Shown: positions 1 to 64,000, counted from the stretch's first letter. The stretch: DNA of 64,000 nucleotides from Bacillales bacterium UBA4682 (GCA_002404995.1 DHKY01000006.1:144520-208519), one strand, 5' to 3'. Notes: generated by a model not told the origin, from the sequence alone. A program made the numbers and translations.

Positions 1-1
1 A

Positions 2-1357
2 TACGAGTACGATGCAATAGGCCGGATAAAGGACAGTCGTGGCAGAGAAGAAGAACATTACGAATATGATAATGCCGGGAACATTGTTTCAAGGACACAA
101 TTGGGGATTTCTCATTCCTACCAATATTCCAACAGTGATGACCAGAACCAGATGACCTCAGCTGACTCAAGTCCTGCCCTTTACGATGATTACGGAAACC
201 TCGTTTCCTATAAGAACATGTCACTGGAATGGGCTGACGGAAACATCTTAAAGAAATACTATGACGGGGAAAAGGAAGTTCTTCTCGGATACACCCCGGA
301 TGGCATACGAGTTTTGAAAAATACGGACAAAGAAGGACTCACCTTCTACGGATACTGCGAAGGCAAGCTGCTTGTCTCCTATTCCACTAGAAAAGGTCTA
401 TTACTCTACAGCTATGATGGAAACGGAAAACCGAAAGCTTTGTCCTATAACGGAAAACTCTATTTCTTCGTTCATGACCCACAAGGAAATATTGAAGGAC
501 TCGTTGATTCCCATGGAGCCCCTGCGGTCGAGTACTCCTATTCGACCTATGGAGTTCCAAAAATAAAAGCAGTTTATAACATGGAGCTTGCCGAAGCGAA
601 CCAGATTCTCTATAAGGATTATGTTTATGACTGGGATAGGGGCCTCTATTATCTAATGACGAGATATTACTCTCCAGAACTAATGCGCTTCATCTCCCGG
701 GATGACCTTATACGAATATCCGAAAACGGACTGAATGATCCCTGCTACAATCTTTACGCCTATGCACTGGACAATCCGTTGTCTTTTTCCGACAAGAGCG
801 GATGCCTCGCAGTAGAGGTAGCTGCAGCATCAATCTATGAGGTAATAGCAGGTATAGCATTAACTGTGCTTGCCATCTTCCTGTTAAAGGCGATTGTCTC
901 CTACTGCAAGGATAACTTCCCATCGGATGTACTCCTGACAGAACTTGTGGACAAGACAAAATGGGACCTATATAGAGTGATAAAGGAAGTCGGGGAAATT
1001 ATTATCTTCACTACAGCAGCAGTAACACTGTCTTCCTGGGCAAAATGGATTAGACGAAATCGAACAGCAGAAAATCATCACATCATAGCCCTAAAGGCAA
1101 TTAGAGCTTATCCAGCAAGAAACATCTGGTTAAACAAATGTTACAAAGAAATTGATGATAGTCCAAATGTAATTTCTTTGAATTATGAACTACACCGCCA
1201 CCTACACACAGGGAAGTACTACCGGGCGGTTAACATAGATATAATAAATGCCTATGCTTTCGGACTTTGGAACGACAACGCAGAGGAAATGGTTATAAAA
1301 GCATTATACATTATAAATATAGCTCTTGCTGATTTAAATAAGGAGGCGCCGTTCTAA
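2..1357 (+). CDS. RHS/YD-repeat polymorphic toxin, C-terminal portion (5' end outside window); RHS core end, two predicted TM helices, then an xHH-type HNH/EndoVII-fold nuclease-like tip
   Basis: The frame is open from base 2 (YEYDAIGRI and YEYDNAGNIV YD repeats lie upstream of the track's TTG at 101). Core-end motif GLYYLMTRYYSPELMRFISRDDL...YAYALDNPLSFSDKSG. Hydrophobic stretches AAASIYEVIAGIALTVLAIFLL and IIIFTTAAVTLSSW. Tip ENHHIIA...NVISLNYELHRHLHTGKYY resembles AHH/SHH-class His-Me finger toxins. Confidence 0.8.
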   Translation, partial: YEYDAIGRIKDSRGREEEHYEYDNAGNIVSRTQLGISHSYQYSNSDDQNQMTSADSSPALYDDYGNLVSYKNMSLEWADGNILKKYYDGEKEVLLGYTPDGIRVLKNTDKEGLTFYGYCEGKLLVSYSTRKGLLLYSYDGNGKPKALSYNGKLYFFVHDPQGNIEGLVDSHGAPAVEYSYSTYGVPKIKAVYNMELAEANQILYKDYVYDWDRGLYYLMTRYYSPELMRFISRDDLIRISENGLNDPCYNLYAYALDNPLSFSDKSGCLAVEVAAASIYEVIAGIALTVLAIFLLKAIVSYCKDNFPSDVLLTELVDKTKWDLYRVIKEVGEIIIFTTAAVTLSSWAKWIRRNRTAENHHIIALKAIRAYPARNIWLNKCYKEIDDSPNVISLNYELHRHLHTGKYYRAVNIDIINAYAFGLWNDNAEEMVIKALYIINIALADLNKEAPF

Positions 1358-1358
1358 C

Positions 1359-2108
1359 ATGGTTGAATTTGATTATTTTGAAAAACTTAATCAAGAATGC
1401 AGAGAGCTGATTGCCAAATACAAACAGAAAGATTACTGGAAGGAATGCCATAGTCTCAAAGGAGAAGAGATTCTATACGAAGTCCGTCCTAAATCTTTTA
1501 GAATACCTCAACATCTAGGAAGATATGACAATTTCTTCTATTGGAACTTTCATGGAAAGCCATATAAGCCTGGTAAGCTCATCACGGAAGCGCCAAGCAA
1601 GCATGAGTACTGGAAATACCATCTTGTGAAGGGGAATCTACTATATGTTGAATTCTACCAAATATGGGAAAAACAAAAGCCGAAGCCAGTAGCCGATATT
1701 TATGTCCCAATTGAGGATGGCTACATTCAAGTGGATAAGAAAAACCTTAATAATCTTTTTGTCATTCAGGATAAGGGAGACTACATGCGCTATGTTTCGG
1801 CAACTCCGCTAGGACCTTTGTATCTTGAAGAAAACGAGCCTCAACTTATAAACGAATATATCGTATCCAAAGACAAAAAACATTTTGATTACTACCAGAG
1901 AGCTGGTTTTTGCTACTGTCATTCTATTTTTGAATTAGGTGAAGATAATTCTCACTACTTTCAAGTCACAGAAGATTCGAAATATTTGAAAAAAGACTAT
2001 GCCTCTTGGAAGGCTAAACCCGGTAACGAACATATAGTTCAGAGGTTCCAGACTTCAATTAGTCATCAAATAGAAGTACTTCTTAGTATAGGGTTCAAAC
2101 AAGTTTAG
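1359..2108 (+). CDS. putative cognate immunity protein for the RHS toxin (uncharacterised family)
   Basis: The ATG lies 1 nt after the toxin stop codon. No signal peptide. Paralogous to 2227..2973 (shared GR[YF]DNFFY, [YH]WKY and EP..[IV].EY[IV]VSKD[KR]K motifs). Confidence 0.6.
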   Translation: MVEFDYFEKLNQECRELIAKYKQKDYWKECHSLKGEEILYEVRPKSFRIPQHLGRYDNFFYWNFHGKPYKPGKLITEAPSKHEYWKYHLVKGNLLYVEFYQIWEKQKPKPVADIYVPIEDGYIQVDKKNLNNLFVIQDKGDYMRYVSATPLGPLYLEENEPQLINEYIVSKDKKHFDYYQRAGFCYCHSIFELGEDNSHYFQVTEDSKYLKKDYASWKAKPGNEHIVQRFQTSISHQIEVLLSIGFKQV

Positions 2109-2226
2109 CAAAACAATGGCATGTTAGCATTCAAGGTTAGAATTGTTTCTATTATTTCAATGTTTGTTCGACTTATAGCAAGTTCTCTTTGAAAATAGTT
2201 TTTGAAAACGAATAGGAGCATAGATC

Positions 2227-2973
2227 GTGGTAAATTTTCAATATTACAAAGATGTTTGGGACCATTGTCGGGAGATTCTGAAGAAGTACTATATCAAAGA
2301 CTTCAAAAACCAAATTACATCCTATAAGCAAGGAGAAGTCTTTTACGATGAAGCTCCGGCATATAGGGAAACCTTTCCAAAGCTTGGAAGATTCGATAAC
2401 TTTTTCTATTATGCCTATTCTAAGAAAGAATTCCATCCTAAGAATTTCCTTACCGAACAGCCAAAAGATGCCGTCCACTGGAAATATTACAGGAAAGATG
2501 GAAAACCTCTATTAGTCAATTTCTGTATTCCTGTCATTTCAATAAATTATGATGACTTAGCAAAAGATTACATTCCGATTGATATCGGGTATTTCATCTA
2601 TGATCGTAACATAGGGGATATTACCCACTTCTGCATCACAGAGGAGCAAGAAGACGGAAGGCATTATCTAGATATTACTACTGGGTACAGGATGGTAGAA
2701 GAAACCGAGCCTTTCTTTGTTACAGAATATGTTGTCTCAAAGGACAGAAAACGAGTGGATTCTTATTTGAGGAACGGACTTGTTTTCTTTCACAGACATG
2801 CTACACTCTACCATAATCAGGATTATAGGGATTCAGTTCGAGAAGACAGCAAATTCGTCCGGATTTCAGACCTGAAAATACCAGTTTTAAAAGAAACAAG
2901 GAAACCCTATGTACAGGGAGATCAGACTTCTCATTATAAGAAGCTGATCAAGGAAGGATTTAAACCAGTATAA
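2227..2973 (+). CDS. second, paralogous immunity-like protein (possible orphan immunity gene)
   Basis: 248-aa ORF with a GTG start. Collinear similarity to 1359..2108 over the whole length. Sits directly downstream in the same cassette. Confidence 0.55.
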   Translation: MVNFQYYKDVWDHCREILKKYYIKDFKNQITSYKQGEVFYDEAPAYRETFPKLGRFDNFFYYAYSKKEFHPKNFLTEQPKDAVHWKYYRKDGKPLLVNFCIPVISINYDDLAKDYIPIDIGYFIYDRNIGDITHFCITEEQEDGRHYLDITTGYRMVEETEPFFVTEYVVSKDRKRVDSYLRNGLVFFHRHATLYHNQDYRDSVREDSKFVRISDLKIPVLKETRKPYVQGDQTSHYKKLIKEGFKPV

Positions 2974-3101
2974 CAATCCAATAAGAGAGTTGTTCTACCA
3001 TAGTTTGATTCAAGCACATCGAAAAAAGCTGTTTTCTTTTGAAATAAAGCAAGAACACGGATTCTTAGATTAAGGATTTGATTCTCTTAAACAAATCAAA
3101 A

Positions 3102-3129
3102 GACCCGCTTTATCCTTTCAAAACGGGTC
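3102..3129 (-). terminator. possible terminator hairpin downstream of the ROK-like gene
   Basis: gacccg (3102-3107) pairs with cgggtc (3124-3129). A T-run follows on the minus strand (plus-strand caaatcaaaa at 3092-3101). The 16-nt loop weakens the call. Confidence 0.35.
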
Positions 3130-3163
3130 CTGGTTAAAATGGAAATAATGATTTGATTTAAAA

Positions 3164-4465
3164 CTACCTAAGTCCGGCAATATAAGATTGCCCAAGGCGA
3201 CGGAAATGCTCATCCGAAGTAAACACTTCAATAGAAGACAGACCTTTGTTCTGAAGATATTCTTTTGTACCAAGCAACAAGTATTCGCCTCCTTTTCCTG
3301 TCCTGACTCTACCTAAAGCAAGAACAGATGTGAAAGGAAGAAAACGATGGAAGAAAGCAAGAGCAGAACCGAGATAAGTACCCATTTCCTTATAGCATTC
3401 AAGAACAACCGGATTATTCTTATCTGCTTCTTTCTGTATCTGAACAAGTTGTTGAGGAAGCGTACCGTCAAAAGAAATACCAGCATTCTTGCTTAGACGG
3501 ATAATTCCTTTCTGAGAAAGATATTCAGTACCTGCTCCTTTAGTGCCTAAATCATAATGAGAATAGGCGGACGGAGAATAGTCTAGCGGAATCTTACCCC
3601 ATTCATTAATCCATCCATTGAAGGAAGAATTACAGCAGTATCCACTGGCAAGCCCTGTTCCAAAAGCAAGTCCGACAATATTGTCTTTCTTAAAAACAAG
3701 ACTTCCTCCAAAGGCAGATATATCTCCATCATTATGTACAAGGACAGGAACATTCGAAAATTCTTTTTTTGCGATGTCCATGAAAATGGACCGTACATAG
3801 CGATCCTTATCCTCTTGAGGAACAGACCTGAATAGAGTCGGTTCTAGAAGCTGGTTATGAGAAACAACACCAGCCGTCGAGATTCCGATAGAGTCCACAT
3901 GAGGAAGATGACTAGCTGCGTGTTTAAGACTCTCTAGAATTCCATTGTAGTGATAATGATAGTCTTTTTCACACTTAGGAGACCACAATACTTCTTCGGA
4001 AAAGACATCCTTTCCATCGATGATAGCTGTGACTTTACGATCACTGCCGCCCTCATCAAAACCAATCCGGCACCCTTTGCTCTCCCCGTTTAATCTTGTC
4101 CAAGAACATCTGTCTTTATAGATCTGTCTCGTAGAGGTAAAGGAAAAAGGTGTCTGGAAGATACGTTCCATCCGCTTTATGCTGGTATTCATCTCCTCAT
4201 CATTCCGAATTCTCTGTTTCCTAAAATCAAAGAAGAAAGCATCGCCATTGAATTTAAATTCCGTACCACCAACAAGCCACATTAAAGTAATAAGAATCTT
4301 CTTTATATAGTAAAAAGATTCTTCCCTATTATCACTATGTAGTCCGTGATAAGTATAGGAGATCTCATCCCCGCGCTGAATGGTCAGCAAATACGGATGG
4401 TGGCTTCTCCCCTCAAAAGAGGAGAGAGCACTATCCGCGCCGATGAAATCGGAATTATATTTCAT
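3164..4465 (-). CDS. ROK/ASKHA-family sugar-kinase-like protein with an N-terminal extension of about 130 aa of unknown fold
   Basis: Motifs RIGFDEGGSDRKV (phosphate-1), GISTAGVV, VHNDGDISAFGG and GLAFGTGLASGY. The canonical ROK CxCGxxGC zinc motif is degenerate. The ATG lies 3 nt after the upstream ATPase stop. Confidence 0.6.
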   Translation of the reverse strand: MKYNSDFIGADSALSSFEGRSHHPYLLTIQRGDEISYTYHGLHSDNREESFYYIKKILITLMWLVGGTEFKFNGDAFFFDFRKQRIRNDEEMNTSIKRMERIFQTPFSFTSTRQIYKDRCSWTRLNGESKGCRIGFDEGGSDRKVTAIIDGKDVFSEEVLWSPKCEKDYHYHYNGILESLKHAASHLPHVDSIGISTAGVVSHNQLLEPTLFRSVPQEDKDRYVRSIFMDIAKKEFSNVPVLVHNDGDISAFGGSLVFKKDNIVGLAFGTGLASGYCCNSSFNGWINEWGKIPLDYSPSAYSHYDLGTKGAGTEYLSQKGIIRLSKNAGISFDGTLPQQLVQIQKEADKNNPVVLECYKEMGTYLGSALAFFHRFLPFTSVLALGRVRTGKGGEYLLLGTKEYLQNKGLSSIEVFTSDEHFRRLGQSYIAGLR

Positions 4466-4468
4466 TGA

Positions 4469-7177
4469 TTAGTCCGCTAGAATTTCGAGTAAGCCAGAGG
4501 AAATCCTCTTTCCAGAAACCTTATCAAAGAGAAGAATGCCTTTTCCTTTGGTATTAATCTCCAAAGTCTCGTTCCTACTATAGTCAGAATCACCGAAAAT
4601 AACAGAAGTCAGAAGATAGCCATCGACAGAAAGACGGATGGTCGTTTCCCTGCCGGAAGGCATGGCGGAATAGACTTTTCCTTCCATGCCTTTTCCTTGT
4701 TCAGCAATCGTGAAGAACTCAGGACGGATACCAATGACATAATCATCTTTTTCAATGACTTTCTCATCACGGCGTTCTTTATCACCATCCTCAGTTAACC
4801 TGTGATAGTTGAAGAGAGTATCTTTGTTTCCTTTTTCAACATAGGAACGAAGTTTCTTTAAACGAAGAAGTTCTTCTTCTTTCTTCTCTGCTTCCAAATC
4901 TCGTGTCTTGATTTCCTCTTCTAAGGAAATAGGTGCATTCGGATAGAAGACTGCATGCCGATTATTAAAGAAAGTCCTATATAAAGAACCATCTTCTCTC
5001 TCCTTGACCTTCGTTTCAATGAAGGTAATCGCTGGATTACCGACAAAGTCAGCAACAAAGAGATTATTCGGACGACGATAGACCGTCAATGGTGCATCAT
5101 ACTGCTGAAGAACACCATTGTTCAATAAGCAGATGTGGGTGGCAAGAGTCCTTGCTTCGAGCTGATCGTGGGTAACATAGACAAAGGTAGCTCCGGTATC
5201 CCGGTGCAAACGCTTAAGCTCAGAACGCCTTTCCAGACGAAGCTTTGCATCAAGGTTGGAAAGCGGTTCATCCCTGAAGAGAACCTTCGGTCCAGGAGCT
5301 AACGTACGTGCAATAGCAACACGCTGCTGCTGACCACCAGATAATTCATTCGGGAAACGATCCCTGAATTCTTCGACTTTAACAATACGGGCTGCATGGC
5401 GAAGCTTCAACTCGATTTCTTCTTTGTCCAAAGCACGGACTTTGGAAAGATGGCAGGCTTTTCCATTAATCTTGGAAATAGCAATATTCCTCTCGCCACG
5501 GGCAGAATTGATAAGGGAAGTGTATTTTTCCCTCTCAAGAGAGTAATCCTTCAGAGTCTTGTATTTTGGCTCTAAGGCAGCATAAGTCCTCTTAACAAGG
5601 GAAGCAGCAGCCTCGCGGATCCTATCATGAGCTTCTTTGTACTCTTTCTTATTCGGATGAGAGACCGATTCGACGACTTCTTCCAAGAATTCAACAAGAC
5701 CATTACGGATAGCTTCTTCTGTTCCAAGGCAAGCATCATCTGCTTTTTCATAGAAAGCTTTGATGGCATGGTTCTTCTTGGCTTCATCGATGTGATTGAC
5801 TAAGTCAAGGACATTGGCTTTGGCTTCCGGAACAACACGTTCTGCCTGATCAAGGAACCGTTTCCTAGCCGCTTTGTTTGCTTTATGATCAACCTTGTAA
5901 CTAGCCCCTTCCACGTATTCGAATGCTTTGACAATCTTATTCTGTTCTTCTTTCGGGAGATAAGAGATTTCCTTCTTCAGTGAAGAATAGAATTCATCAA
6001 GGGTTCCATGTCCGATAGCAGAGACAAGTTTATCGAAATAAGGTTCAATACCCTCGCTGATCTGCAAAGAATAGTTCCGCATAGTCTTATTGTTCGAAAC
6101 CATCTGGGCATTGATTTTCTTTTCATCATTGGTTGCATAAGCTACCATCCTCTGCTGAAGCAAAAGAATCGTCCTATGAACAGAGTCATCTCCAAGGAAG
6201 AAAAGAGAATCCTTGATTTCTTCAAAGAACGCATTAATCTTATCTTTTTCTTCTAGATAAGCAGGAATATTCTCTTCCCTGATCTGGATATCCTTCTTCA
6301 GAACTTCACGTTCGCTCAAAGGAAGAAGATTCCTAGCTTCCTTCCTCTTCTCGATATGATTCGCTAAATGTTGATTCTTCTCAGAAAGCTTCCTCTCAAC
6401 ACCAAAGAGACGATTTTCCTCTTTCAGAGTATCTCCTGCTTTTTCAAGTGCATAAGCCTGCTTGAGGAAGGAGTCTACATTTCCGTCACCTGCCCTAGCC
6501 TGGTTATAGCCTGGAATCTGAACAAGCTGACCATCATCTAAGACCTGAATATCTTTCTGCATCCAAGCTGCTTTCCTTTGATCCAAAGCAGCATTACATT
6601 CTGAGATTTTCAAAGCGACCTTATTCTCGACATCGCCATTTTCTAAATGAAGCTTAAAGACTTCTTTTGCAGTGTATTGACTGACTGTGAATTCATCAAT
6701 AATCTTGATGATAGCACGGCTATCAATGATACGGCCTTTCTTGTCTTTCGCATCATTGACAAGCTTAATGACTTTATTCGGATCTTCTAGAACACGAATG
6801 ATATCCTTCCGGGTCTTGTATTTGAAGTCACAGACGGGAAGCTTTTCTTTAACATTCTTTAGACCGAAAGTAATGTTCTGATAGACGGTCCTATTTGGCC
6901 AGAGAGCATAGTTCTGGAAAAGGAATCCGACATCCCGCTTATTCGCAGGAACATTGATACCAGCTTCGGAATCGAAGACAACCTTGTCACCGATTTTGAT
7001 TTGTCCGGAAGTCGGCGTTTCAAGACCCGCAATCCTACGGAGAATTGTAGTCTTTCCGCATCCGGAAGGACCTAAAAGAGTAATGAACGATTTATCTGGG
7101 ATATCTAAGCTGACATGGTCTGTTGCATAGAAATCTTTCCAGCGTTTGACAATATCCGTTAAAACAATACTTGGCAT
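4469..7177 (-). CDS. ABC transporter ATP-binding protein (MalK/PotA/FbpC type, with C-terminal regulatory domain) carrying an insertion of about 470 aa
   Basis: Walker A LLGPSGCGKTT, Q-loop FQNYALWP, signature LSGGQQQRVAIAR, Walker B VLF[M]DEPLSNLD and H-loop YVTHDQ. GGAGG lies upstream of the ATG. About 470 aa rich in K and E separate the Q-loop region from the signature motif. Confidence 0.9.
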   Translation of the reverse strand: MPSIVLTDIVKRWKDFYATDHVSLDIPDKSFITLLGPSGCGKTTILRRIAGLETPTSGQIKIGDKVVFDSEAGINVPANKRDVGFLFQNYALWPNRTVYQNITFGLKNVKEKLPVCDFKYKTRKDIIRVLEDPNKVIKLVNDAKDKKGRIIDSRAIIKIIDEFTVSQYTAKEVFKLHLENGDVENKVALKISECNAALDQRKAAWMQKDIQVLDDGQLVQIPGYNQARAGDGNVDSFLKQAYALEKAGDTLKEENRLFGVERKLSEKNQHLANHIEKRKEARNLLPLSEREVLKKDIQIREENIPAYLEEKDKINAFFEEIKDSLFFLGDDSVHRTILLLQQRMVAYATNDEKKINAQMVSNNKTMRNYSLQISEGIEPYFDKLVSAIGHGTLDEFYSSLKKEISYLPKEEQNKIVKAFEYVEGASYKVDHKANKAARKRFLDQAERVVPEAKANVLDLVNHIDEAKKNHAIKAFYEKADDACLGTEEAIRNGLVEFLEEVVESVSHPNKKEYKEAHDRIREAAASLVKRTYAALEPKYKTLKDYSLEREKYTSLINSARGERNIAISKINGKACHLSKVRALDKEEIELKLRHAARIVKVEEFRDRFPNELSGGQQQRVAIARTLAPGPKVLFRDEPLSNLDAKLRLERRSELKRLHRDTGATFVYVTHDQLEARTLATHICLLNNGVLQQYDAPLTVYRRPNNLFVADFVGNPAITFIETKVKEREDGSLYRTFFNNRHAVFYPNAPISLEEEIKTRDLEAEKKEEELLRLKKLRSYVEKGNKDTLFNYHRLTEDGDKERRDEKVIEKDDYVIGIRPEFFTIAEQGKGMEGKVYSAMPSGRETTIRLSVDGYLLTSVIFGDSDYSRNETLEINTKGKGILLFDKVSGKRISSGLLEILAD

Positions 7178-7179
7178 AG

Positions 7180-8994
7180 TTAATTTCCTCCGACGCCTTT
7201 ATCGATAGAAGCACCCGTAAGCTTATTGACAATCAAATTGAAGAGAAGGACCGTTAAGATAATGAGAAGGTTAAGAGCATTAGCGGACTGTGGCCACCAT
7301 TGCATCCAGCTATCAAGCAAGGTAGTCCTTAACACTGTCTGTCCGGAAGCGAGAAGAACAAACAGAGATAATTCACGCCTGCAGGAGGTGAATGGTAAGA
7401 GGTATCCGGAGATGACCGTTGATTTCTGGATAGGAACAATGATTCGAAGCATACGTTTCCACCAGGGAATATTCTGAATGACAGCAGATTCCTCAATTTC
7501 TCCTGAGAGCTGCATCCTCGCTGAGATACCGCTACGAGAAGCAAACGGAAGATACTTGAAGGCTCCGACTAAAATCAGAAGAACAATCGAGTTCTGAATA
7601 CCGAGCGTTGTTCCGATGCTTAAGAAAGCAGCACCTAAAGCCATAGAAGGCCTAAGATAAGGTAAGAAGGCAAGGTTATCAACCAGAGTTGACAGAACAG
7701 TTCCACGACGTTTTGCAACCGCATATCCTATTAAGATACCTAAAGTACCAGCAATCAGACAGCAGGAGATGGAAAGCAAAATCGAATTACGGAAAGCAAG
7801 CCAGACCTGTGGTTCGAATAAAATACCGACTAATCCATTTCCGGCATCTGTTTCCGTTCGGCTGATCCAGTACTGAAGTGTCCTAGAGGAATAGTCTCCA
7901 GAGCGGACACAGAGAGATTCTAAGGCAAATGTAATCAAAGGAAGCACGGAGCAGAACAAAGATAAGAAGACAAGGATGACAGCAATCGGATAATTCCATC
8001 CACGAAGCTTGATATAAGAAACCTGTCCTGATTTTCCGGTAACAGTCGTAAAGTTCTTACGTTTGCCAGTAAACCACTGGTTGAGAAGAAGAATACCGAC
8101 GCCTAAGACAATCATGACAATAGCAAAGATATAGGCTTGGCCATAGTATCCTTTGTTAGTGAACTGTTTCCTATAGGTCGTAAGAACGTATTGTCCGCCG
8201 CCAAGATACTGAGGGACAGCATAGGCAGACCTTGAAGAAGAAAAGACAAGAAGGAAGGTTGAAATGATAGAAGGCATAACGATAGGAAGAGTAATTTTTC
8301 GTGTGATTTTCCAACGGTTTGTCTTTAAAATTGTTGCCGCTTCTTCCAAGTTGGCATCCATGTTACGTAAGATACCACCGATAAGAATGTAGGCAAATGG
8401 AGCATAATGCATGCCTAGCACAACTGCACAGGGGACGATTCCATAGACCATTCCGCTCGGAACCGAAATATGGAACAAGTTATAGAGCATACCACCGACA
8501 CCAGTTCCAATATCTGGGTTCTGGAAGAAGTTCTGCCAGAACGTAGCAAGAGTCCAAGAAGGCATGATATACGGGAACACGAAGATACTGGAAAGGAATT
8601 TCTTTGCCTTGATATCCGTGCGGGTAATCAAAAAAGCGACAATGCCACCATACAGAATGGCGATTACACTCGCTAAGAGCGACATTTCCAACGAATTCAA
8701 TAAAGGCTTCCAGAAATATGTTTTTGACCTGCTGCTTGCAAAGACACGATTCCACCATGCTGTGGTAAACGATCCGGGAATGAGTCCAAAAGTAATTTCA
8801 CTGATGCTGACCGTAAATGTTGACTGGACAAGAGAAACCAAAGGATAAATCGTGAAAACAAGAAGAACAGCTGTAAAAATAACAAGCAGAACGTTCGCAG
8901 GTACAGAAAAATACCGCCGAACACTGTTCAAGCCGTGTTTGATTTTTCCTTCTTTCTTTGGCCTATGGTCGATGATTAAGTCCCTATTTGCCAT
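7180..8994 (-). CDS. ABC transporter permease, fused double-domain (FbpB/ThiP-like, about 12 TM)
   Basis: 604 aa, highly hydrophobic, with two tandem BPD-transporter-like halves. AAGGAG RBS. Lies between the binding protein and the ATPase. Confidence 0.85.
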   Translation of the reverse strand: MANRDLIIDHRPKKEGKIKHGLNSVRRYFSVPANVLLVIFTAVLLVFTIYPLVSLVQSTFTVSISEITFGLIPGSFTTAWWNRVFASSRSKTYFWKPLLNSLEMSLLASVIAILYGGIVAFLITRTDIKAKKFLSSIFVFPYIMPSWTLATFWQNFFQNPDIGTGVGGMLYNLFHISVPSGMVYGIVPCAVVLGMHYAPFAYILIGGILRNMDANLEEAATILKTNRWKITRKITLPIVMPSIISTFLLVFSSSRSAYAVPQYLGGGQYVLTTYRKQFTNKGYYGQAYIFAIVMIVLGVGILLLNQWFTGKRKNFTTVTGKSGQVSYIKLRGWNYPIAVILVFLSLFCSVLPLITFALESLCVRSGDYSSRTLQYWISRTETDAGNGLVGILFEPQVWLAFRNSILLSISCCLIAGTLGILIGYAVAKRRGTVLSTLVDNLAFLPYLRPSMALGAAFLSIGTTLGIQNSIVLLILVGAFKYLPFASRSGISARMQLSGEIEESAVIQNIPWWKRMLRIIVPIQKSTVISGYLLPFTSCRRELSLFVLLASGQTVLRTTLLDSWMQWWPQSANALNLLIILTVLLFNLIVNKLTGASIDKGVGGN

Positions 8995-9065
8995 TTTTAT
9001 CTCCTTAATGGGGAAGAAGGACGGAGAGAGTATCTCCGTCCTTCTGCAAATTCAGAATCGAATAT

Positions 9066-10298
9066 TTATGCCGTCTTCTTATCAATCAGTTTGTTGATCC
9101 AGTCTTCCGTTTCGACTTTGACAGTGTTGATGTATTCGCCATCTTCCCTGACAAGGTTCTGTTTATAGAAAGCAAGATCTTTCTTATCATCAGCATTCTG
9201 GGCAATCGTATGATTGGAAGAATAGCATCCGATAGATTGTCCCCAAGGATTGAATCCTTCTGCAGTCCTCCTATAGTTAGTGAAGAGCCTTGCAGTGTAA
9301 GGACGCGGAGCCTTGGTTGTTAACTGAGCATATAAGGCATAGCCAAATCCAGAGAACGGAGCAATTCCTTTGTCCTGCCAAGCACCGACAGTTAAATTCG
9401 AGGCAGTAACAGAGCTATCACGGAGCTTAGAAAGAACGAATAATCCCATCTTTCCAGCGTTGTCTTCTTTAGAAACACCGGCTGCTAACTTTGTATCAGA
9501 AGTATAAGAGGTAATATCAGCATTGGCTAAGAATTTTCCAATCCACTCATAGGAAGCGTTCTTATAACCATCCGATGCAACATAGTCCTTTTTGAAATAA
9601 TCCTTATAGGCCTGAGTCATCTTTGTAACCCAGGTATCCTTAGTTAACCTGACTAAGAAGTTCCTGTTGACCATTTCAGAGTTCGGATTCTTGAAGAAAA
9701 CTTTTCCTTTGAACTTCTCTTCTGTAAGTTCCCAGACATTGGAGATGCTCGGAACATCTTCGCCAGTATTGTTCCAGATAAAGAGCTTATTAATATACTG
9801 ATCGACAAGCGGAACAAGGTCGCCTTCATCAAGGTTTCCCTTGAAGGTATCACTGACATAGTTCGTCAGAATGTTGGCAGTCTTACGATAAGTGGCTAAC
9901 CTAGCAGAGTCCTGGATTAAAACAAAAGATGCACCATCAGAGTTGTTTTTAGCAGAATATTCACTGGTAATCTTAGTGTAGATTTCAGAGTCGCTCATCT
10001 TAGTACCAGTAGAACTCTTTGCATCAAGATTCAAATCAGGATACTTTTCAATAAAGCCCTTAACAGCATCCGCAATACGGGAAGAATTACCATAAGCTTT
10101 GAATTTACCAGTCTCAGCTTTTGCTTTCTCTAGTAATTCAGCATCCGTCCTCGTTGTTCCTAAGACAAATGGATCAGTAACAGCCGATCCAGTATCCTTT
10201 CCGCCTGCAGGTGTAGAAGCAGAGGGATTATTGGAAGTTCCACCACATCCAACTAATAACGGCAAGAGTAAGAGAGTAAGACCAAAATGTTTTTTCAT
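9066..10298 (-). CDS. ABC transporter substrate-binding lipoprotein (family-1 type, substrate unknown)
   Basis: Signal peptide and lipobox LLPLLVGC-GG. AAGGAGG RBS. First gene of the operon. Confidence 0.8.
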   Translation of the reverse strand: MKKHFGLTLLLLPLLVGCGGTSNNPSASTPAGGKDTGSAVTDPFVLGTTRTDAELLEKAKAETGKFKAYGNSSRIADAVKGFIEKYPDLNLDAKSSTGTKMSDSEIYTKITSEYSAKNNSDGASFVLIQDSARLATYRKTANILTNYVSDTFKGNLDEGDLVPLVDQYINKLFIWNNTGEDVPSISNVWELTEEKFKGKVFFKNPNSEMVNRNFLVRLTKDTWVTKMTQAYKDYFKKDYVASDGYKNASYEWIGKFLANADITSYTSDTKLAAGVSKEDNAGKMGLFVLSKLRDSSVTASNLTVGAWQDKGIAPFSGFGYALYAQLTTKAPRPYTARLFTNYRRTAEGFNPWGQSIGCYSSNHTIAQNADDKKDLAFYKQNLVREDGEYINTVKVETEDWINKLIDKKTA

Positions 10299-10383
10299 TG
10301 TATGAGCCTCCTTTTAAATGCTCTAGAATGATCAAAACCAGAAACGGTTCAGAATACCTGTAAGCGCTTCCGTTATGTATGGA

Positions 10384-10412
10384 ATTGTAAATTTTCTTAA
10401 ATATTGTGTCAA
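10384..10412 (-). promoter_or_regulatory. sigma-70-type promoter of the ABC importer operon
   Basis: On the minus strand: TTGACA (10412..10407), a 17-nt spacer, then TACAAT (10389..10384). About 80 nt upstream of the ATG at 10298. Confidence 0.6.
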
Positions 10413-11075
10413 GTTTAAAGATGTTTCTATTTAAATTACAAAAAAATAAAAAATTCAAATTATTTCTTTATATTTTGATATTTTTTGCCTATTTTTTCCT
10501 GTTATTTCTTATTTTTTTATCATTTTCATAAATGTGTTCTTTTCTTTTTCAAAGAACTTTTGAGTGATATTTTGTCCATTTGTCACAAAGTGCACACAAA
10601 AAAGCACACATTTTTTACAATGTAATTGAATGCCTTTTCATTTTCAGAATTGAAATATTGTAAACAGAAAGAAACATTGATTAATTTCAAGAAAGACAAA
10701 TAAACGAATTATTAGTTTACTCTTCCATCAGACTTTAGAGTCAAAGAGACTGTCCTCCGCTCCTCAGCTCACGTAAGTCTCATTTGAAAAGCTCATTTTA
10801 TAGTCTAAGGCAAATAGCGAAGGTTTGCATTTTATGGAAAGTCGCTTCAATAAACATCCACTTTTAATGAAAGCATCAATTTCTTCAGAAAGCATCGTTT
10901 CCTCTCAACTAGCTGTTTATTTTAGTTTTTTAGAGCGAATGTAGAACATACAAATGGAACAATAGTGATGAAAAGAACCAAAATAAATCGTACGTTTTAT
11001 TTCGCTTTTCGTACTTTTTTATTGTCTTAATCGTTCGATTAAGATAGAATAAAAGTAAAAGAAGGAGAAAATGAT

Positions 11076-11291
11076 ATGTCAATAACTGCTACAGAATTGA
11101 AAAGCAATCTAGGAAAATATCTTTCACTCGCAGAAACAATTGATATTTTCATCACACGCAATGGTAAAGTAGTTGCCAAGCTCACAAATCCAAATCAAAA
11201 TCGAGTAAAAATGGCTGAATCTCTATTTGGTATCCTTTCAGATGATAGGACCTTGGAAGAATCTAAAAAAGAAAGACTCAGTAAAATATGA
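11076..11291 (+). CDS. type II antitoxin, Phd/YefM family
   Basis: 71 aa. MSITATELKSNLGKYL...ITRNGKVVAKL is typical of the Phd/YefM N-terminus. Its stop overlaps the PIN gene start (ATGA). Confidence 0.8.
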   Translation: MSITATELKSNLGKYLSLAETIDIFITRNGKVVAKLTNPNQNRVKMAESLFGILSDDRTLEESKKERLSKI

Positions 11292-11719
11292 AGGCTATTA
11301 TCGATACCTGCGTTATCGTGGATGCCCTTCAAAAACGGGAACCGTTTTTTTCTGACGCAAAATCAATATTCCTTCTTTGTGCCAATTTAAAATTTGATGG
11401 TTTTCTTAGTGCAAAGGCCATTACGGATATTTATTTTCTTACCCATCGCCAAACGCATAGTGATACAGAAACAAGAAAAATCCTAAGAACATTATGCAAT
11501 CTATTCAACTTATTGGATACAACAGGTCTTGATATTCAAAAGGCGATATCGTCTGAAATTCCAGACTTTGAAGATGGTGTCAGGATAGAAACAGCCATAC
11601 GCTCTAAATTAGATTGCATTGTGACCCGTAATACATCCGATTACAAAAATTCAGCAATTCCCGTCTATACGCCGAAAGAGTTTCTTCAAATAATAACAAA
11701 TGAATGTAAAATCAATTAG
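11288..11719 (+). CDS. PIN-domain (VapC-like) toxin
   Basis: 143 aa. IIDTCVIVDAL at the N-terminus (first acidic residue), internal D/E residues, and CIVTRNTSDY at the C-terminus. 4-nt overlap with the antitoxin. Confidence 0.8.
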   Translation: MKAIIDTCVIVDALQKREPFFSDAKSIFLLCANLKFDGFLSAKAITDIYFLTHRQTHSDTETRKILRTLCNLFNLLDTTGLDIQKAISSEIPDFEDGVRIETAIRSKLDCIVTRNTSDYKNSAIPVYTPKEFLQIITNECKIN

Positions 11720-12012
11720 GTTTTATTTTTTAAAGAGACGATTCATAGTCATTTAGTGAAATTGTAGATAAATTCATATCAAACATGTGATGCTAGGCTT
11801 TAAACAAAACATACCGCAACAAGTTTTCAGTTTTATTGTTCTTTTTCGACATCAGTTTCTTACTTCTATAGATAAAACCTATATCAGATAAAGTCCTTTT
11901 CCAACGCATTTCACAGGGTATTCATGTGATAATTTTTATTAACGAATTCTGCTTTTTCTTAAGACTCTTTTCAAAGTGTTTCATACCCTCTCACTTATCT
12001 AATGTTTTGAGC

Positions 12013-12028
12013 TTTTTTTTGGGGGGGG
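12013..12028. repeat. T8G8 homopolymer pair
   Basis: tttttttt gggggggg read directly at 12013-12020 and 12021-12028, in an intergenic region. Confidence 0.95.
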
Positions 12029-12080
12029 CTTCTCTATAACTGATTGGCGTCATTTCTTCCCTATATAGAGAACATTAAAA

Positions 12081-12167
12081 AAACCTCTTATGGCTTTAAA
12101 CAGACGCCGATGCCTGAAGGATCCTTCAGGCATCATTGTCTTGCTCAATGGTCCAATAAGAGGGTTT
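12081..12167. repeat. nested inverted repeats (perfect 26-nt palindrome inside an outer imperfect stem) downstream of prs
   Basis: gatgcctgaaggatccttcaggcatc (12109-12134) is a perfect palindrome. It is flanked by aaacctcttatgg (12081-12093) and ccaataagagggttt (12153-12167). Confidence 0.7.
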
Positions 12168-12201
12168 GATACACTAGATTAGTGGCAGTTTTTTTATTTT
12201 A

Positions 12202-13179
12202 TTAGTCGACGAAACGAGAATAGACTTCGGAGATAGAGCTGTTGTGGGAGATAGACTGAATGACGTCAGCAAGCCTGGTATCAAGTGAAACAACCTGAAT
12301 CTTGATATCTTTGCTGTTCTTGAATTTCTCAGTAAGCGGGATAGAGTCCGTTACATAGATTTTTTCAAAGACTTTCTCAGTAGTCAGACGTTCATAAGCA
12401 GGATCAGAAAAGACCGCATGGGCAGCCGCCATCCTGATTCTCTTTGCGCCATGGCTCTTAAGAGCTTTGGCAGCAGCAATAGCAGATCCGGCAGTATCAA
12501 TCCTATCATCGATGATAACACAATCCTTGCCATCGACATCGCCGATGATGTTCCTGACTTCCGGCTGATATTTGTTGTTACGACGTTTATCGATAATAGC
12601 AATCGGAGTATCGAGCTTATCGGCAATCTGACGGGCACGGGTGACTCCGCCATGATCCGGAGAAACAGCGACTAAATTCTTCCGGTCAATCTCAGGATCA
12701 TTATATAAAACGTGTCCTAAGAGCGGAATAGCAGACCTATCATCCTCAAGGCAGGAGAAGAATCCCTGAAGCTGAGGAGCATGAAGATTGACGGTGATGA
12801 CACGGTTTGCGCCTGCTGTAACAAGCCTGTCGGCAACCAATTTCGAAGAAATTGGTTCACGCGGCTTGGATTTACGATCCTGGCGTGCATAACCGAAGTA
12901 AGGGATGATGACATTGATTTCGCCAGCCGATGCACGGCGCAGAGAATCAATGAAAATCAGGACTTCCCTAAGATTGTCGTTAACCGGCGGACAGGTTGAC
13001 TGGATGATGAAAACCTGTTTTCCACGGACGGTTTCTTCCGGACAGCATAAGACTTCACCAGATGGGAAATGGGCAAGATGGACGGGGGAAAGTTCAGTAG
13101 AAAGAAGGTGGGCGACGGAATTGGCCAACTCGACATTAGCGGAGAGAGCGAAGATGACTGCATTACTATCAAGCTTCAT
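12202..13179 (-). CDS. prs: ribose-phosphate pyrophosphokinase
   Basis: Motifs NDNL[M]E, PYFGYARQDRK, VSPDHGGVTRAR, IIDKRR, EV[M]NIIGDV and DD[M]IDTAG. I prefer the ATG at 13179 (GGAGG 5 nt upstream) over the track's TTG at 13191. Confidence 0.95.
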   Translation of the reverse strand: MKLDSNAVIFALSANVELANSVAHLLSTELSPVHLAHFPSGEVLCCPEETVRGKQVFIIQSTCPPVNDNLREVLIFIDSLRRASAGEINVIIPYFGYARQDRKSKPREPISSKLVADRLVTAGANRVITVNLHAPQLQGFFSCLEDDRSAIPLLGHVLYNDPEIDRKNLVAVSPDHGGVTRARQIADKLDTPIAIIDKRRNNKYQPEVRNIIGDVDGKDCVIIDDRIDTAGSAIAAAKALKSHGAKRIRMAAAHAVFSDPAYERLTTEKVFEKIYVTDSIPLTEKFKNSKDIKIQVVSLDTRLADVIQSISHNSSISEVYSRFVD

Positions 13180-13245
13180 GATAACCTCCAAACACGTTAT
13201 CTATTTTACGCCTTATCTTTCAAATTCAAAGAAAAACCAAACAGA

Positions 13246-14121
13246 TTAGCTTAAAAGGAACTGTGTTGAATAAACTTCGTATCCTTTCTGCTCGAAGAAA
13301 TGATAGGCCGCTTCAATTGTCTTCTTGTCTTTTGACAAGGCATAGCATGCACTTCCGGTACCAGACCTTCCGCATAAAGGAAGTTTCCTGTCCTGCCTCT
13401 GTTTTAGGATGTCAGCAATCAAAGGGAGTGCCTTAATAGCAGGAAGAGAGAGAACGTTGATCCTGTTCTTCTTAATCAATTCCTCATCTCCCTCTTTCAG
13501 GCCTTTCCTTAAAGCATCAATATCAGGATGGACAATGTTTTCTTGTCCAATCAGGTCATATGCTTCGAAAACGGATTTAGTCGATAGTCCTTCTTTTGGT
13601 TTGACAATCAAAACGTGGTAATCATCCTTGATTTCAATCGGGGACAGGATTTCTCCTTTTCCTTGAACACGGCAAGGCTTATTCAAAAGGCAGAAAGGAA
13701 CATCCGAAGAGACATTGACTGCCCTTCTTTTTTCGATATCCTCTTTTTCCTTCGATGGATTGTAATGTTCGACAGCATGCATGACAGCAGCCGCATCTGC
13801 ACTTCCTCCGCCAAGTCCTGCCCTGACTGGAATGCGTTTATGAATCAGGATCTGATAGGAGCCATTGACCTGATGGTTTTCTCTCCTATAGTCAAGTGCC
13901 TTATAAGCAAGATTGGATTCATCGCAGATAATGGTCGGATCATCGCAGTACAGATAGGTATCCTTCCCGCTAGATGCTCCTAAAGGAGAGATTTCAATGG
14001 AATCATGAAGCTTGAGAGGGACTGTGATCCTATCGAGTTCATGATAGCCGTCTTCTCGCTTTCCTTTTATATCGATTGCAAGATTGATTTTCGCATAAGC
14101 ACGGACGATTGTTTCCTGCAT
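13246..14121 (-). CDS. ispE: 4-diphosphocytidyl-2-C-methyl-D-erythritol kinase (GHMP kinase)
   Basis: AYAKINLAIDI...R.DGYHEL and the GHMP motif PVRAGLGGGSADAAAV. ispE near prs is a familiar Firmicute arrangement. Confidence 0.85.
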   Translation of the reverse strand: MQETIVRAYAKINLAIDIKGKREDGYHELDRITVPLKLHDSIEISPLGASSGKDTYLYCDDPTIICDESNLAYKALDYRRENHQVNGSYQILIHKRIPVRAGLGGGSADAAAVMHAVEHYNPSKEKEDIEKRRAVNVSSDVPFCLLNKPCRVQGKGEILSPIEIKDDYHVLIVKPKEGLSTKSVFEAYDLIGQENIVHPDIDALRKGLKEGDEELIKKNRINVLSLPAIKALPLIADILKQRQDRKLPLCGRSGTGSACYALSKDKKTIEAAYHFFEQKGYEVYSTQFLLS

Positions 14122-14231
14122 AGTTCTATGCTCCTTAAAAGTCAGTCTGAAAATATCCTTTCAATTATAGCGGATTTCAAAAGAAGCGAAAGAAATTTCA
14201 AAGCATCTGTTTAAGATATAATAAATAGGAT

Positions 14232-14792
14232 ATGGAAAAACCATTAAGCCGAGAAGAACTCTTCAACGGATTGCTTGAGAAGGTAAGGAATCCCTTCACA
14301 AGCGACGAACAGAAGAACGACATCCGACGGATTCTGATTTCCTCCTCTTCCTTCAAGGGAAGGAATCATCTCTTTCTTGTCGAATGCTATCTGAATCCAG
14401 ACAATTCTTTTTTCTATGTCAGCAAAAAAGAAGCCATCAAGCAAGCACAGCTTGCCATTGATGAAAAGAACTTCAAAGGACACTATTATCTCCATCTTCT
14501 CTATCAGGATACCGATCCAGTGAAAAGCCGGAATCATCTAAGAAGGGCATGTGTCTACCAAAGGCCGAAAGCCTATGCCAGAAGGGGACATCTGCTCCAT
14601 GATGGCATCCTCTTCGAGAAAAACAGGGAGAAAGCCTATGAGGCATTCTATCAGGCAAGTCTGCTCCATGAACCAAGCGGTTATTTCGGAAGGCTGCTCA
14701 GGCAAAGCGAAAAAGGAAATCTCAAAGGAGAGCTGGAAATTATCGAAAAAGCCAAGGAGGACGGGATTTTTCTTCCCGGATACATTGAATGA
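14232..14792 (+). CDS. Sel1/TPR-like repeat protein
   Basis: Repeats of the form A.Y..G.LL.DG......KAYE.F..A (for example AYAR[M]GHLLHDGILFEKNREKAYEAFYQA). Confidence 0.5.
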   Translation: MEKPLSREELFNGLLEKVRNPFTSDEQKNDIRRILISSSSFKGRNHLFLVECYLNPDNSFFYVSKKEAIKQAQLAIDEKNFKGHYYLHLLYQDTDPVKSRNHLRRACVYQRPKAYARRGHLLHDGILFEKNREKAYEAFYQASLLHEPSGYFGRLLRQSEKGNLKGELEIIEKAKEDGIFLPGYIE

Positions 14793-15442
14793 AAAAAGTC
14801 ATTCTTTTCGGAGCAGGACCAAGGCATGAGAGGCCGGATCTAAAAGACAGTTTCCTTGTCTGCTGTGATGGCGGATACCATTATCTGAAAGAGATCGGAG
14901 TCGAGCCAGACCTTCTTGTCGGCGATTTTGATACCTTTCCGAAAAAAGAAATCGGAAATCCAAAAAGAATTATTACCCTGAATCCAATCAAAGACGATAC
15001 CGACTCTTTCCACGCCGTCAATGTCCTGTTAGCAGAAGGATATACAGACTTCCATCTGTATGGAAGGTACGGAGGAAGAAGGGATCAGACGATTGCGAGC
15101 CTGAACCTTGTCTCTTATTTGAAAGACAAAGGTGCCAGCGCTGTCCTTTATTCCGATGACGGCAAAAGGAAAAGGATCAGGATTGAAAAGGAAGCTGTTC
15201 TCCTTTCTCCAATGGATCATGGTTTCATCTCCGTCTTTAGTTACAATAGAATCAGTACAGGCGTGACAATCCAAAACAGGAAATATACGCTCAGTGAAAA
15301 AGTGCTTACTTCTTCGACAAGCCTTGGCTGCTCCAATGAACTAATTGGAAAAGAAGGCTATATCCATGTCCGGAAAGGACGACTTGTCATCATCATGCCA
15401 AAGGAGGAAAAATGGAAAAGAACAGAAATAAAATCGATTTAG
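14789..15442 (+). CDS. thiN: thiamine pyrophosphokinase
   Basis: Motifs CCDGG, LLVGDFDT, KDDTDSFHA and GGR[M]DQTIASLN. ATGA overlap with the upstream gene. Confidence 0.8.
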   Translation: MKKVILFGAGPRHERPDLKDSFLVCCDGGYHYLKEIGVEPDLLVGDFDTFPKKEIGNPKRIITLNPIKDDTDSFHAVNVLLAEGYTDFHLYGRYGGRRDQTIASLNLVSYLKDKGASAVLYSDDGKRKRIRIEKEAVLLSPMDHGFISVFSYNRISTGVTIQNRKYTLSEKVLTSSTSLGCSNELIGKEGYIHVRKGRLVIIMPKEEKWKRTEIKSI

Positions 15443-16380
15443 TCCAAAGCGAAAAAGAACCTGTCAAGGTTGCGACCATAATCGGCATTATTACAGCTCT
15501 ATTGAACCTTGGACTTGGTGTTTCGAAAAGGATCATCGGAAAAATCAGGGGATACAATGCCGTCTTCTCAGATGGTATTCATTCGACCGGAGATGTACTG
15601 ACAACCATCATTGCCGTCATCTCCGTCTGGGTAGCCGCAAAGAAAAGCAGCCGGACGTATAACTATGGCCACGAAAGATGGGCATCGATTGCTTGTCTTG
15701 TTCTCGCCATTATCCTGTTTGTCACTGCCGGTGAAATCATCCTCGATTCTTCTCAGTCGTTAGCTGAGATTCTGAAAGAAGGAAACGGGGATCCCTCCAA
15801 CAATGTCGGTTCTCCCTTCTTCTATGCTTCTCTCTCCCTAGCGATTGCCTCCGTTGTCATCAAATTTGTCAGGTTCTTTATTACTAGGTATGGTGCTAAG
15901 AAGGCACACTCCAAAGCAAGGGTTGCCGATGCCTGGCATCAGGTCATCGATGCCCTCAGCTCTGTTGCTGCCATCATCGCATTGACTGGCTTCTATTACA
16001 GGAACGGAAAGAACATCTTAGATCCGATTCTATCCTATCCGATTGCTATCAGGGTCATCTTCATTGGAATCGAAACCTTCAAGCAGTCCACGCAGGAACT
16101 AACCGATCATGCTATCGATCATGACAAGAGGAAACAGGTCAAAGACATCTTATCTAAGTACATCGACCGAAACAAAATCAAGGAAGTAAAGTCCCGTATC
16201 TTCTCAGAGAAGTTCTATCTCGATATTGTCTTATTAGAAGATCCGGAAAAGACACTAAAAGAAGCCGATAATCTCTCTGACAAAAGGAAGGAAGATCTTA
16301 GGAAACACTTCGATAATCTGAAAGACGTAACCATCAGGGTTCTTCCGGATAATTTAGAACATCAGGGGAAGAACTACTAA
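15412..16380 (+). CDS. cation diffusion facilitator (CDF) family metal efflux transporter
   Basis: HSTGD (TM2) and WHQVID (TM5) H-x3-D metal-site motifs. Six hydrophobic segments and a C-terminal cytoplasmic domain. AAGGAGG RBS. Confidence 0.85.
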   Translation: MEKNRNKIDLVQSEKEPVKVATIIGIITALLNLGLGVSKRIIGKIRGYNAVFSDGIHSTGDVLTTIIAVISVWVAAKKSSRTYNYGHERWASIACLVLAIILFVTAGEIILDSSQSLAEILKEGNGDPSNNVGSPFFYASLSLAIASVVIKFVRFFITRYGAKKAHSKARVADAWHQVIDALSSVAAIIALTGFYYRNGKNILDPILSYPIAIRVIFIGIETFKQSTQELTDHAIDHDKRKQVKDILSKYIDRNKIKEVKSRIFSEKFYLDIVLLEDPEKTLKEADNLSDKRKEDLRKHFDNLKDVTIRVLPDNLEHQGKNY

Positions 16381-16390
16381 AACACCAAAG

Positions 16391-16420
16391 ACACCTAGGA
16401 AAAACTAGGTGTTTTTCTTT
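16391..16420 (+). terminator. rho-independent terminator of the CDF gene
   Basis: acacctag-gaaaaa-ctaggtgt followed by ttttcttt. Confidence 0.8.
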
Positions 16421-16432
16421 GGTCTGAAAAAG

Positions 16433-16785
16433 TTATCCACAATCTTTTAAAACAGGCAAAAATAGAAATTTTGCTTGAACCTGTTTTGGACTGATTTTTC
16501 CTTCTTTTATAGGTGGACAATCCACCATCGCTATTTTTCTATTGTGGATAATTATTCTCTGTTATCCACTGCTTATCCACCGTTTTCAAGGTTATCAACA
16601 GGCGGTGGATTGCGGTTTCCAAAAGCAGTGGAAAATATAAAATATTGCCTATTCTATCGAGATATTTTTTATGTGGATAATTTCACAGAATGTGGATAGT
16701 TATCCACTTATCCACCGGGAAAGTTATCCACCTATAGTTTATCCCCAGGTTATCCACATTAGCCTCTTGGTGGATAGTGGATAAA
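16433..16785. promoter_or_regulatory. oriC upstream DnaA-box cluster (also the dnaA promoter region)
   Basis: Boxes matching TTATCCACA or one mismatch away, in both orientations, at 16433, 16543(rc), 16562, 16573, 16592, 16672(rc), 16691(rc), 16700, 16708, 16724, 16750 and 16776(rc). Confidence 0.9.
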
Positions 16786-16915
16786 TCCATCCTGTTTTCT
16801 GCTTGGATTGTACCGGAAAGATATGGTAGATAACTTTTATCGTGTCAAAATCTATGCTTAACAAACCGCAGTTTCTTCCCTATAATCATTTATCGTAAAG
16901 GAGAACACAGCATCC

Positions 16916-18277
16916 ATGTACGAAACCCAGAAAGACCATCAGGTCAGTGAACTCTATTCTCAGCTCTTAGAAAAAATCAGACCTAACGTTGATCCCAAGC
17001 TCTTCGATGTCATGTTCCCGAATGCCGTTGAACTGAAATCCATCTCTGGAAACAAAGCACTCTTTGTCTGCCAGAGTTCCACAAACTGCATCATCTTCAA
17101 GAACACAAGGCTTTCCCTTGTCCAATCCGCATTAAAAGAACTAAGGGAGACCCCGATTGAAGTCGAAGTCATTGACGAAAAGAACTACCTCAGGCGGAGC
17201 CATGCTTTAGAGCAGGCCGATGAGACTTTCTTCAAGAACAGCCGTCTGGAACCTCAATATACTTTTGAGAACTTTATCGTCGGAGATTCCAACCGGGATG
17301 CTTATAGGGCCGCTTTATCTGCCGCCTCGAAGCCTTGCATGGCTAACCCGATTTTCTTCTATTCCCGCTCTGGACTTGGAAAAACGCATCTTCTGCAGGC
17401 GATTGGAAACGATTTTCTCTCCAAGCATCCAGATCGCAAGGTTCTCTACATCACTGCTGATGCCTTTGTTGACGAATACGTCAATTTCGTTCTTGGCAAA
17501 GGAAGCAAGAACAGGAAGGACTTCTTCACGACCGTCGATAGGCTGCTTGTTGATGACATCCAGTCCCTCGCCAACAAAGAGAAGACCCAAGACAGGTTCT
17601 TCAACATCTTTAACTTCCTTGTTTCCCATCAGAGACAGATTGTTCTGACCTCGGACCGGGCACCAAGTGAATTAAAAGGACTTCCGGACCGCTTGGTTTC
17701 CCGCTTTTCTTCTGGACTCTCCGTTTCTATCCGTCCACCGGAAAAGAATACCCTGATTGGAATCCTTCAAAGGAAAATCCGAATCAGCAATAGGACAATC
17801 GAAGACTTCGAGCCCGAAGTCCTTGATTACCTTTCTTCCAATTACTCCAAAAACGTCCGTGAATTGGAGGGTGCCTTCACAAACCTCCTATTCGCTATTG
17901 CCATCCATAAGCCGCAAGGAAAAATTTCCCTTGATTTCGTCCGTCATGTCTTTGAAAACGACGAAAAAAGAAAGACAAGCAAGGGAAAGATCGATGTCGA
18001 TCTCATTATCAAGGAAGTCGCTGACTACTATTCCAGGACAGAAACCCAGCTGAAGAGCAAGGTCCGTACCTCCCAGATTGCACTTGCCAGACAGATTGCC
18101 AGGTACTTAAGCCGGAAAAGGAGGAATATCTCCTACCAGGAAATCGGAAAAGCCTTTGGAAAAGACCATACGACAGTCAGGAACAATGTCCAGAAAATCC
18201 AGAAGAACTATGACAGCGACCAGGCTCTGAAGCACGCTGTCGATGAGCTGATAAGCAAACTGAAGGCTATCAATTAA
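16916..18277 (+). CDS. dnaA: chromosomal replication initiator protein DnaA
   Basis: Motifs NPIFFYSRSGLGKTHLLQAIGN, LLVDDIQ, VLTSDR and R(AGA)QIA[M]YL...DHTTV. AAGGAG RBS. Confidence 0.97.
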   Translation: MYETQKDHQVSELYSQLLEKIRPNVDPKLFDVMFPNAVELKSISGNKALFVCQSSTNCIIFKNTRLSLVQSALKELRETPIEVEVIDEKNYLRRSHALEQADETFFKNSRLEPQYTFENFIVGDSNRDAYRAALSAASKPCMANPIFFYSRSGLGKTHLLQAIGNDFLSKHPDRKVLYITADAFVDEYVNFVLGKGSKNRKDFFTTVDRLLVDDIQSLANKEKTQDRFFNIFNFLVSHQRQIVLTSDRAPSELKGLPDRLVSRFSSGLSVSIRPPEKNTLIGILQRKIRISNRTIEDFEPEVLDYLSSNYSKNVRELEGAFTNLLFAIAIHKPQGKISLDFVRHVFENDEKRKTSKGKIDVDLIIKEVADYYSRTETQLKSKVRTSQIALARQIARYLSRKRRNISYQEIGKAFGKDHTTVRNNVQKIQKNYDSDQALKHAVDELISKLKAIN

Positions 18278-18284
18278 TCAAGAG

Positions 18285-18315
18285 AGGACCGCAGGCGCGG
18301 TCCTTTTTCTTTTTA
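18285..18315 (+). terminator. rho-independent terminator after dnaA
   Basis: aggaccgc-aggc-gcggtcct followed by ttttcttttt. Confidence 0.8.
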
Positions 18316-18361
18316 ATCTTTTTTGCAATCTTAAAACTGGTTCTTTCTTGTCCACCGCCGA

Positions 18362-18650
18362 TGTGGATAAAATAGGAAAAAGCACCAGCTTATCCACAAC
18401 ATATTTGTATCTGTGATTTCTACTGTTTTTGTCTGTGTTTTTTCCTGTTTTAAGCCAATTTTCTCAAAAATTAAAATATAGTAAAATTCATAAAATAATC
18501 AGTTATCCACAAATCCACCGGTCCTTATTGTTGTCCTTATTTTCCTAATTTAACTATTTGAAGGAAATCCAGAAAAAGAAAAACAGATTTCACGCGTTAA
18601 ATAGGTCTTTTATAAAACATATATTTTCTTTATAATATATATATTCAAAG
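18362..18650. promoter_or_regulatory. oriC downstream segment: DnaA boxes plus an AT-rich candidate unwinding region
   Basis: TGTGGATAA at 18362-18370. TTATCCACA at 18390-18398 and 18503-18511 (the latter followed by AATCCACCG). Very AT-rich run tataaaacatatattttctttataatatatatatt at about 18610-18645. Confidence 0.75.
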
Positions 18651-18663
18651 GGAGCCTATACTC

Positions 18664-19824
18664 ATGAAACTTACAATTAAACGAAATGAATTTCTTCGCA
18701 GGCTGAGCTTTACTGCCCAGGCTGTTCCTTCCCGCTCTGCGGAAGCTCAATACAGGAACTATCTGATCGATGTCAAAGAGGATGGAGTTTCCGTCATCGC
18801 CAGCGACGGAGACAGGTCCTGCAAAGCTTCTTCGCCAAGGAAAGACGAAAAAGGAAATGATATCATTTTCAGCCTAGAGCCAGGCCTGATTCAGGTCCAG
18901 GCAAAGACCCTTCTTGAAATCAGGGCCAAACTATCTTCGGACATTGTTACCCTTGTCAGGGTCGACACAAACTTCCTGAATGTCTCCGATGATGTCTCGA
19001 ACTATAACCTGATCACAAAAGCCGGAGAAGAATATCCGGATGTTGCTTTATCGGTTCCCGAAGGAAAAATGGGATTCAAAGTCCAGGTGAAGGACAGGAA
19101 AAAGCTCTTCGATACCACGGCTTATGCTGCAGCTTCGAGAGGACCTAAACCACTCTTCTTCGGTGTCAATGTCCGTGCTCAGGGCGGTAAGCTTTACTTC
19201 TTGGCTACGGATTCTTATCGTAGGGCAAGAAATGCTGTCTCTGTCGAAGACCAGGCTGCTGAATTCAACTTCACCTGCTCGGTCAAGACCCTTAACAGGG
19301 TTACCGGACTCAATCCGGAAGAAAGGGTCACGATTTACCTTGATGATCAGCGTGCCCTCTTTGTCGGAAAGAACTGCAGGGTCTCTACCCGTTTGATTCA
19401 AGGCGACTTCCCGACACCGGATCGCATCATTCCGCCTTCCTTCCCATACCAGGTCACTCTGAAGGCACAGGAATTCCTTGTCGCGGCAGACCGTGTCAAG
19501 ATTATCATCCTGAATGCCGATGACCGGAACAACCGTGTCCGCTTGACTTTAAGCAAAGACTCTGGCGTGACAATCAGTGCAAATTCCACTTCTATGGGCA
19601 ACGCTTCCGAAACCCTCAAACCTCTGTCTCTAGTCAGGCCTGAAAACGAGAATGTCTTTGAAGTCGGCTTCAATGTCGACTATGTGACTGCTGCTGTCAA
19701 AGCTCTTCAGAGCGATGAAATCACGCTGACCTTCTCTTCTCCTAATCGCAGGTTCATGGCCAAGAACAAGGATCCAGAGAATATCCAGATCATCACTCCA
19801 ATCCGTCTCTCTTCCTACAATTAA
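18664..19824 (+). CDS. dnaN: DNA polymerase III beta sliding clamp
   Basis: Position immediately after dnaA, 386 aa. Motifs such as LATDSYR[M]A are typical of DnaN. Confidence 0.93.
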   Translation: MKLTIKRNEFLRRLSFTAQAVPSRSAEAQYRNYLIDVKEDGVSVIASDGDRSCKASSPRKDEKGNDIIFSLEPGLIQVQAKTLLEIRAKLSSDIVTLVRVDTNFLNVSDDVSNYNLITKAGEEYPDVALSVPEGKMGFKVQVKDRKKLFDTTAYAAASRGPKPLFFGVNVRAQGGKLYFLATDSYRRARNAVSVEDQAAEFNFTCSVKTLNRVTGLNPEERVTIYLDDQRALFVGKNCRVSTRLIQGDFPTPDRIIPPSFPYQVTLKAQEFLVAADRVKIIILNADDRNNRVRLTLSKDSGVTISANSTSMGNASETLKPLSLVRPENENVFEVGFNVDYVTAAVKALQSDEITLTFSSPNRRFMAKNKDPENIQIITPIRLSSYN

Positions 19825-19836
19825 CGAACAACGATT

Positions 19837-21243
19837 ATGAAGCAGAAAGGGATTTCCCTCCGCAGGTGGTTCTTCCTCATTCTTATCGGACTTGTCGGAC
19901 AACTCGCCTGGTCATTGGAAAATAGGTATCTGAATACCTTCATCACCTATATCAACTTCTCTTCTCCGGTCGGAGAACGATTTGATTATTCGAGGTATAT
20001 TGCTCTTACGACTGCCTTTTCCGCAATTGTCGCCACATTGACGACGATTTTCAGGGGAACCTTGACGGATAAAATCGGGCACCGGAGAGAATTCATTTCC
20101 GGGGGCTATCTTCTTTGGGGCATTGCGACGGCATGCTTTGGACTGCTGAATGTCAATTCGGTAAACAGAATAATTCCACTTGCGATGGGCTCTGCTTTGG
20201 CCGCGGTCTGGGTCATTATCCTTGATTGCACAAGGACATTCTTCGGATCGACCGCAAATGATGCTGCCTTCAACTCCTATGTCACAAAGAATATCGGACA
20301 GAAGGACAAAGGAAAAGCCGAAGGCGTACTTTCGGTTCTGCCTTTGATTTCCAGGCTGATTCTGTTTGTTGGCTTTAACGGACTGACTACGGATTCAAAG
20401 ACAGGTGTCCATGATGCAAGATGGGACCTTTTCTTCTATTTGATCGGCGGTGTTGTCATTCTTGCCGGCATTGTTTCCTTTTTCCTGATTCCAAAGGAAA
20501 AAGAAGATGAGAACAAACATCAAAACGAAAATTATCTTTCCCTCCTTGTCGAAGGATTCAAACCAAAAACTATCAAAGAAAACAAATCCCTTTATCTTGT
20601 TCTTCTCATCTATTTTGTCTTTGGTACTGCAAACAATGTCTTCTTCCCCTACCTGATGGTCTATCTTGAACATACCTGTAAGATTGCCAACACGGCGGAA
20701 AGCGGAATTCTGACTCCTTTTGCAATCGTCAGGGCAATTGCCCTCTTAGTCGGTTCTCTTCTGACCGTCCTTCTCGGATTTATCTCAGACAAAATAGGAA
20801 AGAAAAAGAGGATTCTTCCTGTTTTTGCTTTGTATGGCATCTCACTTGTCAGGATGGCTTTGATTCCTGAAGTCGGAAACGATGGAAGCACAATCCGTAC
20901 GGTCTATGCAACCATTTCCGGATTATTGATGATTTTCGGATTTGTCGGAATACCGACCATCATCAACGCCTTAGTCCGTGAAAAGATTCCAGAAGGAAAA
21001 GAAGGTGTCTTCAGGGGTGTCAGAAGGCTCTTTGTCGTTGCTTTGCCTAGGTGCATCGGCCCGTTTATCGGTGATGCATTTAATTCCCGTTATGGCGGTA
21101 GCTTCGTTGATCCGGTTTTCCCGGAAGTCAGGAACCAGACGCCATCGAGCTATGGATACTATAGGGGACTTGGCATCCTGGCGTTGAGCATTATTCCGAT
21201 TTGCTTCTATTTCCGGGAGGAAAAGAAAACATGCAATGCGTAA
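19837..21243 (+). CDS. MFS-type transporter (probably a glycoside/sugar symporter)
   Basis: About 12 hydrophobic segments. Loop motif GTLTDKIGHRREF. Overlaps and precedes a GH2 glycosidase gene. Confidence 0.75.
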   Translation: MKQKGISLRRWFFLILIGLVGQLAWSLENRYLNTFITYINFSSPVGERFDYSRYIALTTAFSAIVATLTTIFRGTLTDKIGHRREFISGGYLLWGIATACFGLLNVNSVNRIIPLAMGSALAAVWVIILDCTRTFFGSTANDAAFNSYVTKNIGQKDKGKAEGVLSVLPLISRLILFVGFNGLTTDSKTGVHDARWDLFFYLIGGVVILAGIVSFFLIPKEKEDENKHQNENYLSLLVEGFKPKTIKENKSLYLVLLIYFVFGTANNVFFPYLMVYLEHTCKIANTAESGILTPFAIVRAIALLVGSLLTVLLGFISDKIGKKKRILPVFALYGISLVRMALIPEVGNDGSTIRTVYATISGLLMIFGFVGIPTIINALVREKIPEGKEGVFRGVRRLFVVALPRCIGPFIGDAFNSRYGGSFVDPVFPEVRNQTPSSYGYYRGLGILALSIIPICFYFREEKKTCNA

Positions 21244-22997
21244 AAAACAAAGGCATCAATAACGGATATCTTTTGAAGGACGAAGAATACAAGCCCGATA
21301 CGGATCATCCGCTTACGGAACATCCCAATCCCTCGTTTCAACGGGAGTCTTATGTCTGCCTGAATGGAAAATGGGATTTTACTAGGTCCACAGAAGACTA
21401 TCTTCCTCTTTCCTATGATGAACAGATCAGGGTTCCTTTTGCCGTTGAAACCATAGATTCCTTAGTGAACCAGTTAGTGAATCCGGATGACTACAGGTAT
21501 TATCACAAAGTCGTTTTTCTTCCGGAAAACTTCACCAAAGATAAAATCATCCTTCATTTCGAAGGAGTTGATCAGATCTGCTCTGTCTTCCTTAATCATC
21601 AGCTTGTTCTGACACATGAAGGCGGTAGGACTCCTTTTCAGGTCGAAGTCTCTCCATCCTCTTTCCCGCTTGATATTGTCTTGCGGGTTAAGGATAGGAC
21701 GGACTCTCTTTATTACACAAACGGAAAGCAGACTCTTAAGCCATCCGGATGGAAATATTCCTCTTCTTCCGGCGTCTATAAGCCAATCTGGAGGGAGAAC
21801 GTCTCTTCCTTTCATCTGACCGGCTTCTCTTTTATGGAAGACATCGACCATCATGGGGTGAAAGTCCTTGTCAAAGCCAATGACAAGGGAACAGCCAAAG
21901 TCCAGATTCTGAATAGCGAATACGAAGTCGAAATCGGGAAAGAGACTTTCCTGTATCTGAACGAAGAACTTCATCTCTGGAGCGATAAAGATCCCTACCT
22001 CTATAGCGTGAAGCTCAGCTATCGAGACGATATTGTCTATTCCTATTTCGGATTGAGAAAAATGGAAATCAAGGATAAGAACGGATACCAGCGTCTTTAT
22101 CTGAATGGATGTCCTGTTTTCCTATCTGGTCTTCTTGATCAAGGATACTATGGTACTTCCAGGCTGACCCCTGCTTCTTATCAGGAATATCTGAATGATA
22201 TCCTGAAAGCAAAGGAGAGGGGATTCAACTGCCTTAGAATCCATAGGAAAACCGAGATTCCATACTTCTACTATCTTGCTGACCGTTACGGAATTCTTTT
22301 GATTCAGGACTTCCCCTGCGGAGGCTACCGCCCGAAGTTCATTCCAACCATTCTTCCCCGCCTTTTCCCATCGTATTCGAAGGAAAAACACATCCATCGG
22401 GAAAAGCTAGGACGGAAGGACGATGCGTCCTTGGTGGTATTTGAAAACGAAAGGAAGGAATGGATACCTTTCTTCCACAATCATCCCTCTATCATCAGGG
22501 AGACGATTTTCAATGAAGGCTGGGGCGAAGCAAATCCTTCTTATTACTATGATCTAGCGAAGAAGATAGATCCGAAGAGGCTCTTTGACACAGCTTCTGG
22601 ATGGTATGAGGCAGATCGTTCCGATGTTTTTTCCATCCATACTTACACAATACCGAACAGGAAACGGAAGAACACGTTCCATCGTCTCTTCATCCTAAGC
22701 GAAATCGGCGGAATCGGACTGAAAGAAGAAGGCTTCCCTTATCCGAAGAGGTTCGGACATTCCAATGCCAAGAATCGGGAGGATCTGAAGAACAAGAGGA
22801 CGAAGCTTTATCACAAAGATGTTCTTCCTCAAATCAAGGAACAAGGATTAAATGGTGTCATCTACACGGAACTGAGTGACTGTGAGACGGAAGCAAACGG
22901 CTTACTGGACTATAATCGGACACATCAGAAAATCGATAGTGAGACAAGGACGAAGCTGAATAAGGAACTCTATGACGAGTTTGCATCAAGGGAGTAG
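21231..22997 (+). CDS. glycoside hydrolase family 2 protein
   Basis: Sugar-binding-domain motif FEGVD...VFLN...HEGG.TPF. TIM-barrel motifs GFNCLRIH and FNEGWGE. I prefer the ATG at 21231 (GGAGG at 21216-21220) over the track's TTG at 21201. Confidence 0.8.
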   Translation: MQCVKNKGINNGYLLKDEEYKPDTDHPLTEHPNPSFQRESYVCLNGKWDFTRSTEDYLPLSYDEQIRVPFAVETIDSLVNQLVNPDDYRYYHKVVFLPENFTKDKIILHFEGVDQICSVFLNHQLVLTHEGGRTPFQVEVSPSSFPLDIVLRVKDRTDSLYYTNGKQTLKPSGWKYSSSSGVYKPIWRENVSSFHLTGFSFMEDIDHHGVKVLVKANDKGTAKVQILNSEYEVEIGKETFLYLNEELHLWSDKDPYLYSVKLSYRDDIVYSYFGLRKMEIKDKNGYQRLYLNGCPVFLSGLLDQGYYGTSRLTPASYQEYLNDILKAKERGFNCLRIHRKTEIPYFYYLADRYGILLIQDFPCGGYRPKFIPTILPRLFPSYSKEKHIHREKLGRKDDASLVVFENERKEWIPFFHNHPSIIRETIFNEGWGEANPSYYYDLAKKIDPKRLFDTASGWYEADRSDVFSIHTYTIPNRKRKNTFHRLFILSEIGGIGLKEEGFPYPKRFGHSNAKNREDLKNKRTKLYHKDVLPQIKEQGLNGVIYTELSDCETEANGLLDYNRTHQKIDSETRTKLNKELYDEFASRE

Positions 22998-23000
22998 GAT

Positions 23001-26000
23001 ATGGATAAAAATCAAGCACTGCGGCTCTGGGAGAGCCTATATGGAGAGAAGACGATTGCTTATGATTTCGCTGCACAGGAAATCCATAAGGAAGACTATA
23101 GGAATACGGATTCCTTCTATTGCTGGAGAGAGGACTATATCCGTCCTCTGACGAGCGGAGGAAGGAATGTCCCTTCCAATCTCAGGATTGAAAGTCAGTC
23201 GAGCTATGATAGGCGACAGGGAAAGTCCAATTTCCGTATTGGAAACGCAATCTTTGAAGTCCGGAAAGGGAAAAGATTTGGAACCTATGCGCTTTTTGAT
23301 GTCACTGACCGGAATCATCCTTTCAATAGGGAACCGAACCTGGACAATCAGAACGAGTTCTATAACCGAAATCGCTTCAATCTGATTTATGGAAAGAAGC
23401 AGGAAAGATTCAATCTGAAGAATCCATCGTCTATCGGCGAAGCTTATTTCAAGGAGAATACGAAGGATCTTGTCTCGGATCAGCCTATTATCGAGATGCC
23501 TTTGGAAGAAGATGGTCCTGCTATTCTGAATGAAGTGAAGGAAGAATATTCAATCCACGAACAGGAAGAAAAGAAGGAAGAAGCTCCTATCCAGGATTCT
23601 AGGAATTCACCTGCCATGGAAGAAAAAACGGCAAGTCAGGAACCGATGGAAGAAAAGCTTCTGGAAGAAGCAGAAAAAGAAGCTCCGGTAGCAGAGGAAA
23701 AGCAACCAGTCTCTTTAAATGAGGAAGAAGCCCCGGCTTCGTTGGCTCCTTCTTCTAGTGTAAAGCAGCCGATTTCCTTTGCCGAGGAAGACAGAATCGA
23801 TGAACTGAATGCAGAGATTCTTTCGCTTCAGAATGAATTGGATGCTCTTCAGGACAAGATCATCCATCTTGAAAACGAAAACAACGAGCTCAGTAGCAAG
23901 AACGAGGAACTGACGGCTTCTTATAAAGAGAAGAATGATACTCTATCGGCTAAGGTCTCTTCTTTAAGCGAAGAGGCTTTATCGAAAGCCAAAGAAAAAG
24001 AAGAGATCCTTCTCCAATTAGAAACTAGGAAGAAAGAAAAAGAAGAAGCCCTGAAACAGACTGAGGCAATATCGTCGTCCTATGATGAAGAGAAGACAAA
24101 GCTTCTCAAAGAGAACCAAGAGAGGCAAAGCCAGCTGACTTGTTATCAGCAAGAGAAGGATAAGCTAAATGAAGAACTCAGTCAGCTGAAAGAAGAGAAG
24201 GAAACTCTTTCTTCTTCTTTCGCTACCTATAAGGAAGAAAGCGAAAAAGACAGAAATCTCGTTTCTGTTTCCTATCAGGAACAGTCTTCTTCTTTGAAGA
24301 ACGAAAATGAAGAGCTGAAAACCAAGATTCAGGAAAACGAAACTCGGATTACTTCTTTGGAATCTGCTTTAAGCCAGAAAGAGCAGGAAGCAAGCGATAA
24401 GGAAGCACAATCCGCGGCTGCTAACTCCTCCCTGCAGGCTGAAAATGACAAACTCAAACAGGAAATCCTTCTTCTCAACGATAGCATTGCAGCTAGGAAG
24501 AAGGAGAGGGATGAAAAAAACAAGAGCTACGATGACCTTGAGAAGAACTACTCCCAGCTCGATGCCCAATCCGTTCTTGTTGATGACCAGAAAGCCCAGC
24601 TGGAAGAGGAAATCAAGAATCTGAATGATTCCCTTCATGATACCAGTAATGAGCTCTATGACATCAAGAACGAGAACGAGAACAACAAACAGGCCATCTT
24701 GGATTATCAAAGCCGAATCAAAGACAGGACCGAGGAAAACAAGCAGGTTGCCTCTTCTTTGAATGCAAGGAAAGAAGAACGGGATCATAGGAGGAAGACT
24801 TCCAGGGATTACAACACCAAGTATACGAACCTTCTTTCCGATAATGAAAAAGAAAAAGAGCAATGGGAAAAGGAAAAGAAGGACTATATCCAGGAAATCT
24901 CGACTCTGACAGAGGCCAAAGACAATCTTAGCAGTCAGCTCGATGACAAGAAGAAGAAGTATCTCTTCTACTTCTCCGGCGGAGATGAAGAATACTATGA
25001 CTCTTTCCTATTCTATAGGGGAGATCACTCCTATCCTTTCGATGAAGAGCATGTTCTCAAAGCAGTCAGCGAAAATCCGTTCTGGAAGCGGAAAGAAGAC
25101 AAGAATGTCTATCCTCTCCGCGGACAGAGGAAAGAAGTCATCGACGAAGATGTCGCTTCTATTGAAAAGAAACGGAAAGCATCGGTACTCAGTGCTCCTG
25201 TCTTTGAATATCTTTACGGAAAGGACAAGAAGGAAGCCTGTGATTTTGCCGGACGTGTCATCAAGAAGGATGATTTCGAACGGGAAGACAGTCCTTATGG
25301 CTGGGACTATAAGAGGTATGATCCGCTCTTAGACGAAAACAAGAAATCAAGCTACTTCATTGCCAATCTTCAGACTAGGAAGGATATTTCCCTGAAAGAA
25401 CCATTCAAGACTAACGGATACACCTACCGGCTTGAAAAAGGCGAACAAGGATACCGCTTCGCTTCCCTTGATGATGTCTATGATATCTATGATCTTCCTA
25501 AGGCAAGGGAGATTACCCGTTTCAATCAGAAGAAGACAACTCCTGTCCTTTACCTCTTTGTCCGGGTCGTACCAAACAGCGGAGAGGAAATCAAAAAAGA
25601 AGACCTTTCGGACTTCTTTGATCTCCTTGATAAGACCGTTCATCGTGCCTGTCCGCTTTCCTTCAGGGAGAGGAAGAGCTCGATGCGCTCTCCTAAGGAC
25701 AGCTATGCTTTCCTTACCTTCGATGGCAGGAAAGAAGGTGCTTATCAGGAAGTGCTGAGCTATGCCACGCTGATCAATTCCTACCGGAATGCCTTCAAGA
25801 AAGAGAGAAAGCTCAATGCCATCCTTGTCTTAGACCAGGTCATGCTTCCCTTCTCTTATCGTCACCTTACGTTCGAAAACAGGCTTACAGAAACCAATGA
25901 CAGCGACAGGAGAGCAGTCTATTATCATCTTCTCCAGGTTTCCAGGATTGATTCCACAATCAAACGGACCATCCATATCGGACCGGAGATTCTGCCTAGG

Positions 26001-26123
26001 TTGAACATTCCTAAGGAAAGGCTTGGAGAGTCCAAGTTCATCAACGGCAATTTTGCCCTGATTTACAACTTCAAAGAGAACTACGTCCTTTACAACTACG
26101 GGTACGAAATCAAGAAACAATAG
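23001..26123 (+). CDS. large cytoplasmic coiled-coil protein with two copies of a degenerate HNH-like module
   Basis: 1040 aa with no signal peptide. About 550 aa of E/K/L/S-rich heptad-like sequence (roughly 23750..24950). N-terminal LYGEKTIAYDFAAQEI...YCWREDYIRPLTSGG is repeated as LYGKDKKEACDFAGRVI...YGWDYKRYDPL after the coiled coil. Confidence 0.85.
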   Translation: MDKNQALRLWESLYGEKTIAYDFAAQEIHKEDYRNTDSFYCWREDYIRPLTSGGRNVPSNLRIESQSSYDRRQGKSNFRIGNAIFEVRKGKRFGTYALFDVTDRNHPFNREPNLDNQNEFYNRNRFNLIYGKKQERFNLKNPSSIGEAYFKENTKDLVSDQPIIEMPLEEDGPAILNEVKEEYSIHEQEEKKEEAPIQDSRNSPAMEEKTASQEPMEEKLLEEAEKEAPVAEEKQPVSLNEEEAPASLAPSSSVKQPISFAEEDRIDELNAEILSLQNELDALQDKIIHLENENNELSSKNEELTASYKEKNDTLSAKVSSLSEEALSKAKEKEEILLQLETRKKEKEEALKQTEAISSSYDEEKTKLLKENQERQSQLTCYQQEKDKLNEELSQLKEEKETLSSSFATYKEESEKDRNLVSVSYQEQSSSLKNENEELKTKIQENETRITSLESALSQKEQEASDKEAQSAAANSSLQAENDKLKQEILLLNDSIAARKKERDEKNKSYDDLEKNYSQLDAQSVLVDDQKAQLEEEIKNLNDSLHDTSNELYDIKNENENNKQAILDYQSRIKDRTEENKQVASSLNARKEERDHRRKTSRDYNTKYTNLLSDNEKEKEQWEKEKKDYIQEISTLTEAKDNLSSQLDDKKKKYLFYFSGGDEEYYDSFLFYRGDHSYPFDEEHVLKAVSENPFWKRKEDKNVYPLRGQRKEVIDEDVASIEKKRKASVLSAPVFEYLYGKDKKEACDFAGRVIKKDDFEREDSPYGWDYKRYDPLLDENKKSSYFIANLQTRKDISLKEPFKTNGYTYRLEKGEQGYRFASLDDVYDIYDLPKAREITRFNQKKTTPVLYLFVRVVPNSGEEIKKEDLSDFFDLLDKTVHRACPLSFRERKSSMRSPKDSYAFLTFDGRKEGAYQEVLSYATLINSYRNAFKKERKLNAILVLDQVMLPFSYRHLTFENRLTETNDSDRRAVYYHLLQVSRIDSTIKRTIHIGPEILPRLNIPKERLGESKFINGNFALIYNFKENYVLYNYGYEIKKQ

Positions 26124-26161
26124 AATAATTTCACGTGAAATAGAAAGAGAGAATAGATTAT

Positions 26162-27355
26162 ATGGATATTGTCGAACGCTTTAAATCCTACGTCGAAGTC
26201 GATACGAAAGCAGGAGAACCGAAAGAAGACAGTGCTTCGGATCCTAAAATCCTGAACTTATCCGAAAAGCTCTTAGAGGAACTACAGAAACTGAATCCGG
26301 ATGAGATTTCCGTCAACCGCTTTGGCATCGTCGATGCAAAGTTCAAAGGAATTGGAGACAAGCCTAGGATTGCTCTTCTTGCCCACAGGGACACATCACC
26401 GCAAGCTAGCGATACGAATGTCAAAACCAAAATCGATGTCTATGAAGGCAAGGATATTGTCTTAGGCGATGGAAAGGTCCTGTCCGAAAAGGAATTCCCG
26501 CTCTTAGCCCGTTCCCTTCATCATTCCATCATCCATAGCGATGGAACGACCTTATTAGGAGGAGACGATAAAGCCGGTATTGCGATTATCAGGGATAGCT
26601 TAACGGATATTATTGAGAACAAGATTCCGCATCGTCCGCTTGAAATCATCTTTACTACCGATGAGGAAATCGGTGTCGATGCCGAACATGTCTCAAGGGA
26701 AATCGTTCAAGCAAAGTATGGCTATACCATTGATGGCGGAGACAACAGCGCCGTCAATATCGAGACCTTCACGGCAAAAAGCAGGAAAGTCCATATCAAT
26801 GGAAAGTCCATTCATCCAGGTGAAGCGAAAGACAAGCTTGTCTCGGCTGTCAATGTCGCCATTGACTTCCAGAACGCTCTTCCGAAGTATCTTCGTCCGG
26901 AACATACGGAAAACAAGGAGCCTTTCTATCATCTCTGCTCTTTGACCGGGAATGAAGAACATGCCGAGATGGATTACATCATCCGTTCCTTCAACGAACA
27001 GGAAATCAAGAGTCTTGCTGATCTAGCCTTATTCACAGCAAAGAGAAGGAATGAGCTCTTCAAAGAGGAAATCATCCAGGTTGAGATTGCTGATCAATAT
27101 CACAACAGGAAGACAGTCTTAGATAAGTATCCGGAAATCGTCAAAGAAAGGAAGGATGCCTATCAGAAGCTGAACAGGCCTGCTATTGAAGTTGCCGTCC
27201 GTGGCGGAACCACAGGAAGCCAGCTCTCCTTCAAGGGGCTGCCTTGTCCGAATCTTGGAACCGGTGATTATAACAGGCATGGTCCTTATGAATATGTCGA
27301 CATCGACCAGAGGAAGCAGAGGTCTCTGGTTGTTAAGGAACTAAGGAAAGCCTAG
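26162..27355 (+). CDS. pepT: peptidase T (M20B tripeptide aminopeptidase)
   Basis: Motifs F.SYV.VDT, LLAH[M]DTSP, GGDDKAGIAII[M], TTDEEIG and GGTTGSQLSFKGLPCPNLGTG. Confidence 0.93.
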   Translation: MDIVERFKSYVEVDTKAGEPKEDSASDPKILNLSEKLLEELQKLNPDEISVNRFGIVDAKFKGIGDKPRIALLAHRDTSPQASDTNVKTKIDVYEGKDIVLGDGKVLSEKEFPLLARSLHHSIIHSDGTTLLGGDDKAGIAIIRDSLTDIIENKIPHRPLEIIFTTDEEIGVDAEHVSREIVQAKYGYTIDGGDNSAVNIETFTAKSRKVHINGKSIHPGEAKDKLVSAVNVAIDFQNALPKYLRPEHTENKEPFYHLCSLTGNEEHAEMDYIIRSFNEQEIKSLADLALFTAKRRNELFKEEIIQVEIADQYHNRKTVLDKYPEIVKERKDAYQKLNRPAIEVAVRGGTTGSQLSFKGLPCPNLGTGDYNRHGPYEYVDIDQRKQRSLVVKELRKA

Positions 27356-27572
27356 AAGCTGGAAGCGTTTACACAAACCTAGAAAATTGTAAGAAAACTG
27401 CCTGTTTTTCCTAAAAACCCAAAGAAAATTCAACAAAAGAAAGAAAAACGAACAAAAAGCCCTATATATAATAGGTTTAAGAAAAGAAGCTTTGGCTTTT
27501 CAACAGGCAAAAAGGTAGTTAAAATTAAAAACTGAAACTATTTCGTTTTATCCGTTTAAGGAGGATGACAAG

Positions 27573-30500
27573 ATGAAAAAACTTTTTACTGTCTTATCTT
27601 TCGGTACGATGCTTGCCTTATCTGCCATCAGCTACAAGACTGGAAGCGGCTTAGATTTATCTGAGATTGCTCCGGAAGCTGAGAAAAGCACGTATAGGAT
27701 TACCGTTGCCGGAGATGTCAAGAAGAATCCGTACCAGGCCCGAATCGAAAAGAACCGCGTTCTGAATGAAATCAAATACCGCCTCCCTGCTGATTCTTAC
27801 ACCATTACCTATGATTACGATACTCTGTTCAATGGCTTTGCAATTGAAGTCAAGAACGATGCCGCTTCTCAGATCCTGAAGCAGATCACCGGTGTTAAAA
27901 GCGTCGAGCTTTCTCATCGTTATGCTGCTCCCGAAGAGACCTCTTCCTATGGAACAGAGGATAATGGAGTCTCCGCTCAGGATGCTTCTACAAGCCAGTA
28001 CAACCAGAACAAGGAACTGAAGCTTAAGAACTATTCTGCGGAAACCAGGCGTGTAACCAAAGATATCCTTGGCTCTGATGCAAAGAGGGGCAAAGGCATC
28101 AAAATCGGTATCATGGATACCGGTTTATACCTCAACCAGGTCGAGGGAACAAGCCAGCGTACTGCCTTAGAACAGAACCCGCCGAAGGAAAACGGCAAGA
28201 GTCTTTTGAATGCTGCTGCCTTCAAGGATTTAAGCGATGATGAAGTCGCCTCTGATGGCTGGCATAACAAAGAAGAAGTCTCAGCTAGGTTCAAAGACAA
28301 AAACGGAACGGTCAAGGCTCCGGATTTCACTTATATCAATAAGAAAATTCCGTTTGCAATCGATGTTGCCGATGTCGACAACAATGTCGATCCGACCGGC
28401 GGCACCGAGGACAACGTCCATGGTACCCATGTTGCTTCTTTGGCTGCTTCCAATGGTGATGAGTTCCAGGGTATCGCTCCGGAAGCCCAGGTTGCTATCT
28501 TCAAAGTCTTCGGAAATAATTCTTCCGGTGCAACCGATGCATCTGTCAGCAAGGCTTTGGAATACGCTGCCCAGAGGAAACTCGATGTTGTCAACCTTTC
28601 CTTAGGCTCTGACTTGGATGAATTCCGTTCTTCTACTAGCACTTCCACCCAGAATGCAATCAAAGCCTGCGAAGAAGCTGGCGTTATTGTCAACTTCGCT
28701 GCTGGAAACGCCGGTAAGTCTACCTATGCTGGTGACACCGGTTATTCTGATTGGACAACCGATGATGTCGAAACCGGTATCTTAGGAAGCTATGCCTTAA
28801 GGGATGAAAAGACCAATGTCATCGCTGCTTCGAACCCGGAACGTGCCTTCTTTGATTCCGTCATGGTCGTTGGCGGAAATGCCGTTTCCTTCTCGGATCA
28901 GGTTACCAACCGTCGTGGCAGGGAAGACAAAGACAAATATCAGACCGAGCATCCGCTTACGGAACTCTTAGGCGGCGAAAAGCAGAAAGAATTATCCTAT
29001 GTCCGTATCGGCGGCTATGGCGACGATACCGATTATCAGGCTGCGGAAGCTGCTGGACATTCTGTCAAAGACAAGATTGCGGTTGTCGACCGTGGTAGCT
29101 CCACCTTCCGTGATAAGGCTACTTTCGCTGTTAAGAACGAAGCGGCTGCTTTGATTATCATCAACAACGTTCCTGGTGTTACTTTCAACAGGAATATGGA
29201 TTTCAACGGCTATAAGCCGGATATTCCGGTTGTCTTTGTCTTCCAGAGCACTGGTTCTTACTTTGGTGCTGCTAATAGCGAAGGTAAGCTTACTCTTGCT
29301 CAGAATACGGTCAGGGAATCTCCTTCCGGCGGTGTTTATGCTTCCTTCTCCTCCGATGGCTCGGATGCTAACCTTGATATCTCTCCGACCATCTCCGCTC
29401 CTGGCTATCAGATCATCGGCGCTATCCAGGCCGATAAGCATGGTCAGACTTCCGATGGCACTACCATTGATACTTCTTACCTCTATGGCTATGAGTACTT
29501 CGATGGTACTTCTATGGCTACTCCGAATCTTACTGGTGCCTTTGCTGTTGCTTTGAGCCAGCATAAGGATGATGCCGACTATGCAACCTATAAGAAAAAC
29601 CTTTCTAGGATTGCTAGGTCTACTGCGGACTCTCTCCATGATTCCTCTACCGAAAAGCAGAATGCTTCTATCCGTATCCAGGGTGCTGGACGTATCAACG
29701 TCAAACGTATCCTTGATTCGGGAAACTATGTTACGACCGAGCTCAATAAACTCGACGATGGCACTACCTTCGGAGATGCTAAGGCTGAGCTTGCCAACAA
29801 TGGAACTCTGAACACTGATTTATCTCAGAACAAAGAAGCCTATATCGAGATTCCGTATACGATTCATAATACAAGCGACAAGGAGCAGACTTACACTCCG
29901 TCTCTTAATCTTCAGATTCCGCTTCTCCGTACTCAGGTCACCAAAGCCCAGTACGATAAAGAGGATTCCACTGGAAACACCAAGGATACTCCGGAAAGCT
30001 TGATTGATCAGATTACGAGGTCTGTTCTCGATGACGCTGTGACGGTTACCGATGATGCTTATCAGGGATCTTCCAAGGGTCAGGTTACGGTTGCCGCTAA
30101 CAGCACGAAATCTGGAACCAGGAAAGTCCGTATCGATAATCTCCACTATGAACGTAAGTTCACAACGGATGAATCCTTCACGGAGAGCTTCTCTGGTACG
30201 TTACGCGAATACTTCGCAAAGTATTTCAAGAATGCAGGCGGAAGCTATGTCGAAGGATTCCTTTCCTTCAAGAACTCTGCTTCTACTGCCGATAAGAACT
30301 TAGACCTCAATATTCCGTATCTTGGATTCTATGGCGATTACACCAAAGGGGATGCGGTCGAACCGTTCTCCGATGAGAAGGAACAGAACCACGTCTATAC
30401 TTCTGAACTCATCGATTCCCGCAGGAAGAACCTGACTGGAACCTATGCAAAGAGCAAAGCCTACACGGGTTCTACTCTGGCCTTACATGGTGGCAAAGTC

Positions 30501-31718
30501 ACCGATAGTGTTATCAGCAAGATCGGTTCGCTTGATACTGCTGCTAGGAAGACCATCAACTCCGAATTCCAGGTTCCGTTTGCCGATGGAAATAACCTTG
30601 ATACCATCTATGCTGGTTCAGCTGGTTATTCCGATCATATCGTTGCCACCTTCTTCGTAAATCGTACGATTGCCGATTCTAGCTACACCATCAAGAATGT
30701 TAGCGGAGCAACTGTCTCTACTGGTAAGATCAAGCTTCTCAGGAGCTATGGTGGTACCTTCCAGGCTATCGATAATCAGGGTAGGCTTTACAAGTCCTGG
30801 CTCAATGAATCCAGGAACGTCAGCCGTGGCTTCATCGATATCGACCTCTCTTCCTTAGCCGAAGGTAACTACACGCTGAACTTCTCCTTCACTCCGCTTG
30901 CAACAAACATTGCCCAGCAGAGCAAGGATTACAAACTCGTCATCGATAAGTCGACTGCTACTGCTTCTGGATACAAGCTTGCTACCACGAAACGTGGAAC
31001 GACTCAGCTTTCTTTGAATACGGATGCCGACTATGTCTCTGCCGGCGGAAGCACGGTTACCACCAATGAAGGCGTTGCAACCTTCAATGTCACGGACTCC
31101 AGGGAAAAGAACGACAAGATCTATGCCCAGCTTTCCAACTATGCTGGCAACACAACTGGATTTGTTGCTCATCCGAGCGATTACTCTGTCTCTGTGATCT
31201 CTGAGGACTTAAAGAACGATAAGTATGACTTCGTCTACAGGCAGACCAATCTGGATTCCAACTACATCTACTTCGACGTTTCTCTGACTGGTGCTAAGAA
31301 CGAAGATATCAATCCGACCAAGGATTACACGATTCTGATCCATGTCGGTGCCGGTCTGAACTTAAATGATCTTGAAATTTACGTCGATGATGCGGAATCT
31401 GCCTTCACGTATGACGCAAATACCGGATTCGTTACTCTGGTCAGGCCTAAGAAGGCTGTCTCTGTCTCCAGGAACTATTGCCCGGTTGCCTTAGATGCAG
31501 CTCCAAAGACTGCTACGGAAGCCAACAACGCGGATACTCCGTCTCATGATTCCTCTAGCCAGCAGCCATCTACTCCGAGCTCTGAGCCGACTTCTGCTAG
31601 CGGAAAGAAGGGCTGCGGAGGATCGGTCATTGTTGCTTCTTCCTTAACTGGTGCTCTTGGCTTATTAGCCGCTGGATTAGCTGTCCGTGCACTTGGCAAA
31701 AAGAAGAAAGAAGACTAA
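27573..31718 (+). CDS. subtilisin-family (S8) cell-envelope serine protease with a PA domain and a C-terminal membrane anchor
   Basis: Signal peptide. Catalytic motifs GIMDTG (Asp), HGTHVAS (His) and GTSMATPNLTG (Ser). PA-like insert (KIAVVDRGSSTF). The C-terminus is GKKGCGGS, a hydrophobic helix, then KKKKED. No LPXTG motif. Confidence 0.92.
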   Translation: MKKLFTVLSFGTMLALSAISYKTGSGLDLSEIAPEAEKSTYRITVAGDVKKNPYQARIEKNRVLNEIKYRLPADSYTITYDYDTLFNGFAIEVKNDAASQILKQITGVKSVELSHRYAAPEETSSYGTEDNGVSAQDASTSQYNQNKELKLKNYSAETRRVTKDILGSDAKRGKGIKIGIMDTGLYLNQVEGTSQRTALEQNPPKENGKSLLNAAAFKDLSDDEVASDGWHNKEEVSARFKDKNGTVKAPDFTYINKKIPFAIDVADVDNNVDPTGGTEDNVHGTHVASLAASNGDEFQGIAPEAQVAIFKVFGNNSSGATDASVSKALEYAAQRKLDVVNLSLGSDLDEFRSSTSTSTQNAIKACEEAGVIVNFAAGNAGKSTYAGDTGYSDWTTDDVETGILGSYALRDEKTNVIAASNPERAFFDSVMVVGGNAVSFSDQVTNRRGREDKDKYQTEHPLTELLGGEKQKELSYVRIGGYGDDTDYQAAEAAGHSVKDKIAVVDRGSSTFRDKATFAVKNEAAALIIINNVPGVTFNRNMDFNGYKPDIPVVFVFQSTGSYFGAANSEGKLTLAQNTVRESPSGGVYASFSSDGSDANLDISPTISAPGYQIIGAIQADKHGQTSDGTTIDTSYLYGYEYFDGTSMATPNLTGAFAVALSQHKDDADYATYKKNLSRIARSTADSLHDSSTEKQNASIRIQGAGRINVKRILDSGNYVTTELNKLDDGTTFGDAKAELANNGTLNTDLSQNKEAYIEIPYTIHNTSDKEQTYTPSLNLQIPLLRTQVTKAQYDKEDSTGNTKDTPESLIDQITRSVLDDAVTVTDDAYQGSSKGQVTVAANSTKSGTRKVRIDNLHYERKFTTDESFTESFSGTLREYFAKYFKNAGGSYVEGFLSFKNSASTADKNLDLNIPYLGFYGDYTKGDAVEPFSDEKEQNHVYTSELIDSRRKNLTGTYAKSKAYTGSTLALHGGKVTDSVISKIGSLDTAARKTINSEFQVPFADGNNLDTIYAGSAGYSDHIVATFFVNRTIADSSYTIKNVSGATVSTGKIKLLRSYGGTFQAIDNQGRLYKSWLNESRNVSRGFIDIDLSSLAEGNYTLNFSFTPLATNIAQQSKDYKLVIDKSTATASGYKLATTKRGTTQLSLNTDADYVSAGGSTVTTNEGVATFNVTDSREKNDKIYAQLSNYAGNTTGFVAHPSDYSVSVISEDLKNDKYDFVYRQTNLDSNYIYFDVSLTGAKNEDINPTKDYTILIHVGAGLNLNDLEIYVDDAESAFTYDANTGFVTLVRPKKAVSVSRNYCPVALDAAPKTATEANNADTPSHDSSSQQPSTPSSEPTSASGKKGCGGSVIVASSLTGALGLLAAGLAVRALGKKKKED

Positions 31719-31742
31719 TCCGATTCGTTTCTGCTAATCAAA

Positions 31743-31776
31743 AGGCCTGGCTGAATCTCAGCTAGGCCTTTCTTTC
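31743..31776 (+). terminator. rho-independent terminator after the protease gene
   Basis: aggcctggctga-atc-tcagctaggcct (one G-U pair) followed by ttctttc. Confidence 0.75.
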
Positions 31777-31788
31777 AAGGAAAACACA

Positions 31789-32169
31789 ATGAGGATTTCA
31801 CCAGAAACAAAGAAAAAAATCATCACTTGGTCCGTACTGATCTTCCTATCTGTACTTTCCATCCTTCTTTGCTGCTTCGTAGCGAAAAGGGGGCTTTCCG
31901 ATTGCTTTATTATCCCAGGTGCTGCTTATCTTATCTTTGCTGTTCTTGCCTTTATCGAACGTGCGGGAACGTTTGATATCTTTACTTACCAATTCCAGAA
32001 CCTGGTGAACTCCTTCCGAAAAGGCTCACCAAAAAGATACGATAATGCCGGAGATTATAAGAGGGCAAAGAAGCGGCTTCGTGAAGGAAGCCAGTTTGAC
32101 TATCTTCCCTATCTGATTCTCGGTGGCGCTTATTTGATTGTCGGAATTGTTTTAGCGTTTGTATTATAG
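31789..32169 (+). CDS. small membrane protein (DUF3899-like, from memory)
   Basis: 126 aa with hydrophobic segments at both ends and a central ERAGTFDIFTYQF motif. Confidence 0.6.
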   Translation: MRISPETKKKIITWSVLIFLSVLSILLCCFVAKRGLSDCFIIPGAAYLIFAVLAFIERAGTFDIFTYQFQNLVNSFRKGSPKRYDNAGDYKRAKKRLREGSQFDYLPYLILGGAYLIVGIVLAFVL

Positions 32170-32302
32170 GTTAGAAAGCGGTATCATATATTGCTATGCG
32201 CTCTTCTTTTCCGGTTTTCCGGAATACCCTTTTCTGTTATGGTAAGATAAGTTGATAAATTGCCGTCCACTCTATATTTTTATATTTAGGAGGAAAACGA
32301 AA

Positions 32303-35266
32303 ATGAAGAAAAAAACAATTAGGCTAACTAGGCTACCTCTCTTAGGAAGTGTTCTGCTTCTTGGCGCATGCCATAAGGAAGGAATTTCGGATTCTACTTC
32401 CAAACCGTCTTCTAACACATCAACAAGTGCAGATGATAGTGATTTGATTGTCACTTATGATGGAAATGAAGTCGAAAACGGTGCGAATCTTGAAATCACC
32501 GTTGGTTCGACCACTGGACAAATCGTTGTCGATGGTGCTAGTGCAACGTTCTCCTCTAGCGATGATTCTGTTCTTGCTGTGGACCAGCATAGTGGTCTTC
32601 TCAATCCGAAGAAAGCCGGAACGGCGGTCATCACGATAGATGGCGGAGCTTCTGGCAAACTCACATTGAATTTCACGGTTAAGGAAGTTTCCTTGGCAAC
32701 AGGCATCCAGTCTTATGCAACGGAGAGCTTTGAAGAACGTGCTAAGATCTTAGGCTCTCTTGAGAAATATGCCGTTGATAACTATCTGACTGGTATCACC
32801 ATGTTCTCTAACGGCAGTTATGTCTGCTATAACTCCCGCTATGTTCCGACTCCGAAGGAATACATCTCCGGTTATGGCTGGGGTACAAGGCGTGAGGGTA
32901 AACTTACTGCTCCGATTCAGAACCTGACTTCTGGCGGTGATGCGTGGCATTATCAGATTGCAACTTCTTCGCTTCCTCAGCATGCCAATGCTAGGAACGG
33001 AAGCGGCTCGGATATTTCAGATTTCGATGCCTATATTTCTTCTGCCTACTATGGAACCCGTCTGAATTCTCAGGCAGATGGTTACGAATGGGTTCCGGTT
33101 CTTGCGAAGGCAGACTGCCCTCGTCCGATTGCTATCGGCGAAAACGAAGAACCGAACGATGCAACTCTGAACCGCCGTTGGCGTATCTATGTCCGTACTG
33201 GTAAGGATGCTCCGAAATATGCTTCTGGTTCTCAGAAAGCCGAATATAAGAAATTCAATGGAACAGAAGTCAAACTTGAAGATTATCTGACCCGTCTGAA
33301 ATTCATGCTTACCCGTTATAACGGAAGGTACCGTGGTGCTGAAATCACCACCGGTGTTTCTGGTATCACTGGTGCTGCCAATTACTACAACCATACCAGC
33401 CAGAAGTCTTCTGAGAATGCTATCTGGGATGATACGCTTTGGGATAAGTACAGGACTCAGACAAAGAATCTTTTTGTCGGTTCGGATAACAAAGGCGAAT
33501 ATATCGAATTCAATCTCCTTTATCCTTGCACCCAGTTCTATGCCAGGTACTATCTCTCTTCGAATCTCTATGCTCCGCTTCCGAAGGCTTTCTTACAGCT
33601 TGTCGGTACCGATTACGGGCAGAATTTAAAGAACGATAAGAATACGAATGCAACGGATACCACTCTTTCTGTTGGTCCTTACTATATTAAGGATTGGAAA
33701 GCAGGCGATCATATCTATCTTGAAAAGAACACTGGCTATCATGAGACAGTCGATACCTTCTCCGATGGTACGACCCGTGAAATCTATCAGATCAAAGGCT
33801 TTGACTGGCAGTTGATCGGTAGTCAGAACAGTATCAGCCAGCAGCGTTTCTTAAATGGTGAAACGGATTCCTATTCTCCGGATAAGGATGCTTTGAAGAG
33901 CGGTTCCTTCGGTTCCAATGGTGTTGCTAACCCGAGTGGAAGCAGCGACAAGAGGTCTTGGAATAGCTATAAGACAAAAGCCGACTCCAACTTCAAGATC
34001 AATGTCAACGCAACGACTGAAGAACAATGGAACAAGTTCTTTGGAACCAACGGAAGTGTTTATAAACATGACTCTTCTGTCACAGCCAGCCAGTATACGG
34101 TCTTCTATCTCTCCAACAAGCACTTCCTGAACTTCTTAAGCTACGGCTTGGATCGTCAGACCATCTGCGCTTCCCGTGGTAGGACTCCGACCCAGGAATA
34201 CCTTTCGGATAACTACTTGATTGATCCTGAGAACTCTGTTTCCTACAACTCTACTGAAGCCCACAAGGCTGTCTTAGCCAATCGTTATAACGACACCTAT
34301 GGCTACAATGCTGATGCTGCTGAAAATGAACTTGCCTTAGCAATGGAAGATATCATTGCCAATAAGGACAAGCTCAAGACAAAGAATAACTCTGGTGTTG
34401 CTGGTACAAGCGCCAACCCGTATAGGATTACCCTTGACAGGAAATGGATGAACTCTGGCGATGTGAAGTCCTATGGCGATGTCTTTGATTCTTGGACGAA
34501 GATTGCAAACGACTTCCTTAAGTCTGAATACGGAGGAAGCTATGAGTTCCAGGTCAACCAGATTGATGGTACAGCTTCCTATAATGATGTCTATGATGCT
34601 AGGAAACGTGGCGAATTCCAGCTTGGCTTCGGTGCTATTTCCGGTAACGCCTTAGATCCGCTCTCCTTCTTCGAAGTTCTAAAATCCGATAACTCTTCTG
34701 GCTTCACTCTTAACTGGGGACCGGATACTTCCGAAGTCTCAGATAGCATTGTCTATGATGGAAAGAAGTGGTCCTTCGATGGCTTATGGAAAGCCGGAAC
34801 CACGGTTGCTGCCTTAGACAACGAAGGCCGTCTTGCTCAGATTAAGAACGTCTCTAATGGTGGAACCACCAAGGACGGAAGGAAGTATCAGTCTATTGAT
34901 AAGGCTAACCTTGCTGTTACGTATGCTCTCTCCTTCAAAGGCTTCACCGATGCTGGTGCTGTTATCAAGGAACTCTTCATCACAGTCGGTTCTAAGACCT
35001 TCTCCACTGCAAGTCTTAGCGAAACTGGTGCAACCGATAAAGCGGAAGTCGCTGCTATCTTCGGCGAACAGGGTGTTAATACTATCACGAGCGCAAATCC
35101 GAACCTCAACGTTACTCTCACCAAGGTCTGCAATGCAGACGATGATGGCAACAGCACAGACCAGATTGTCCTGACTGTCTCTTACTCCATCACGGTGAAT
35201 GGAATTGCTATCGATAGTGAAGAAACCATCAAACTTCAGTCCTATATCTCTGCAATTAAGAAATAA
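32303..35266 (+). CDS. oppA: oligopeptide ABC substrate-binding lipoprotein (family 5), enlarged, with an N-terminal Ig-like (Big_2-type) module
   Basis: ATG at 32303 preceded by TAGGAGG. Lipobox LLLGAC. DDSVLAVDQHSGLLNPKKAGTAVITI is Big_2-like. Sits directly upstream of oppBCDF. The track start at 32252 is upstream of the RBS. Confidence 0.8.
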   Translation: MKKKTIRLTRLPLLGSVLLLGACHKEGISDSTSKPSSNTSTSADDSDLIVTYDGNEVENGANLEITVGSTTGQIVVDGASATFSSSDDSVLAVDQHSGLLNPKKAGTAVITIDGGASGKLTLNFTVKEVSLATGIQSYATESFEERAKILGSLEKYAVDNYLTGITMFSNGSYVCYNSRYVPTPKEYISGYGWGTRREGKLTAPIQNLTSGGDAWHYQIATSSLPQHANARNGSGSDISDFDAYISSAYYGTRLNSQADGYEWVPVLAKADCPRPIAIGENEEPNDATLNRRWRIYVRTGKDAPKYASGSQKAEYKKFNGTEVKLEDYLTRLKFMLTRYNGRYRGAEITTGVSGITGAANYYNHTSQKSSENAIWDDTLWDKYRTQTKNLFVGSDNKGEYIEFNLLYPCTQFYARYYLSSNLYAPLPKAFLQLVGTDYGQNLKNDKNTNATDTTLSVGPYYIKDWKAGDHIYLEKNTGYHETVDTFSDGTTREIYQIKGFDWQLIGSQNSISQQRFLNGETDSYSPDKDALKSGSFGSNGVANPSGSSDKRSWNSYKTKADSNFKINVNATTEEQWNKFFGTNGSVYKHDSSVTASQYTVFYLSNKHFLNFLSYGLDRQTICASRGRTPTQEYLSDNYLIDPENSVSYNSTEAHKAVLANRYNDTYGYNADAAENELALAMEDIIANKDKLKTKNNSGVAGTSANPYRITLDRKWMNSGDVKSYGDVFDSWTKIANDFLKSEYGGSYEFQVNQIDGTASYNDVYDARKRGEFQLGFGAISGNALDPLSFFEVLKSDNSSGFTLNWGPDTSEVSDSIVYDGKKWSFDGLWKAGTTVAALDNEGRLAQIKNVSNGGTTKDGRKYQSIDKANLAVTYALSFKGFTDAGAVIKELFITVGSKTFSTASLSETGATDKAEVAAIFGEQGVNTITSANPNLNVTLTKVCNADDDGNSTDQIVLTVSYSITVNGIAIDSEETIKLQSYISAIKK

Positions 35267-35286
35267 GCCGTTCCTCAGAGCCTATC

Positions 35287-36351
35287 ATGAAAAAACAAGT
35301 ACCTTACTTACTTAAGTATTCAATACAGCGTATCCTGCTCCTCTTGGTCACGACCTTCATCATCCTCACCATCACCTTCTTCCTGATCAAGAGGCTGCCG
35401 GATGCAGCTATCTCCGGTAATGAAGCCGCGCAGTTCTCGTTCTGCCAAAGCCAAGTTGCCAAAGGCTATTATGTGGCCTTCAATTCCGAACAGTCGGGGC
35501 TTGGAAAGCTTATTATCAATCCTTACACGGATCCGGCTGGCTTGACTTGGTATTTCTACCGGAAACCGAGGGTCCAGCAATATGGTGCTTGGCTGAAAGG
35601 CATCTTTACCAAATGGGATTGGGGAACTTCCTCCGCAGTTGATCCAGGCCGTACCGCTAGGGCTATTATCGTAACCCGTATCAAACCGACGATTCTTGTC
35701 AATGTCTTCTCTCTTCTCATCGCTCTTCCACTTGGCTTCGCTTTCGGTATCTGGGCTGCTTTGAAGAAAAATACGACCACTGACCACATCATCTCTACCC
35801 TTGTTATGGTCTTTATCTCTGTTCCGTCTTTCGTTGTCATCTCTCTTTTGATGCTTGGATTGTCCTTTAAGACTGGATGGCTTCCATCCCGTTGGCCGGC
35901 ATCCTCGGCTTCTATCGGAGATTATGCGAAGGCTAGGGTTATTCCTGTCTTATCTATCAGTTTCGGTACGATTGCAGGATTCACCCGTTATACCCGTGCG
36001 GAGCTTACGGAAGTCAGGTCAAGCGAATTCCTGCTTCTTGCCCGTACGAAGGGATTAACGAAGCGTCAGTGCGTCATCCGCCATGCACTTCGCAACTCCA
36101 TGGTTCCGATTATTCCGATGGTTATCGGCCAGTTCATTTCCATTCTTTCTGGATCTATCATCCTTGAACAGCTGTATTCCATCAATGGTATCGGACGTCT
36201 TTACATTGAAGCACTGAACGCAAAAGACTGGAATGTCTTGCTTGTTGATATGGCTGTCTACACTGTCATTGGACTGGTTGCCAACTTAGCGGTTGACTTA
36301 AGCTATGGCATTGTGGATCCCCGTATCCGCAGGGGTGCGAAGGGAGCTTAA
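35287..36351 (+). CDS. oppB: oligopeptide ABC permease
   Basis: N-terminus YLLKYSIQRILLLLVTTFIILTITFFLIKRLP. EAA-loop region EFLLLARTKGLTKRQCVIRHALRNSMVPI. Confidence 0.92.
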   Translation: MKKQVPYLLKYSIQRILLLLVTTFIILTITFFLIKRLPDAAISGNEAAQFSFCQSQVAKGYYVAFNSEQSGLGKLIINPYTDPAGLTWYFYRKPRVQQYGAWLKGIFTKWDWGTSSAVDPGRTARAIIVTRIKPTILVNVFSLLIALPLGFAFGIWAALKKNTTTDHIISTLVMVFISVPSFVVISLLMLGLSFKTGWLPSRWPASSASIGDYAKARVIPVLSISFGTIAGFTRYTRAELTEVRSSEFLLLARTKGLTKRQCVIRHALRNSMVPIIPMVIGQFISILSGSIILEQLYSINGIGRLYIEALNAKDWNVLLVDMAVYTVIGLVANLAVDLSYGIVDPRIRRGAKGA

Positions 36352-36354
36352 AGT

Positions 36355-38406
36355 ATGGAAGAAAACAAATACGAAGATTTCCGGCTCTCTTCTACAGAGA
36401 ACAGGATTCCTGCCAATACGCAGGTTGATGAACTCAACGGAAAGAAAATTACTGCGGATGATTTTAAGCTTGTCCAGCAGGATAAGAGCATCCATGATAT
36501 CAAGTTCACGACAAAACCGACGACCTTTTTCAAGGATGCCAGGCACCGGTTCATCAAGAATCGCTCTTCTGTCGTTGGCGGTATTATCTTAGGTGTTCTT
36601 TTTGTCCTGTCTTTGATTCTGCCTATTAATGGTGTCATTCCTTTCGATATCTCTTCTAAGCATAACTATGAGACGAATCTTCCTCCGAAGATTGCCGCAG
36701 CCTCGAACGGTTTCTGGGATGGAACCCGTTGGCATAAGAACGAAGCTTATCCGTATGATAACGACGGAAACTATATCGGACAGTATGCTTCTGATGACTA
36801 TATTGTCAAAATCGACAATGTTCGTGAAGGCTATGGCGATGGCCATGCCGATGATGCAAACGGCGGATTTGTCCGTCTTGTCGGTGACAAGAAGGATAAC
36901 GAAGAAATCCGTTATAGGTATTCATATGCCTACACCTATGATTTGAACAATACCTATACTTTATCCTATACGCTTGGGCAGTCTACGGATCAAGATGGCG
37001 TCAGGCCGGATTACTCTCTTCTCTTCTTTACGAACAACCAGTTCATTGCTTTAGATCGTACTTCTTCCTATCCGGCTATTGCCGAAAAGGCAACAGCTGA
37101 AGGACAGAAGATTTCGACTTATGAGACTGTCACCTTAAATGTGACGGATGTTCTCAAGAAGAACGAACAGGTTTCAGCTCTTCTTGGCAGCGGACACACA
37201 ATCAAAGGTTCCTTCGGTATCAGGTTCTATACAAAGAACACATCGAGCACCGCTCTTTATCTTAAAGATTTTGCGCTCTCTTCCAGTTCTTCTTCCAAAG
37301 TCGAGAAACGTGAACTCGGCTATCGTTCCTTTGATGATGCGAACACGATGGTCGGAGAATCCAAAACAGTTGATGGAAAGGACAACCCGCGCTATTGGAC
37401 AACCAAAACCGATACGGCAGTCACTCCTTGCGATGTTATTACCAAACGTTGCGATGTCCTTTATGACGAATACCAGATTGCCTATGGATTGAAAGCCGAC
37501 AGGCCTGTTGCCAGGTCGACAAGGAAGGACTGGAAAGAAAAAGGCTATATCACCTTTGACGAGACCAATCCGACCAAAGGATTCTCTATCACAGAAGAAG
37601 GATCCAAACGGAATGATGTCTATGTCGTCTCTGTCGATTCTGCTACTGCAACGACCATCGAAGGTGTTTCTACATTCTCCTTGAAATGTACGGTAAGGAG
37701 GTATAAATACCTTGGCTATACTTCGATTCCGAAGCATCTTCTTGGCACGGAAGCCCAAGGAAAAGATAGGCTGAAGTATGTCTTCTCTGGTCTTCGTACT
37801 TCGCTTATCTTAGGCGTCATCGTTTCTGCCATCAACATCTTAATCGGTGTGGTCTGGGGATCTATCTCTGGCTACTTCGGCGGACTTGTCGACTTAGGCA
37901 GGGAACGTATTGTCGATATTCTCTCCGGTATGCCGTGGATCATCTTGATGACGGTCCTTACACTTAAGCTTGGACAGAACTTCTTTGTCTTTGCCCTCGC
38001 TCTCTGCTTAACCGGCTGGATCGGAACGGAATCCATTACCCGTTCCCAGTTCTACCGATATAAGAACCGGGAATACGTATTGGCAGCGAAGACTCTTGGT
38101 GCTAAAGCGCCTCGTCTTATTTTCCGTCACATTCTTCCGAATGCTATCGGTACGATTGTTACTTCTTCTGTCTTAAGGATTCCTTCTGTTATCTTCAACG
38201 AAGCAACGATTTCTTATTTAGGCCTAGGACTTAAGAATGCTGATTCTCTCGGTGTCATCTTATCGGATGTTCAGAATGTCAGGCAGAGTTATCCTTATCA
38301 AAGGATTGTCCCAGCTATCATCATCTCCTTATTGATGATTTGCTTCAACCTCTTTGGCAATGGTTTGCGTGATGCCTTCAACCCATCACTGAAAGGAACG
38401 GATTAA
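36355..38406 (+). CDS. oppC: oligopeptide ABC permease with an extracytoplasmic insertion of about 380 aa after TM1
   Basis: C-terminal half shows the typical OppC sequence (EYVLAAKTLGAKAPRLIFRHILPNAIGTIV). About 380 non-hydrophobic residues lie between TM1 (about aa 75-95) and the next TM (about aa 480). Confidence 0.9.
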   Translation: MEENKYEDFRLSSTENRIPANTQVDELNGKKITADDFKLVQQDKSIHDIKFTTKPTTFFKDARHRFIKNRSSVVGGIILGVLFVLSLILPINGVIPFDISSKHNYETNLPPKIAAASNGFWDGTRWHKNEAYPYDNDGNYIGQYASDDYIVKIDNVREGYGDGHADDANGGFVRLVGDKKDNEEIRYRYSYAYTYDLNNTYTLSYTLGQSTDQDGVRPDYSLLFFTNNQFIALDRTSSYPAIAEKATAEGQKISTYETVTLNVTDVLKKNEQVSALLGSGHTIKGSFGIRFYTKNTSSTALYLKDFALSSSSSSKVEKRELGYRSFDDANTMVGESKTVDGKDNPRYWTTKTDTAVTPCDVITKRCDVLYDEYQIAYGLKADRPVARSTRKDWKEKGYITFDETNPTKGFSITEEGSKRNDVYVVSVDSATATTIEGVSTFSLKCTVRRYKYLGYTSIPKHLLGTEAQGKDRLKYVFSGLRTSLILGVIVSAINILIGVVWGSISGYFGGLVDLGRERIVDILSGMPWIILMTVLTLKLGQNFFVFALALCLTGWIGTESITRSQFYRYKNREYVLAAKTLGAKAPRLIFRHILPNAIGTIVTSSVLRIPSVIFNEATISYLGLGLKNADSLGVILSDVQNVRQSYPYQRIVPAIIISLLMICFNLFGNGLRDAFNPSLKGTD

Positions 38407-38408
38407 TC

Positions 38409-40136
38409 ATGGAAAACGAAAAGAAACAGTCTCCGGTTATCCTTTCTGTTCAGGATCTCCGTGTGTCATTCAAGACGGATGAGGGATTAGTTCATGCTGT
38501 CCGCGGTGTTTCCTTTGATTTGCATCAGGGTGAAACTCTCTGTATTGTCGGTGAGTCCGGCTCTGGAAAGTCTGTTACTTCTAAGACGATTAGGGGTATT
38601 CTTCCGGCCTCTGCTATCATTGAAAACGGTAGTGTCAGGTTCGAAGGAGAAGATTTGACCAAGGTCGAGGAAAGCGAATTCCATCGTATCCGTGGCCATA
38701 AAATCGGAAGGATCTTCCAGGATCCTCTCTCTTCCCTGAATCCGATCAGGAAGGTTGGTAAGCAGATTACCGAAGCAAGGCTTGTTAATTCCAATCACAG
38801 GAAAGAACGGTTCGATAAGAGGATTTCCAAGGAAGAAGCCGCTTATAAGAACTGCAAGGTCAAGCGGAAGAGTAAGATCAGGGATGCCAAGAACAAAGTC
38901 CTGGCTTCGGATTCTTCTTTCAATGACAAGATTTCGACTCTGGAGAATGCTCTCCGGGATAAGAAGAACGAACTTTCTTCTTTGAAGAAAGAGGATGCAG
39001 CCTATGCCGATAAGCTTGCGGAGTACAATGCTTTGAAAGCGGAGACAGCGAAGCAGATTGCAGCTGTCAAGGCAGAGAAGAAAGAAGCTCACAAGCAATT
39101 GGCAGGTTTGGTTGCTGTTGCCAGAAAAGAAGCGAATGAAGCCTATAAAGCGGAATATCCGCAGTTAAAGGCAAATCTTGATCAGGCAAAGCAGAAGGCG
39201 AAAGCCGAGAACGCCCTTTATAAGCAGAAAGCGGATGAAGAGCATGCTAAGAACTTAGCTCCTCTTAATGAAGAGAAGAAGCAGTATCTCGAAAATGCGA
39301 AAAAAGACTTCAAGGAATGGCAGAAGAGGGATAAGAAGTCCCGTCCTTCTTTGAAGGAAAAACTTGCTTCCTACAAGGCTGGCTATGATGAGATTGTTAG
39401 CAAGATAGAAAAAGAGAACGAAGAATATAAGAAGAACTTCAAACTGACCCGGAAGGAAGCCAAGCAAATCGCCTTGAAGGTCAGGGCTGAAGTCGGTATT
39501 CCTCAGCCGGAAGTCCGTTTCAATCAGTATCCGTTTGAATTCTCTGGCGGCAGGCGTCAGCGTATCGTTATCGCAATCGCCCTTACTGCCAATCCGGAAA
39601 TCCTGATCTGCGATGAGCCGACAACGGCTCTGGATGTTACAATCCAGGCTCAGATTCTTGAACTGATCAACCGCCTGAAAGCCGAACGTCATAGGTCCAT
39701 CATCTTCATTAGCCACGACTTAGGCGTTGTTGCTAACAGGGCAGATCGTGTTGCCGTCAGGTATGCAGGTAAGATCGTCGAAGTCGGTACGGCTAACGAA
39801 ATCTTCTATGATCCTCGCCATCCATATACTTGGGCATTGTTATCCTCTATTCCGGATATTGATTCCCACGAGAAACTCGAAGCAATTCCTGGAACTCCGC
39901 CGTATCTTCTCAATCCTCCGAAAGGCGATGCCTTTGCTGCCCGTAACAAGTATGCAATGGCAATCGACTTTGTCCAGGAACCTCCCTACTTCAAGATCAG
40001 CGAAACCCATTATGCGTCGACCTGGCTCCTTGATAAACGCGCTCCCCATGTCGAGAAACCGAAGATTGTTTCTCAGCGTATCAAAGCCAGTTTACTTAAG
40101 GCAGGTGTGAAAAATGAATCAGAACTCGAAAAATAA
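38409..40136 (+). CDS. oppD: oligopeptide ABC ATP-binding protein with a coiled-coil insertion of about 215 aa
   Basis: Motifs GESGSGKS, IFQDPLSSLNP, FSGG[M]RQRIVIAIAL, LICDEPTTALD and the C-terminal oligopeptide-transporter domain HPYTWALLSSIP. Confidence 0.93.
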   Translation: MENEKKQSPVILSVQDLRVSFKTDEGLVHAVRGVSFDLHQGETLCIVGESGSGKSVTSKTIRGILPASAIIENGSVRFEGEDLTKVEESEFHRIRGHKIGRIFQDPLSSLNPIRKVGKQITEARLVNSNHRKERFDKRISKEEAAYKNCKVKRKSKIRDAKNKVLASDSSFNDKISTLENALRDKKNELSSLKKEDAAYADKLAEYNALKAETAKQIAAVKAEKKEAHKQLAGLVAVARKEANEAYKAEYPQLKANLDQAKQKAKAENALYKQKADEEHAKNLAPLNEEKKQYLENAKKDFKEWQKRDKKSRPSLKEKLASYKAGYDEIVSKIEKENEEYKKNFKLTRKEAKQIALKVRAEVGIPQPEVRFNQYPFEFSGGRRQRIVIAIALTANPEILICDEPTTALDVTIQAQILELINRLKAERHRSIIFISHDLGVVANRADRVAVRYAGKIVEVGTANEIFYDPRHPYTWALLSSIPDIDSHEKLEAIPGTPPYLLNPPKGDAFAARNKYAMAIDFVQEPPYFKISETHYASTWLLDKRAPHVEKPKIVSQRIKASLLKAGVKNESELEK

Positions 40137-41433
40137 TCCGATTCAGCAGTTTATCTCCTCGAATAAGGAAAAGAAGATTCATGGGGTTACCTATAAAGAG
40201 GAGCTTGTCGATCAGAATATTCTTGTTTCTGTCCGTCATCTGAAAAGGTTCTTCCCTAGGGGAGGCGGAAAGAAACTGAAGGCTGTCCATGATGTTTCCT
40301 TCGATATCAAGAAAGGCGAATGTTTCGGCTTAGTCGGTGAATCCGGATGCGGAAAGACCACAACGGGACGTTCCATCATCCGTCTTTATCAGCCAACGAG
40401 CGGATCTGTGTACTTCAAAGGCTATCGTGTTGCTGCTGGCGAACGATGGAACCAGAAAGAAATCAAATGGTCCAAAATCAAGGGTGATGCCAAGATCAAG
40501 GACATCCGCCAGAAGGAACAGAGCGAACTCTCCGAAAGGAACAACAACACCTTAGAAGAGCAGATTCAGTACAATGCTGTTAAGGACAACTACGAAAAAG
40601 AAGTCCAGAAGATCAAAGACCATGTTGCTGAGATCAAACGGGAACAGGTTAAGAAGATTAAGAGAATCCGTTACGATAACCGGCATGTCGATCCGAAACT
40701 GAGGAGTAAGAGGCAGAGGATCTTCCAGGATCCGATTGATTCCCTTGATCCTCGTAGGACGGTCGAAGACATCATCCAGGAAGGATTGAAGATCCAAGGC
40801 TATCGCAATCGTCAGGAAAACCATGAGAAAGCCGTCAAGGTCTTGGAGGAGGTCGGATTGATTCCGGACTACTGCTCCCGTTATCCAAATGAGTTCTCCG
40901 GCGGACAGCGTCAGCGTATCGGTATTGCCCGTGCTATCATCAGGAATCCGGAATTCAGGATCTGCGATGAACCGATCTCTGCATTGGATGTCTCTATCCG
41001 TGCCCAGATCATCAATCTTCTCAACGATCTGAAGGTGAACCATGGTCTTACCCTCAGGTTCATTGCTCATGACTTATCCGTCGTCAAGTACTTCTGCGAT
41101 CGTATCGCAGTCAGGTATTTCGGTGAGATGGTCGAGATGGCAAGCAGCGATGAACTCTTCGCTCATCCGCTCCATCCCTATACGCGAGCTCTTCTCTCTG
41201 CCATTCCTAAACCGGATCCGCTGAGTGAAAAGAAGCGGAAACGTATTGTCTATAATCCGGCGAAGGAACACGACTATCGTGAAGAAAAGCCGAAATTCGT
41301 TGAAATCGTTCCTGGACACTTCGTCTTAGCTTCTTCTTCGGAACTTGCTAAGTATAAGGAAAGGATTATCGAAGACGACAAGAAAAACGCAGAAAAAGAA
41401 GAACTGCGGAAGAAACAGGGAATCGAATACTAG
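40114..41433 (+). CDS. oppF: oligopeptide ABC ATP-binding protein with an insertion of about 90 aa
   Basis: Motifs GESGCGKTT, Q[M]IFQDPIDSLDP[M][M]TV, FSGGQRQRIGIARA, ICDEPISALD and HPYTRALLSAIP. Overlaps the oppD end by 23 nt. Confidence 0.93.
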   Translation: MNQNSKNNPIQQFISSNKEKKIHGVTYKEELVDQNILVSVRHLKRFFPRGGGKKLKAVHDVSFDIKKGECFGLVGESGCGKTTTGRSIIRLYQPTSGSVYFKGYRVAAGERWNQKEIKWSKIKGDAKIKDIRQKEQSELSERNNNTLEEQIQYNAVKDNYEKEVQKIKDHVAEIKREQVKKIKRIRYDNRHVDPKLRSKRQRIFQDPIDSLDPRRTVEDIIQEGLKIQGYRNRQENHEKAVKVLEEVGLIPDYCSRYPNEFSGGQRQRIGIARAIIRNPEFRICDEPISALDVSIRAQIINLLNDLKVNHGLTLRFIAHDLSVVKYFCDRIAVRYFGEMVEMASSDELFAHPLHPYTRALLSAIPKPDPLSEKKRKRIVYNPAKEHDYREEKPKFVEIVPGHFVLASSSELAKYKERIIEDDKKNAEKEELRKKQGIEY

Positions 41434-41523
41434 GGATTGTTACCGCTTACAACAATAAAATTGAGTAAGATGATAAGACATTTGAAATCCTAAATATTCC
41501 CATAAATACGGCAGATTTAGCTC

Positions 41524-41570
41524 AAGAGGCTCTGCATCATTTACTGGTGAGAGCCTCTTCTGTTCTTCTA
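41524..41570 (+). terminator. probable terminator of the opp operon
   Basis: aagaggctc (41524-41532) pairs with gagcctctt (41551-41559) around an 18-nt loop, followed by a T-rich tail. Confidence 0.5.
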
Positions 41571-41649
41571 CCATCCTTATTTAAAATAATATTCTCTGTA
41601 AAATAGAGAAGTTTTCTAAGTAATATAACTTTTTGGAGGGTATATAGAT

Positions 41650-43710
41650 ATGAAAAAGAAAAGTTTATTAATGACGATTGTCGCCTTCACTGCCCTTGGA
41701 CTTGTTGGATGCAAGACGAATCCTTCTGATCAGCCTGCATCGAATCCCCCGGCATCTGAAACTCCTACTGTCAATACGGATGACAGCAGCATCACTAGGC
41801 GTGGCAACACGACTTTTGAAGTCAATCAGACCATTACGTTCCGTTTCAATGTTACCAACGCTGTTCGTAACAAGACCGTCAACGTCGAAATCGACAACAC
41901 CAATGTTGCCGGTGTCTCTTTGACCGATGGCAGTGTCGATGATCATGCCAATAATGTTACCAACGTCAAGCTTCTTGGTATTGAACCTGGAACCTTCAAC
42001 AGGAAGGTCACTTCCGTTGAAACCGGCAATTCCAAGACTTTCACTCTGACTGTCATTGCTGCTAAGCCAACACTCAAAGAGGCTCTTACTGCTTTAGCTT
42101 CTGCTAAGAACTACACCTTCACAGGTGCTCCGGAAGATGAAAGCCTTAAGAACAATGCTACTACTACTATTACCAAACGTGTCGAGAAGGCTCTTACTGT
42201 CACGGATGGTGCTAGTGGCAACCTTTGGACTTCCAAGGCTGTTGATGATAGCACAGCTGATTACTATGCACGTTATGGTATTGCCGTAAACAACGACAAT
42301 CAGGCCTTCTATATTGATAAGAACAGGCATATCGATTCCGTAAACGAAAAGTTCGTGACCGATGAGAATTTCCGTTCTTCTGCTATCCTTGCTGTCAGCT
42401 CTTCTCAGGGCTTCCTTGATGGTGACAACTTTGCTGGTGATTCTGAATCTTTCAGCAGTTATCTCTTTGATTCCTTCTCCTTAATCAATCCTTCTTGGGG
42501 ACCTTCTGCTAAGTCTGATGACAATATTTATGAAATCGAAGGCGGAACTTCTGATTCGGAAGAGTCCACTTATCTTGCTATTCTCGAGTGCAGGCTTTGG
42601 AATATGGTCGATCCTTCCGGTATGATCTCCAACAGGCAAGCCAAACAGGTTTATACCTATGTCGATGCAGCTACTTGGATCGATACCTCAGTTGAAGTCA
42701 TTGATGCTACGGATATCAAAATCACAATTACTCCTGTCCAGGGATCTGGCTTAAAGCGTATTGTTTCCGAAGGATCTACGGATGAAGCAACTTATCCTGC
42801 CATGGTTGGCACGGTCTCCAATGTTGGAAGCACTGTTCTTGATACTGATATCAGGAACTATCTTGCCACTGATATTCAGGTCCAGAATCCTGGAAGGAAT
42901 GTTGCCAAGAAAGCTAGGAAAACTGCTTTTGCTTCGGATAGCTATACTTACACTGAACCTGTTCAGTACGATTACACGACAAAAGACGGAAAGTCCACTT
43001 ATGGCACTGTCTATCGTTATTGGCATTACACCAAGAACTATGTCTTCTTAGAGGTTCCGGAAGCTTCTAAGACCCAGTATAAGGCCGATACCGGCAATGA
43101 ATGGGGAAGCGATGATGAAACCAAAGACATTGTCGAGAATATCGGTTATGGTATCGCCAAAGACGGCAAGGTCCATGAAATCTCCTATGTTGCCGAAAAG
43201 GATTCCGTTGCTGCCCATGTCGAACTTGGTGATGTCTTACAGTCGCAGACCACTTCTGGTACTAAACAGGATGTCACTCTCAACTCTAGGACCGAATTTG
43301 CTCCGAGCGGATACATCTTCGATGGCGGACTCAGTGCTCTTCTTGATTCTACTGGTGCTCTCTATAGGTTATCCGATGAAGCTTCTACGTTCTGGAGCGG
43401 CGATAACACTCTGTATTACAACAACTACAGGTCTAGTTCGAACTGCTATGATTCCTTTGCCCTCTTCTTCTTCGGAATCACTGGTTCTCAGCTTGAACAG
43501 GCTTGGAAGCGTAATGATCTGACTTACTTCACTCTGGTCAATACGGAGACTGCCAGTGATGGTTCTGTTACTGCCTTTAATATCCAGCTCGATGCTAGGT
43601 ATGTCAATGGTCAGTACTATCAGGGATCCAGGCTTGACTTCTCTCTGAAAGATATCGGAACTGCGAAGTCCACTTACGATACTCTCATCACTGCTGCCTT
43701 AGCTGCTTAA
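41650..43710 (+). CDS. surface lipoprotein of unknown function with an N-terminal Ig-like module
   Basis: GGAGG RBS. Lipobox ALGLVGC. Ig-like segment NVAGVSLTDGS...VKLLGIEPGTF. No other motif recognised. Confidence 0.75.
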   Translation: MKKKSLLMTIVAFTALGLVGCKTNPSDQPASNPPASETPTVNTDDSSITRRGNTTFEVNQTITFRFNVTNAVRNKTVNVEIDNTNVAGVSLTDGSVDDHANNVTNVKLLGIEPGTFNRKVTSVETGNSKTFTLTVIAAKPTLKEALTALASAKNYTFTGAPEDESLKNNATTTITKRVEKALTVTDGASGNLWTSKAVDDSTADYYARYGIAVNNDNQAFYIDKNRHIDSVNEKFVTDENFRSSAILAVSSSQGFLDGDNFAGDSESFSSYLFDSFSLINPSWGPSAKSDDNIYEIEGGTSDSEESTYLAILECRLWNMVDPSGMISNRQAKQVYTYVDAATWIDTSVEVIDATDIKITITPVQGSGLKRIVSEGSTDEATYPAMVGTVSNVGSTVLDTDIRNYLATDIQVQNPGRNVAKKARKTAFASDSYTYTEPVQYDYTTKDGKSTYGTVYRYWHYTKNYVFLEVPEASKTQYKADTGNEWGSDDETKDIVENIGYGIAKDGKVHEISYVAEKDSVAAHVELGDVLQSQTTSGTKQDVTLNSRTEFAPSGYIFDGGLSALLDSTGALYRLSDEASTFWSGDNTLYYNNYRSSSNCYDSFALFFFGITGSQLEQAWKRNDLTYFTLVNTETASDGSVTAFNIQLDARYVNGQYYQGSRLDFSLKDIGTAKSTYDTLITAALAA

Positions 43711-43727
43711 TCTGTTTCGAAACTAAG

Positions 43728-43760
43728 AGAGGGAGGCTCTTAACCTCCCTCTTTTTCTCT
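43728..43760 (+). terminator. rho-independent terminator
   Basis: agagggagg-ctcttaa-cctccctct followed by ttttctcttt. Confidence 0.85.
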
Positions 43761-43780
43761 TTCTCTGAGGTTTTTATTCA

Positions 43781-44080
43781 ATGAATCGTGTTTTATATCG
43801 TGTCTTAGTCTATTCCTGCTTCGCTATGTTTATCGGCAGCATTGTCGGCCTTGTCTTTTCCAGGAAAAACGCATCGGATTTGAATAGCTGGGCGATTCTC
43901 TGTATCTGCTTGCTGATTCTCTCTATTGTTTCCTTAGTGATTGTCCAATGCCTGTATCGGATTGCTAAGAAGCCTTTTCCGAAAGGAAATCAGACGAAGA
44001 TCTGTTCGAAATGCAAAGGCATCAATGACAAGGATGCTGAGTACTGCAAGTACTGCGGAAACCATTTCCGGAATTTCTGA
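43781..44080 (+). CDS. small membrane protein with a C-terminal zinc ribbon
   Basis: Two hydrophobic helices followed by CSKC...x12...CKYC. Confidence 0.65.
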   Translation: MNRVLYRVLVYSCFAMFIGSIVGLVFSRKNASDLNSWAILCICLLILSIVSLVIVQCLYRIAKKPFPKGNQTKICSKCKGINDKDAEYCKYCGNHFRNF

Positions 44081-44175
44081 TTTTTCCTTGTTTAATTCAC
44101 TTTGCTGTGGTATGCTTTTTAATGCTTAGCACGCTTGGTAACGTGCTTTTGCCGGATTAAGGGAGGAAACTGAAA

Positions 44176-44385
44176 ATGAAGAAAGATATCCATCCGAAAT
44201 ATTACCGTTGCAAGGTTACCTGCAGGACCTGCGGAAACACCTTCGAAACTGGTTCCACTGAGCCGGAACTCAAGGTTGATACCTGCAACAAGTGCCATTC
44301 TTTCTATACTGGAAAGAGGACTTTCGCTGCTGATACTGGCCGTGTTGCCAAGTTCAACAAGAAGTTAGAGAAGACTGCAAAGTAG
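44176..44385 (+). CDS. rpmE: 50S ribosomal protein L31 (Zn-binding type A)
   Basis: MKKDIHPKYY, CxxC (CRTC) and CNKCHSFYTGK, then GRVAKFNKK. AGGGAGG RBS. Confidence 0.95.
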   Translation: MKKDIHPKYYRCKVTCRTCGNTFETGSTEPELKVDTCNKCHSFYTGKRTFAADTGRVAKFNKKLEKTAK

Positions 44386-44406
44386 TCTCTTCCGAAAAGA
44401 AACTTT

Positions 44407-44438
44407 AGCCGCCAGATTCTGGTGGCTTTTTCTTTTCT
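44407..44438 (+). terminator. rho-independent terminator after rpmE
   Basis: agccgccag / ctggtggct stem (one G-U pair) followed by ttttcttttc. Confidence 0.7.
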
Positions 44439-44478
44439 GCTTTTTGTACCTTTTGAGAGAACTTGGTAAAATAGAAGC

Positions 44479-47400
44479 ATGCTGACGAATGAACGGATTG
44501 GTTTCATCGAATTGGAGAAGAAAGCAGAACAGATGCTCTCTTTTCCGATGGGGCAGATGGATGAGCTTTGCCCGAGGATTCAACTGGATTTCATTCATCT
44601 TTCCAATGGGGATGCGGTTCCTCTTTCTGGTAAGAAAGGTGATTTTTTTGCTCCGCTTCTTGTACTCGATAAGGTGAATCAGGTCTATTATCCTGTTTTC
44701 TTCTTTCTGCCTGTCTTTTCAAGGAAAGACGGAGAACCCTATGTTTCTCTTTCCGATGAGAAACCAGAGAGGAACAATAGGGCAAAGGAGTTCCTGAGAA
44801 AAAGGAACCTGATTGAAAAAGGAAATGTTTCTTTTTCTTCTTTGGAAAGCTTTGTGAATACTCTGTCTGGTTTGATTGATTCTCTTAGGCTTGCAGACCG
44901 GGTATCGTTTGCTTTTTCTTATTCCTTCTTTTCAAAGGAAGCTCTTCTTTATCATTCGATTTATCCTTTTCTTCTTCTAGGACAGCCTCAGCAAAGGAAA
45001 GAGGATAAATACCGCGGACTTTTCCAGGAAGTGAAGGAAGAGGAAAAAGAAAAGGTCCTGAACCAAGAAAACGTCGGTTATTTTTCAAAGCAGGAACGTT
45101 CTCTTTTGCGGAGGGAACAGTATAAGGCAAGTGAAGTCTCCTATGATGAACAAGAGGTTGCGGATGATATTCTTTTCCGTGCTGTTTTATCTGCAAGGAA
45201 AAAGAACCACTCTGTTCTTCTCGTTGTTCCCGAAAAAGAAAGGGAAGGAAGGGATGCGTTTCTTTCCTGCCATCATCTTCAAAATGATGTTAGGGACCTG
45301 AATCATTTTTCTTTCCAGGATAAGAAAAGACTTCTGAAAGACAATAATGAGTCGTCTTTTTTCACAGATGGTTTTTCCTTGTGGGAACAGAGATTTGAGT
45401 CGTTTGAAAGCAAACGGCAGGACTGTTTTGTCTATCCTTCTTTCTTCCGCAGTGAGAAAAGGAAGGAGTTTTTATTTAAGAAAGATACTTTGGAATCTTT
45501 TTCTTATCCTATGGATGCCACTTCCTATTCATCCTCCGATGTAGAGAAAGACAATAAGGTCAGGGATGAAATCAAAGAAAGAGAATCTCTTCTTTCAGTC
45601 GATATACAAAGCCATCCTTTTTTTGGACTGGATAGTAATGGCGAAAAAGACAAATACCAGGATCTGCAGTCTCTTCTAAGTCAAAGGAAAGAAATCAGGA
45701 ATCAGATCCTTTTGCTTATTCATACAAAGAGGAATTCGTACTATAAGCTTTTGAACACTTTTGACCAACTGACTGCAAGGTATGAAGAAAGGAAGTTTGT
45801 CGAACGATACGATGGTTTCTCTTTGCAGATGTTTTCTCTATCGGCTAATCAATCCCAACAGTATCCTTTGAGCAATCTCAAGAAGAGGTTCCAGGCGGTC
45901 TCTTCTATTAAGCTGATTGTAAAAGACTTCTTCGATGATTCGGTTTTCAGCAGCGATATCCTCAATAGGGTGAAAGAGGCGGAAAGCACCTCCTATTTTG
46001 AACGAAGAAAAGGAAGAAAGAGGATACGGAAATACCTGAAGAACAAAAAGAAACCGGATTATGATTCCTTGGTCAAAAGGCTTTCGAACTATTGGAAGAA
46101 CTATTCTCTGCTCCAAAAAAACAGGCCGATGTATAGGAAGATCTATGGCGAGAATGTAGCAACGAGGAGCTATGTCACGGAGAGTGAGACTCGGAGGAAC
46201 TATGTTCATGAATTCGAAGAAAGAGAAAAGAAGAATCCTTCTTTCTCTTTCAAGAATGAATTCATCTATCATCTCTATCAGGACGGAGATTATCGGAGAG
46301 AATTTCTCTTAATAGTTCATTCTCTTGAAAAACTGACACAAGAATTCCTCGATTTGTCCAAAGAATACCGCTTTTTCTTTCCCCAGGAAGAAAGGGATTG
46401 CTTTCCTTTACAGGAATGCAGTCGATTGATTGAGAAGCGAAGGCAGGGGAGCTATGACGACTTTTCGGATTTTTCTTTCTTCCACAAAGAAAGGATGTCC
46501 GCTTCCTATCTAAGGCAGAAGACAAGGAAAGAACAATACATTCTGATGCATCGTCCTTTGCTTCATTTCAAGGAAGAGTTCTTCCATTCCATATATCTTT
46601 CCCTTTATCAGGCCGGAAAAGAGAGATTCACTCCCTATCAGAAAGATTACAGTCTCCTATTGTCAGAGAGGACAGACCAAGCAAAGAAAGGCAACGAAGA
46701 AGAGGATTCTTATCTCCTTTCCCTTTTACATGAAAATCAAAGGAACAACCAAAAAGAAGTACGGTACAGGGATAGGAAGATGGGACTCGTCTCTAGTAAA
46801 GTCGAAACCCTTTTAACGGATGTGCAAGGAAATCCTCTGTTTTCTTTGTTCTCCAAGCGTTATCCGATTTGTCTTGCCTCTCCCCTAGATTTATCTTTAA
46901 GGGAGGACAACTGTTTTGATGAAGTCATCTTGTTGAACTCAAAGTTTAGGAAAGATGTATCCCTGATCAACGGAATCCGTGTCGGAAAAAGCGTTCTGCT
47001 TCTTTCTCCTGTTTCTCTTTTGGATAATCGGATCCAAGGGCTCCATTACACTTATCTTAGCAATGATGGTATTTACAGAAAAGTCATCGATTTCCAGAAA
47101 ATACCGGAGAACCTGCTGGACTTATTCAAAAACAACCAGAAAAAGTACGATTATATTTTGGACACTTCGGATTCCCGTTATCCCTATAGGATAAAAAAAC
47201 AAGGATGGGAAGACCTTGGTCTTTTCCCATCCTTGTTATTACCTCAGCCGGAAGACAGACAAGGAAGGAACGAGCTTAACCGCTACCTGAATCGTCAGCT
47301 TGGTTTCTCTCTTTTCTATTTCCATATCGAAGATGCTCTCTTCGATACCGATAGCTTTTTTGATTGTCTGTTTGGATCCTATTCCAAGTTTGCAAAATAA
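44479..47400 (+). CDS. large hypothetical protein; possibly a degenerate SF1 (Upf1/DNA2-like, DUF4011-type) helicase relative without a P-loop
   Basis: 973-aa uninterrupted ORF. Segments HSVLLVVPEKERE and FDEVILLNS...GKSVLLLSP resemble the regions after Walker A and around Walker B in that helicase group. I could not find a GxxGxGK[ST] motif. The start codon is uncertain (weak RBS). Confidence 0.6.
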   Translation: MLTNERIGFIELEKKAEQMLSFPMGQMDELCPRIQLDFIHLSNGDAVPLSGKKGDFFAPLLVLDKVNQVYYPVFFFLPVFSRKDGEPYVSLSDEKPERNNRAKEFLRKRNLIEKGNVSFSSLESFVNTLSGLIDSLRLADRVSFAFSYSFFSKEALLYHSIYPFLLLGQPQQRKEDKYRGLFQEVKEEEKEKVLNQENVGYFSKQERSLLRREQYKASEVSYDEQEVADDILFRAVLSARKKNHSVLLVVPEKEREGRDAFLSCHHLQNDVRDLNHFSFQDKKRLLKDNNESSFFTDGFSLWEQRFESFESKRQDCFVYPSFFRSEKRKEFLFKKDTLESFSYPMDATSYSSSDVEKDNKVRDEIKERESLLSVDIQSHPFFGLDSNGEKDKYQDLQSLLSQRKEIRNQILLLIHTKRNSYYKLLNTFDQLTARYEERKFVERYDGFSLQMFSLSANQSQQYPLSNLKKRFQAVSSIKLIVKDFFDDSVFSSDILNRVKEAESTSYFERRKGRKRIRKYLKNKKKPDYDSLVKRLSNYWKNYSLLQKNRPMYRKIYGENVATRSYVTESETRRNYVHEFEEREKKNPSFSFKNEFIYHLYQDGDYRREFLLIVHSLEKLTQEFLDLSKEYRFFFPQEERDCFPLQECSRLIEKRRQGSYDDFSDFSFFHKERMSASYLRQKTRKEQYILMHRPLLHFKEEFFHSIYLSLYQAGKERFTPYQKDYSLLLSERTDQAKKGNEEEDSYLLSLLHENQRNNQKEVRYRDRKMGLVSSKVETLLTDVQGNPLFSLFSKRYPICLASPLDLSLREDNCFDEVILLNSKFRKDVSLINGIRVGKSVLLLSPVSLLDNRIQGLHYTYLSNDGIYRKVIDFQKIPENLLDLFKNNQKKYDYILDTSDSRYPYRIKKQGWEDLGLFPSLLLPQPEDRQGRNELNRYLNRQLGFSLFYFHIEDALFDTDSFFDCLFGSYSKFAK

Positions 47401-48176
47401 ACTATCGTGTCGTTCTTTAAATCGGTTAATTTAGCTTCTTCATACTTCAACGGATTCAGGCTTGTGAAGAAGAATTGATCCTTACCCCCGTCTCCGAAAT
47501 GATCAATAGGTTCATATTCGTCGCATTTCTTTGGAAATCCTTTTTGGACTAGATTTGTTCCGTAAGCATAATCTTCTGAGAAACGATAGTCGACATTACT
47601 ATGAATCCGCACAAAAGAATCATTGCTGTAATCCACGTAAATCTGGAAATAATAGACATTGGCTGTGTTCTCTGCTGTTTCCGTGATTGCGGTATTATTA
47701 CTGCTAATGCTTGCTTCTGGTGCTAAGTTTGCAAAATAGATTACCCTATCTTGCTCTAGGGAACTCAGCTTATCTTCTTTATAGGACATGGAATTCAAGT
47801 CGGTAAAGAATACCTGCTTACAGTCCCTTTTCGTGTAGAGCTCTTTCGGTCTGAAATCACAGCAGATATCCGATGGCAGATTTTCTGTTTTCAGATTCGT
47901 TCCATAGGGGTAGGAAAGCTCAAAGCAGTAATCTATATCATTGTTAATCCGTTTCCTGTTCTTATCCACATAGACCTGGAAATAATAGATGGAAACTGTA
48001 CCTTCTGCCTTTTCTTCTTTTTTTGTGGCTTCCATATCAGATGTAGGCCGATGGCAAGTACATGAAAGATGAGAGGACTCGTCTTCTGTCCTCTTGCTTT
48101 GAGCTGTAATTGGTGCTTTGCTGCATCCTAGAAGTGCAATAGAAGAGAGAACAATAACTAATAATAGTTTCTTCAT
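47379..48176 (-). CDS. lipoprotein with two tandem copies of a domain of about 95 aa
   Basis: ATG at 48176 preceded by GGAGG. MKKLLLVIVLSSIALLGC lipobox. The repeat VSIYYFQVYVD...YPYGTNL...VIYFANL recurs as NVYYFQIYVD...YAYGTNL...IVYFANL. The track's longer N-terminus lies upstream of the RBS. Confidence 0.75.
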   Translation of the reverse strand: MKKLLLVIVLSSIALLGCSKAPITAQSKRTEDESSHLSCTCHRPTSDMEATKKEEKAEGTVSIYYFQVYVDKNRKRINNDIDYCFELSYPYGTNLKTENLPSDICCDFRPKELYTKRDCKQVFFTDLNSMSYKEDKLSSLEQDRVIYFANLAPEASISSNNTAITETAENTANVYYFQIYVDYSNDSFVRIHSNVDYRFSEDYAYGTNLVQKGFPKKCDEYEPIDHFGDGGKDQFFFTSLNPLKYEEAKLTDLKNDTIVYFANLE

Positions 48177-48374
48177 TTTTGTTTTCCTCCTAACAGTACA
48201 ATGCATTGTTTGGAAATACCTTAGCATTTGATAAAAAGTAATATCTAATATTTTCCGAACACAAAAATATTTTCTAGAATGAGCAAAAATGAGAAAAAAG
48301 ACCAAAGCCATGGGAAATCACATGTCTAATGTTAAAAAAAACAACAGAAAGGTAAGCGGTTACAGAAGGGACGA

Positions 48375-48410
48375 TTTAAAAAGCCTGATGCTTTTAATGA
48401 CATCAGGCTT
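48375..48410 (-). terminator. rho-independent terminator after the superoxide reductase gene
   Basis: aagcctgatg (48381-48390) pairs with catcaggctt (48401-48410). A T-run follows on the minus strand. Confidence 0.75.
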
Positions 48411-48416
48411 TAATTG

Positions 48417-48782
48417 TTACTTTGCTTCAGCGACCCAAAGGCCGTGGAGGTTGCAGTATTCGTAGACTTTTTCGAGCTTTTCGCCTTCTGCTAAGACAAA
48501 GTCTGCTTTCGGCTCGCCAGTTGGATTAAGCTGTTTCCTTTCGGCTTTCTGATCCGTGACAATAGCGATGAAAGCAATATGATGTGCTTCAGTCATCGGA
48601 TGGAGCGTAGAACCGACTTCGACATGGACCTTGTTTTCGCTGATGGTGAAGACAGGAACATGTTTTTCCTTGGCGGCATCAGTTGTGTTGGCAATGAGTT
48701 CAATCTCATTGTCATCGTTTATGCCTAATAGGGATAAGGTTACCTTTCCTGTTTCTTTGTTTTTGTAGAATTTGACATCCAT
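48417..48782 (-). CDS. sor: superoxide reductase (neelaredoxin / desulfoferrodoxin iron-binding domain)
   Basis: Motifs EKHVPV, VEVGSTLHPMTEAHHI and YCNLHGLW. AAAGGAG RBS. Confidence 0.88.
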   Translation of the reverse strand: MDVKFYKNKETGKVTLSLLGINDDNEIELIANTTDAAKEKHVPVFTISENKVHVEVGSTLHPMTEAHHIAFIAIVTDQKAERKQLNPTGEPKADFVLAEGEKLEKVYEYCNLHGLWVAEAK

Positions 48783-48807
48783 AGATCTATCTCCTTTCTG
48801 CTATGGC

Positions 48808-49053
48808 TTAATGGAAATACTCCCGTGCATCGAGCTCGTATTTCTTTTTGCATGCCTTGATGATATCAAAGATATTCCATAAGACACCGATTCCGATGCA
48901 AGTGTAGAGGAATTTGACTAACGCGAACTTCCAAGCATTCTTGAAGCTCTTTGCATAATAGAATTTATCAATGCCGAGCCATCCTAAGAAAACGAGGATG
49001 ACAATTAGCCAAGCATCTACTTTTTCTTCTTTGATTCCATATTCTTCATTCAT
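48808..49053 (-). CDS. TM2-domain membrane protein
   Basis: 81 aa with two hydrophobic helices and a GWLGIDKFY motif. Confidence 0.65.
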   Translation of the reverse strand: MNEEYGIKEEKVDAWLIVILVFLGWLGIDKFYYAKSFKNAWKFALVKFLYTCIGIGVLWNIFDIIKACKKKYELDAREYFH

Positions 49054-49263
49054 TTTGTTTATGTCCTTGTATTTACAAACTTATTATAACCGATTTTTCT
49101 ATTCAGTTATAGAAGAATGCTTGATTCTAAGATTAAATGAATTATATGCAAAAGATTTGTTCTGTTTGATTTTGACTTCTTTTTCAAAACTTGATGAAAA
49201 ATCAGCTCTGTGTCTTTGCCAAATTGTTTAAAAGCTATATAATAAAAAACGGGAAGCAAAATC

Positions 49264-49917
49264 ATGGTTAAGATATTTGTTACAGATCCAAATCAGAAAG
49301 AATTCGCTGCGAACACCTATGTCCTTGGAAAAATCGGTGGCCCCTGTGTCATCGTGGATTTAGGTTCTACGGATAAGGACATTCCGGACTATATTGATTC
49401 CCACTATGAAAAAGTAGCTGGTATTCTTCTCACACATGCACACTTCGATCATATCCGGGGAATTCCAAAACTTCTGAATTACTATAAGAAAAAGTACGAT
49501 ATTCCTGTCTATAGGAGCGAAGAGGATATCCCTCTGCTTTCTGATCCGAGGAAGAATGGATGTGGAAGGACAAGAGAGAACATTACAAGGAATCTAAATC
49601 CGATACCTGTACATGATGGTGAAACCCTGAAAATCGGAAAATATTCCTGCAAGGTAATCGCTACTCCGTTCCATACAGAGGGTTCGCTCTGTTATCTCTT
49701 CGAAGATGACAATGCACTGTTCACAGGAGATACTTTATTTGCAGGCTCGGTCGGACGAAGTGATTTGTCGACAAGTGACCCAGCAAAGAGGAATTCATCC
49801 CTTGAAAAGCTTCTATCTCTGAAGTCAACATTAGTCATTTACCCTGGCCATGGCCCTAGGACCAATCTAGGAAGAGAGAAGAGCAGCAATCCGTTCCTTC
49901 TTGCACTCGAAAAATAG
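49264..49917 (+). CDS. MBL-fold metallo-hydrolase (glyoxalase II-like)
   Basis: THAHFDHIRG, TPFHTEGS and GDTLFAGSVGR motifs. Confidence 0.88.
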   Translation: MVKIFVTDPNQKEFAANTYVLGKIGGPCVIVDLGSTDKDIPDYIDSHYEKVAGILLTHAHFDHIRGIPKLLNYYKKKYDIPVYRSEEDIPLLSDPRKNGCGRTRENITRNLNPIPVHDGETLKIGKYSCKVIATPFHTEGSLCYLFEDDNALFTGDTLFAGSVGRSDLSTSDPAKRNSSLEKLLSLKSTLVIYPGHGPRTNLGREKSSNPFLLALEK

Positions 49918-49925
49918 AAAAATGA

Positions 49926-49958
49926 AAGCCTGCCTCTTCTAATGGGGCAGGCTTTTTT
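49926..49958 (+). terminator. rho-independent terminator after the MBL-fold gene
   Basis: aaagcctgcc...ggcaggcttt followed by ttttt. Confidence 0.8.
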
Positions 49959-49960
49959 AA

Positions 49961-49992
49961 AACAGAAAAGGCTGTCTTCCGACAGCCCTTTT
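49961..49992 (-). terminator. rho-independent terminator after metG
   Basis: ggctgtc-ttcc-gacagcc, with a T-run on the minus strand (plus-strand cagaaaa). Confidence 0.75.
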
Positions 49993-50002
49993 GATTCGTG
50001 GG

Positions 50003-51613
50003 TTAATTTCCTTCTTTGGAATCAATCAAATCGGTAAGGAACTTCACTTCGTCTTCCTTCTTGAGACGGGGGAAGAGAGGGGAGGTTTCATTGAGAACGG
50101 TATTCCCAAGCTTTCCGATTTCATTTACGGAGGCAAGAGTGCGAAGCTCTTCAGGAACGTTTTCCTGATCTAAGGCAGACTTTGTCTTATTCGGCCTTGC
50201 AGGAGAAAGGAGAATTGAACCGATACGGATGATTTCTGCTGCGCAGTAGAGGGACTCGGCAAGAAGCTCTGTATTTCCCTTCTTAGCCTGAGACCAAGGA
50301 GCAATATCATCGAAATACTTATTACCGAGGGCAATCAATTCCATTGCTTTTGCAATACCACTAGTGATTTCAAGGTTTTCCCTGTAGATGTTGTACTGGT
50401 TAACCTTTTCTTTCACATCGGCATAAACCTTCTTTGTAAGGTCAGACTGTGGTTCTTTGTACTCCGGAATAACACCATTGAAGTATTTCTTGATCATTGA
50501 TAAGGCACGGTTGACCAAGTTACCATAGGTGTTGGCAAGATCCGCATTCCTACGATCAACGAATTGCAGAGGCGTGAACCTTCCGTCTTTTCCAAATTCG
50601 ATTTCACGGACCATGTAATAACGTAAGGCATCGACACCATAGCGTTCAATCAGCGGATACGGGCTCGGAGCATTGCCTAAGGATTTGGAAAGCTTGACTC
50701 CGGAACGGGTCAGAAGAAGACCATGGACAATGACTTTATCCGGTTCACGGAGGTTAAGTGCTTTAAGCAAAATCGGCCAGTAAATCGTGTGGAAACGGGT
50801 GATATCACGTCCAACCAAATGGACAATTTCGCAGTCATCTCCCCAGAAAGTGTTGAAAAGATGAGCATCTTCGGTCTTGTATCCTAAAGCAGAGATATAG
50901 TTGAGAAGTGCATCAATCCAGACATAGATGACGTGCTTCGGATCTTCTTTGGTCGGAATACCCCAGCTGAAGGAAGTACGGGTGATGCAAAGGTCTTCAA
51001 GTCCCGGCTTGATGAAGGTATTGACCCTTTCGTTGATTTTGTCCTGTGCACAGAAATCTGGATGGGTCTGGTAGAATTCAAGAAGCCATGGAACGAATTT
51101 CTTTACATTGAGGAAGTAGGCTTTTTCAGAGTCCCTGTGGACTGGACGATGGCAATCCGGGCAGAAGTGATTTCCTTTTTCATCGACGACAACCTGACTA
51201 TCAGACCAGAAGGTCTCATCTGGAGTGCAATACCAACCTTTGTATTCGCCAAGGTAGATATCCCCTTTTTCTAAGAGTTCTGTAAAGACTTTCTGAACAA
51301 GTTCAGTATGGTAGGAATCGGTTGTACGGACATACCAGTCATAGGAGATATCCAGTGCTTTCCAGACATCCTTGAAGGACTGGGCGATTTTATCTACGTA
51401 TGCTTTGGGTTCCAGTCCTGCAGCTTCTGCCTTTTGTTGGATTTTCTGTCCGTGCTCATCAGATCCTGTCCTGAAACGGACATTGTAGCCGGCTAAACGT
51501 TTGTAACGGGCAATGGTATCCGCGCAGACGCAGCAATAAGTGTGTCCGATATGAATGTTTCCGGAAGCGTAGTAGATCGGAGTTGTGATATAAAAGTTCG
51601 TTTTCTTTTCCAT
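50003..51613 (-). CDS. metG: methionyl-tRNA synthetase (short form, no C-terminal tRNA-binding appendix)
   Basis: HIGH-type motif YASGNIHIGH. Zinc knuckle CPDCHRP. KMSKS-type motif KLSKSLGN. Anticodon-domain motifs GNLVNR and APW. AGGAGG RBS. Confidence 0.95.
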   Translation of the reverse strand: MEKKTNFYITTPIYYASGNIHIGHTYCCVCADTIARYKRLAGYNVRFRTGSDEHGQKIQQKAEAAGLEPKAYVDKIAQSFKDVWKALDISYDWYVRTTDSYHTELVQKVFTELLEKGDIYLGEYKGWYCTPDETFWSDSQVVVDEKGNHFCPDCHRPVHRDSEKAYFLNVKKFVPWLLEFYQTHPDFCAQDKINERVNTFIKPGLEDLCITRTSFSWGIPTKEDPKHVIYVWIDALLNYISALGYKTEDAHLFNTFWGDDCEIVHLVGRDITRFHTIYWPILLKALNLREPDKVIVHGLLLTRSGVKLSKSLGNAPSPYPLIERYGVDALRYYMVREIEFGKDGRFTPLQFVDRRNADLANTYGNLVNRALSMIKKYFNGVIPEYKEPQSDLTKKVYADVKEKVNQYNIYRENLEITSGIAKAMELIALGNKYFDDIAPWSQAKKGNTELLAESLYCAAEIIRIGSILLSPARPNKTKSALDQENVPEELRTLASVNEIGKLGNTVLNETSPLFPRLKKEDEVKFLTDLIDSKEGN

Positions 51614-51829
51614 AGTGAAGATAATCCTCCTAAAGTCAATTCTTGTATATTATAAGGCAAAACAGAGCAAAATTCCGATAAGATAGGGGGATACCGGTTT
51701 CTTTTTCTAGAATATACTTGAAATGAGTAATTTCAAGATTGTTTTCAGAAAGAGATAGTGACATTCAGAACACGCTTGAACAGATTTTCCGGTGGATTTT
51801 CGATCCTTTTTGGCTATAATAGACTAGTT

Positions 51830-52249
51830 ATGAACATCCTGTTTTTTTTAATTCCAAAAAGTCAGGTTGCTTACGCCGATGCTGATTCGTCGATCCGCCA
51901 GGTCGTCGAGAAGCTTTCCTACCACCATTACACCGCCATCCCCCTATTGTCTAAGGACGGAAAATACGTTCGCACAATATCGGAAGGCGATATTTTTTGG
52001 TTCATCAAGAACGAAAGAGACTGGAATTACAAGAATGCGGAAGAAAGTCTGATATCTTCTGTCCCCTGTCGGAGAAGAATCGAATCAATTCGTTTCGATG
52101 CGGACAGGAATGATCTTCTTCATCTTGCAATCAACCAGAACTTTGTTCCGGTTCTGGATGAAAAAGGAATCTTCATGGGAATCATTACCCGAAAAAGCAT
52201 CATTCTCTATTTTGCTGAAAACAATAAAAATACAGAAAAGAAAGGATAG
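51830..52249 (+). CDS. CBS-pair domain protein (YkuL-like)
   Basis: FLIPKSQVAYA...YTAIPLLSKDGKYVRTISEGDI...FVPVLDEKGIFMGIITRKSI. The ATG at 51830 gives the usual length of about 140 aa. The track's GTG at 51758 would add 24 atypical residues. Confidence 0.7.
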   Translation: MNILFFLIPKSQVAYADADSSIRQVVEKLSYHHYTAIPLLSKDGKYVRTISEGDIFWFIKNERDWNYKNAEESLISSVPCRRRIESIRFDADRNDLLHLAINQNFVPVLDEKGIFMGIITRKSIILYFAENNKNTEKKG

Positions 52250-52258
52250 GCATTCGAT

Positions 52259-53866
52259 ATGGAAAAGTACATTTTCGTTACAGGCGGCGTCATTTCTGGA
52301 TTAGGAAAGGGAATCACTGCCGCAAGTCTTGGCCGTTTGCTCAAAGCCCGTGGCTATAAGGTTACCAGGCAGAAATTTGATCCGTATCTGAACGTTGACC
52401 CTGGAACAAGGTCTCCAATCCAGCATGGTGAGGTTTTCGTAACCGATGACGGCACTGAGACCGATCTTGATCTTGGACATTATGAACGTTTTATCGATGA
52501 AAAGCTCGATAAGCATTCCAATGTCACAACTGGCAAAATCTATGAAACCGTTCTTGCCAAGGAGCGTCATGGTGATTACGGAGGAGGCACTGTTCAAGTC
52601 ATTCCTCATGTCACGAATGAAATCAAATCCCGTTTCCATCGTAATTTCAAGACTGATGAAACTGGAATTACGATTGTTGAAATCGGTGGTACGATTGGCG
52701 ATATTGAATCCCAGCCTTTCTTTGAAGCCATCCGCCAGTTCCGTCATGAAATCGGCGGTGAGAATGTCTGCATCGTCATGGTTTCTCTGATTCCGTATCT
52801 CCATGCCAGCGATGAACTTAAGACAAAGCCGACTCAGATGGCGGTTAAGACACTTCAGTCTATGGGACTTCAGCCGGACATCATTGTCTGCCGTAGTGAA
52901 TATGAAATCCCGGACAATGTGATTGATAAGCTTTCCCTTTTCTGCAATGTTCCACCGTCTCATGTCCTTCCGAACCTCAATGTCGAGAGTGTTTATGAAC
53001 TTCCTCTTGTCTTAGAGAAAGAGCATCTTGCCCAAGCTGTCTGTGAGACTCTTCATATTCCTGCACCGGAGCCGAATCTTTCTGGATGGGAAGCAATGGT
53101 CGAGAAGGTCAAGTCTTCGAAAGAGAAAATTAAGATTACGATGGTCGGCAAATACAGGGCTCTTCATGATGCCTATATCTCCGTCAATGAGGCTTTAAAA
53201 GCTGCTGGCTGGTTCTATAACAAGAAAGTCGAAATCAATTGGGTTGAATCGGAAGAAGTCACACCAGAAACTGTGGAATCCATTCTTAAGGATTCTGATG
53301 GTCTTTTGGTTCCTGGCGGATTCGGCTCCCGCGGTATTCCTGGAAGGCTTGAAGCCATCAAGTATGCCCGTGAACATAAGATGCCGTTCTTAGGAATCTG
53401 CCTTGGAAGGCAGACTGCGATTATCGAGTTTGCACGGGATGTCTTGCATTTCAGTGATGCCAATTCGACGGAGTTCGATGCTTCGACCAGGCATCCGGTG
53501 ATTGCATTGAGGCCAGAACAGAATTCTGTTAAGAACTTAGGCGGAACGAGGCGTCTTGGTGCTTATCCGTGTCATCTTGATTCGAATTCTAAATCCTATC
53601 AGCTCTACGGAACTGAGAACATTTCCGAACGTCACCGTCATCGTTATGAAGTCAATAACGATTATCGTGAGGCCTTCAGGAGAGCTGGACTTGTTCCGGT
53701 TGGATTCTCTCCGGATCAGCATATTGTCGAAAGGATTGAAATCCCGTCTCATCCTTTCTTCGTTGCTACTCAGGCTCATCCGGAATTTAAATCTCGTCCG
53801 GACCATCCACATCCGCTCTTCAAGGGATTGATTGCTGCTGCAATCGAATACAAGAAGTCTAAATAA
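52259..53866 (+). CDS. pyrG: CTP synthase
   Basis: Motifs YIFVTGGVISGLGKGI, VT[M]QKFDPYLNVDPGT[M]SP.QHGEVFVTDDG, GFGSRG, LGICLG[M]Q and HRHRYEVN. Confidence 0.97.
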   Translation: MEKYIFVTGGVISGLGKGITAASLGRLLKARGYKVTRQKFDPYLNVDPGTRSPIQHGEVFVTDDGTETDLDLGHYERFIDEKLDKHSNVTTGKIYETVLAKERHGDYGGGTVQVIPHVTNEIKSRFHRNFKTDETGITIVEIGGTIGDIESQPFFEAIRQFRHEIGGENVCIVMVSLIPYLHASDELKTKPTQMAVKTLQSMGLQPDIIVCRSEYEIPDNVIDKLSLFCNVPPSHVLPNLNVESVYELPLVLEKEHLAQAVCETLHIPAPEPNLSGWEAMVEKVKSSKEKIKITMVGKYRALHDAYISVNEALKAAGWFYNKKVEINWVESEEVTPETVESILKDSDGLLVPGGFGSRGIPGRLEAIKYAREHKMPFLGICLGRQTAIIEFARDVLHFSDANSTEFDASTRHPVIALRPEQNSVKNLGGTRRLGAYPCHLDSNSKSYQLYGTENISERHRHRYEVNNDYREAFRRAGLVPVGFSPDQHIVERIEIPSHPFFVATQAHPEFKSRPDHPHPLFKGLIAAAIEYKKSK

Positions 53867-53903
53867 AAAAACAGGGCTGTCCTAATTAGGGCAGCCCTAT
53901 TTG
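53864..53903. terminator. shared hairpin between convergent pyrG and the NERD gene (T-run only on the minus-strand side)
   Basis: agggctgtcc-taatta-gggcagccct. It is preceded on the plus strand by aaaaaaa. Confidence 0.65.
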
Positions 53904-53924
53904 GTTGTACTATGCGAAGACTTT

Positions 53925-54641
53925 TTAAATTATCCTGTTTTTTTCCTGGATGTTTTTCAAGTGTTCTTCTTTTGTGATTCCGTAGTGATTCAGAATATCT
54001 TCAAATTGATTATAGACTCTCTCGACATATTGCCTGCTATACGGAGCTTCTTCGGTCCGTTTCCGGATAAATTGATTGGCAGATTCAGTAGTAAATAAGC
54101 GATTGTTTTTTACATCGAGTGTGACACTGCCGGAAAATACTACCCTTGAGATCCTTTTCGGTGGATTGGATTGAAACCTATGCATCAGATGCTGGATATG
54201 TTTTTCGTTTTGTAAAATTGGATTTTTGACTTTCTTTTGCTGGTCCCTGTTTGGTTTAATCTGCATCCAGGTTTCTTCGTTTGGATTCCCTTTTATGATT
54301 CCACTCCAATTCTTTGTCTCGATAACAAAGATGCCACCACGAGTAATAACGATATGATCTATCTCACTAGAGTATCCACGGCTGTCACAGAAACAAAAAG
54401 AATTGAAAAGCCCGCCATCGTAGTCTTTGCAAATTCTTTCACACATCGAGGAGACAATCTTTTCCCCTTCTTCACCGGCAAGTTCTCTTTTGAGTTCTTC
54501 TTTTTTGTGTGAAAGAGGAAGCTCTTCTTCTCCTTCTTCTCTTCCTTTTTTTCGGATTAGGAGGATTAAGCCGACGATGATGGCTGCAATGAATAAGATA
54601 AACAAAACGGCAATTCCTAAGACAAGAAAAGCATCATTCAT
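53925..54641 (-). CDS. NERD (nuclease-related domain) protein with an N-terminal membrane anchor
   Basis: The N-terminal helix FLVLGIAVLFILFIAAIIVGLILLI, then GEEGEKIV...SEIDHIVITRGGIFVIETKNW, is typical of NERD. AGGAGG RBS. Confidence 0.8.
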   Translation of the reverse strand: MNDAFLVLGIAVLFILFIAAIIVGLILLIRKKGREEGEEELPLSHKKEELKRELAGEEGEKIVSSMCERICKDYDGGLFNSFCFCDSRGYSSEIDHIVITRGGIFVIETKNWSGIIKGNPNEETWMQIKPNRDQQKKVKNPILQNEKHIQHLMHRFQSNPPKRISRVVFSGSVTLDVKNNRLFTTESANQFIRKRTEEAPYSRQYVERVYNQFEDILNHYGITKEEHLKNIQEKNRII

Positions 54642-54654
54642 TTGAACCTCCTGT

Positions 54655-54690
54655 TTATAAAGAAAATGCCTCCCTTTTTGAGGGAGGCAT
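54655..54690 (-). terminator. rho-independent terminator after the GntR-family gene
   Basis: atgcctccct-ttttg-agggaggcat, with a T-run on the minus strand. Confidence 0.8.
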
Positions 54691-54708
54691 AAATTCTATT
54701 GCTTAAGA

Positions 54709-55359
54709 CTAAGCGTTTTCGCCCTGGTTGATGACACCATAGGTGAGGAAGGATAAGACACGGTCATAGGTGAGATTATCCTTGCCGACGAAGATGAGCT
54801 TATCGCCAGCATGGAGAACAAAATCCGGACCGACAGACTGTTTGGTGATGTTGTCGGATCCGACAACAGCAACAATCGTTGCTTCGGTGTAGTTCCAGAA
54901 ATAGACTTCGCCGACGGTCTTGCCGTTGATCCAGCTGTTTTGCGGAATCTCGACACTGGAGAACTTGACTGCTTCAGTGGTCTGGAAGGTGAAAGAGTCT
55001 TTCCTGTCATCGATAGCTTCGTTGATTTTTGCCTGAAGGTCTTTCTGTTCGATTAAGAGTTTTTCGAGGTTTGCGTATTTGTCCTTAATCTGGGTTTCGG
55101 CTTTCCATTTGTTAGCGAATTCCTGAGCATGTAAGACCGAATCGACAAAGACACCGACACCACGCTTCGAAGAGACGACTTTTTCCTTTTCAAGGATGTT
55201 AAGTGCCTTGCGGACAGTCTCCGGAGAGACGCCATAGGCAGCACCTAAGATGGAGCGTCCTTTTAAGAGTGTTCCTTCCGGATATTCACCGGTAAGAATC
55301 TTTCCGCAGACGTCCTGTGCAATCTTAATGTAACGGGGAGTAGATCTTTCTTTAGCCAT
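54709..55359 (-). CDS. GntR-family transcriptional regulator with a C-terminal TrkA-C (RCK_C) domain
   Basis: wHTH segment PRYIKIAQD...G.LLKGRSILGAAYGVSPETVRKALNILEKEKVV.SKRGVGVFV. C-terminal segment NGKTVGEV...ATIVAV...HAGDKLIFVG. Confidence 0.85.
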   Translation of the reverse strand: MAKERSTPRYIKIAQDVCGKILTGEYPEGTLLKGRSILGAAYGVSPETVRKALNILEKEKVVSSKRGVGVFVDSVLHAQEFANKWKAETQIKDKYANLEKLLIEQKDLQAKINEAIDDRKDSFTFQTTEAVKFSSVEIPQNSWINGKTVGEVYFWNYTEATIVAVVGSDNITKQSVGPDFVLHAGDKLIFVGKDNLTYDRVLSFLTYGVINQGENA

Positions 55360-55671
55360 ACAATAGTTTCCTCCAAAACTTGTACGACAATTATAATTGA
55401 GAATTTCAGGAAAAACAATCAGAGAAACGAAAAAATACTTGTTCCGACTTTGCTTTTTTTATAGGTTGCTTATTAAAAATGCCGAAAACAAAGGGCTTTT
55501 TCACTCTTTTTCTTTTTTCTCTTTTTTATTATCTTTCCTGCTTTGCTGTTTTCTTCTTCCTAAAATCCTGTATTGCTTTCTTTTGCCTTTGCTGATGTTG
55601 TAAAAAAACGTTCTTTATTAGATAATATAATGCTGTAGTTCTTAGGACTACTGAATTTAGAAGGTAATAAC

Positions 55672-56976
55672 ATGGGTAACAAGAATAATATCAATTCTCA
55701 GAATGTCAAAGCCAAGAAGAAAGCAAAAGTTCCTTTTGTAACGATTGTTAAGTCTCTTTATTCCAACCAAGCGGCTATTGAAAGCCGTAAAAGGCCATGG
55801 TATTGGTTTTTGATTATTACTATCTTATCTGTCTTCCTTGTCTGGATCCCGATGCTGACATCCGGATACAAATCGAATGCTGCCGGTGCACTCGCTGCCA
55901 CTTCTAATTACGAAGTCACCAAAGCATTGAAGCATGTCATCAGCGAAGAAGACTATTTCAAGTCCATCAAGGTTGCTGAAAACAGCGACGGAAAGCTTGT
56001 TTTGGATAGGGATTCCCTTTCTGGATACGGAGCCTCTTCCCCGGAAGCAACCTGGAATACTGAATATTGTCTTCAGAACAATATCAAGCCTCTGTTCCGC
56101 GGAAACTACAACGATTCTTCGGATCATGATGCCAGTGCCTATATCAAGACTTTCACGAATAAAAGCTACGAGTATTATTTCGATTGTATCGGCGTTAAGA
56201 ATACCGGCAACAGGAATAAACCAAGTGTTTCCCAGAGTTCTGCCTCTACTACTGTCGAATACGAAACCGAGCAGACGACTTTCCTAGAAGCTTACTACTT
56301 CCCGAAACTCAATTCCTCGGAAGCTGACTATGCTTCTTATCTCAATAATTTTATTTCTTCTGTCATCCTTGACAGGGACAAAGATGGAAAGCTCGGTCGT
56401 TATCCGCATTCTTTCCTGCTTCTCGGCCAGGATTTCAGGAATGTCGGATTCTTCGGACTTCAGACTACGAAATCTGTTACGAAGAGGTCGGCTACTTACC
56501 AGGGAAATGTCTCGGATGGCTTAGAAGGCATCAACGCAAAGAGCGGAGATACTTTCTATTCTGTCATCAGCAAAGACTACAAGACGATTGATGATATCTA
56601 TGAGAAAGGCTTCATTGGCTTTGCCCATGCTTCTGGACGCAATGCGACGATTCAGGCAACCTGGCTTAATATTGCCATTGCTTCCGGTATTGTCGGAGGT
56701 CTTATCCTTCTTGGCGCTCTCATTCTCTTCTTAATGCATCGTCGTAAGATTTCCGTTTATCGTGATACGAATTTCTATCATGCGCTTAAGGAGTCTGCTG
56801 CTAGGACGTTTACCCCCTCTCTTATCGCAAGGATCCTTGGATTCAGGTCTTCTCAGTATAGGTACAGGATCCTGATTGCCGGTGTCTTAAGGCGTATTGT
56901 TTTCGCTAATAATAAAATCTGCCCTCCGAGGAACACTCAATCCGACAATAAACCGTTATATCAGGCACGCGACTAA
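55672..56976 (+). CDS. hypothetical membrane protein
   Basis: 434 aa. N-terminal TM (WYWFLIITILSVFLVWIP), a large non-hydrophobic middle section and C-terminal TM segments. No motif recognised. Confidence 0.65.
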   Translation: MGNKNNINSQNVKAKKKAKVPFVTIVKSLYSNQAAIESRKRPWYWFLIITILSVFLVWIPMLTSGYKSNAAGALAATSNYEVTKALKHVISEEDYFKSIKVAENSDGKLVLDRDSLSGYGASSPEATWNTEYCLQNNIKPLFRGNYNDSSDHDASAYIKTFTNKSYEYYFDCIGVKNTGNRNKPSVSQSSASTTVEYETEQTTFLEAYYFPKLNSSEADYASYLNNFISSVILDRDKDGKLGRYPHSFLLLGQDFRNVGFFGLQTTKSVTKRSATYQGNVSDGLEGINAKSGDTFYSVISKDYKTIDDIYEKGFIGFAHASGRNATIQATWLNIAIASGIVGGLILLGALILFLMHRRKISVYRDTNFYHALKESAARTFTPSLIARILGFRSSQYRYRILIAGVLRRIVFANNKICPPRNTQSDNKPLYQARD

Positions 56977-57036
56977 TCCTATCTTTTATTCCTCTTTTTC
57001 GTCGCTCCCCTGAGGAAAGGAAGACGAAACACCAAT

Positions 57037-58674
57037 ATGAATCAGGCTATTTTCAGTAAGTTCAAAGAATCCTTAAGGGCTATTTTCCCGAGGATTATCT
57101 TAATTCTTGTTTTTGGTCTTTCAATTCCCGGTTTTTCCTTTGAAGGAGCAAACGGAGGTAAATTCGGTCCTGTTACCTTGTCTCTCATCCTATCTTCCGT
57201 TCCGCTCATTCTTGGAACAACCTTCTTTTCCTTAGGTGTTGATAAATCTATCGCTAAGATCGGTGAGGTCGTCGGAACTACTCTGACCAAGCGGAAGAGC
57301 TTAGTCATGCTTTTGGTTGTTGCCTTATTGATGGGCTTCCTTGCTACAAGGGCTGAACCAGATCTCTCTGTCTTGGCTAGCCGTATTTCCCCTAACGGAC
57401 CTTCTTGGCCCTTGATTAGGATTTCTGCAGCTGGCGTTGGCATTTTCCTTCTTATCGGAATCCTTCGTATTGTCTATGACAAGAGCAGGAAATACTGGCT
57501 TTCCATTGGTTACGGACTTGTCTTCCTCTTAGGATGCATGGCAAATAAGTCTTTCTTTACTCTTTGCTTTGATTCCGGAGGAAGGACCACTGGTGTCGTG
57601 ACGGTTCCTTTTATCATTTCTAGGGGTGTTGGGGTTGCAAATACTCTTGGCGGAGAAAAGGCAGAGGATGATTCTTTTGGCTTCTCGGGCCTATGTTCTC
57701 TAGGAACGGTCTTAGCTTGCAGGATTTTCTCCTTGTTAAGGCAGGACAAAGGAATTCTTTCGATTCAGGATGTCTTAGCGAAGAAGAGGAATCTTGTTAA
57801 TGGTACGGATTCTATCAGGCATACGATTCCTACCTACTTAGACAGGGGAAAACTCTATCTTGCAAACTTCCTGGAATCGAGGAAGAACGTTATCATTTCA
57901 ATGCTTCCGATTATGGCATTCTTTGTCATTTTCAATTTTTATGCCAAGATCAAAGGAAAGGCGTTAGGTTCCGTTGTCATCGGCTTTGCCTATGACTTTA
58001 TCGGATTAGTTCTATTCTTCTTAGGTGCAGAATCCGGACTTAGGCCTGCCGCTGTTCAGCTTGGCAAGTACTTCGCCTCTTCACCGAATCAGCTCTGGCT
58101 CTTCTTGATCAGGGGCGGACTGAGCGGATTCATTGCCAGGCTTGCTGAGCCTGCGGTCCATGTCTTGGCTGAGAATGTCAGCGAAGTCAGCCGAGGCGCT
58201 ATTTCCCATCGGACCATTTATCTTGCCTTGTGTGCAGCGACTGCTGGTGCAATCCTGATTAATATTATTCGTGTCCACTTCTCAATTTCCTTTGTGGTTG
58301 TGATTGCTGTTCTTTACCTGATTGCTCTTGCTCTTTCCTTCCTTACTCCTGAGATCTATGTCGGTATTTCCATCGATGCTGCCGGTGTTGCAACTGGTAC
58401 TATGGCAAGCTGCTTCTTCAGGCCTAGGTTTATCGGATATACGGCCTATCTTTATCAGAACGAAACGAACTTTGGACAATTGGTCAGGGAAAACGGATTC
58501 GGTGTTGTCGGCATTATGGCGACCAGGCCGATTATCGCTGTTGAACTGGTTGGTATCTTTGCTAAGAGGAAGCAGAAGTATCTCTATGCCAAGGCTCTCA
58601 AGACAATCGGCGAAGAAGACGATGGACAGATTGTCCATATCTCTTGGGAGAGGAAAAAGGAGGCCGCGAAATGA
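57037..58674 (+). CDS. polytopic membrane protein, DUF1538-like (double-length)
   Basis: 545 aa with at least 10 hydrophobic segments. Assigned from overall resemblance and from the downstream P-II-like pair, an association I recall from annotated Firmicute genomes. Confidence 0.6.
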   Translation: MNQAIFSKFKESLRAIFPRIILILVFGLSIPGFSFEGANGGKFGPVTLSLILSSVPLILGTTFFSLGVDKSIAKIGEVVGTTLTKRKSLVMLLVVALLMGFLATRAEPDLSVLASRISPNGPSWPLIRISAAGVGIFLLIGILRIVYDKSRKYWLSIGYGLVFLLGCMANKSFFTLCFDSGGRTTGVVTVPFIISRGVGVANTLGGEKAEDDSFGFSGLCSLGTVLACRIFSLLRQDKGILSIQDVLAKKRNLVNGTDSIRHTIPTYLDRGKLYLANFLESRKNVIISMLPIMAFFVIFNFYAKIKGKALGSVVIGFAYDFIGLVLFFLGAESGLRPAAVQLGKYFASSPNQLWLFLIRGGLSGFIARLAEPAVHVLAENVSEVSRGAISHRTIYLALCAATAGAILINIIRVHFSISFVVVIAVLYLIALALSFLTPEIYVGISIDAAGVATGTMASCFFRPRFIGYTAYLYQNETNFGQLVRENGFGVVGIMATRPIIAVELVGIFAKRKQKYLYAKALKTIGEEDDGQIVHISWERKKEAAK

Positions 58675-59114
58675 TTTTCAAAATTAAGAAGAAAACCATC
58701 GCTAAGAAAAAAGAGGCCGGAGAGATTCCTTTCGAAAAACAGAATGCAGTTGCTCCGCTGGTTCTCTTTTTCACGGTAATCGGGCGGAACCAGGCAAATT
58801 ATTTTGTAGATGCCTATAACAAAGCAGGAGCCTCCAGGAGTCTTGTTCTCTTCGCTCATTCGATGCCACCTCAGGAAGTCAGGAATATCCTTGGGGCAGA
58901 TAACAGGAAGAAGGAAATCGTCAGGACTATCTGCCGATATGACCAGATCGAGAAGAGGAAGAAGATTGCTTTGGATCGCTTCAAGATCTCACAGGCTGCC
59001 AAAGGCGTTGCCTTCGCGGCACCGATTGATTCGGTCAGTTCTCTTGCCGTTTATAAATTCTTATCCGATTATAATCATGTCAGGGAGAAGGAAAATGGAA
59101 ACCCAGAAAAATAA
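58671..59114 (+). CDS. P-II-like protein (divergent)
   Basis: The ATG at 58671 overlaps the upstream stop (ATGA) and has an AAAAAGGAGG RBS. LVLFFTVIGRNQANYFVDAYNKAGASRSLVLFAHS fits a P-II-like beta-alpha-beta start. Confidence 0.6.
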   Translation: MIFKIKKKTIAKKKEAGEIPFEKQNAVAPLVLFFTVIGRNQANYFVDAYNKAGASRSLVLFAHSMPPQEVRNILGADNRKKEIVRTICRYDQIEKRKKIALDRFKISQAAKGVAFAAPIDSVSSLAVYKFLSDYNHVREKENGNPEK

Positions 59115-59430
59115 AGAACTTGTTCTCGCTATCGTCAACAAAGGAAATACGGATTTAGTCAGGGAAGCTGCCAGAAAAGCAGGATCAAGAGGCGGGACCA
59201 TCACAGGCGCTCGCGGAACTGCCAATCCTAAGCTTGTCGAGGCTTACGGAATCTCGATTCAGCCAGAGAAGGAAATTGTCTTTATTGTCGTGGACAGTGA
59301 AATCAAGGACAAGGTCAGGAAGCAGATCTATGAGGATGCTGGCCTTTCCACGAAAGGAAGGGGAATTATTCTCTCGCTTCCGATTATTGATTCTGTCGGA
59401 CTTCTTCCATCGGAAGAAGAAAAAGAATAA
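59095..59430 (+). CDS. P-II family (GlnB-like fold) protein
   Basis: ELVLAIVNKGNTDLV[M]EAARKAGSRGGTITGARG...KEIVFIVVDSEIKDKV...GRGIILSLPI. Starts at the ATG at 59095 after GGAGAAGG. The track's 58810 start runs through an alternative frame of the previous gene. Confidence 0.75.
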   Translation: METQKNKELVLAIVNKGNTDLVREAARKAGSRGGTITGARGTANPKLVEAYGISIQPEKEIVFIVVDSEIKDKVRKQIYEDAGLSTKGRGIILSLPIIDSVGLLPSEEEKE

Positions 59431-59437
59431 GTAATCA

Positions 59438-59475
59438 AAAAGGCTGCTATTGGTGTAGGTAGCAGCCTTTTTCTA
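59438..59475 (+). terminator. rho-independent terminator after the P-II-like genes
   Basis: aaaaggctgct...agcagccttt followed by ttt. Confidence 0.8.
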
Positions 59476-59491
59476 TGCAAGAAATTAGTAG

Positions 59492-59520
59492 CAAAAAACG
59501 TCCAGTTGCCTGGACGTTTT
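59492..59520 (-). terminator. rho-independent terminator after tRNA-Lys
   Basis: acgtccag-ttgc-ctggacgt, with a T6 run on the minus strand. Confidence 0.75.
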
Positions 59521-59525
59521 GTTTC

Positions 59526-59601
59526 TGGTGGATCTTAAGGGACTCGAACCCTTGGCCCACTGATTAAGAGTCAGTTGCTCTACCGACTGAGCTAAAGATC
59601 C
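59526..59601 (-). tRNA. tRNA-Lys (anticodon CUU), CCA encoded
   Basis: Reverse complement GGATCTT-TA-GCTC-AGTCGGTA-GAGC-A-ACTGA-CTCTTAA-TCAGT-GGGCC-AAGGG-TTCGAGT-CCCTT-AAGATCC-A-CCA. It folds as a complete cloverleaf with a 7-bp acceptor stem. CTT lies at anticodon-loop positions 34-36. Confidence 0.93.
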
Positions 59602-59691
59602 AAATAGCTATTTCTAGCGCTTGTTAATTATATTGCTTTGTATTTTCTAATGCAAGGAATTTTTTGTTTTCTCTATCAGAAACACCAAGAA

Positions 59692-60573
59692 TCAGCTTTC
59701 TTTTACTGCTTTTTGATAGGAAGGAAGTTGTTCTATTCTTTCTTTTGAAACGGAGAGAGAACCTTCTTTGTTTGTCCTGCAGGGCATTTTTCTTAGTAGG
59801 GAGATGAATTCTTTTGGAAGCTTTGAGTCTGCAAAGGAAAGGTATTCTTCTGGAATCTCTTTGTAGTATGCGGATGCGATTGCAAGACTCCTAGCGCCGA
59901 TGGTATCGGCATCTCCTCCGATATAGCAGACACTATGCAGGCACTCTTGGAAACTGTTTGTCTGAAAGAAGCAAAACAATGCTTCTGGAACGCTTTCTTC
60001 TGCTTTGGCGGTATGAAAATAGGTTGCATGAAGAACATCAAAACGGAAGGAAAGAAAATCAGGATAATAGGAAAGAGCAAAGACTTTCCTTTGTTCTTTT
60101 CTGCACCCGTTTAATGCAAGGTAGATTAAATCTGCGATGAGACAGCCTGCCTTGATTCCTTCTCTGGAATCATGGGTCAAGGAAGTGATGGATAAAGCGA
60201 GTCTGTCACACTCTTCTAAAGAAGAGGAAAAATAACTGACTGGGGATATCCGCCTTCCGGCTCCGTTTCCGTAGGAATGATAAGATTCCCTATTGGGATG
60301 GTCTAGCCATTGCTGGAACTTGTTTCCGAATCCGCCTTTTTTAGGAGGATACTTTTTTGCAAAAGAACGCCTTGAGGAGGCAACGTCTGTTTTGGACTGT
60401 AGTGCCGATAGGACTGCAATTGTCCTAACCGTATCATCGGTGTAGTCCCTGTTCTCATATAAAAGAGGAGATTTAAGAGAAGGTGCTTTCTCGCTTGGCA
60501 GAGAGGAAAACTCATAGGCAGATCCATAAATGTCACCGATAACAGCACCATAAATCAGAAAAGAAGAGCTCAT
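59692..60573 (-). CDS. ADP-ribosylglycohydrolase family protein
   Basis: N-terminal GAVIGDIYGSAYEF and C-terminal GGDADTIGA motifs. The ATG overlaps the upstream ATPase stop (ATGA). Confidence 0.8.
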   Translation of the reverse strand: MSSSFLIYGAVIGDIYGSAYEFSSLPSEKAPSLKSPLLYENRDYTDDTVRTIAVLSALQSKTDVASSRRSFAKKYPPKKGGFGNKFQQWLDHPNRESYHSYGNGAGRRISPVSYFSSSLEECDRLALSITSLTHDSREGIKAGCLIADLIYLALNGCRKEQRKVFALSYYPDFLSFRFDVLHATYFHTAKAEESVPEALFCFFQTNSFQECLHSVCYIGGDADTIGARSLAIASAYYKEIPEEYLSFADSKLPKEFISLLRKMPCRTNKEGSLSVSKERIEQLPSYQKAVKES

Positions 60574-63191
60574 TTTTCCTTCTTTTCAGGAACTGCTTTT
60601 TTCTCTTTGAAGTTGAAGTCGAAAGCGTACCTGAGAGCCTTGATCCAGGAAACGGATCCTGCTGCATAGATGCCTAGCCTTAACCACATCGTCTTGCTCC
60701 TGGTACGGAAGTCGATACCAATCAAAGAGACAGCCCTGTTCGTATCTCCGGTTGGGATAAACGGCAGGACGAAAACGGCAAAATTGAAGACGATAAAGAC
60801 AATAAAGAACCTCAATCCGCGATACCAGTGTTCCTTTAAGGGGACCATCGGAGAGAAGCAGTTGAAGGACATGGATAAGCCGACAACAGCCAGCGATAAC
60901 ACGTTGAATGTCGTAAACCTGAATTGGCTATTACTTGTCCTAACACCATTGGTATTCCATTCTAGTTCAAGGAAATTCCCAGAATAAGCGAGAATATAGT
61001 TAAGGCTAAGAACTACGACCCTTAAAATAGCTGCTGGTATAGCACGCTGGAGTGTGTTCCGTGTGAAGTGGCCGGTGATAACGCTTTCGTTCTTCTGAAG
61101 AGCTAAGAACAGGGAAGAGAGACCAATACAGACCGACTCGAGAATCAGCCTGTTCTTTGTCGTGAACGGATAATCAATGCCATGTCCGTTGTTGAGATAG
61201 GTGAATAAGACAATGATGGTGAAAATGATTGTGAACCTTGTCTTCCTTAAATACAAAGCACTGGAACGCTGGACGTTATTGACGGCACGGCGTCCTTCTC
61301 CGACAGCAGCTGGCCTAGAGGCAAAATTCGAATCCAGCAGAACCCTATGGGCAGCATTGCGGGCGGCAGACGATCCATTTGCCATAGCAACAGAACAATC
61401 TGCTGTTTTCCTAGCTAAGATGTCATTAACGCCATCGCCTGTCCTTCCGACAGTCTTGCCCTGCTTTTTAAGCGTTTGGATGATCAAGGCCTTCTGTTCT
61501 GGTGTCACACGCCCGAAGACAGTGTATTTATCCACAATTTGAGAAACTTCAATATCGGATAATCCTTCGAGGGAGACACATTTTTCAGCATTAGGAACTT
61601 TGCATTTTTTAGCAATTTCGCCAGCTGTCAGAGGATTATCACCAGAGATGATTTTGATGTCGACACCATTATCTGTAAACCACTTGATGGTTTCTGGTGC
61701 CTGTTCGCGAATATGATCTTCTAATGTAAAGACTGCAATCGGAGAGATTTTTCCTTTTACCCCGTCATCCCTGATCTGGCCATCGACTTTGCAGATCCTG
61801 ACGACACGATAGCCTTCCTGCTGTTTCTTTTCGATGTAGGATGTCCTCGTCTTATCTCGTCCTTTGTAGAGATATTCGGGAGCACCGAGAATGAAGACAC
61901 CAATATCCTTGAACTCAACAGCAGAATATTTGCGAGAAGAAGAGAACGGAAGCTTGTTGATACTTGTATAAGTGTTTTTTAATGGGAAACGCTGAGAAAG
62001 AGCAATAGAAGTTTGGTTGTTTTCCTGGAATGCACTTAAATAGGAACCGACAAGATCATCCCTGTTGTAGGTGCCGTCAATCAAAAGCCTTTCATCGACT
62101 TTCCTTGTACCATCGGTTAAGGTTCCTGTCTTATCAAGACAGAGCGTGTTGGCACGGGCGAGCCTTTCCACGGAATAGATGTCTTGGACCATCCTGTTCT
62201 TCTTGGAAAGATGGACAACGGAACTAGCTAAGGCAACGGAGACAAGGAGGTACCTTCCAGCTGGAATCCTTCCGACCATGCTTCCGGCAGTAGCGGAAAT
62301 CGTGTTTCCGACTAGGTTCCAGGCATCTAATCCTTGATGGGAATTATTTAAGAACTGTGTGATGAATGTCAGGATTCCAAGCGGAATGATGATTAGGGAA
62401 ATAACTTTAATAATAGAGTTCAAGGAGCGAAGAAGCTCGGATTTTGGCTTGTTCCTGATTTTTGCTTTGTTCTGTATGGAGGAGGCATAATTGTATTCAC
62501 CGACTAGGATGGCTTGTGCTTTGCAAGATCCGGAAACAACAAAGGAGCCGGCAAAAATTTTGTCTCCGATTCGTTTCTTGATTGGAAGAGATTCACCAGT
62601 CAGCAAAGATTCGTTGACTTCGATTTTGCCATCCCTGACGATAGAGTCGGTCGGAACTTGGTCTCCGTTCTTGATTTCATAAATGTCATCCAGAACGAGG
62701 TCGTTTACATTGATTCCGGATTCTTTTCCGGACCGAATGACTTTGACGTTTTCACTGGAAATCAGTTTAAGCTTTGCAATAGTTTTCTTTGCTTTCAGCT
62801 CTTGGATAATACCGATTAAAGTGTTGACGATGGCAATGACTAGGAAGGTAAGTTCCTGCCAATGGCCGACAACAATTAAAGCAATCGCAATAGCGACAAG
62901 AAGCCTGTTGAAAAAAGTAAAGACGTTCTCACGGATTATCTGCCAGACTGTCTTGGAATTGTCTTTGACGCTATTGACAAGATGATGTGGATCATTGATC
63001 CGCTTCAGCACTTGCTCGTTGGTCAGACCCCTGTTTAAATCAGGATTGTAACGTTCTACTTCCTGCGGAATCTGCTTTACATCCAGACCCGGTTTGACTT
63101 CGGCTGGATTCTGACTTAGCTCATCCGAAAGCGGATTGAGCCTATCGATTTCGGTTGTCTCTTCTTTTTTCTTTGGCTTTTTTACTAACAT
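60570..63191 (-). CDS. cation-translocating P-type ATPase (type II-like, ion unknown)
   Basis: Motifs [18 protein letters not shown], [M][10 protein letters not shown][M]K and VLLDSNF. Ten hydrophobic segments. Its start overlaps the tdk stop. Confidence 0.92.
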
Positions 63192-63784
63192 TCGAATTTA
63201 TCCTTTGGTTTTCCTGGCACCTGATGATGCTTCCGGCAACGTGCTTCATAGGATTCTTTTGCCCCGACCCTGATGACAGGATCGGTATAGTGAGCAGGAG
63301 ATCCGTTTACTAAACGCTGTGTCCGCGTTGCTGCACAGCCACAGACTGTGCAGGCTGCAGTCAGCTTCGTTACGATTTCTGCTTGTGCTAAGAGCTTTGG
63401 CATTGGACCAAAGGGCTCTCCACGGAAATCCATGTCTAATCCTGCAACGATGACACGCCTTCCCCTGTTTGCAAAGTGATTGCAGAGGTCTGCTACATCT
63501 TCTCCGAAAAATTGAACTTCATCGATGGCAACTACCTGTGTGTCTTTTGTGACGGTTTTTGCGATATCATCGACTGTTTTTACGGCGTAGGCTTCCCATT
63601 TTGCACCATTGTGTGATGCAATAGCTGTCTTATCGTAGCGGTTATCGATGGCAGGTTTGAATGCCCTTATTTTCTGATTCGCATAGGATAAAGTTTTTAC
63701 TCTTCGTATGAGCTCTTCGCTTTTCCCTGCAAACCTTGGTCCGCAGATAACTTCTATCCAGCCTTTTTGTAATTCTTGATACAT
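63185..63784 (-). CDS. tdk: thymidine kinase
   Basis: Motifs GP[M][21 protein letters not shown] and zinc-site CxxC...RCRKHH. The ATG at 63784 gives about 200 aa. The track's upstream extension is not homologous to Tdk. Confidence 0.93.
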
Positions 63785-64000
63785 GATGATGTGCCTCACA
63801 CAATTACTAAAGTATATCATAGAACTAATCTTTAAGTGCCAAATGAAAAAACTCAAGATGACTAGTGTTATGTTTAAATAATGTGTATTGGAAAATTATA
63901 GTCTGTATTGCAGGAATATGATTTTGAACAGATAAAAAAGTTAAAAATAAGTTGATAATCAAAATTCTAATAGCTATAATAACGATAAATAGGAGAATTA

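Follow-up and report, generated by a model that had tools for sequence, protein, structure and literature searches.

The question raised by this locus is whether AGG, an arginine codon in the standard code, is read as methionine across a 64,000-nt stretch of bacterial chromosome (the window). An earlier note on the same DNA had proposed such a reading. On sequence comparison, AGG in the window almost certainly encodes methionine, and the window very probably belongs to a clade for which this reassignment has been published.

Sequences and tests

The window ORFs were long, intact, and syntenic with relatives, and codons were counted over 44 non-overlapping ORFs. The reading of AGG was tested by a tally of alignment columns against standard-code homologues, by BLOSUM decoding in which every other codon served as a control, and by Pfam re-scoring of three translations (AGG as Arg, Leu, or Met). 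Further tests were codon-level comparisons with a standard-code sister (locus L102) and with other clade members (AGG-rich loci L104 and L105).

Codon usage and stop codons

The ORFs held 466 AGG among 19,366 codons (24.1 per 1000) and 139 internal ATG (7.2 per 1000). ATG is kept as start codon and as a minority Met codon, and Met content was normal (~3.1%) once AGG and ATG were summed. CGT was preferred over AGA as Arg codon (13.5 vs 5.2 per 1000), with CGG at 4.8, CGC at 4.0, and CGA at 2.1. The earlier description of AGG as unusually frequent in an AT-rich genome holds for the frequency and not for the composition, which is 43% G+C (0.432). The ORFs ended in TAA (25), TAG (14), or TGA (5), and the Trp fraction at TGG columns was 0.48, in agreement with the view that all three stops terminate genes, that Trp is TGG, and that this is not code 4.

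Decoding of AGG

All tests run preferred Met over Arg and over a generic hydrophobic residue. In the column tally, the 188 AGG columns of the window were Met-rich (M 0.228, L 0.219, R 0.029) and close to its ATG columns (M 0.260, L 0.254, R 0.004), and its Arg columns had R 0.552 and M 0.014 (Mann-Whitney on the Met fraction, AGG vs ATG p=0.43, vs Arg p=1e-21). AGG columns conserved at >=80% comprised 17 M, 4 L, 1 A, and 0 R; the corresponding AGA/CGN columns comprised 55 R and 4 K. Together with the AGA control in DnaA (Table 1), the latter count bears out that AGA and CGN still encode Arg. By codon, the R fraction was 0.65 at CGT columns, 0.51 at CGG (28 columns), and 0.31 at AGA, where K reached 0.23. 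Two well-sampled AGG columns were mostly basic, DnaA residue 93 (K/R) and PyrG residue 474 (R/V/K/I), and both are variable. BLOSUM decoding assigned AGG to M (+1.33; R -1.38), and the only departures from the standard code were AGG and a marginal ATA (n=18). Over 21 Pfam domain hits in 10 proteins, total scores were 1456.7 bits with Arg, 1546.8 with Leu, and 1596.0 with Met. The Met translation scored higher than Arg in 18 of 21 hits, equal in 3, and never lower, so that the standard code costs 139 bits over ten proteins; the GHMP_kinases_C and MFS_1_like hits were present with the Met translation only.

The alternative that survives best is an ambiguous AGG, read mostly as Met through a Met-charged tRNA(CCU) but substantially as Arg through wobble by tRNA-Arg(UCU) or residual charging by ArgRS. 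A tRNA-Arg(UCU) must exist since AGA is still Arg, the published discussion also raises ambiguity (PMC8629427), and the R fraction at AGG columns slightly exceeds that at ATG columns, although not significantly (p=0.08). Nevertheless, many essential proteins have AGG at Met positions that are invariant, buried, or part of a catalytic motif, where frequent Arg would be costly, and none of the strongly conserved Arg columns has AGG; the low AGA and preferred CGT are consistent with selection against competition. Substantial ambiguity is thus decidedly unlikely, and low-level Arg at AGG by tRNA-Arg(UCU) wobble may occur.

A second alternative, that AGG encodes leucine or another aliphatic residue and not specifically Met, draws on the nearly equal Leu and Met fractions at AGG columns. 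With references below 70% identity only, a naive likelihood or cross-entropy classifier failed to separate the two residues and slightly preferred Leu at AGG. However, the undisputed ATG codons of the window gave the same M/L mixture and the same classifier ambiguity. Leu columns of the window had M 0.056 and L 0.506. Compared with these, AGG columns were fourfold richer in Met (p=1e-12) and had under half as much Leu (p=3e-15). Conserved AGG columns favoured Met over Leu by 17 to 4, Pfam favoured it by 49.2 bits (higher in 17 hits, equal in 3, lower in 1), and ATG was the commonest counterpart of AGG in the closest standard-code sister. A leucine or generic aliphatic reading is highly improbable.

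The nine codons cited in support of Met are all AGG at the positions and strands listed in Table 1. Their description as near-invariant Met was overstated at three sites: the MalK-like and PepT positions vary, and the OppD signature position is Gln in paralogous ABC proteins. At the thymidine kinase site, solved enzymes have GPMYSGKSEEL and GSMFSGKSEEL, and the Peptidase_M20 score of PepT rose from 36.1 to 49.8 bits when AGG was translated as Met. In the P-type ATPase, for which AGG at hydrophobic positions had been noted, two AGG columns were dominated by Met among ~150 diverse representatives.

Table 1 Features of the window and residues found at the corresponding positions of homologues
Feature	Position	Strand	Observation
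Chromosomal segment, in-frame AGG almost certainly Met	1..64000	.	466 AGG in 44 ORFs; 77% of internal Met codons on this reading
AGG, OppD ABC signature FSGG[AGG]RQR	39552..39554	+	Met in E. coli K-12 OppD
AGG, OppF Q[AGG]IFQDP	40717..40719	+	Met in E. coli K-12 OppF
AGG, Walker B region of 902-aa ABC protein (MalK-like)	5273..5275	-	References L/M/C/A: hydrophobic, not invariant Met
AGG, thymidine kinase P-loop GP[AGG]FAGKSEEL	63734..63736	-	Met in solved thymidine kinases 1xx6 and 2ja1
AGG, PyrG residue 37	52367..52369	+	Met in 118/120 homologues; Ile in E. coli
AGG, PyrG residue 51, DPGT[AGG]SP	52409..52411	+	Met in 115/120 homologues, E. coli included
AGG, DnaA residue 396, RQIA[AGG]YL	18101..18103	+	Met in 114/116 homologues, E. 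coli included
AGA control, DnaA residue 392, still Arg, AGA as claimed earlier	18089..18091	+	Arg in 115/115 homologues
AGG, PepT LAH[AGG]DTSP	26387..26389	+	Val in E. coli PepT
AGG, Prs EV[AGG]NIIGD	12553..12555	-	Met in 9/9 references, E. coli included
AGG, P-type ATPase residue 308, MVG[AGG]IPAG	62268..62270	-	Met in 90% of 149 representatives
AGG, P-type ATPase residue 583, G[AGG]TGDGVND	61443..61445	-	Met in 94% of 150 representatives
Methionyl-tRNA synthetase (MetRS) gene, 536 aa, 7 AGG codons	50003..51613	-	Pfam tRNA-synt_1g and Anticodon_3
MetRS anticodon-contact motif N365-L-V-N-R369 (E. coli N391, R395), unchanged	50507..50521	-	Asn and Arg invariant in 119 outgroup and 15 clade sequences
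MetRS Ala370, clade-specific for Thr/Ser right after contact Arg369	50504..50506	-	Ala in 15/15 clade sequences and in L104
MetRS Ala428, aligned with E. coli Asp449 (mature numbering)	50330..50332	-	Outgroup mostly Asn or Asp
MetRS Trp440 (E. coli W461), unchanged	50294..50296	-	Alignment with clade and outgroup

Comparison with relatives

Of 1415 aligned codons in the standard-code sister, one was AGG. The sister had ATG opposite 13 of 24 window AGG codons, and AGA, CGT, CGC, or CGA opposite 31 of 32 window CGT codons. AGG was kept at 70 of 79 sites in L104 and 66 of 89 in L105, with AGG/ATG swaps in both directions (3+8 and 5+6, respectively), one AGG/AGA match, and zero AGG matches to CGN; AGG and ATG are interchangeable among clade members. 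The standard code combined with an artefact (errors of sequencing or assembly, incorrect frames, or an extreme drift of the proteome from Met to Arg) is effectively refuted: some public clade contigs are indeed chimeric (L106, L107), but these show a code boundary, AGG being confined to the section derived from the clade and ATG lying in the section from the outgroup; in addition, the same proteins are present in five or more independent assemblies, two contigs of ~213 kb among them, the ORFs are intact, only 1 of 61 codons departs convincingly and always toward one amino acid, and Arg at 17 invariant-Met columns of unrelated enzymes is biologically not credible. AGG in the window falls at Met or Met-like positions of homologues and never at conserved Arg, with ATG as its counterpart in the standard-code sister species, and a variant code with AGG as Met and AGA/CGN as Arg is the best explanation.

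Probable placement in a published clade

The earlier note attributed the window to the clade found in the Codetta screen. It is very probably part of this AGG-to-Met clade, Candidatus Enterosoma (GTDB UBA7642, family CAG-288, order RFN20). Proteins at >=90% identity carry the names Candidatus Enterosoma sp. or Mollicutes bacterium, and codon usage is at or just past the published ranges. Per 10,000, over all codons of the 44 ORFs, the window had AGG 241, ATG 72, CGT 135, CGC 40, CGA 21, CGG 47, and AGA 52, with AGG dominant and AUG depleted; published clade ranges are 209-235 for AGG and 59-69 for AUG (PMC8629427, Figure 3 source data). The slight excess is expected because the published figures count Pfam-aligned codons only (PMC8629427). 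Usage was nearer to sp002404995 or sp900549915 than to the CGG-rich sp002297045. The window and the clade agree in codon and amino acid, in unaffected AGA and CGN, in an AGG:ATG ratio of ~3:1, in CGU as preferred Arg codon, in G+C (~0.42-0.46), and in unchanged MetRS anticodon contacts (PMC8629427), with zero differences among the features tested.

The window was located on ENA assembly ERZ808299, and a scan of a genome collection returned no clade genome among the matches listed. A MAG from run SRR1747018 bears a contig name of the ERZ808... series. The name Ca. Enterosoma sp. is also given to a standard-code homologue of PyrG that is 81% identical. The clade was recovered from primate faecal metagenomes and comprised three species in 2021 (PMC8629427); at least four DnaA lineages with the AGG signature, at mutual identity <=90%, were found in public assemblies. 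The reassignment was first reported in 2021 (PMC8629427) and was re-detected by two later screens. On the codon usage of the window and the naming of its close relatives, which point to the published clade (Shulgina & Eddy 2021), it was already known, and the present case confirms it without extending it.

tRNA and methionyl-tRNA synthetase

The MetRS gene of the window (Table 1) matched the 2CSX MetRS:tRNA complex at E = 1e-121, and its homologues are named methionine--tRNA ligase. The anticodon-contact residues of E. coli MetRS, N391, R395, P460, and W461, are matched in the window by N365, R369, P439, and W440, which are invariant in clade and outgroup. Position 370, Ala in the clade, carries either Thr (109) or Ser (10) in the 119 outgroup sequences; this change beside the contact Arg is a weak new lead. 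Ala428 aligns with E. coli Asp449, presumably a negative discriminant against non-cognate anticodons. Ala370 and Ala428 might relax discrimination at position 35 so that CAU and CCU are both accepted, the MetRS having co-evolved with the new tRNA; as read from the alignment, this idea is tentative and rather doubtful. If true, it would add a new part of the mechanism to the published comparison, which covered three contact residues only and found no change (PMC8629427). What looked like a burst of domain change in MetRS was rejected as an artefact of a chimeric public contig.

No tRNA(CCU) was found in the window, in its flanks (~8.6 kb on the upstream side, 5 kb on the downstream side), or in the related loci examined; the sole tRNA in the window and examined flanks was tRNA-Lys(CUU). 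A tRNA(CCU) with Met identity has been reported in 9 clade genomes (PMC8629427; PMC13092985), with A73, G2:C71, and C3:G70 and without A20, adjoining tRNA-Arg(CCG) (PMC8629427). Decoding of window AGG by such a tRNA is therefore taken from the literature, not from window DNA. A descendant of tRNA-Arg(CCU) would have lost the Arg identity element A20, gained the Met elements A73, G2:C71, and C3:G70, and be charged by the MetRS encoded in the window. Such charging is plausible because position 35 is the anticodon base least critical for MetRS and because, in vitro, even the E. coli enzyme attaches Met to tRNA-Arg(CCU) (work of Jones, Alexander & Pan 2011, described in PMC3488245 and PMC9976931). 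The two cases share the MetRS family and the anticodon CCU, one base from CAU, but the E. coli activity, as described there, is low-level, in vitro, and in a standard-code organism, whereas the window presents a fixed code change. By analogy, mischarging may have been a biochemical route to the reassignment; the mischarging work is not cited by Shulgina & Eddy (PMC8629427). With Arg encoded more by CGT and less by AGA, tRNA-Arg(UCU) would compete less for AGG through wobble. In line with the statement that the decoding machinery lacks experimental characterisation, the literature searched gave computational follow-ups only and no protein-level evidence for AGG as Met.

Significance and comparison with other codes

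Sense-codon reassignment in bacterial chromosomes is rare, and AGG to Met is one of five cases first reported in 2021. Standard-code translation would place Arg for Met at ~2.4% of residues, and mistranslated proteins of the clade stand in public databases. The MetRS gene is a concrete reagent for the study of how a synthetase gains a second anticodon. An organelle reassignment reported in 2019, as summarised in PMC8629427, equals that of the window in codon and amino acid but is of independent origin, the window being part of the chromosome of a free-living (host-associated) bacterium. Other changes of bacterial sense Arg codons are CGG to Trp (RFN20 relatives, Anaerococcus), CGG to Gln (Peptacetobacter), and CGA/CGG to Trp (Absconditabacteria) (PMC8629427). 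One of these lies within the same order, but they concern other codons and target amino acids, and their reassigned codons stay rare, whereas window AGG has recovered and is now the dominant Met codon and window CGG behaves as Arg. Code 4 (UGA to Trp, Mycoplasmatales) and code 25 (UGA to Gly) are likewise bacterial alternative codes of reduced host-associated lineages; in contrast to these, TGA ends 5 of the 44 window ORFs and zero stop codons are reassigned. Some genomes of the AGG-to-Met clade carry the NCBI label 'Mollicutes'.

Codon usage

The window sits within ENA contig ERZ808299 NODE_32 (213,606 bp; record position = window position + 144,551). Several independent assemblies, a second contig of ~213 kb among them, carry the same proteins, and the NCBI names found in clusters with ≥90% identity to window proteins were "Candidatus Enterosoma sp." or "Mollicutes bacterium." The nine codons cited by an earlier note as AGG in conserved Met positions were all AGG in position and strand (9/9), and the DnaA control codon at 18089-18091 was AGA. 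Codon usage was counted on 44 non-overlapping ORFs picked greedily (19,366 codons). These ORFs contain 466 AGG (24.1 per 1000) and 139 internal ATG codons (7.2 per 1000), an AGG share of 77% across the window, and the Arg codons were used at 13.5 (CGT), 5.2 (AGA), 4.8 (CGG), 4.0 (CGC), and 2.1 (CGA) per 1000. The Met content is normal (~3.1%) when AGG and ATG are both counted and abnormally low from ATG only. Start codons in these ORFs were ATG (37), TTG (5), and GTG (2). TAA (25), TAG (14), and TGA (5) all terminate genes, as the note had stated; its description of the genome as AT-rich was inaccurate, the G+C content of the window being 43.2%.

Decoding of AGG

The AGG pattern is genuine and goes far beyond what chance would give. 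Window codons were tallied against the alignment columns of standard-code homologues of MetRS, PyrG, and DnaA (120 each) and of the P-type ATPase (150 diverse representatives), together with 80 MetRS loci of named Bacilli genomes, taken from among the matches listed, and six E. coli K-12 regions. No clade genome was among the matches listed in the search of named Bacilli genomes. Probable clade members were excluded without reference to the AGG columns: sequences were dropped when they were highly identical and also had 0.4-1.1% Met and 5-7.5% Arg. Mean residue fractions at the 188 AGG columns were M 0.228, L 0.219, I 0.098, V 0.083, and R 0.029, and those at the 44 window ATG columns were M 0.260, L 0.254, I 0.107, V 0.089, and R 0.004; columns under Leu codons had L 0.506 and M 0.056, and those under Arg codons R 0.552 and M 0.014. 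By Met fraction, AGG columns could not be told apart from ATG columns (p = 0.43) and were distinct from Leu (p = 1e-12), Ile (p = 2e-15), and Arg (p = 1e-21) columns. Conserved columns (≥80% conserved with ≥10 references) under AGG were 17 Met, 4 Leu, 1 Ala, and 0 Arg, and those under AGA/CGN were 55 Arg and 4 Lys.

When every codon with ≥10 columns was decoded by BLOSUM62, only two departed from their standard assignment: AGG, which scored best as M (+1.33; R -1.38), and ATA, where the call was marginal (n = 18). ATA was rejected as a second reassigned codon, its few columns being aliphatic without Met enrichment. A naive per-column likelihood and a cross-entropy classifier were dropped as unstable between Met and Leu, since the Met profile was defined by only 44 ATG columns; ATG itself was barely called Met. 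The fraction tests, BLOSUM decoding, and Pfam re-scoring took their place. For re-scoring, ten proteins, none of them a query in the homologue searches, were translated with AGG as Arg, Leu, or Met, and the 21 domain hits shared by the three translations totaled 1456.7, 1546.8, and 1596.0 bits, respectively. Met scored better than Arg in 18 hits and tied in 3; against Leu, it was better in 17, tied in 3, and worse in 1. GHMP_kinases_C and MFS_1_like were unreported with the standard (Arg) translation.

Codons were also compared with those of relatives. The standard-code sister locus L102, itself named Ca. Enterosoma sp., has MetRS and PyrG 81-82% identical to those of the window and a single AGG in 1415 aligned codons. 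It has ATG at 13/24 sites of window AGG, the remainder being mostly Leu/Ile/Val codons, and AGA/CGT/CGC/CGA at 31/32 sites of window CGT. In the more distant locus L016 (72% MetRS identity), AGG pairs mostly with window AGA and CGN and is therefore read as Arg. In two clade loci, AGG is kept at 70/79 (L104) and 66/89 (L105) sites, with AGG and ATG exchanged in both directions, one AGG/AGA match, and no AGG/CGN match. The interpretation of AGG as Met is supported by the column tally, the BLOSUM62 decoding, the Pfam re-scoring, and this codon-level comparison.

Relation to the published clade

AGG-to-Met reassignment was reported in eight MAGs from three species of GTDB genus UBA7642, with AGG at 209-235 and AUG at 59-69 per 10,000 codons, CGU as the preferred Arg codon, a G+C content of 0.42-0.46, and unchanged MetRS anticodon contacts (Shulgina & Eddy, PMC8629427). 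UBA7642 is now called Candidatus Enterosoma, and the reassignment was re-detected by two 2026 studies. The window agrees with this clade in every feature tested (decoding of AGG, codon usage, G+C content, and MetRS contacts), in line with the earlier note, which took it for a member or relative of the clade of the Codetta screen. The window is very probably a member of the published clade, and the phenomenon, remarkable in general, is already known. What may be new is limited to the proposed role of MetRS Ala370/Ala428 and the proposed connection with MetRS mischarging of tRNA-Arg(CCU).

Four DnaA lineages (window/P0241, P0242, P0243, and P0244; ≤90% mutual identity) carry "R" in standard translation at both columns that are Met in the outgroup. 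This suggests that sampling now covers more of the diversity of the reassigned clade than in 2021, when three species were reported. Contig L106 (ENA ERZ28656356 scaffold_8774) was rejected as a further lineage because it is a chimera of a clade genome and a standard-code relative joined inside DnaA: the window species is matched over residues 1-150 and a standard-code outgroup over 301-453, AGG being confined to the former stretch and ATG occurring in the latter. L107 (ENA ERZ27280372 k141_1110155) is a chimera of the same kind joined inside MetRS, residues 1-210 being those of an unrelated standard-code MetRS (P0064; 100% identity) and the remainder 97-100% identical to L104. The hybrid proteins P0021 and P0245 from L107/L106 sit in public collections and can mislead comparisons, as one did here.

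tRNA and MetRS

No tRNA(CCU) was found in the window, ~8.6 kb upstream, 5 kb downstream, or 12 related loci, where only tRNA-Lys(CUU) was seen, so the charging step rests on the literature. The clade tRNA(CCU) has A73, G2:C71, and C3:G70, lacks A20, and adjoins tRNA-Arg(CCG) (PMC8629427). No experimental characterization of the decoding machinery was found in the literature searched, in line with the earlier note. No T-box, which would have been of interest for its specifier codon, or other Rfam riboswitch was detected upstream of MetRS, either at the gathering threshold or with hits down to E ≤ 0.5 admitted.

MetRS residues N365, R369, P439, and W440 are intact and align with the anticodon-contact residues N391, R395, P460, and W461 of the E. 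coli enzyme. Mis-methionylation of tRNA-Arg(CCU) by E. coli MetRS in vitro (PMC3488245, PMC9976931), which Shulgina & Eddy (PMC8629427) do not cite, suggests that MetRS may have been predisposed to accept the CCU anticodon, in which case the tRNA might have needed only to lose its Arg identity. Thirteen MetRS substitutions were common to three "clade" sequences and rare in 118 outgroups; their apparent confinement to the anticodon-binding half was rejected as an artefact of chimeric L107. Among genuine sequences, a relative-rate test showed no acceleration in either domain (N-domain, 3 versus 4 changes; C-domain, 4 versus 4). Ala370 and Ala428 are fixed in 15/15 available clade MetRS sequences and could be adaptations to the CCU anticodon; as these sequences span 93-100% identity only, this is offered as a hypothesis and not as a finding.

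Other genes in and near the window

Features of the window and its upstream flank (window positions unless L008, the locus extending upstream, is named)
Feature	Position	Strand	Remarks
Integrase (phage-type), SNF2/ResIII helicase, two unknown genes, DNA methylase	L008 1-7124		~1.5-8.6 kb upstream of window start
RHS/YD-shell toxin, 780 aa	1-1357; upstream in L008 7657-9999	+	Faint AHH nuclease match; window begins inside gene
Two small genes	1359-2108, 2227-2973		After RHS toxin
ABC permease (BPD_transp_1), 604 aa	7180-8994	-	AGG 10 versus ATG 12, below window norm (p = 1e-3)
PhdYeFM-type antitoxin and PIN-domain toxin	11076-11291, 11288-11719	+	Pfam annotation of source contig
DnaA	16916-18277		Homologues P0241-P0244
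Five large proteins, 410-1040 aa	23001-26123, 41650-43710, 44479-47400, 55672-56976; 9066-10298	+ (first four); - (last)	
Subtilisin-like protease, 1381 aa	27573-31718	+	Peptidase_S8 and PA domain; upstream of oligopeptide transporter operon
OppD, 575 aa	38409-40136	+	Far longer than E. coli counterpart
OppF, 439 aa	40114-41433	+	Far longer than E. coli counterpart
Metallo-beta-lactamase-fold protein, 217 aa	49264-49917	+	Matches Anti-Pycsar Apyc1 family and Lactamase_B
MetRS	50003-51613	-	
MetRS Ala428	50330-50332	-	Aligned with E. coli Asp449
MetRS Ala370	50504-50506	-	Directly after anticodon-contact Arg369; outgroup Thr 109/119, Ser 10/119
tRNA-Lys(CUU)	59526-59601	-	Sole tRNA in window; same position in related loci, including standard-code L016

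The five large proteins had no significant Pfam match in either translation, and re-translation of the five orphan proteins with AGG as Met recovered no Pfam domains. The 973-aa protein has 40 AGG and 9 ATG codons (~5% Met), and the 1040-aa protein has a long Glu/Lys-rich, coiled-coil-like center. The gene for the 217-aa protein adjoins MetRS in clade and sister genomes alike, so its product is probably a hydrolase with a housekeeping rather than an anti-defence function. The subtilisin-like protein is probably a cell-envelope protease. In OppD, the 137-position ABC_tran profile covers residues 32-406, which implies that the ATPase domain is interrupted by an insertion of ~240 aa rich in Lys, Glu, and Ala; the OppA-like protein (1004 aa) and OppC (683 aa) are oversized too.

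The RHS toxin is unusually ATG-rich and AGG-poor, with AGG:ATG at 7:10 overall and 1:6 in the window part (p = 8e-4 versus the 77% norm). This bias might mark a tip recently imported from a standard-code donor, and the two small genes 3' of it could encode immunity proteins. The gene group in L008 1-7124 resembles a mobile or defence island. AGG:ATG ratios within it are for the most part those of the clade (e.g., 14:6 and 9:1), so the island is apparently adapted to the altered code.
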